A DNA stretch of 26,883 nt, counting the filler, from Candidatus Huberarchaeum crystalense (GTDB lineage Archaea; Huberarchaeota; Huberarchaeia; Huberarchaeales; Huberarchaeaceae): assembly GCA_002790315.1 (NCBI GenBank). It is 5 parts of 5 records of this genome, joined end to end, with 100 filler letters (N's around TTAATTAATTAA, not from the genome) between each part and the next. Parts side by side here need not be neighbours in the genome. Positions count along the whole stretch, not along the records: positions 1 to 16,692 come from PFUW01000012.1; positions 16,793 to 19,260 come from PFUW01000024.1; positions 19,361 to 21,223 come from PFUW01000011.1; positions 21,324 to 25,061 come from PFUW01000029.1; 1 more part is not named here. One strand, written 5' to 3'. Positions 1-26,883 of this stretch are shown piece after piece; positions within the stretch are counted from its first letter, which is position 1, and every line of letters begins with the position of its first letter. The translations under genes were made by a program, and so were the position numbers. The notes below the pieces were generated by a model. The model ran no database searches, was not told the DNA's origin, and saw only the letters and a program-made list of their open reading frames with translations.

Positions 1-1
1 T

Positions 2-430
2 TGCTGTTTTTGTATAATTATTAAAATTGCCTTCTTTGTCTTCTGCATAATATGAAAAATTTGCGTAATGCATACCTGCTGCACTACAATTTGTTTTTAG
101 GTTTAATATGATGTTTAGTGTGGAACTGTGGCTTAAATTAGTTGTGTTGAAAATAAGGATGTTGTCATTTGTTGCGTTTTCGAGCGCGCTAGTGTTGCCG
201 CTCACAAACCATTCGAGCAAAGAAGTATTTGCAGGTAGAGTATAATTAATTGTTAAGTTATATAAATAATCGCCTGCATTGTTTGTGGTTATAATTGAAA
301 GGTTTGATTCGTTGCAGATGTTTGTATCGGGTGCATTGATGTAGAATGTTACGCTGGTTATTGGAGAGTTTGCGAACGAGCTAACAAGAGTTGATCCTAT
401 GAAAAATAACATAAATATCACAACAAAAAT
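2..430 (-). CDS. Secreted or cell-surface glycoprotein, N-terminal part (partial at both ends; not in ORF track)
   Basis: Minus frame is open from the gap edge to the window start: IFVVIFMLFFIGSTLVSSFANSPITSVTFYINAPDTNICNESNLSIITTNNAGDYLYNLTINYTLPANTSLLEW...NNYTKTA. Signal-peptide-like hydrophobic start, 12 N-X-S/T sequons in 143 codons. Confidence 0.8.
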   Translation of the reverse strand, partial: MFVVIFMLFFIGSTLVSSFANSPITSVTFYINAPDTNICNESNLSIITTNNAGDYLYNLTINYTLPANTSLLEWFVSGNTSALENATNDNILIFNTTNLSHSSTLNIILNLKTNCSAAGMHYANFSYYAEDKEGNFNNYTKTA

Positions 431-463
431 NNNNNNNNNNNNNNNNNNNNNNNNNNNNNNNNG

Positions 464-730
464 AACAACATAGTCATTGTTGACTTTTGGGCGCCATGGT
501 GCGGGCCCTGTCAGATGATGGCTCCTATTTTTGAAGAACTTTCAAAAAAGCATGAGGATTGGACTTTTGTAAAATTAAATGTAGATGAAAATAATGAAAA
601 ACCAAGTCAATATAGTGTTAGCGGAATACCTACTTTTATTATATTTAAAGGCGGCGAGACAGTTAAGCGAATTGTTGGCGCGCGCCCTCTTGAAAGCATT
701 GAGCGCGAAATTGAAGATGTTGTTGAATAA
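464..730 (+). CDS. trxA: Thioredoxin (5' end in N gap)
   Basis: Extending ORF 515..730 upstream in frame gives NNIVIVDFWAPWCGPCQMMAP (WCGPC active site). Also VKLNVDEN and GIPTF cis-Pro motif. Confidence 0.95.
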   Translation, partial: NNIVIVDFWAPWCGPCQMMAPIFEELSKKHEDWTFVKLNVDENNEKPSQYSVSGIPTFIIFKGGETVKRIVGARPLESIEREIEDVVE

Positions 731-762
731 ACCCACAAAAATTATAAAAATAATTCAATTTC

Positions 763-896
763 ATATAAAGTATTGCTGATAAATCTACAAAAATCATATG
801 TTAGAAATATTAACTGAAAATATCTTACAAAAAATATTATATAAAGTATTGCTGATAAATCTACAAAAATCATATGTTAGAAATATTAACTGAAAA
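763..896 (+). repeat. Two identical 58-bp direct repeats (763-820, 839-896; period 76) covering the TATA-like box, ATG and first codons of rfcS
   Basis: ATATAAAGTATTGCTGATAAATCTACAAAAATCATATGTTAGAAATATTAACTGAAAA read twice. Confidence 0.95.
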
Positions 897-1827
897 ATAT
901 AGGCCGTCAAAAGTTAAAGATGTTGTGGGACAGCCAGAGATCACTTTACGTTTGGCTGCATTTATAAAAGCTAAAAACATCCCTCACTGCTTGTTTGCAG
1001 GACCACCGGGCGTTGGAAAAACGAGCGCTGCAATTGCAATGGCAAAAGAATTATTTGGACAAGAGTGGAAAGCAAATTACATAGAAATGAACGCATCTGA
1101 CGAGCGCGGAATTGATATTGTTCGCGATAAAATTAAAGAATTCGCAAAAACCGCACCACTTAATACAGAATACAAAATAATTTGCTTAGATGAAGCAGAT
1201 GCTTTAACAAAAGACGCACAACATGCTTTGCGACGAACAATGGAAACATTTTCAAAAACCTGCCGCTTTATCTTAATATGCAACTACTCTTCGCGCATCA
1301 TAGACCCTATTCAATCCCGATGCGCAATTTTTCGATTTAAAAATGTTGATGCAGCAGACATAGCTAAAAAAATAAAGGACATCACAGAAAAAGAACAAAT
1401 TAAATGCGAAGAAGGTGCTATTGAAGAAATCGCAAAAGTCGCAGAAGGAGATTTAAGACAAGCAATTAATATTCTTCAAATAGCGTCGCCAGATGTTAAA
1501 ATAAAAGAAGTTTATGAAATATTGGGCAGAGCCCAATCAAATCAAATCCTAGAATTATTATTCTTGTGTTTAAATAATGAGTTTATAAATGCGCGCAAAA
1601 AGTTGCGCGACTTCTTGTTTAATCAAGGTATAGAGAGCCATTTTATTCTTAAAGAAATAAGCCACCAAATTGCTGAAAATACAGAACTAAGACTTGACGA
1701 TGTTGAGCGCGCAAAAATATTGTCTTTAATAGGTGATGCAGAATTTAGGGTAAATGAAGGCGCAGATTCACTTATACAAATTACTGCATTATTAGCAAAT
1801 ATTGCAGCACTTAGCAGCCATAAATAA
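874..1827 (+). CDS. rfcS: Replication factor C small subunit
   Basis: EKYRP box II, GPPGVGKT Walker A, EMNASDERG, LDEAD Walker B, SRC motif, GDLRQAIN. Confidence 0.97.
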   Translation: MLEILTEKYRPSKVKDVVGQPEITLRLAAFIKAKNIPHCLFAGPPGVGKTSAAIAMAKELFGQEWKANYIEMNASDERGIDIVRDKIKEFAKTAPLNTEYKIICLDEADALTKDAQHALRRTMETFSKTCRFILICNYSSRIIDPIQSRCAIFRFKNVDAADIAKKIKDITEKEQIKCEEGAIEEIAKVAEGDLRQAINILQIASPDVKIKEVYEILGRAQSNQILELLFLCLNNEFINARKKLRDFLFNQGIESHFILKEISHQIAENTELRLDDVERAKILSLIGDAEFRVNEGADSLIQITALLANIAALSSHK

Positions 1828-2006
1828 ATATTGTCAAAATTGTGTTTGTTAAGAGATTTATAATTTTCGCAATATTTAAACTTTTAGCTCAGTAACCTTT
1901 TGATTTTCAAATATAGCAAACCTTTACTACAAAAAGCACACTTTAATTTATAGAATCTTTATTCAAATTACATACAAACATTAAAACAAAAACAAGAGTA
2001 AATAAA

Positions 2007-2315
2007 TTATTTTCTTACTTTTCGTTCTACGCCAACTTTCTTAACATTTGCTTTCCAAACTTTGCTTCCAAGCCATTTAGGAGCACCACTAGGAACTGAA
2101 ATTTGTTTTCTGTTTCCTTTAAATGTATGTACTCTAATTACATTGTCTTGCAATCTTTTTCTTTCTCTTAGATCTATGTTTGTGCTTCCTCTTGCAGCAG
2201 CTTTTAATGCAGCAGCTCGTGGTGATTTGTTGTGAAATATAACATTTGTATCTTTGCCTTTGTTGTCAAGAAGAACATAATATTTCTTCTGACTACTTGT
2301 TGCTTTTTTTGCCAT
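2007..2315 (-). CDS. Non-histone chromosomal protein MC1
   Basis: YVLLD..G....F..KSPRAAALKAAARG...I.LRER...VHTFKG...P...PKWL....K..VKK matches the methanogen MC1 pattern (PRQAALKAANRG, LRERGT, P.WM). GGGGGG SD-like tract upstream. Confidence 0.88.
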   Translation of the reverse strand: MAKKATSSQKKYYVLLDNKGKDTNVIFHNKSPRAAALKAAARGSTNIDLRERKRLQDNVIRVHTFKGNRKQISVPSGAPKWLGSKVWKANVKKVGVERKVRK

Positions 2316-2442
2316 TTTTTCCCCCCTTTGAAAAAATAAAAATACATTAACTTTTAAGGTTAATATTATTTCCTATTCTTTGTTTTGTGTATTTGAAAAG
2401 GTTGCAAAATTTTTTAGAAACTTTACATTTTCCTTTTAACAC

Positions 2443-2691
2443 TTTGCTCGCGCAAAATGCAGACATACTTTACTTAGTAAAGTATATAAAACCGTTGTAT
2501 GTAACGATTTTACATAAAAAGTTCGCTCTGGAACTTTTCATATCATAATGTGTATAGGTAAGTTGATTTAAAAAGAAAAGTGATTTATATGCCTCTATTT
2601 AGTATATAAATGTAAAAACATTTGTCTCTTTTAAAATATCTTTTGTTAAATATACTCTTGTGCAAAATACGCAAAAGTTGTTTCAACAACT
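2443..2691. promoter_or_regulatory. Cluster of inverted repeats in the divergent MC1/rps10 intergenic region
   Basis: TTTGC-N4-GCAAA 2443-2456; ATACTTTACT-T-AGTAAAGTAT 2465-2485; TATGTAA-N5-TTACATA 2498-2516; AAAAGTTC-N6-GAACTTTT 2517-2538; AGTTGTT-TC-AACAACT 2676-2691. Function is inferred. Confidence 0.5.
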
Positions 2692-2762
2692 ATTATATTT
2701 ATGTTAAAATATCTTATGGTATTAACTCAAAAAATTAAAACATTACAAACAAGGATTTTGTA

Positions 2763-3071
2763 ATGGCTAAACAAACGAAAATAAAACTTACAAGTACGAG
2801 CATTGACGAGTTAAATAATGTTATATCTCTCATAAAAGAGGTTATTGACCGCACAGGCGCTAACGTTAGAGGACCTGTTCCTTTACCTACAAAAATCTTG
2901 CGGGTTTCACCAAGAAAAAGTCCTTGTGGTGAAGGAGTAAGCACTTATCACAAATTTCAAATGCGTATTCATCGCAGAATTTATATTTTTGACACATTAA
3001 ATGATCGCGCGCTTCAGCAAATTACGCGCCTCCCTATTCCAACAACAGTAAAAGTTGAATTGTTTATGTAA
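2763..3071 (+). CDS. rps10: 30S ribosomal protein uS10
   Basis: GPVPLPTK, RKSPCGEG, FQMRIHRR archaeal S10 motifs. Confidence 0.96.
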   Translation: MAKQTKIKLTSTSIDELNNVISLIKEVIDRTGANVRGPVPLPTKILRVSPRKSPCGEGVSTYHKFQMRIHRRIYIFDTLNDRALQQITRLPIPTTVKVELFM

Positions 3072-3193
3072 TTAGGTTAGGTGTACTAAATTTAGTCAAC
3101 TAAACAATAAGCAAACAATATTTCAAAAAATTTATGGTTTTATGTGAAATAGATTATTTTACATAACATCTTACACACAAACTTTTATATATT

Positions 3194-3275
3194 GCGGGGA
3201 TGGCGGAACGGCAACGCGCACGCCTGGAAAGCGTGTGTTCGTGAGGACTTGCAGGTTCGAATCCTGCTTCCCGCA
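3194..3275 (+). tRNA. tRNA-Ser(GGA), long variable arm
   Basis: Acceptor GCGGGGA/TTCCCGC, anticodon arm CACGC-CTGGAAA-GCGTG, variable arm GTTC-GTGA-GGAC, T arm GCAGG-TTCGAAT-CCTGC. CCA not encoded. Confidence 0.93.
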
Positions 3276-3332
3276 TTTAAGGGGCATTGTTGTGCGTTTT
3301 GCATAACTTGCACCTGCTCCTCGTATTTTACT

Positions 3333-3404
3333 GCTCGCGTGGGGTAATGGATAACCTGGGAGCTTGCGGAGCTTCTGATCCGGGTTCAAATCCCGGCGTG
3401 AGCA
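3333..3404 (+). tRNA. tRNA-Arg(GCG)
   Basis: Acceptor GCTCGCG/CGTGAGC, anticodon arm GGAGC-TTGCGGA-GCTTC, T arm CCGGG-TTCAAAT-CCCGG. Confidence 0.93.
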
Positions 3405-3417
3405 CTATAAAATTTAT

Positions 3418-3490
3418 GCCCTAGTAGCTCAGTTGGTAGAGCGGCTGACTTGTAATCAGCAGGCCGGGAGTCCAACTCTCCCCTAGGGCT
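3418..3490 (+). tRNA. tRNA-Thr(TGT)
   Basis: Acceptor GCCCTAG/CTAGGGC, D arm GCTC-AGTTGGTA-GAGC, anticodon arm GCTGA-CTTGTAA-TCAGC, T arm GGGAG-TCCAACT-CTCCC. Confidence 0.92.
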
Positions 3491-3572
3491 TTTATCAAAC
3501 AGCTATGTGTAATATTAGTTAGTGCGCGCCTTAACCAAATTTTTATAAATTTCAACATTTAATAAATAAAAT

Positions 3573-3833
3573 ATGAAAATAGAAAAGAAAACTTGGCCAG
3601 AATATTTCCAGAAAATTATTGGAGGTGTTAAAACTTATGAGTTGCGTCTTGCCAACTTTGAATGTAAGCCCAAAGATGTTTTGGTTTTGAAAGAATGGGA
3701 CCCTAAAACAAAAGAATATACTGGCAGAGTTATTGAGAAAACTGTAATTTATGTTGACAAGACCAAAGGTCATATTTTTTGGCCAAAAAAAGATATTGAA
3801 AAATATGGATTCCAAATAATTTCTTTCAAATAA
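3573..3833 (+). CDS. DUF3850 / ASCH-like (PUA-fold) protein
   Basis: KTWPEYFQKI..G.KTYELR..F....D.L.LKEWDP....YTGR signature. Confidence 0.8.
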   Translation: MKIEKKTWPEYFQKIIGGVKTYELRLANFECKPKDVLVLKEWDPKTKEYTGRVIEKTVIYVDKTKGHIFWPKKDIEKYGFQIISFK

Positions 3834-4064
3834 GTAGCACGCCCACATGTTGTATTATTTGTTGCTTTTCACTCTCTCGTTCGCCTTGCAGGATGACTAT
3901 ATAAATGACTATATAATATATCTTAAATAAAATTTCTTGCAGAAATTTTTCAAATGCTCAGCCATGTCGCGCATTTTATTTAATTTAATATTATGAATTT
4001 AAACCACNNNNNNNNNATTTAAGCAATAGCATCAAAACCTGACAAAAGTATTAACCCCCCAAAA

Positions 4065-4505
4065 TCACTTTTTATTATTGCGCGTTTTGCTATGAATTTG
4101 TGTTGGTTGTGGTGATTGTTTTGACATCATATTTGGTAAAGGAATCGCAATAGGCAGACCTACAATTTCAGAAATAGCAATTGATTTGATCAAACAAATC
4201 TGAAAAATAGAGCTAAGCCACTGATTTACTAAGTTTTGATCTAATTTTTTTTGTTTCCATTGAGCAACCATCTGATTTGTTTCGTCAGGAGTAGTAGTTT
4301 TGTATTTTAGAAAACCTCTAAAATGTATAAACCCAATACTTGGAACATATTCAATAGAACATTCAAAGCTAATATTAAGCAAAAGATCGCTTTCTTTATC
4401 CAACTCTAATAGTTTTGGCTGGTTTTGAACCTGAAACATTTGTAAGTTAACCAAACCATTATATTTCTTGGCTTCCACATAATTAATCTTGATATTTTCT
4501 ATCAT
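4065..4505 (-). CDS. Conserved archaeal hypothetical protein, possibly SecB-like fold
   Basis: 146-aa ORF with T-ATG start. Beta-strand pattern (ISFECSIEYVPSIGFIHFRG) followed by helices and GLPIAIPLP. Fold is inferred. Confidence 0.6.
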   Translation of the reverse strand: MIENIKINYVEAKKYNGLVNLQMFQVQNQPKLLELDKESDLLLNISFECSIEYVPSIGFIHFRGFLKYKTTTPDETNQMVAQWKQKKLDQNLVNQWLSSIFQICLIKSIAISEIVGLPIAIPLPNMMSKQSPQPTQIHSKTRNNKK

Positions 4506-4601
4506 ATATTATTTATAATTTTATTTAAAAATTATTTAAAAATATTTAAAATATCATAATTTAATTTTAGATCTTTTACAAAAAGCTAATCTTAACGTCT
4601 T

Positions 4602-6052
4602 TTATTGTATATTGTTTATGATTTTATNNNNNNNNNTTATAAGAGTAATATCATCACCTTTTAAACTTAAAAAAATATCAGGAGTTATACTTGGATTCTG
4701 CTCGTATGCAGCAATTAGTACAAGAGCAGCAGCATCTACAACTGCATTTTTTTCATCATTGTTTTTTCTTTTACTTTTAGCAAGATTGTATAATTTATCT
4801 ACTCTCTTTCGCGATTCAGCATTAAGAATAACAAGCTTTGCAAACCTATTAAAATATCCATCGATTCGCACAGGAGTAATACAAAATCCAATTGTTTGAA
4901 AAATAAGTTTATAAGTAATGTTTATTTTCTTGTTATCAATTCCGAAATATTTTGCAATTTCTGAAAATGTTAGTGGAGTTTTATGTTTTCGCATTACAAT
5001 ATACAGCAAAGCCCCTAATATCTGTTCGCGCGCCCTTCCGCGGACAACTTTCTCTGTTATTAACTTTTTATAAAGAAGCTTAATTTCTTCTGTAATATAA
5101 AAAGGAAGATCAAAATAACGTTGCATTCTTAATAGCTCACCATACGCCATTTGAAGATTTCGTTCAATTGTTGTGACAATCATCATTTGCCATTTGTGCA
5201 AGCGGTAATATTCTTTTTGTTTATAAGCAGGAACATGCTTAATATCAACAGACCCCCTACCAACCATAGATCCTATTCCGTCTGCATGATGAATTGATTT
5301 TGATGCTTGTGCTCTTGTTCGTGAAACAAGCTGATTAAAGTCAAATGCGCGCCATTCTTGACCTGTGTTAATAGAAATATCAATAATATTACCGCATTTT
5401 TCACAAAATTCCTCACCTGTTGTTAAATCTATAATAATTTTTCCTCCACAATTAGGACAAACATCTGCTTGTCTTTTAGATGTTTGCTGGGTGTCTCTGA
5501 CTTCTTTAAAAACTTTAAAAAAAAACTGACGAATATCTTCTTGCTGTTCAGGAGTAAGCGAAATTTTACTAGGAATTTTTTTCTCGGCAGGCAATATCTC
5601 ATCTTCTTTGTCTTTAATATTATCATTGTCTTGAAAAGCATGTACATTTTTAATATCTTCTTCAAATTTAGATTGAGATATATTAGCGCTAGTTTTAATA
5701 TTCTCTTCCATGTTCTGCTCTTTTTCGATAAATTTTTTGTTTGCATTTTTTAAGTTTTTCAAACTAGATCTTGACAATACTTTGTATTTTGGCTTGCTTA
5801 CAAACAATATTTTGTTGTGTTTTACTAATTTATTTTTAGATAATATTTTATAATTGTGTTTTGTTGATTTGTTTTTGTCCGATGTTTTATCTTTGTGTTT
5901 TACTAATTTANNNNNNNNNNATCTTTGTGTTTTACTAATTTATTTTTAGATAATATTTTATAATTGTGTTTTGTTGATTTGTTTTTGTCCGATGTTTTAT
6001 CAAATTTCTGGTTTTTTGTAGTGTTATGGGTTATTTTCTTAACTTTTATCAT
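4602..6052 (-). CDS. tfb: Transcription initiation factor TFB with long repeat-containing N-terminal extension (spans two N gaps)
   Basis: Zn ribbon CPNCGG...TGEEFCEKCG, B-reader GQEWRAFD, linker RLHKWQ..ERNL, first cyclin fold VRGRA...ALLYIVMRKHKTPLTFSEIA. The frame is open upstream of the track's TTG (5807) through the repeat array and, across the gap, to ATG 6052. Confidence 0.85.
5816..6001 (-). repeat. 78-bp coding tandem repeat (26 aa: DKTSDKNKSTKHNYKILSKNKLVKHK); two near-complete copies plus a partial, broken by gap 5911-5920
   Basis: TGTGTTTTACTAATTTA recurs at 5816, 5894 and 5926. The full unit is identical on both sides of the gap. Confidence 0.92.
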
Positions 6053-6056
6053 AATA

Positions 6057-6428
6057 TTATTTATTTATTAATTTATATAACTCATCAACACGCTTGTTAT
6101 CAATTTTTTTTCCAAAGCAATAGTGAGGCACAAGCCCACCTGAAAAATGAGTAGGTATATGCAATAACTCATGAATCAGCACGCGATCTTTATCCTCCTC
6201 TGGCAATGCATCAAATTTTTCTGTTATAACCTCAATAACATAATACACCGGCAAACGCAAACACTGACGCCAAATAAGTGGCAAAGACCAAATGCGCGCA
6301 ATTGCTCTTGTTTTTGTGCCATAGCTCCGAACACAAAAAATGTGCGTAGGATCGCAATGATCAAACCCTATTTGAGATATTATTTTGCAAATACGTCTGT
6401 GTATTTCAGTATCGCCAAAGCATTTCAT
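6057..6428 (-). CDS. Small putative zinc metallopeptidase (HEXXH)
   Basis: RSYG...AIARIW.LP, YVIEVITEKFD.L..DK.RVLIHELLHIP..FSGGL.PH. Stop lies 4 nt before the tfb ATG. Confidence 0.82.
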   Translation of the reverse strand: MKCFGDTEIHRRICKIISQIGFDHCDPTHIFCVRSYGTKTRAIARIWSLPLIWRQCLRLPVYYVIEVITEKFDALPEEDKDRVLIHELLHIPTHFSGGLVPHYCFGKKIDNKRVDELYKLINK

Positions 6429-6457
6429 AAGATTTTTANNNNNNNNNNNNNNNNNGT

Positions 6458-6722
6458 TTATTTTGTAACCTGAAAGCTCTTAACCTTTTCAAGCAAATCT
6501 TTTGCTTTTTTATCATCAGCAAAATGCTTTCTTATTGGCTTAAGCAGTTCGTTTATTGCTTTTGCTACTCCTAATTTTAAATCAATTGACTTTAATTTCT
6601 GTCTTTGAATGCTGTCTCCAATTCTTCATAAGAACTAAATTTAATATTTCTCCCATATTTTTCTGGTCGCTCAATTTTTATTTGTCTTTTAGTTCAAATA
6701 CAATATATTTTGCATATTCTAA
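6458..6722 (-). pseudogene. tyrS: C-terminal remnant of archaeal tyrosyl-tRNA synthetase with two frameshifts
   Basis: Three frames: LEYAKYIVFELKDK / KIERPEKYGRNIKFSSYEELETAFKD / KLKSIDLKLGVAKAINELLKPIRKHFADDKKAKDLLEKVKSFQVTK*. Matches the TyrRS anticodon-binding end (IERPEKFGG..YEEL...F...LHP.DLK..VA..INELL.PIR.HF). Confidence 0.85.
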
Positions 6723-6781
6723 ATAAATTTTAGTTTGTGTTCATATTATTTTCTCTTCTTTTATTCTTTCTAAAATCAATT

Positions 6782-7453
6782 ATGGCTAATTTTATTGGGG
6801 GGATTGACGAAGCAGGTCGTGGGTGTGTTATTGGGCCCTTGGTTGTTTGTTTAGTTAGTATAAGCGAAGAAAAAACCGAACAATTGCAAAAAATAGGTGT
6901 AAAGGACTCAAAATTATTATCGCCAGAAATGCGTGCAAAACTCGCTGAAAAAATCAAAAAAATCGCAGACCTTGTTAAAATTCAGAAAATTGAGGTCTCA
7001 AAAATTAATAAACTTACTACTTTAAACAATCTCAACCAAATAGAAATCCATGCATTCTGCGAGCTGATAGATCAATCTAGGTGTGACCAAATAATCATTG
7101 ATTCTCTAGAAACAAATCTAAAAAAATTTAAGGAAAAAATTAAAAATAATCTCAAAAACTTTGATGGCGAAATTATAGCAAGAAACAAAGCAGATCGCGA
7201 TTATATAATTGTTGGTGCTGCTTCAATTATTGCAAAAGTTGAAAGAGATAATAAGATTGCGCACCTTTATAAACAATTTGGCGACTTTGGATCTGGCTAC
7301 CCAAGCGATGAAAAAACAATTTATTTTTTAAAGGAATATTATAAAAAAAATCATTGTTGGCCTAACTGTGCAAGGACCTGCTGGGATACGCTTAAACAAA
7401 TAAAGCGAAAAAGCAACAGCAATAAACAAACAACCTTTGATAGATTAGAATAG
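6782..7453 (+). CDS. rnhB: Ribonuclease HII
   Basis: GIDEAGRG.VIGPLV, VKDSKLLS, KAD....VGAASIIAKVERD, GSGYPSD. ATG 6782 is preferred over the track's GTG 6737. Confidence 0.96.
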   Translation: MANFIGGIDEAGRGCVIGPLVVCLVSISEEKTEQLQKIGVKDSKLLSPEMRAKLAEKIKKIADLVKIQKIEVSKINKLTTLNNLNQIEIHAFCELIDQSRCDQIIIDSLETNLKKFKEKIKNNLKNFDGEIIARNKADRDYIIVGAASIIAKVERDNKIAHLYKQFGDFGSGYPSDEKTIYFLKEYYKKNHCWPNCARTCWDTLKQIKRKSNSNKQTTFDRLE

Positions 7454-7555
7454 GATAAAAATAAATTTAATAAATTAGAATAAAACAAAAACAGATTTGA
7501 GGGATTAGAATAAAACAAAAACAGATTTAATAAATCAAAATAAAACAAAAACAGA
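7421..7555 (+). repeat. Degenerate 30-bp tandem repeat (about 4.5 copies) starting in the last codons of rnhB
   Basis: Units like TAAAACAAAAACAGATTTAATAAATTAGAA; ATTAGAATA recurs every 30 nt. Confidence 0.85.
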
Positions 7556-7583
7556 AAACACAACAAAACATCTTAAATAATAT

Positions 7584-8951
7584 ATGAAATCTATAAAGCA
7601 AGACGAGAAAAATAAATATCTTCTTGACACAAGCGTAATAATTAATCAAAAAATAAGCGAATTAATAAAAGCAAACAGCATTCCTGATCACAGTATAATA
7701 ATTGTACCAACTATTGCTTTGCGCGAACTTGAACACCAAGCAAACCGTAAAGAGAGAAGAGGATATGCGGGACTTGAAGAACTACAAACTTTGCAAGATT
7801 TTGCAAAAAGCGGAAAAATAGAGTTGATTTATGAAGATGTTCTTTACACAGTAGGAGATGTCACTTCTGCAAAATTAGGATCTCTTGATGACATCATTGT
7901 TAAAGCAGCAATTCGCAATAATGCAATATTAATTACCGCAGATCGCGTGCAATCAAAAGTAGCAGCTGCTCAAGGTTGCAAAACATATTTTTATGATTTT
8001 TCGAGCAACAAATTCGTTTCTGACTTTCAAACAAAAGAGCCCACTACTTTATCTTTTGAAGAATTTTTCAACAAAGACACACTGTCAATTCATTTGATTC
8101 AAGACAGTTTTGTTTTTGCAAAAATAAGAAAAAACAAAAAAGTAAATTATATAAAAATATCAAAAAACTTTTTATCCTATGATGAAATAAAAAGAATACA
8201 CCACGAAATAAAAAACCACCCTCTTTTTGTTTCAGAAAGCGCTGATCAAAATTATATTTTGGGGAAAATAAATGAATATCGCATCATAATGACAACTCCT
8301 CCACTTAGTGTAAGGTTAGAAATAATTGTTATTAAACAGAGAACCATAAAAACATTTGCAGAGTATAAGATATCTAAACAACATACAGATTTTTTGATAA
8401 ATGCCAAAAGTGTTATCATTGCAAGCGAAATTGGCGGTGGAAAAACATCTTTTGCGCGCGCACTTTTCTTCAAACTATCAAAATGCGGAACTGAAAAAGT
8501 CGCAAAAATACTTGAATCCCAGCCAGAGCAAATTATGTGTGAAAATATAAATCAATACAACAAATCTACAATCACAACAGAAGATTTAAAGCAGTTGATT
8601 TTATCAAGTAGAACCGATGAATTATTATTTGATGAAATCAAAACACAGGAAGATGTGAAATTGTTTGCAGACCTCAGATTAGCAAATATAACAACAATAA
8701 GCACTTTAAATATCGCTGACAAAGTGTGCGCGCTTCATTTTATTTTCAGCAACTTGCCTTTTATTGTTGCCATCAGTGTTATTAATGCGTTTGTGTTCTT
8801 AAATAAAGACGGCAGTATTGATGAAATTTTGGTCCCAAAAATAAATATTAAAAATAGTAATTTATCAGTAAAAATTGTTGATCTAAATGGAAATGCAAGA
8901 TTTGAGTGTTTTAAGCAGCAAAATGAATTGGTTGTTAATGCTATAAAATAA
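7584..8951 (+). CDS. PIN domain + PilT/VirB11-like ATPase (PINA family), divergent, no C-terminal KH region
   Basis: PIN: LLDTSVII, ELEHQAN...GYAGLEEL, LITADRVQ. ATPase: SEIGGGKTS, ILES, LLFDEIK..ED..LFADLRLA. Confidence 0.82.
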   Translation: MKSIKQDEKNKYLLDTSVIINQKISELIKANSIPDHSIIIVPTIALRELEHQANRKERRGYAGLEELQTLQDFAKSGKIELIYEDVLYTVGDVTSAKLGSLDDIIVKAAIRNNAILITADRVQSKVAAAQGCKTYFYDFSSNKFVSDFQTKEPTTLSFEEFFNKDTLSIHLIQDSFVFAKIRKNKKVNYIKISKNFLSYDEIKRIHHEIKNHPLFVSESADQNYILGKINEYRIIMTTPPLSVRLEIIVIKQRTIKTFAEYKISKQHTDFLINAKSVIIASEIGGGKTSFARALFFKLSKCGTEKVAKILESQPEQIMCENINQYNKSTITTEDLKQLILSSRTDELLFDEIKTQEDVKLFADLRLANITTISTLNIADKVCALHFIFSNLPFIVAISVINAFVFLNKDGSIDEILVPKINIKNSNLSVKIVDLNGNARFECFKQQNELVVNAIK

Positions 8952-8991
8952 GCAAAGAATTATAATCTTAAAATAACTTATTTATATTTAG

Positions 8992-9228
8992 TTAAGCTTT
9001 TTCATTTTCTTGTAGTATTTCAGTTATTTTGTTTTTTGTGGTTTCAAGTTCTGTAAATGACCTCTTAATTTCATTATTTATGGTTTTTATAAGCAGAACA
9101 CTGTTTTCAGTTTTTTTTAAATTTTCATTAAGACCAATAAGCTCGAGTTTTATTTTTTCAAAAAGCAAATTAATTTCATTATACTCAGCAGTATCAATAA
9201 ATAAAGATCCCATTTTTGGTATAATCAT
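8992..9228 (-). CDS. Small coiled-coil hypothetical protein
   Basis: SLFID..EY..I followed by heptad pattern; ATGA overlap with the upstream gene. Confidence 0.7.
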   Translation of the reverse strand: MIIPKMGSLFIDTAEYNEINLLFEKIKLELIGLNENLKKTENSVLLIKTINNEIKRSFTELETTKNKITEILQENEKA

Positions 9229-9581
9229 TCCAAACGCCCGCCAAACCTTTTATCTAGTTCTATTAGAATTCCCTCAAACCCAACAATTTTTTGTTTAATA
9301 ATTTCAATACTAAGCATTTCTTCTTCTTTTTGCTTTTCTAATTCAATTATTTTTTGACTTATCTCTTTAAGAGACACATCTAATTTGTTTAGCTCGTCGA
9401 CAATTTGCTTATAATTAGGAATTTTTATGAACAATAGCGACTCATCAATGTTTTGCAAAGGAGATTGCATAATTGTTTCTATTTTTGCTTTAGTTGTCTG
9501 TTCTTCAACTTCTACGGGCGGAAGTTTTTCTGTCTCGTCTTTCTCACTTTTTTCACTTTTCCAATCATCCCATCGACCCAT
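9225..9581 (-). CDS. Coiled-coil hypothetical protein
   Basis: Charged N-terminus, LLFIKIPNYKQIVDELNKL followed by long heptads; T-ATG start with upstream TATA-like tract. Confidence 0.75.
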   Translation of the reverse strand: MGRWDDWKSEKSEKDETEKLPPVEVEEQTTKAKIETIMQSPLQNIDESLLFIKIPNYKQIVDELNKLDVSLKEISQKIIELEKQKEEEMLSIEIIKQKIVGFEGILIELDKRFGGRLE

Positions 9582-9712
9582 AATATTATTATATATAGTT
9601 TAAATACCTTTTAACAAATCAAGTAAATCTTTCCACAGCAAGATATAAAATATTTGTTTAAGATAAACTACGCTTTATAATGGGCTGTTGGAATTCTTTA
9701 ATTAATCAAATC

Positions 9713-11050
9713 TTAACAGACTTGTTTTCTTTTTAGTATTTTTATTGCTGCTTTAAAAAGAAGTTTTTGCTCGCAATTTTGAATCTGCCCATAAATGTTT
9801 AAAATGCTATTTTCATCAAATATTTCAAAACATAGTGGCTGTTCTAATAAAAGCAATTGTAAAATTGTTTCTGAATCTTGCGACTGCATAAAAAATACAC
9901 AATCAACACCAATAGTCTTACAGCGCGCGCTAATATATTCTAGTTCTTGTAGTAGTAAATTTTCAGACAAAGAATTTACTTTTAACAAAAGTTGTTTTGG
10001 ATGCAATTTCAATAGATCGTCAATAGAAAGCGCGTCTTGCTCACGAACTAAAAAACCAAAAATATAATTAAAACTTCGCAAAACAGAAACAACCTCTTCA
10101 ATTTGAAAAATATCAAAACCAGAGCAATCAAGCAAAATTTTTAAATCGCGCAAAAAATATGTGCTTGCCATAGACAACAAGGTATTTATTTGCTCTTTTT
10201 TTACAATTATCCACTTAGAACTATCTGCCGATTTATTATTAAAATATATATAAGAAGCAAGATTATTGTTTAGGTTTGCTAAAAATAAAACTTGGGTAAA
10301 AGGCAATTGTAAATTTAAATCAGTTTCTTTAACTTGATTTTCAATAATATTAATAAATCTTATTAAAAAGATAGAACTATTTTCTATAACAAATTGTGCA
10401 ACAGTATTTTTTAAATTTAGTTGTTGAAGTTGTGCAATAAATTGCCGAAGCAATATTTTGTCTTGTGTATTTAATTTTTGTTGTGTTTGCTGCTCTTGGG
10501 AAATAGGCACAGATATTAAATCAAATGTGTAATCGTCTCTTGCTAACCTCTTTGTTTGTGAAAAAATCTTTTTAGGCACAATTTCTTGACTGTTCTGATC
10601 AAAAATATATTCTTCAAATTCAGAGTCCTTAGCATACATACCTATTTTGGCTTTTATTCTAATTTCAGAATTTTTAAACTCAACATCCCCACTTTTTTCT
10701 GCAAAAATTGTGCGTTGCACAAGAATATTTTTTCCATCTTTAACAATGGACTTTATATTAGCAAAAAAATCCGCAAAACTTCGAATATTATATTTTTCAA
10801 AATCTTCACAAAACAAACTTATTGGAAAAATATCATGTGTTTTCGCAAGTGAAATATTAGCATAAGTGAGTTGCTGTTGTGTATTAGAAGTGAAAGACAC
10901 ATAAAAAGCGCGCAACTGCTGTTCATCAAGAGCAGATTCATCTTGCTTTTGACAAACAAGCAAACTTGTTTGGGGTAATTTAAACCCTACACTGCGCGCT
11001 GCTGTTAAAAGAAAAGAGTTATCAAGTTGATTAAGAGAAAGTATTTTCAT
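9713..11050 (-). CDS. Highly degenerate PEP synthase (PpsA/PPDK-family) homologue, probably non-catalytic
   Basis: GFKLP, ILVQRTIFAEKSG, IKAKIG, EEYIFD, KKIFSQTKRLARD, VPISQEQQTQQKLN echo the PpsA ATP-grasp domain. FGFLVRE..ALSIDDLLK...VNSLS and ISARCKTIGVD echo the C-terminal barrel. No phospho-His motif. Confidence 0.68.
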   Translation of the reverse strand: MKILSLNQLDNSFLLTAARSVGFKLPQTSLLVCQKQDESALDEQQLRAFYVSFTSNTQQQLTYANISLAKTHDIFPISLFCEDFEKYNIRSFADFFANIKSIVKDGKNILVQRTIFAEKSGDVEFKNSEIRIKAKIGMYAKDSEFEEYIFDQNSQEIVPKKIFSQTKRLARDDYTFDLISVPISQEQQTQQKLNTQDKILLRQFIAQLQQLNLKNTVAQFVIENSSIFLIRFINIIENQVKETDLNLQLPFTQVLFLANLNNNLASYIYFNNKSADSSKWIIVKKEQINTLLSMASTYFLRDLKILLDCSGFDIFQIEEVVSVLRSFNYIFGFLVREQDALSIDDLLKLHPKQLLLKVNSLSENLLLQELEYISARCKTIGVDCVFFMQSQDSETILQLLLLEQPLCFEIFDENSILNIYGQIQNCEQKLLFKAAIKILKRKQVC

Positions 11051-11200
11051 AAATTTTTTAGATTAGTGAACAAGCATGATAGATAAACAATTTTGTAAAT
11101 TTTTTAGATTAGTGAATAGATATAATATCTAATCAATTTTGTAAATTTTTTAGATTAGTGAATAGATATAATATCTAATCAATTTTGTAAATTTTTTAGA
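11050..11200. repeat. 46-bp tandem repeat (3 copies plus partial) filling the divergent ppsA-like/lig intergenic region
   Basis: TAAATTTTTTAGA starts at 11050, 11096, 11142 and 11188. Units 2 and 3 are identical; unit 1 differs in a 17-bp block. Confidence 0.93.
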
Positions 11201-11217
11201 AGACAGCCAAAAAACAT

Positions 11218-12894
11218 ATGAAATATCTTAAACTTGCTGAACTTTACAAAATATTGGAAGAAACACCTAGCACACTCGAAAAAACAAAAATAATATCTAA
11301 CTTTTTAAAAAATATGACATCAAAAAGTGAAATAGAAAATGTAATTATGCTTATTTTGGGGCGCGCATCATCAAAAATTGAAGGGGTTGTATTTAATATG
11401 GCTGAAAATTTAATTATAAAAGCAATTTCTTTGAGCAGCGGAAAATCTATCAAATATATCAAAGACATTTTTGCAAAAACAGGAGACCTCGGGCTAACAA
11501 CAGAAAAAATTCTTGAAAACAATTATCAAAAATCACTTTTTTCAAAAGAGCTAACAATTTCAGATATAATTGCTAATCTAAGAAAACTTGCAGAAATAGA
11601 AGGAAAAAAATCTCAAAATATCAAAATAAACATACTTCTTAATCTTTTAAATCAAGCATCGCCGCTTGAAAAACGCTATTTGATTAGAACTATTTTAGGT
11701 CAACTAAGAACGGGTGTGTCTGACGGTTTTGTTAGAAATGCGCTAGCCAATGCTTTTGACAAAGATCCAAATATTGTTCAGCAAGCCATTGATTATACAA
11801 ATGACATTTCAGAAGTTGCTGTTGCAGTGGTTGAAAATAGGATTGAAAAAATTAAACCTTGCTTGTTTAAGCCGATTTCTTCTATGTTAGCGCAAAAAGA
11901 GCCTTCAATTGAAGAAGCATTAAAAAGGTTTGAAAAACCGTCAGCAATAGAACAAAAGTATGATGGAATGCGCGCACAAATTCATAAAAAAAAAGATATA
12001 GTTATAATTTTTACGCGACGGTTAGAAAATATAACAAAACAATTCCCTGAGCTTGCTAAGTTAGTAAAAACAAACATAAAAGCAGAACAAGCAATTGTTG
12101 AAGGAGAAATTGTAGCTATTGATGAAAATAGAAAACCCCTACCATTTCAATTTTTATCCCAGAGAGTTAAACGAAAATATGGTATTGAAAAAATAATAAA
12201 ACAAATACCTATTGAAATCAATTTATTTGATTGTTTGCTTGTTGATGAAGAAATTATAATAAATACCCCCTTTAAAGAGAGGAGAAAAAAATTAGAATTA
12301 ATTGTTAAGGAAAGTAAAAACTTTTATCTTGCTAAGCAAATCATAAGCGATTCTGCTGACGAGATTAATAAATTTTATAAAGATGCATTAAAAATAGGTC
12401 ATGAAGGAATAATACTTAAAAATCGCGATTCACCTTATGTTCCTGGAAAAAGAGTAGGACATATGCTAAAACTTAAACCTGTTTTAGAAACATTAGATTT
12501 AGTTATTGTTGGTGGTGATTGGGGTGAAGGAAAGCGCACGCAGTGGTTTGGATCTTTTCTTTTGGCGTGTGTCAATAAACAAACAGGTGAATATTTGACA
12601 ATTGGAAAAATGGGCTCAGGCTTAACAGATGAAGAGTTTGCAAACATTACTGTTGAACTAAAAAAAGACATAATAAAGCAAGAAGGAAAGAGTGTGCAAT
12701 TTTATCCAAAAATTGTTGTTGAGGTTGCTTATGAAGAGATACAAAAATCACTTGTTTATACAAGCAAGTATGCTTTAAGATTTCCGAGATTAGTAAAAAT
12801 TAGAGATGATCGGCTGCCGACAGATGCCAGTGATTTGGAAGTTGTTGAAGAAATTTATAAACAGCAAAAAGGCAAGATTACAAATTATATTTAA
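11218..12894 (+). CDS. lig: ATP-dependent DNA ligase
   Basis: Motif I EQKYDGMR, TGDLG, IVEGE, LFDCL, EGIILK, LKLK, ALRFPR; PCNA-binding-like QKSLF in the N-terminal domain. Confidence 0.97.
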   Translation: MKYLKLAELYKILEETPSTLEKTKIISNFLKNMTSKSEIENVIMLILGRASSKIEGVVFNMAENLIIKAISLSSGKSIKYIKDIFAKTGDLGLTTEKILENNYQKSLFSKELTISDIIANLRKLAEIEGKKSQNIKINILLNLLNQASPLEKRYLIRTILGQLRTGVSDGFVRNALANAFDKDPNIVQQAIDYTNDISEVAVAVVENRIEKIKPCLFKPISSMLAQKEPSIEEALKRFEKPSAIEQKYDGMRAQIHKKKDIVIIFTRRLENITKQFPELAKLVKTNIKAEQAIVEGEIVAIDENRKPLPFQFLSQRVKRKYGIEKIIKQIPIEINLFDCLLVDEEIIINTPFKERRKKLELIVKESKNFYLAKQIISDSADEINKFYKDALKIGHEGIILKNRDSPYVPGKRVGHMLKLKPVLETLDLVIVGGDWGEGKRTQWFGSFLLACVNKQTGEYLTIGKMGSGLTDEEFANITVELKKDIIKQEGKSVQFYPKIVVEVAYEEIQKSLVYTSKYALRFPRLVKIRDDRLPTDASDLEVVEEIYKQQKGKITNYI

Positions 12895-14161
12895 GGTTCT
12901 CAAAATTATCATCGTCTTCATCAGAATTTATGTCTTTAATTCCAAGTTCTAAAATATCTTGATTTTTTGCGCGCTCTCTTTCAATTCTTTCTTTTGCGTC
13001 CTCGTTTGCTCCACTTGTTAGTGCTTCAATGTTTAAATTGCGCGCTAAGGTTTCAGTAGCTTTTTTCTCCATAGTTGCCCGGGGACCCAGTATTTGTGCA
13101 GAATTAACATTTGTGATTAACAGTAAAAGTTTAACTGCATTTTCTTGGGCTTCGTCATATTGACAGCCCCAAATTTTCTTAGCACCATGAGCCATATTGT
13201 CAAGTTTTTTAATTATTTGATTTACTTGCGGCAAGGTCACTTTATTGTTAATTGTTATGTTTATAAGCATACCTGTAGCATCTGAAATATCTACACTAAG
13301 CAAAGGATTTGAAGTTGTATTGTTTATTAGTTCGTCAACAAAACCCTCATTATTTTGCGTAATACTGCTTACTCCAATCATTGCTACACCTCCTTCTTTC
13401 ATTATGCTGCGAACATCATTAAAGTCCAAATTTATAAGTCCTGGTTTAACAACCATATCTGCAATACCTTTTACTGCATTAGATATAATATTGTCGCACA
13501 ACTTAAATGCATCTTTAAGTGATAAAGTAGGACTTATATTTAATAGTTTATCATTTGGAACAACAATAAGTGTATGAACTATGTTTTCAATCTCGCGAAA
13601 TGCTTTTTTGCTGTTTTCCCATCTCTGCTTTCCTTCTGCTTCAAAAGGTAAAGTGACAATTCCAACTACTAATGCACCAGTTTTTTTTGCTATTGCTGCG
13701 ATAACAGGTGCTGCTCCACTACCTGTCCCACCCCCAAGTCCGCAAGTTATAAAAACCATATCTGCATTATCTAACACATCTTGAATTTCCTTACTACTGT
13801 TTTCTGCTGCTTTTCTTCCTTTTTCAGGATCTGCGCCTGTTCCTAAGCCATGGGTAAGATCTTCGCCAATCAGTATTTTTTTATGCGCCTTTTTATTCAA
13901 AAGGTCTTGAGCATCTGTGTTTATTGCTATTGTTTCAAAACCCAAACCACTAAATTCCATCAAATTATTCAAAGTATTGTTACCAGCTCCGCCAATGCCG
14001 ACAACGCGAATTGCGCGGCTATTTTTTTTAACAAGTTCGCGCAACTTTTCCTCAACACCTAACAAGCCAGCGTTTGACGATGAGGATTCATAAGTTAAGT
14101 AAGATGAAGGTAGAGAATCATAAGGTGTAATGTTTGCCTTTGACGAGGAGATAATAACCAT
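12878..14161 (-). CDS. ftsZ: Cell division protein FtsZ
   Basis: [31 protein letters not shown] tubulin signature, [14 protein letters not shown]. 17-bp convergent overlap with lig. Confidence 0.97.
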
Positions 14162-14196
14162 ATATTTTTTAGAAATAATTCTATATTAAAAAATAT

Positions 14197-14418
14197 ATGG
14201 TAGATAAACCGCTGGACATATTAAATCGCGCCAAAGGCAAGAACATAACAATCTATTTAAAAGATGGAAGAACAATTACAGGCATTCTAATTGCATTTGA
14301 TATTCATCTTAATATAGGTCTTGAAGATGCTGAAATTATGCAAGATAAAAAAAAGAAAATAGTTCCTACAATGTTGGTGCGTGGGGATAATATTCTGTAT
14401 GTTGAGGGAATAAAATGA
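14197..14418 (+). CDS. Sm-like archaeal protein (SmAP1/Lsm)
   Basis: PLDIL, G.L.AFDIHLN..L.DAE, LVRGDNI; classic linkage to eL37. Confidence 0.95.
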   Translation: MVDKPLDILNRAKGKNITIYLKDGRTITGILIAFDIHLNIGLEDAEIMQDKKKKIVPTMLVRGDNILYVEGIK

Positions 14419-14600
14419 AACAAGGACCAGCGACTTTTGGATCAAAGCACAAAGCAACACACAAAATTTGCCGCAGGTGCGGAGAGCATTCTTTTCACAT
14501 CGCGCACGGAATTTGCGCAGGATGTGGATTTGGTAAAACAGCTAAAATAAAAAAATACTCCTGGCAAACAAAAAAGAAAGGTGGAAAGGTTAGAAAGTAA
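14415..14600 (+). CDS. rpl37e: 50S ribosomal protein eL37
   Basis: THKICRRCGEHSFH....CAGCGFG Zn finger, YSWQ; ATGA overlap with Sm. Confidence 0.96.
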   Translation: MKQGPATFGSKHKATHKICRRCGEHSFHIAHGICAGCGFGKTAKIKKYSWQTKKKGGKVRK

Positions 14601-14635
14601 AATTTTATATTAAAGCAAGGTTGTTATAAAATAAG

Positions 14636-14726
14636 ATATTTAAAAGTTGTTAAAACAGAGTTGTTAGGAAGTAAACTTTATTAAAAATATCTAAAAGTTG
14701 TTAAAATAGAGTTGTTAGGAAGTAAA
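14636..14726. repeat. Imperfect two-copy direct repeat (period 51) between convergent rpl37e and NUDIX
   Basis: TAAAAGTTGTTAAAA(C/T)AGAGTTGTTAGGAAGTAAA at 14641 and 14692. Confidence 0.9.
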
Positions 14727-14728
14727 AT

Positions 14729-15253
14729 TTAAAATAATGTCTTTTGCTGACATTTGTTTTTATTTTCATTTTTTTCTTTTGGAATATATTTTATGTGTTC
14801 TATAAGTTTATCTATAAAACCTGCCTGGCCTTTTAGAATTTTTAGTTTTGCTTGCTCAATTCCAAACCAGCTTGCTTTGTCAACTTCAAAATATTTGTGC
14901 ATTTTTCCCGAGTTCTTTGGATATTCAAGTGTAAGGGTGTTGCTTCTTGCTTTTGTTTCATCAACATCTTTTTCAAGAGCCCAAACAAACATTATTTTTC
15001 CGCTAGGTTGCCGTAACTCTTCTAAATAAATAGAGTCATTCACAATACCCTCAACTTCAAAACCTGTTTCTTCTTTAAACTCTCTTTTTGCTGCATCAAA
15101 TGGTTTTTCATCTTTTTTTATTTTGCCTTTGGGAATTGACCACGCACCACTATCTTTTTTTACCCAAAAAGGTCCTCCTGGATGTATAAGCAAAACCTCA
15201 AGTTCGCTGTTTTTAAATCTGTACAAAAGAATTCCTGCACTTTGTTCGACCAT
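14729..15253 (-). CDS. NUDIX hydrolase (HPGGPFW subfamily, mostly bacterial)
   Basis: SAGILLYR, VLLIHPGGPFW..KD.GAWSIPKG, AAKREFKEETG Nudix box. Confidence 0.92.
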   Translation of the reverse strand: MVEQSAGILLYRFKNSELEVLLIHPGGPFWVKKDSGAWSIPKGKIKKDEKPFDAAKREFKEETGFEVEGIVNDSIYLEELRQPSGKIMFVWALEKDVDETKARSNTLTLEYPKNSGKMHKYFEVDKASWFGIEQAKLKILKGQAGFIDKLIEHIKYIPKEKNENKNKCQQKTLF

Positions 15254-15323
15254 CTTATATTTTTTAAAATATTTATGGGAAAAATACTTGCTTTTTTTGG
15301 TAAAAAATTAGGAAAAATATAAC

Positions 15324-16286
15324 ATGGCAAAAATCAAACCAGCAAATCTAAAAATTTTCAAAAGGCAGCATTATTCTGTTGTTGGAAACCACTCTGCTGT
15401 TGAAGTTTGCTCTTGGACAAAAAAATCGCTGCTAAACAAAGGTGTTTGTTATAAAGAAAAGTTTTATGGTATAAAAAGTCATCGCTGCATTCAAATGACT
15501 CCTGCAGTAGCGTGGTGTGATTTTGCTTGCTTGTATTGCTGGCGATCGCACGAATACTCACAAGGAACAAGTATGAAAGGAAATATTGACGACCCAAAAA
15601 CAATTATAGATGGTGCAATTGAAGCGCAACGCAAGCAACTTTCTGGTTTTAAAGGCAATGAAAAGACAAATCTTAAAAAATGGCAAGAAGCGCAAAATCC
15701 ATTCTCATTTGCAATTTCTCTAAATGGTGAGCCAACACTATATAAAAAACTACCTGAATTTATTAGAGAATTAAGGGCGCGCAAAATAATCTCTTTTCTT
15801 GTTAGCAATGGGTCGCATCCACAAATGCTTAAAAAGCTTTATAACAGTGACTCTCTGCCTGACCAAATATATATTTCTCTTACTGCAATTAACGAAAAAA
15901 TGCACAAAAACATTAATTGCCCTTTAGTTAAAAATAGTTGGAAGCGAATTTTGCAAACATTGAAACTCATCCCAAACTTAAAAGAAAAATGCAGAACCAT
16001 CATTCGTTTAACTCTAATAAAAGACAAAAATGACAGCAACGATGCAGCAGAAAAGTTCGCACAACTAATTAAATTAGCTAATCCTAATTTTATTGAAATT
16101 AAGTCATATATGTTTCTTGGATACTCTAGAAAACGGCTGAAAAAAGAAAACCAATGCACTCATGAACAAGTGCGTCAATTTTCAAAAACATTGGCAGGTT
16201 TGTGTGGATTAAAGGTTTTAGATGAGGCAGAAAATAGTAAGGTGTGTTTAATAGGAATGAAAAAGTGCGCGCGATTCGATAAATAA
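15324..16286 (+). CDS. tyw1: tRNA 4-demethylwyosine synthase (radical SAM)
   Basis: HSAVEVCSWTK, CYKEKFYGIKSHRCIQMTP, CDFACLYCWR, AISLNGEPTLY, YMFLGYSR. Confidence 0.95.
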   Translation: MAKIKPANLKIFKRQHYSVVGNHSAVEVCSWTKKSLLNKGVCYKEKFYGIKSHRCIQMTPAVAWCDFACLYCWRSHEYSQGTSMKGNIDDPKTIIDGAIEAQRKQLSGFKGNEKTNLKKWQEAQNPFSFAISLNGEPTLYKKLPEFIRELRARKIISFLVSNGSHPQMLKKLYNSDSLPDQIYISLTAINEKMHKNINCPLVKNSWKRILQTLKLIPNLKEKCRTIIRLTLIKDKNDSNDAAEKFAQLIKLANPNFIEIKSYMFLGYSRKRLKKENQCTHEQVRQFSKTLAGLCGLKVLDEAENSKVCLIGMKKCARFDK

Positions 16287-16508
16287 TTTTTATATGAATC
16301 AAATAAAAAAATAAAATGTTTGTCTTTATATAATTGCTTTTTACAACTGTAAGTACTGCTGTCTTTTGGAAAGGGAAAGGTTGTATTTCCTTTCTAATTC
16401 TTTATAATCAACCCAAATTTTGCACATAATTAAAGTATTTCTCATCACACGTTCAGGTTCAGGCAAAATAAATATGTCTTTCTCTCTTTCTTAACAATTA
16501 AAGGTTAT

Positions 16509-16691
16509 TTATAATTTAAGGTTGTGGGGACCCATGCTTAAGATTTCTAATAAAGGATTTTTTAATAACTCACTTAAATCTTCTGCTTTTATTTTGTATT
16601 TCTCTGCATTTTCAAAATCATCCATTTTGTTATAAGCCTTTGCTGTATTTTCATAAACAAGTTTAAGGTAATTTATTTGCCCTAATTCCTC
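16509..16691 (-). CDS. 3' end of a TPR-like protein (cut by contig edge)
   Basis: Open frame from the gap: EELGQINYLKLVYENTAKAYNKMDDFENAEKYKIKAEDL...NLKL*; TPR-like helix pair. Confidence 0.6.
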   Translation of the reverse strand, partial: EELGQINYLKLVYENTAKAYNKMDDFENAEKYKIKAEDLSELLKNPLLEILSMGPHNLKL

Positions 16692-16692
16692 A

Positions 16693-16792
16693 NNNNNNNN
16701 NNNNNNNNNNNNNNNNNNNNNNNNNNNNNNNNNNNNTTAATTAATTAANNNNNNNNNNNNNNNNNNNNNNNNNNNNNNNNNNNNNNNNNNNN
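16693..16792. other. Artificial contig linker
   Basis: N44-TTAATTAATTAA (16737-16748)-N44; stops in all six frames. Confidence 0.97.
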
Positions 16793-16793
16793 T

Positions 16794-17204
16794 TTACCTC
16801 AAAATCAATCTTTCAGCCCCACATGCCTCGCACTTGAGAGCATAAAAATCCTCTCGCTTCTCAAGAACAGTATCATATTTACCACAAGTATGACATACAA
16901 CATATTCTTTCAAATATTGCGAAAATGCCTCACGAATTAACCCAGAATTTATTTGCTGATAAAAACTCGCGTCACTGCTTAGCAGGATTTCTGCGCGCGC
17001 AGCAAACTTTTTAATTAAAAACTTCAATATATGCTTTGGTTCTCGCTTAATTTTTTTCGCAATGTCAGCAAGATTTTTGATTATTGTTTTATTTTTTGTA
17101 GATATTATTTGAAGACCAGGAACAATAAATCGTTCGTCGCTCGCTTTGTGTTTGACTTTGGAAAGAGCTAAATCAAGCATTGTTTCATAATCAGGTAAAG
17201 ACAT
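16794..17204 (-). CDS. eif2b: Translation initiation factor aIF2 subunit beta
   Basis: DYETMLD, ERFIVP, TIIKN...I.....REPKH, YVVCHTCGKYDT, KCEACGA. ATG 17204 preferred. Confidence 0.94.
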   Translation of the reverse strand: MSLPDYETMLDLALSKVKHKASDERFIVPGLQIISTKNKTIIKNLADIAKKIKREPKHILKFLIKKFAARAEILLSSDASFYQQINSGLIREAFSQYLKEYVVCHTCGKYDTVLEKREDFYALKCEACGAERLILR

Positions 17205-17251
17205 AATTTTTATAAGAAAAAGCAGCAAAAAATGTAAAAATTAAAAAGAAT

Positions 17252-18367
17252 ATGAGAATCGCTTTTTTCACAGACACATATTTCCCACAAGTCAATGGTG
17301 TGACCTTTGCTGTAAATCAATTTAAAAAAGCTCTTGAAAAATCGCATGAAGTCAAAGTGTTTTATCCTGCGAGCAAATATAAACCAAGTAAAAATGAGAT
17401 TCCTCTTTTTTCACTTTCATTTCCTTTTTATAGCGGGTATAGGATAGTTTTTCCCTGGCAAAAAAGTTCTTCACATCTTTTTGACATAGTTCATATTCAC
17501 GGTCTTTATGGCGCAGCACTTTTAGGGATTAAAATGGCAAAAAAGCAAAAAATACCTTGTGTTGTTACATATCATACTCCAACTCATTTATACACAGAAT
17601 ATTTGGTTAAGAGCTTACCTTTGTCTATCAGAAAGCCACTAAACAACACACTTCAAAAAATTTGCTGGTGGTGGGAAAAACAAATTTTAAAAAAATGCGA
17701 TTTGGTTTTAACACCCTCAGAAATAATTGTTGATTTTTTGAAAGAGCGCGGAATAAAAAACGCAGTAGAGTTGCCGAATGGAACTGATTTAGCATTATTT
17801 AAATGCAAGCGAACAAAACTTAAAAAAAAGGCAATTGGCTATATTGGCAGATTGGGTTATGAAAAGCATGTTGAAGATATAATTAATATATCAAACAAGT
17901 TTGATGGAGATATTTTAATCGTAGGCGAAGGACCAGCAAGAAAATATTATGAAAATTTGGCAAGTGGAAAAACCAATATTAAATTTTTAGGTAATGTTGA
18001 GCGCGAAAAACTCGCTAAAATATATAATAAAATTGATTTTCTTGTTAATCCCTCAACTGTTGAAACCCAAAGTTTAACAGCAATCGAGGCAATGGCTTGC
18101 GGAACGCCAGTAATTGGAGCAGCAGCACTTGCTCTTAAAAAAACAATAACACTTGGAAAAACCGGCTTTTTATATGAACCAGGCAACACTACTGACCTTT
18201 TAAAAAAACTCTCAATTGCTTATCAAAACAAGGACTTTTTGAGCAAAAATTGCCTTGTTGAGGCAAGAAAACAAGATATCAAGCAAACTGCAAATCAGCT
18301 AATACAACTCTATTTGAATTTAAAAAATAAAGAAAATAGGGCTCCTTTTAAACACCGCTCTAAATAA
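17252..18367 (+). CDS. Glycosyltransferase family 4 (GT-B)
   Basis: MRIAFFTDTYFPQVNGV, TYHT, YIGRLGYEK, ETQSLTAIEAMACGTPVI (EX7E). Confidence 0.93.
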   Translation: MRIAFFTDTYFPQVNGVTFAVNQFKKALEKSHEVKVFYPASKYKPSKNEIPLFSLSFPFYSGYRIVFPWQKSSSHLFDIVHIHGLYGAALLGIKMAKKQKIPCVVTYHTPTHLYTEYLVKSLPLSIRKPLNNTLQKICWWWEKQILKKCDLVLTPSEIIVDFLKERGIKNAVELPNGTDLALFKCKRTKLKKKAIGYIGRLGYEKHVEDIINISNKFDGDILIVGEGPARKYYENLASGKTNIKFLGNVEREKLAKIYNKIDFLVNPSTVETQSLTAIEAMACGTPVIGAAALALKKTITLGKTGFLYEPGNTTDLLKKLSIAYQNKDFLSKNCLVEARKQDIKQTANQLIQLYLNLKNKENRAPFKHRSK

Positions 18368-18371
18368 TACT

Positions 18372-18734
18372 ATGACAACCAAATTGTTTATTGGAAATTT
18401 ACCGTTCAGCACAACTGACGAATCGTTGAAAGAACTTTTTTCTCAAGCAGGTAGTGTCAAAACAGCAAACATTGTTAAAAACAAGTTTTCAGGTAGATCC
18501 CGAGGATTTGGTTTTGTTGAAATGGAAACAGACGAAGAAGCTGTAAAAGCAATAGAAATGCTTAATAATAAAGAAATTGACGGCAGACAAATTGGTGTTA
18601 GTGAAGCGCGGCCAAGAGAGGACTTTCCACCAAGAGAGGGTGGCGGAAGAAGTGAGCATAGAAGAGAGGGTTACGGAAGAAGTGAAAATGGAGGAAGATA
18701 CGGAAGCGGCGAAAGACGAGAAAGACGCTACTAA
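18372..18734 (+). CDS. Single-RRM RNA-binding protein with Gly/Arg/Glu-rich tail
   Basis: RNP2 LFIGNL, RNP1 RGFGFVEM, VSEARP. Confidence 0.93.
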   Translation: MTTKLFIGNLPFSTTDESLKELFSQAGSVKTANIVKNKFSGRSRGFGFVEMETDEEAVKAIEMLNNKEIDGRQIGVSEARPREDFPPREGGGRSEHRREGYGRSENGGRYGSGERRERRY

Positions 18735-19079
18735 TTAAACAAAAATATATTTTACTTTGCTTTTAGGTTTTTTGTTGGATTTGATTTTTTGAGTGTTTTT
18801 TGTTAGTTTATTTTTTTTATGCTTGTTGTTTTGTTAAATTTGTGTATTTTGCTTGTTGTTTTCCTGTTAGTGTTGAGATATTTGGTTTGCTGTGGGTTTT
18901 AAGAATTTTTTTTTGATTTTTTATGTTTTTTGTTGGTTTTTTTTTTTGATGTTTGGGTTTTATTTATTGTTTTTGGTTGAGTTTTGTTCTAATCTTTTTC
19001 TTTTCTGTTTGTGTATTATTTAAATTAATAATACAAATATAAAAATTACACAAAGTTATAATAAAAAAACTAAGTTTAT

Positions 19080-19152
19080 AGTCCTGTGGTGTAGTGGTCT
19101 AGCATATCAGGTTCTGGTCCTGATGACAACGGTTCGAATCCGTTCAGGACTA
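19080..19152 (+). tRNA. tRNA-Gln(CTG)
   Basis: Acceptor AGTCCTG/CAGGACT (A1-U72, archaeal Gln type), anticodon arm TCAGG-TTCTGGT-CCTGA, T arm AACGG-TTCGAAT-CCGTT. Confidence 0.94.
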
Positions 19153-19260
19153 TGTTTGTAAAGTTATATTGTAGAGTTGACACTTTTCTTTAATTGCTAT
19201 TATCTATTTTATCTAAATATGATTAAAGTTTTTTATTGCTTACAATACTTATATTGTCAT

Positions 19261-19360
19261 NNNNNNNNNNNNNNNNNNNNNNNNNNNNNNNNNNNNNNNN
19301 NNNNTTAATTAATTAANNNNNNNNNNNNNNNNNNNNNNNNNNNNNNNNNNNNNNNNNNNN
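19261..19360. other. Artificial contig linker
   Basis: TTAATTAATTAA at 19305-19316 between N runs. Confidence 0.97.
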
Positions 19361-19375
19361 AAAATACAAAAATAT

Positions 19376-19840
19376 ATGGTTAAAGTTTATGACGCCACAG
19401 GGCAAGTTTTAGGACGATTGGCTTCTGTTATTGCTAAGCAATTATTGAATGGTGAGCAAGTTAGCGTGGTTTATGCTGAAAGGGCTATAATTTCAGGTAA
19501 CAAAAACGCAACAAATGCTTATTTTTTAGCAAAAGCAGATAAAAAACATCAAACAGGCGGAAAGCATAAAGGTCCTTTTGTTAGACGATTGCCTGATAGA
19601 ATTGTTAGTCATACAATTAGAGGAATGCTTCCTTTTAAAAAACCGCATGGTCGCGAGGCATTTCGAAGATTAAAAGTTTATGCAGGACTGCCTGAAGGAA
19701 CTGATACGAGTAAAGTGCTTGTGCTTGAAAAAAGTAAAAAATTAGGAAAATTAAAAAAACAGACAAGTGTCTTGGCTGTTAGTCAACGACTTGGTGCAAA
19801 GAATTTAGATGTCTTGAAGGTAATAGGAGAAAATAAATGA
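19376..19840 (+). CDS. rpl13: 50S ribosomal protein uL13
   Basis: DATGQVLGRLASVIAKQLL, GPF..R.PDRI...IRGMLP.K...GREAFRRLKVY.G.P. Confidence 0.96.
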   Translation: MVKVYDATGQVLGRLASVIAKQLLNGEQVSVVYAERAIISGNKNATNAYFLAKADKKHQTGGKHKGPFVRRLPDRIVSHTIRGMLPFKKPHGREAFRRLKVYAGLPEGTDTSKVLVLEKSKKLGKLKKQTSVLAVSQRLGAKNLDVLKVIGENK

Positions 19841-20475
19841 CATATGATTTAGGAATTACAACATATGACCCTGAGGGAAATATAAAGCAAGTAACCTATG
19901 CTGCTAAGGCAGTTGAAAAAGGCGATTCTGCAGTAGGTATTGTGTTTGATAAAGGCGCGCTCTTGACTACAATTTTCTCGTCAGAATCTAAACTACTTGT
20001 TCCTGAGTTTTCTGAAAAAATTTTCAAAATAGAAGACAATCTTTATATAGCAGCTAGTGGCATTTCTTCTGATATTCAAGTTTTAGTGCGAAAGGCTCGC
20101 GTCTTTGTTCAAAACGACCAGCTTTTATATAAACAACCAACGCAACCACACATTCTCGCAGAGTTTCTTGCTAATGAGATGCACAACTGCACCCAGCAAG
20201 CACCAACCAGACCATACGGCGTCTCGCTTTTACTTATAGGATTTGATGACAACACTCCACGACTCTTTGAAATAAATCCTGCAGGAGTTATGAGGGCGTT
20301 TTACGGCCGCGCAATTGGTAATAAATCCTCAGAACTAAACGCAGAACTTGAAAAAAAATACAATCCAAACCTTGACGAAAAAAGCGCAAATTCATTAGTT
20401 AAATCTCTTTTTAAAAAGGTTAATGGTGATAATTTTAATGAAAAACAGCTAAGTGTTATATCTATCAAAAAATAG
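19837..20475 (+). CDS. psmA: Proteasome subunit alpha (short, divergent)
   Basis: YDLGITTYDPEG...QV.YA.KAV..G, EKIFKI, SGI.SD, RPYGVSLLL.G, PRLFE..P.G, AIG. Confidence 0.88.
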   Translation: MTYDLGITTYDPEGNIKQVTYAAKAVEKGDSAVGIVFDKGALLTTIFSSESKLLVPEFSEKIFKIEDNLYIAASGISSDIQVLVRKARVFVQNDQLLYKQPTQPHILAEFLANEMHNCTQQAPTRPYGVSLLLIGFDDNTPRLFEINPAGVMRAFYGRAIGNKSSELNAELEKKYNPNLDEKSANSLVKSLFKKVNGDNFNEKQLSVISIKK

Positions 20476-20666
20476 AATTTTAAAATAAGTTATGTAAATA
20501 GATTTGAATAAATATATATTTAAAAAAAGCAGATAAAAGAAGAAAAGCAAATAACATCTATGAGCAACGGGATCAAATTATTTCTTATTTTATATATATT
20601 CTTATTTTAGATATAACTTTTGTGTGTGAAAAAGCAGAATTTTACAATAGATTTTAAAATACAATT

Positions 20667-21065
20667 TTACTTTTTATCTTCACTATGCTTTGATGACTTT
20701 GATGCGCCGACACCTGCTTTTGTATGTGTTGGGATCTTTCTTGTTAGCACATATTCCCCTAATCTCCTTCCTATCATTGAGATATTTGGCACTATTTCAA
20801 CAAAATCTCTGCCATTATGCACAGAAATGCGTTTTCCAACCATTTGTGGAAAAATAATCATCTCGCGCTCGTGTGTTTTAATCGGCTTTTTTTGATTTTC
20901 AGGATTAATTGCTGAGATGTCTCGCATAAACTTCAATTGGCGCGGGGTAAATCCTCGTAAAATCACACGGCGGCTTCTGCTCGGCATTATTTTTGCGATG
21001 TCCTCTATTTTTTGCGATGTCAGTTCTTCAAGTGTTAGACCTTTATATACTTTTGGCAATACCAT
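20667..21065 (-). CDS. rps19: 30S ribosomal protein uS19
   Basis: YKGLTLEEL, IKTHEREMIIFPQMVG, VHNG, MIGRRLGEY..TRK, AGVGAS.SS. Confidence 0.95.
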   Translation of the reverse strand: MVLPKVYKGLTLEELTSQKIEDIAKIMPSRSRRVILRGFTPRQLKFMRDISAINPENQKKPIKTHEREMIIFPQMVGKRISVHNGRDFVEIVPNISMIGRRLGEYVLTRKIPTHTKAGVGASKSSKHSEDKK

Positions 21066-21223
21066 AATATATTTATTTTTTATATTTGTTGAATTTAATT
21101 GCGCGCACCATATATGTTGCTGTGGTTTTTTTCTGATTTTTAAGTATTTTGCTTTAAGTATTTTGGTTTTTAAGTGCTTGTATATTGCTTTTAAATACTT
21201 TTGGTTTTAGGTATTTTGTGTTT

Positions 21224-21323
21224 NNNNNNNNNNNNNNNNNNNNNNNNNNNNNNNNNNNNNNNNNNNNTTAATTAATTAANNNNNNNNNNNNNNNNNNNNN
21301 NNNNNNNNNNNNNNNNNNNNNNN
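21224..21323. other. Artificial contig linker
   Basis: TTAATTAATTAA at 21268-21279 between N runs. Confidence 0.97.
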
Positions 21324-21325
21324 TT

Positions 21326-21430
21326 ATTTACGGCACAATTATTCAGTTAAAAAATCCAAAAAATGCACGAAAAATCATAAAGATTGGAATGCTGATCGCG
21401 TTAATTGCGTTTATTATAGGGGTAATTTAA
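21326..21430 (+). CDS. 3' end of a membrane protein, resembling a UbiA-family DGGGP synthase C-terminus (partial)
   Basis: IYGTIIQLKNPKNARKIIKIGMLIALIAFIIGVI*. K.GM..AL.AF..G is the typical final helix of DGGGP synthases; only 34 aa visible. Confidence 0.5.
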   Translation: MYGTIIQLKNPKNARKIIKIGMLIALIAFIIGVI

Positions 21431-21582
21431 AGTTTTAAATTTTAAACTGTTAGGATAATTTAAAGTTTAAACTTTTCTTTCTTCCTCTTTTCCTTCAGCA
21501 TGTTTTCTAAGTTTTCTTAACATTTTAAAACCCATACTTTAACATTTTTTTATCCTATGTTTTAAACACCTTATTTTAACAT

Positions 21583-22152
21583 TTATTCACTAAATACAAC
21601 TGCCTGGAACTTATATAATTTTGAAGATTTATCCGCCCACATATCATCTGATAGCATAGCTTTTCTGCATAAATTTGTCAGATATTTTTCTACATTCCAA
21701 CCATATTCTATAGCAACTTGTGGAAGCAACAAACCAGACCCAAAACCATGCTCAATAGCTAAACCGTCGCGCCCAATTTTGATTTCTTTTTTGATTTCTT
21801 CTGGTTCTGAACTTTTAATTTTTTGAAATTCACTTAATATAGATACTTCTATTTTAATATCTTGTAGTTCATCGCGCTTTAGTGGCATAAAGCGATTATC
21901 TTTAAATCCAGCACCTATTGCAGCGTCTTTTAAACTTCTGCCTAATGAATATTTTGCTATTGGATAACCAATACATCCTCTTAGTTCATTTGTATGTTTG
22001 TTGTGTATGGTTACAAAAACACCGCGGGGATAAGTTAAAATGTGTTTTAAAGAGTCAGGTGTTTCTATTTTTTTGTTTGTAAAAAATTCTTCAATACTAT
22101 CGCGCGCCAACTTACATAATTCTTTTCCTTGATTTGCTGTAATTTTAATCAT
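21583..22152 (-). CDS. AMMECR1-domain protein (TIGR00296-like)
   Basis: RGVFVTI, LRGCIG, D.RF.PL, EVSILS, IGRDGL, GLLLPQVA.E..W, LC.KA. ATG 22152 preceded by GGAG. Confidence 0.93.
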   Translation of the reverse strand: MIKITANQGKELCKLARDSIEEFFTNKKIETPDSLKHILTYPRGVFVTIHNKHTNELRGCIGYPIAKYSLGRSLKDAAIGAGFKDNRFMPLKRDELQDIKIEVSILSEFQKIKSSEPEEIKKEIKIGRDGLAIEHGFGSGLLLPQVAIEYGWNVEKYLTNLCRKAMLSDDMWADKSSKLYKFQAVVFSE

Positions 22153-22198
22153 TTTATTTCTCCAACACACAACATAATATATTTATATTTATAAAAGT

Positions 22199-24284
22199 TT
22201 AGTATATTTGCGCGCCAGATTCAACTTTTCTATCTGTTTTAATTTTCTCATTTTTTGTTGTAAGTGGTTTGTTGTTGTATATTACTTCACCTTTTTTATT
22301 TACAACTAAGTTCACTGCTTGAAAATCTGAAAATTCAATTTCACTATGCAGTTTTAATTCAGTTGGTTCAACAAAAACAGCTGACCCTTTTTCACTTGTT
22401 TCAACAATCAAAATTGACCATTTTTGTGCAAGACCATCACGCTTTTCTGCGATTAATATCATTCCTTGGGATTCAAATCCCTTTAATGTGCGCGGCTTTA
22501 AGTTTGTTAAAAATACTGCTTTTTTTCCAATCAATTGACTTGGAGAATAATGCGCTCTGATTCCGCTGACAATTTGGCGTTTTTCGCTTCCAAAATCAAC
22601 TTGCAAGACTAATAATTTGTCTGAATCAAGAATTGGCTCAGCAAAAATAATTTCTCCTATTTTTAGATCAAGTTTTGAAAAATTGTTGATTTGTTCTTTG
22701 GGTTTGTCANNNNNNNNNNNNTTTCTCAAATAAAGGCTTATTTTCACCACTTTCTAATCTTTTTATTGCATTTGGAATTATTGGTGAAATTAGCTTAGAT
22801 ATAATCTGTATTTTTATGTATAGTTCTTTCAAAACTTCTTTGTTTTTTGCTTCGCGCAAACTACCTTCTTTTTTACTCTGCGTAAATTTATCATTACTAT
22901 CACCGCTTTTCCAAGGAGCTTTATCTTGCATGAATTTATTTGCTTCAGCACATTCGTTTAAAATATCTTTTAAAACTTTGCTAAGAAGCAGCTCATTATC
23001 AAGATTGTTTTTAATTTTTTCATATAAAGTGCTTTTTTCAATATTTACCTGAGGCAAATCAATTATATTTTTGGTTTTTATCAATGTTTTAACGCGATGA
23101 ACTAAATTTCCGAAATTGTCAATAAGTTCTTTATTTATAATGCGCTGGAAATCTTCCCAGGAAAATAAGGTGTCTGTCTTTTCAGGCAATTTATAAATAA
23201 GATAAAACCTCCAATAGTCTGCAGGAAAGGTCTCTAATGCAACTTCATTATTCAATCCAACACCCCTACTCTTTGAAAATTTTGTTTTCCCTCCTAATAA
23301 AAAAGCATAGCCCTTTAATTTGTTGACAAGATTGTAATTTTCATCTGCTCCTTTTAAGATACAAGGAAAGAAAATAGAGTGAAAAAAAATATTATCCTTC
23401 CCTAAAAACTGCACAAGCTTAACCTTGTTGGTTTTCCACCAATTTTCCAGTTTTTCACCACTAATATCACACCAATCTTTAGTAATTCCAACATATCCTA
23501 TTGGTGCATCAAACCAAACATAAAAAACTTGCTCTTCAAAACCTTGTTTAGGAATATGAAATCCCCAATTAGTTCCTGATCGCGATATTGCGCGCGCTTT
23601 TAGTCCTTTGTTCAAATACCCTTTTGTAACTGCAAGGGGAAATGAATCCATTTTATTTGAATTAAGCCACACATCTAATTTTTTATGAGCCCAAATTTTT
23701 GGCAAGTCAAGATATAGATTTTTTAGTTTCTTTCTTGTAATGTTTTTTCTGCCGCAATGGATACAAATAGGATTTAAGATTTCGTTTGTATCTAATATTT
23801 TTGTACAATCATCACACTGATCTCCTCGCGCCAAACCTCCACAATGCGCGCACTTACCTTCAACCCATCTATCTGCAAGATATAGTTTGCAATCTTCGCA
23901 ATAAAACATTTCGCTATTTTTTTCAAAAATATAACCATTTTTATCTAATTTTTTAAAAATTTCATAAGTTATTTTTTTATTATTTTCACTGTTAGTAATT
24001 CCATAATAAGTAAATTCAAGTCCAAAACATTCAAGGATTTTTTTATTTTTTTCATGCATATCATAAACATAATCTGCTGTTGGAATTCCTGCTTTTTTTG
24101 CAGAAACTTCAAACATTGTTCCGTGACTATCACTGCCACAAATAAAGATTACATCTCTATTTAAAAGTTTCATATATTTATAATATACATCTGCCGGTAG
24201 TAAGGATCCAACGAGATTTCCTATGTGTAAGATTCCGTGTATATAAGGAAGTGCAGAAGTTATTAATATCTTTTTATTATACAT
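22199..24284 (-). CDS. metG: Methionyl-tRNA synthetase with C-terminal tRNA-binding OB domain (one gene; apparent split caused by gap 22710-22721)
   Basis: ITSALPY...LHIGN, four CXXC knuckles, FYVWFDAPIGY, GKDNIFFH, KFSKSRG; then FSKLDLKIG, RQIVSGI, NLKP...GFESQGMIL. Confidence 0.93.
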
Positions 24285-24316
24285 ATGTTTTTGTTTTTCT
24301 AAAATTAAAACAGATT

Positions 24317-24934
24317 ATGGTCGAATATACAAAAAAGAAAAGTGAAGACATTTTGTTTCCCGGCAGATTTAGCATTTTGACAAAAATCCACGAAGGCATT
24401 ATCAGGAACATACTAAACAGGTATGCGCGTGAAGGAAAATTGTATATAGGCTTACGGCTGATTGTTGATGAAAACTGGACAAATTATGACAACCCTTTCA
24501 CATTTTACGAGAGAAAAGAAATGTTCAATATCATCTTTGGCAAAGAAATTGCGTGCAGGAAAATTTGTGTTGTTCCGCTTAAATATGGATTAAATATAAG
24601 AAAAGATATGAAAAAATTTTGCGGAAAGATAATACCAATATACACACGGGAAAAAATATGGGCTTGGGGGGGTAAATTTTTAGGCGTTCCTACAATATAC
24701 GAAAAAAGGGATGGCTTTTCAGCAACAGATATAAAGGAAAAAATTTATAAAACTTTAAAAAACCAAAACGAGTTACCTAAATATATGGGGGGAATTGACA
24801 GCAGGATATTAAAATTTATAAATGATAAAGAAAAAATAAGCCGTATGAAAAATTTTATAAATCATCCAAGTAAGAACAGAGATAAATTTGGGCTAGTTGA
24901 AGAATTAAAAAGAATTTTACATATACATATATAA
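24317..24934 (+). CDS. HIGH-type nucleotidyltransferase (NMNAT/cytidylyltransferase-like)
   Basis: FPGRF....KIH, LYIG, DNPFTFYERKEM, FSATDIK. ATG 24317 preferred because the track's GTG overlaps metG. Confidence 0.72.
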   Translation: MVEYTKKKSEDILFPGRFSILTKIHEGIIRNILNRYAREGKLYIGLRLIVDENWTNYDNPFTFYERKEMFNIIFGKEIACRKICVVPLKYGLNIRKDMKKFCGKIIPIYTREKIWAWGGKFLGVPTIYEKRDGFSATDIKEKIYKTLKNQNELPKYMGGIDSRILKFINDKEKISRMKNFINHPSKNRDKFGLVEELKRILHIHI

Positions 24935-24973
24935 TTAACTTTACAATCAAACAATAATCTCTTTAAATACTAT

Positions 24974-25061
24974 ATGAATAACAACAACAATATATTAAAT
25001 TTTTTTAAGTGGAAGGATGTATTTTCGCTGCTCTGTGCGGTCTTTGGATTTTTTGCTATAA
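24974..25061 (+). CDS. N-terminus of a membrane protein, possibly PssA-like CDP-alcohol phosphatidyltransferase (cut by contig edge)
   Basis: MNNNNNILNFFKWKDVFSLLCAVFGFFAI; resembles the first helix D..SL.N...GF.AI of that family. Confidence 0.4.
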
Positions 25062-25161
25062 NNNNNNNNNNNNNNNNNNNNNNNNNNNNNNNNNNNNNNN
25101 NNNNNTTAATTAATTAANNNNNNNNNNNNNNNNNNNNNNNNNNNNNNNNNNNNNNNNNNNN
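25062..25161. other. Artificial contig linker
   Basis: TTAATTAATTAA at 25106-25117 between N runs. Confidence 0.97.
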
Positions 25162-25162
25162 A

Positions 25163-26233
25163 CCGTTTAATACTGGCTCTGATTTTGACTATGTTGATAG
25201 ATTTCAGGATTCAAGCTGGCTTTCTTTAATGAACGATAGGTTGGCAATTGCAAAAAATCTCTTGGAAAATGATGGTAGTTTTTATTTGCATTTGGATTAC
25301 AGGGCGAATCATTTTGGAAAATTAATAGCCGAATATGTTTTTAATAAAGATAATTTTATTAATGAAATTATCTGGTATTATAAAGATGCTTCTGGGGTCG
25401 CCAAGAAGGGTTTTAGAAAAAAACATGATAATATTTATCTGTTTGCTAAATCAGAAAGTTATTTTTTTAATGCCGATGAGATTCGAACAGAATATAGCGA
25501 GTCGACTAAAAGACAAGCAGAAAATAAAACAATATCTTATGGAAGAGAGACTACTCTAAACGAGAAAGGGAAATATCCAGACGATGTTCTAGAAATTGCG
25601 ATAATAAACAGTCAATCAAAGGAAAGGTTTGACTTTAACACACAAAAACCCGAAAAACTTCTTGAACGAATTATTAAGGTATCATCAAACATAAAGACAA
25701 TCATAATGGACTATCATCTTGGCTCGGGTACAACTACAGCGACTGCTCACAAACTTGGCAGACGGTGGCTTGGCGTGGAAATGGGAGAGCATTTTTACAC
25801 TGTAGTTTTACCAAGAATGAAAAAGGTTTTGTCTTATGATAAATCGGGTATTTCAAAGGAAGTCAAAGAATATCAAGGCGGTGGGTTTTTCAAATATTAC
25901 GAACTTGAGCAGTATGAGGACGCGCTAAAAAATTGTAAATACGGTACGAGTGATTTGTTTAGTAAGACAAGCGACAAAGTATATCAAGATTATGTATTTA
26001 TGAAAGATGAAAAAATGCTTTCAGCTTTGGAAATAGATTACAAGAATAAAAAAGTGAAGGTAGATTTGAACAAACTTTATCCCGATATTGATATTGCGGA
26101 AACGCTATCAAACCTAACTGGAAAATGGATTAAGGCCATAAAAGACGGCGANNNNNNNNNNNNNNNNNNNNNNNNNNNNNNNNNNNNNNNNNNNNNNNNN
26201 NNNNNNNNNAAGCCCCTAATCTGGTGGGAATAA
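25163..26233 (+). CDS. mod: Type III restriction-modification methyltransferase (5' partial)
   Basis: In-frame upstream PFNTGSDF (end of DPPF motif IV), SWLSLMNDRL, NEIIW, TQKPEKLLERII, DYHLGSGTT motif I (beta-class order), GGGFFKYY. Confidence 0.9.
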   Translation, partial: PFNTGSDFDYVDRFQDSSWLSLMNDRLAIAKNLLENDGSFYLHLDYRANHFGKLIAEYVFNKDNFINEIIWYYKDASGVAKKGFRKKHDNIYLFAKSESYFFNADEIRTEYSESTKRQAENKTISYGRETTLNEKGKYPDDVLEIAIINSQSKERFDFNTQKPEKLLERIIKVSSNIKTIIMDYHLGSGTTTATAHKLGRRWLGVEMGEHFYTVVLPRMKKVLSYDKSGISKEVKEYQGGGFFKYYELEQYEDALKNCKYGTSDLFSKTSDKVYQDYVFMKDEKMLSALEIDYKNKKVKVDLNKLYPDIDIAETLSNLTGKWIKAIKDGXXXXXXXXXXXXXXXXXXXXKPLIWWE

Positions 26234-26234
26234 T

Positions 26235-26883
26235 ATGAAGACCTATCTGCAATCAATCGTTGATGACTTTTCTTTTGATAATTTGCCGGCAAAATGGCAG
26301 GATTTTGACTTTGGCAGATTTTCTTCCGACAAAACACTATTTGATTTTCAAAAGCAAGGTTTACAGAACGCGCTGAAAGCTCTTTTCCGTTTTTATATTG
26401 ACGAAAAAGGCAATAAAATAAATTTTTTCAATAAATATCAGATAGAAGAAAATTTTGATTACGATTTAAAAAAGAAAGCTGATGGGAAAACTGCTAAATA
26501 TCTTTTAGATTATGAGAAAGATTATCCGGCAATTGACGAGAAGATTTCATTCGCGCATTTTATCAATCGGATGAGTTTTTGGATGGCGACCGGTTCGGGC
26601 AAAACTTTGATTATTGTAAAATTGATTGATTTGCTAGGGACACTTATTCAAAGAAAAGAAATACCGAAAAATGACATTCTTTTCTTGGCTCACAGAGATG
26701 ANNNNNNNNNNNNNNNNNNNNNNNNNNNNNNNNNNNNNNNNAGTTTTAATTTTGAGACGAAAATAAACTTAAAAAGCTTGAAAGATTACGAGAGCGTCAA
26801 GCGAGAGAACTCTTTGCCGTTTGCAAAAAACGAAATTACTGTTTTTTATTATCGTTCTGATCTGATTTCAGATGAACACAAGG
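26235..26883 (+). CDS. res: Type III restriction subunit, SF2 helicase/ATPase (3' partial; not in ORF track)
   Basis: ATG 1 nt after the mod stop: MKTYLQSIVDD...LFDFQKQGLQNAL...INRMSFWMATGSGKTLIIVKLI (Q motif and Walker A). Confidence 0.9.
   Translation, partial: MKTYLQSIVDDFSFDNLPAKWQDFDFGRFSSDKTLFDFQKQGLQNALKALFRFYIDEKGNKINFFNKYQIEENFDYDLKKKADGKTAKYLLDYEKDYPAIDEKISFAHFINRMSFWMATGSGKTLIIVKLIDLLGTLIQRKEIPKNDILFLAHRDXXXXXXXXXXXXXXSFNFETKINLKSLKDYESVKRENSLPFAKNEITVFYYRSDLISDEHK

Follow-up and report, generated by a model that had tools for sequence, protein, structure and literature searches.

The genome of Candidatus Huberarchaeum crystalense, a very small, AT-rich archaeon from groundwater, contains the palindrome GCGCGC roughly once in every kilobase, a density that exceeds the expectation from chance or codon usage by tens of times. 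The stretch of DNA analysed here (the window; 26,883 nucleotides) consists of contig C36 (positions 1-16692) and four short contigs joined by Ns, and contains 32 overlapping GCGCGC matches, or 27 separate loci after merging; 100 dinucleotide-preserving shuffles yielded a mean of 1.27 matches and a maximum of 4, none reaching 32. The 27 runs comprise 18 exact GCGCGC, five GCGCGCGC, three CGCGCGC and one GCGCGCG. An initial annotation had listed 26 loci; 25 of its coordinates are exact, the entry at 19975 in fact lies at 19955, and the run at 10908 had been overlooked.

Along C36, the first run (184-189) occupies phase 1 of ORF 2-421(-) and the second, GCGCGCGC at 678-685, falls outside ORFs of at least 80 amino acids, as do the hexamers at 3524-3529 and 21101-21106 (the latter also outside the main ORFs), both of which the initial annotation had taken as intergenic. 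Its examples of the three codon phases are likewise right: the RFC small-subunit gene contains GCGCGC in phase 0 at 1591-1596, encoding Ala-Arg, and in phase 2 at 1707-1712, and a PIN-domain gene has one hexamer in phase 1 (8728-8733) besides GCGCGCGC in phase 0 (8454-8461). A CGCGCGC run lies in ORF 2763-3071(+) (3006-3012) and another in the minus-strand TFB gene (5027-5033), which also holds a phase 2 hexamer (5347-5352); ORF 6057-6428(-) has a hexamer in phase 0 (6294-6299), ORF 9713-11050(-) has GCGCGCGC (9923-9930) and two hexamers (10908-10913, 10994-10999), and the minus-strand FtsZ gene has two more (12969-12974, 13040-13045). The DNA ligase gene encodes Arg-Ala in phase 2 at both 11361-11366 and 11970-11975. 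At the first of these sites the alanine is derived, the position being Ile or Val in seven of seven aligned homologues; at the second, Arg-Ala occurs elsewhere only in the two nearest homologues, at 74% and 71% identity. A TYW1-like radical SAM gene carries a phase 0 hexamer (15777-15782) and, at its end, a GCGCGCG run (16267-16273). Beyond C36, GCGCGCGC occurs in ORF 16794-17228(-) of the window's second contig (16993-17000), hexamers occur in ORF 19837-20475(+) (19955-19960) and ORF 22199-22750(-) (22210-22215), a CGCGCGC run occurs in ORF 21583-22170(-) (22101-22107), and the minus-strand MetRS gene holds both GCGCGCGC (23590-23597) and a hexamer (23846-23851). Since the last site ends at 23851, the type III R-M-like contig C42 (25162-26883), which is foreign in composition and encodes the only N6/N4-family methyltransferase matched, is free of GCGCGC, as had been noted.

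Across the whole genome, GCGCGC occurs 509 times in 453,293 bp (1,123 per Mb), against per-strand expectations of 6.9 from composition (order 0), 18 from dinucleotides (order 1) and 275 at order 3, and is the most over-represented hexamer. The ORF set contains 374 copies, with a codon-phase distribution of 128/102/144, and the ratio of observed to expected from composition is 71 within ORFs and 107 outside them. This excess survives the shuffles that had been named beforehand as the decisive test: 60 synonymous-codon shuffles, which keep every protein sequence and the codon counts of each gene, gave 41.1 +/- 6.4 copies (maximum 55), and codon permutation gave 19. The dipeptide Ala-Arg is written GCGCGC in 127 of 256 cases (9.4 expected) and GCACGC in 5 (35 expected). 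In this archaeal chromosome GCGCGC and its extension GCGCGCGC form a true highly iterated palindrome, as the initial annotation had proposed, and the excess is stronger than it had claimed.

Among 300 other archaeal genomes, compared for the motif alone, none has at least 10 copies of GCGCGCGC together with an GCGCGCGC:CGCGCGCG ratio above 5; here the ratio is 67:6. The suggested analogy with HIP1 (GCGATCGC) of cyanobacteria is apt. Elhai 2015 quotes a range of 500-2,500 per Mb for HIP density, within which the present density falls, and the HIP1 described there is similarly a short GC-rich palindrome, the most over-represented word of its genome, present about once per kilobase in every reading frame as well as in non-coding DNA. 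One-off variants in both systems change mostly the outer letters (551 at the first and last positions here, versus 441 and 190), and both motifs place a methylatable core between G and C (CGCG here, CGATCG in HIP1). Unlike HIP1, the archaeal motif is a hexamer rather than an octamer, lacks the GATC core and resides in an archaeon with a genome of approximately 0.5 Mb. MutS, NucS and UDG were not found in this 78%-complete genome; lacking a detectable MutS, the organism cannot follow the methyl-directed MutS/MutL model of Elhai as written. The same source describes GGCGCC of Calothrix PCC 7103, an alternate HIP accompanied by a cytosine methyltransferase that recognises the palindrome itself or a site inside it. 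This word is also a 6-bp, GC-only palindrome and an extreme outlier among hexamers, but in our bin the sole cytosine methyltransferase reads an unenriched 4-bp sub-site and is encoded on a foreign-looking contig. Enzymes that read exactly GCGCGC and make m5C do exist (BssHII-type, such as the Neisseria meningitidis GCGCGC methylase; described in passages of PMC7973814 that mention no over-representation of the site). Searches of this genome found no BssHII-type enzyme and no SPPY-type motif, and the bin yielded neither a second C5 methyltransferase nor an orphan methyltransferase for the palindrome core.

Mapping of maximal alternating runs over the whole genome pins the favoured unit down to exactly (GC)3 or (GC)4. 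Relative to a dinucleotide Markov model, isolated GCGC is not enriched (395 maximal runs versus 439 expected, 0.9-fold), whereas the two classes of 5-nt run number 186 and 192 (40 and 43 expected), exact GCGCGC 298 (11 expected), CGCGCG 46 (3.3 expected) and GCGCGCGC 61 (approximately none expected). Alternating runs of at least 10 nt are absent genome-wide, though the 8-mer/6-mer ratio predicts about 12 copies of (GC)5. Synonymous C:T odds, 0.26 at baseline, reach 0.65 at the inner C of isolated GCGC, as compared with 3.8, 26.9 and 15.5 at positions 2, 4 and 6 of GCGCGC. A logistic model assigns factors of 4.9 to GCGCG and 3.8 to CGCGC and no positive weight to tetramers.

One possible, if doubtful, explanation is that (GC)3-4 is itself selected, either because a DNA-binding or nucleoid protein particular to this lineage binds it or because it serves as a short Z-DNA-prone element, with or without methylation, and would mark or organise the chromosome about once per kilobase. 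Such selection is consistent with the exact lengths of 6 and 8 nt and the G start and C end of the runs (only 3% of 8-mers extend), with an enrichment that is roughly multiplicative for each added unit (6.9, 80 and 425), and with the uniqueness of the pattern among 301 archaeal genomes. Protein sequence also appears to yield to the motif, as Ala-Arg and Arg-Ala dipeptides are 1.4-1.6 times more frequent than expected and the ligase alanine at 11361 is derived. Runs avoid one another at short range, with 5 gaps below 50 bp versus 21.3 +/- 4.5 expected (0 of 1000 simulations were as low) and a coefficient of variation in spacing of 0.86 versus 0.99, although hairpins, or the deletion of DNA between neighbouring copies, could equally produce this avoidance. 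A survey (PMC4060949) reports alternating G-C runs of at least 6 nt as generally suppressed across prokaryotic groups, and a tens-fold excess of this same Z-DNA-prone sequence class (tracts of at least 6 and at least 8 nt) therefore calls for a special cause. Against selection, GCGCGC is spread evenly over deciles of position within genes, with no bias along them, and shows no intergenic preference beyond composition; it is missing from the 23S rRNA contig and the giant surface-protein contigs; runs of 6-8 bp are short for Z-DNA; and a candidate binding protein was not identified.

Replication misalignment is an unlikely alternative, in which transient primer-template slippage within alternating GC would replace the base flanking a run by the letter that continues the repeat, the errors persisting without mismatch repair and long, indel-prone runs being purged later. 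The C:T odds do climb as the alternating run on the 5' side of the site grows longer (G 0.85, CG 1.86, GCG 3.1, GCGCG 15.5), similar but weaker trends (about 2-fold) accompany run length in (CA)n, (GT)n and C runs, G6/C6 homopolymers are roughly 5-7-fold above low-order expectation, and neither MutS nor NucS was found in the 78%-complete genome. Extension by G, however, is unfavoured: C:T odds in H-Y-GCGC are 0.21, and the share of G-start runs extended by G falls from 0.60 (4 to 5 nt) to 0.25 (6 to 7 nt) and 0.03 (8 to 9 nt). The long tail of runs is missing, other dinucleotide repeats stand at their genome-wide expectation, and none of the 300 other archaeal genomes has the pattern.

A search for a GCGC methyltransferase and a partner enzyme, as the initial annotation had advised, turned up a GCGC-specific cassette on contig C1 of the bin, comprising a controller, an HhaI-like m5C methyltransferase (PF00145, E 2e-72; its catalytic half matches M.HhaI at 1.8e-49), a HinP1I-like nuclease (residues 6-249 of 250 aligned with R.HinP1I, E 1.2e-79) and the start of a Vsr gene, which is cut by the contig end and shares 95% identity with the beginning of a 133-aa Vsr from a related cassette. 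That this cassette acts alone, through HhaI-type methylation and Vsr repair of GTGC to GCGC with GCGCGC simply representing two overlapping sites, is quite improbable. C1 has a foreign composition (GC 37.4%, rho(GC) 1.23, rho(CG) 1.49; 3 GCGC in 2.19 kb). At E<=1e-20 the nuclease of the cassette has 5,427 homologues; the 120 best are 78-96% identical and lie mostly on contigs of a few kb, and those among them with names come mostly from Patescibacteria. The cassette is a mobile unit, promiscuous in groundwater bacteria. In Logan contigs from four public sequencing runs it is fragmented into short unitigs. The widespread homologues and this fragmentation leave the cassette's place in this cell unproven; by its composition and homologues it looks recently acquired or mis-binned.

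The recognition site of a resident restriction-modification system is normally avoided. Contrary to that expectation for a HinP1I/HhaI type II system, GCGC stands at about 4 per kb here. Very-short-patch repair in E. coli, where Dcm and Vsr act together, biases the genome towards CCWGG and away from CTAG. As in that system, the m5C methyltransferase gene of the cassette adjoins a Vsr gene, and across other carriers an adjacent Vsr accompanies retention of the methylated word: among 47 other loci with this nuclease, those without an adjacent Vsr (n=29) do avoid GCGC in their flanks (median observed/expected 0.40), and those with an adjacent Vsr (n=18) do not (1.72; Mann-Whitney p=3e-6, phylogeny ignored). 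Measured against a dinucleotide expectation, the Vsr group shows no more than an absence of depletion (0.98 versus 0.39), and GGCC, CCGG and CGCG likewise distinguish the two groups (p 0.001-0.006). GCGCGC is enriched approximately 3-14-fold in five Vsr-carrying genomes and stands at 0-0.44-fold in five without, these ten being extremes of the 47-locus test, with folds computed from rounded genome sizes and the GC of each locus. In the two best Vsr-carrying comparison genomes, isolated GCGC is 1.5-2-fold enriched and GCGCGC only 2.6-3.8-fold. The signature of the other carriers is different and much weaker, acting at the level of the tetramer rather than the hexamer. At equal length, G-start runs do contain more GCGC sites than C-start runs, as cassette action would favour. 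Unlike in E. coli, however, the T-containing neighbour is not drained (GTGC/GCAC, the deamination product, has an observed/expected ratio of 1.47, versus 1.42 for GAGC), and the excess sits at the hexamer. Simulated context-dependent T:G repair gave a GCGCGC excess of 3-12-fold, reaching 30-fold only with hand-tuned, near-perfect repair, and simulations using the odds measured from 4-nt contexts gave 2.5-7-fold versus the 80-fold observed. By itself, the cassette fails to generate the pattern. The proposed methylation/repair origin is partly supported: the enzymes are present in the bin, but given the unenriched isolated GCGC, the foreign-looking cassette, the weaker signature of other carriers and the simulations that fall short, a causal part of the cassette, or of any methylation, is conjectural. 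The chromatin-binding self-mark that the initial annotation offered as an alternative neither gains nor loses from these results.

Scarcely credible is a product of codon usage, amino-acid composition or assembly: although GCG and CGC are unusually frequent for an AT-rich genome, with CGC supplying 25% of Arg codons, CGC is used mainly within the motif, the codon shuffles and an excess outside ORFs that is as high or higher refute the compositional reading, and the presence of 23 GCGCGC in 21.7 kb (0.3 expected) in each of two assemblies of this organism, obtained independently from metagenomes, rules out an artefact.

As the best reading we tentatively favour a HIP-like process that is mediated by protein, recognises 5-6 bp and is probably tied to methylation and repair. 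The process acts on DNA rather than on codons, favouring C over T and G over A wherever this completes or preserves an alternating run of 6 or 8 nt with G as its first and C as its last letter. It recognises at least 5-6 bp; a lone 4-bp GCGC gains nothing. The most likely agent would be a protein system of defined sequence specificity that works together with mismatch correction, as proposed for cyanobacterial HIPs: cytosines in the palindrome or its core would be methylated, and T:G would be repaired with a bias towards C:G. Beyond the cassette, this would call for a CGCG- or GCGCGC-specific enzyme that went unassembled or unrecognised, or for a wider context preference of Vsr. The motif's anatomy and statistics, its uniqueness among the genomes searched and the presence in the bin of the methyltransferase, the nuclease and the Vsr start are observed, whereas methylation at GCGCGC sites, a repair bias there and the identity of the hexamer-reading enzyme are inferred. 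Because MutS, NucS and UDG were not found, such a system would be this archaeon's main corrector of G:T and G:U mispairs.

The initial annotation had drawn attention to GCGCGC as a highly iterated palindrome on the strength of some 26 loci counted by eye. Overlapping matches to this word number 32 in the window, whereas 100 dinucleotide-preserving shuffles average 1.27 and never exceed 4. The 32 matches resolve into 27 separate runs (18 exact GCGCGC, 5 GCGCGCGC, 3 CGCGCGC and 1 GCGCGCG). Twenty-five of the 26 coordinates proved exact, as did the three examples of different codon phases; the locus placed at 19975 lies instead at 19955, and one at 10908 had been overlooked. The window is composed of one genome contig (C36, positions 1-16692) and four short contigs joined by N's. 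In the bin as a whole (453,293 bp in 42 contigs, 31.5% G+C, 77.85% complete), GCGCGC occurs 509 times, or 1,123 per Mb, against per-strand expectations of 6.9 (base composition), 18 (dinucleotides), 167 (trinucleotides) and 275 (tetranucleotides), and it is the top-ranked hexamer by the ratio of observed to dinucleotide expectation (28x). The organism is also represented in two independent metagenome assemblies (loci L003 and L004), each with 23 GCGCGC sites in 21.7 kb. True variation there comes to a single SNP and an indel variant in intergenic DNA, not enough for mutations to be polarised. The assemblies are 99.8-100% identical outside window positions 11034-11200, with the SNP at 4025 (A/G); within this interval, which separates an ORF at 9713-11050 (a 445-aa protein without a Pfam family) from the ligase gene, L003 has a short rearranged or duplicated stretch and a length difference of about 47 nt.

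Using 361 ORFs of at least 90 aa (308 kb) as a stand-in for genes, we found that the enrichment persists under shuffles preserving protein sequence and codon usage, the test that the initial annotation had proposed: the ORF set contains 374 GCGCGC, compared to 41.1 ± 6.4 in 60 within-gene synonymous-codon shuffles and 19.0 ± 3.9 after codon permutation. Together the two shuffles rule out codon usage and amino-acid composition as the cause. The sites fall in all three codon phases (128/102/144), are spread evenly along ORFs, and reach 71 times the composition expectation inside the ORF set and 107 times outside it on compositionally typical contigs. Of 256 Ala-Arg pairs, half (127) are spelled GCGCGC (9.4 expected from codon usage) and 5 are spelled GCACGC (35 expected). 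In addition, the dipeptides Ala-Arg and Arg-Ala exceed amino-acid expectation by 1.4-1.6x. As an anecdote, two sites in the DNA ligase gene show how protein sequence gives way to the motif: the Arg-Ala encoded at 11361 has Ile or Val at the Ala position in seven of seven aligned homologues, and that encoded at 11970 is common only to the two nearest homologues. The GCGCGC excess is a feature of the DNA rather than of coding, and we consider it very improbable that coding bias or an artefact produced it.

Comparison of maximal alternating G/C runs with a dinucleotide Markov model defines what is enriched. Isolated GCGC is found 395 times (439 expected) and isolated CGCG 201 times (137 expected). 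The five-nucleotide runs CGCGC (186 observed, 40 expected) and GCGCG (192 and 43) are followed by GCGCGC (298 and 11), CGCGCG (46 and 3.3), GCGCGCGC (61 against approximately zero, or 21 even under a tetranucleotide-preserving model) and CGCGCGCG (2 against approximately zero); runs of at least 10 nt number zero. At synonymous third positions, with both strands pooled, the odds of C over T depend on the preceding context: they are 0.26 where this is neutral, 0.85 behind a lone G, 3.1 behind GCG and 15.5 behind GCGCG. The inner C of isolated GCGC has odds of only 0.65, and positions 2, 4 and 6 of GCGCGC have odds of 3.8, 26.9 and 15.5. A logistic model assigned weights of x3.3 to GpC, x0.29 to CpG, x2.2 to GCG/CGC, and x4.9 and x3.8 to the pentamers, gave the tetramers no positive weight (GCGC 0.6) and penalised CGCGCG (x0.16). 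Because of these run counts, odds and weights, the enriched unit is (GC)3-4, with G first and C last, and not the 4-bp GCGC; the initial annotation had thus settled on the right word. Of the single-letter departures from GCGCGC, 551 affect positions 1/6, 441 affect 2/5 and 190 affect 3/4. Flanking preferences are weak, for T before and A after as well as for G at -2 and C at +2, the last two of which look like decayed longer runs, and an extended motif beyond GCGCGC was rejected on this account.

At the level of shorter words, GpC is high (rho 1.66-1.70) and CpG low (0.75), and NCGN tetramers are all depleted (ACGT 0.08, TCGA 0.26, the rest near 0.35) except where the CpG has a G before it or a C after it; the GCGC tetramer stands at 6.9 observed/expected. 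On typical contigs, the GpC over-representation (rho 1.7) is still 1.53 once GC runs are masked. Most other 4-bp palindromes are strongly avoided on these contigs, as fractions of composition expectation: besides ACGT and TCGA, these include CTAG (0.20), GTAC (0.21), CATG (0.33) and CCGG (0.37).

GCGCGC is a genuine highly iterated palindrome (HIP) in this genome. In common with HIPs, it is a short, GC-rich palindrome and the most over-represented word of its length, it occurs independently of frame and in non-coding DNA, and its one-off variants fall mainly at the first or last letter. Its 1,123 sites per Mb lie inside the range of about 500-2,500 per Mb that is quoted for HIPs in Elhai (2015). 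HIPs are further linked to a cytosine methyltransferase for the palindrome or its core; here there is one C5 enzyme, with GCGC as its probable target, on a foreign-looking contig. In a published survey (PMC4060949), alternating G-C tracts of 6 nt and of at least 8 nt are described as suppressed in general across prokaryotes. At least ten GCGCGCGC together with a more than fivefold ratio to the reversed control occur in none of 300 other archaeal genomes; this ratio is 67:6 here, the highest elsewhere is 18:4, and genomes of similar density have ratios near 1. The full-text literature searched yielded no account of a HIP in archaea or of an excess of GCGCGC, and as far as that coverage shows, this is the first HIP known to us from an archaeon and the first with this word.

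The genes of the window are archaeal (RFC, TFB, RNase HII, ATP-dependent DNA ligase, FtsZ, TYW1 and MetRS). The ligase is 74% identical to that of an HGW-Euryarchaeota-1 MAG, followed at about 48-49% by those of Altiarchaeales and other archaea. No other genome of its phylum is present in the GTDB set examined, and 300 archaeal genomes include no close relative (best ligase match 49%); a search of genome contigs with the 74%-identical ligase returned no match. Twenty-four groundwater or aquifer metagenome runs, all available as short-read contigs, contain the stretch nearly word for word. The window also encodes a 455-aa protein (7584-8951) whose sole recognised domain is an N-terminal PIN.

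The proposal that a GCGC methyltransferase and a partner repair nuclease be sought was borne out by contig C1 (2,190 bp; locus L001), which carries the sole C5 cytosine methyltransferase found in the bin. Its minus strand encodes a small HTH controller (1811-2005), an HhaI-like C5 methyltransferase (816-1814; matched to M.HhaI at E 1.8e-49 over the catalytic half, residues 7-205, only) and a HinP1I-like nuclease of 250 aa (71-823; full-length match to R.HinP1I, E 1.2e-79), directly after which come the first 22 codons of a Vsr endonuclease gene, cut by the contig end. The Vsr fragment matches positions 1-20 of the Pfam Vsr profile (E 0.099) and shares 95% identity with the beginning of a full-length Vsr (133 aa) that occupies the corresponding place in a related cassette. 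C1 therefore has the appearance of a GCGC-type m5C restriction-modification system with very-short-patch repair, its nuclease and methyltransferase resembling the characterised type II GCGC enzymes HinP1I and HhaI; GCGC recognition is predicted from that homology and from the gene pairing. Its composition is foreign (37.4% G+C, rho(GC) 1.23, rho(CG) 1.49, 3 GCGC). Homologues of the nuclease number 5,427 at E≤1e-20; the 120 best are 78-96% identical and lie mostly on contigs of a few kb, those with names being mostly Patescibacteria; no relatives were found on viral contigs. C1 is present at ≥98% identity in four of four metagenome runs examined, but split into short unitigs, and we interpret it as a complete-looking mobile cassette. 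Elsewhere in the 78%-complete genome, no methyltransferase for CGCG or GCGCGC was found, and a motif scan returned no SPPY-type motif. Typical contigs encode a candidate DPPY (adenine-type) methyltransferase (C19:13925-15112, minus strand) and a protein with NPPY, a motif typical of amino-methyltransferases of the adenine type (C39:19827-21629, plus strand).

The idea that the cassette generated the excess was tested in other genomes. A nuclease scan of species-representative genomes gave 80 loci (L012-L091), 48 of them with at least 4 kb outside the cassette; one was dropped for having too little room to judge Vsr. Flanking GCGC, relative to composition expectation, has a median of 1.72 with an adjacent Vsr (n=18) and 0.40 without (n=29; Mann-Whitney p 3e-6, uncorrected for relatedness), and the nine highest values (1.97-4.32) all belong to loci with Vsr. 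Whole-genome GCGCGC counts for five genomes per extreme agree, at about 3-14x with Vsr and 0-0.44x without, figures that are estimates from rounded genome sizes and each locus's GC, for ten cases that were picked by locus result and are hence not independent. The control words GGCC, CCGG and CGCG likewise differ between the groups (p 0.001-0.006), and relative to dinucleotide expectation the loci with Vsr only escape depletion (0.98, compared to 0.39 without). In genomes with a HinP1I-like nuclease, the usual GCGC depletion tends to be missing when a Vsr gene is adjacent, an association of practical use for inferring past methylation from sequence alone. In the two best carriers of Vsr, for which 137 kb and 200 kb were sampled, isolated GCGC is in excess (214/144 and 260/129) and the GCGCGC excess is only 2.6-3.8x, the reverse of the pattern in this genome. 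As in a Dcm/Vsr-type bias, an m5C methyltransferase and Vsr are encoded together on C1; unlike such a bias, isolated GCGC is not in excess here (395 against 439 at dinucleotide order), and the deamination neighbour GTGC/GCAC is not depleted (1.47, compared to 1.42 for GAGC/GCTC). We accordingly regard the GCGC-Vsr cassette by itself as a quite improbable source.

Several other contigs are also atypical. C17 (L093; 4,874 bp) is plasmid- or virus-like, with a rolling-circle Rep (2596-3720, plus strand) and several family-less ORFs; it lacks GCGCGC and is similar in composition (rho(CG) 1.2-1.5) to C1 and to C42, which carries a type III-like restriction-modification piece, and C17 and the restriction-modification contigs may belong to one mobile element. 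The small contig C24 bears a methyltransferase and a glycosyltransferase. C13, C32 and C4 (L092, L095 and L096) carry giant surface-protein genes (DUF11, MopE-type metal-binding repeats, TSP3; one ORF of 2,104 aa), which have GCGC at about 1-2 per kb as compared to about 4 elsewhere, together with low CpG, and look younger than, or foreign to, the remaining chromosome. C31 contains a full-length archaeal 23S rRNA (L094:328-3138) that lacks GCGCGC; the density of the genome predicts about 3 sites in it.

Replication misalignment in a cell without mismatch repair is an explanation that we consider unlikely. Genes of the MutS, NucS and UDG families were not found in the 78%-complete genome, and alternating GC is the one dinucleotide repeat in excess. 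(AT), (AC), (AG) and their relatives are near expectation, which excludes general dinucleotide-repeat slippage, and genome-wide the signature of microsatellite growth by slippage is absent, with no run reaching 10 nt and the other dinucleotide repeats unexpanded.

A selected binding or structural mark is somewhat easier to entertain, if still doubtful. Runs of (GC)3 or more shun close neighbours, in that gaps below 50 bp number 5 (21.3 ± 4.5 expected; none of 1000 random placements had so few); the coefficient of variation of run spacing is 0.86 as opposed to 0.99, and long gaps are as random. Hairpin avoidance, deletion avoidance and selection on spacing are candidate causes. As a 6-bp palindrome, the word does not have the form of a DNA uptake or Chi-like signal, which is oriented, non-palindromic, about 8-12 nt long and strand-biased.

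The reading that we tentatively favour is a HIP-like, methylation- or repair-linked process with 5-6 bp specificity. In toy simulations (AT-biased mutation with context-dependent C-to-T suppression and T-to-C enhancement, using hand-picked parameters and illustrative only), repair at the full GCGC site alone yielded GCGC at 2x and GCGCGC at 3x; adding partial-site activity raised these to 3-4x and 7-12x, and a hand-tuned extreme gave 6.3x and 30x. Simulation with the measured 4-nt-context C:T odds reproduced the di- and tetranucleotide picture and produced CGCG at 1.1-1.5x (observed 4.9) and GCGCGC at 2.5-7x (observed 80). None of the T:G repair simulations reached the observed hexamer excess, and because those limited to 4-nt context fall short of both CGCG and GCGCGC, the required information spans at least 5-6 nt. 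On chromosomal contigs we found no Vsr, Mig-type glycosylase, NucS, MutS or UDG, the sole HhH-GPD glycosylase being an Ogg-like protein (C5:1843-2274, minus strand). If the lack of MutS, NucS and UDG is true, the MutS/MutL-based ratchet of Elhai cannot apply as written, and a T:G-specific activity would gain unusually large leverage.

Taken further, these data could describe an archaeal counterpart of the cyanobacterial HIPs, a composite picture that we put forward as a speculative one. A symbiont-sized archaeon without MutS, NucS or UDG would write a spaced, hexamer-specific (GC)3-4 mark chromosome-wide, kept either by a novel repair or methylation system of 5-6 bp specificity or by selection for chromosome marking, and the GCGC-Vsr cassette would be a mere passenger. 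Under selection, the mark might serve in strand or self discrimination, or in nucleoid organisation.

Cyanobacterial HIPs have been a puzzle for some thirty years, and it is not settled whether a repair ratchet or a selected function gave rise to them. For establishing which features are essential, a further, independent case would be of value, and the archaeal one offers a minimal genome, a different and simpler word, and apparently no MutS/MutL. Any model would have to account for the C:T odds inside the hexamer (3.8, 27 and 15.5) with no gain at 4-bp sub-sites, and also for a hard length cap at 8-9 nt and the avoidance of close neighbours.
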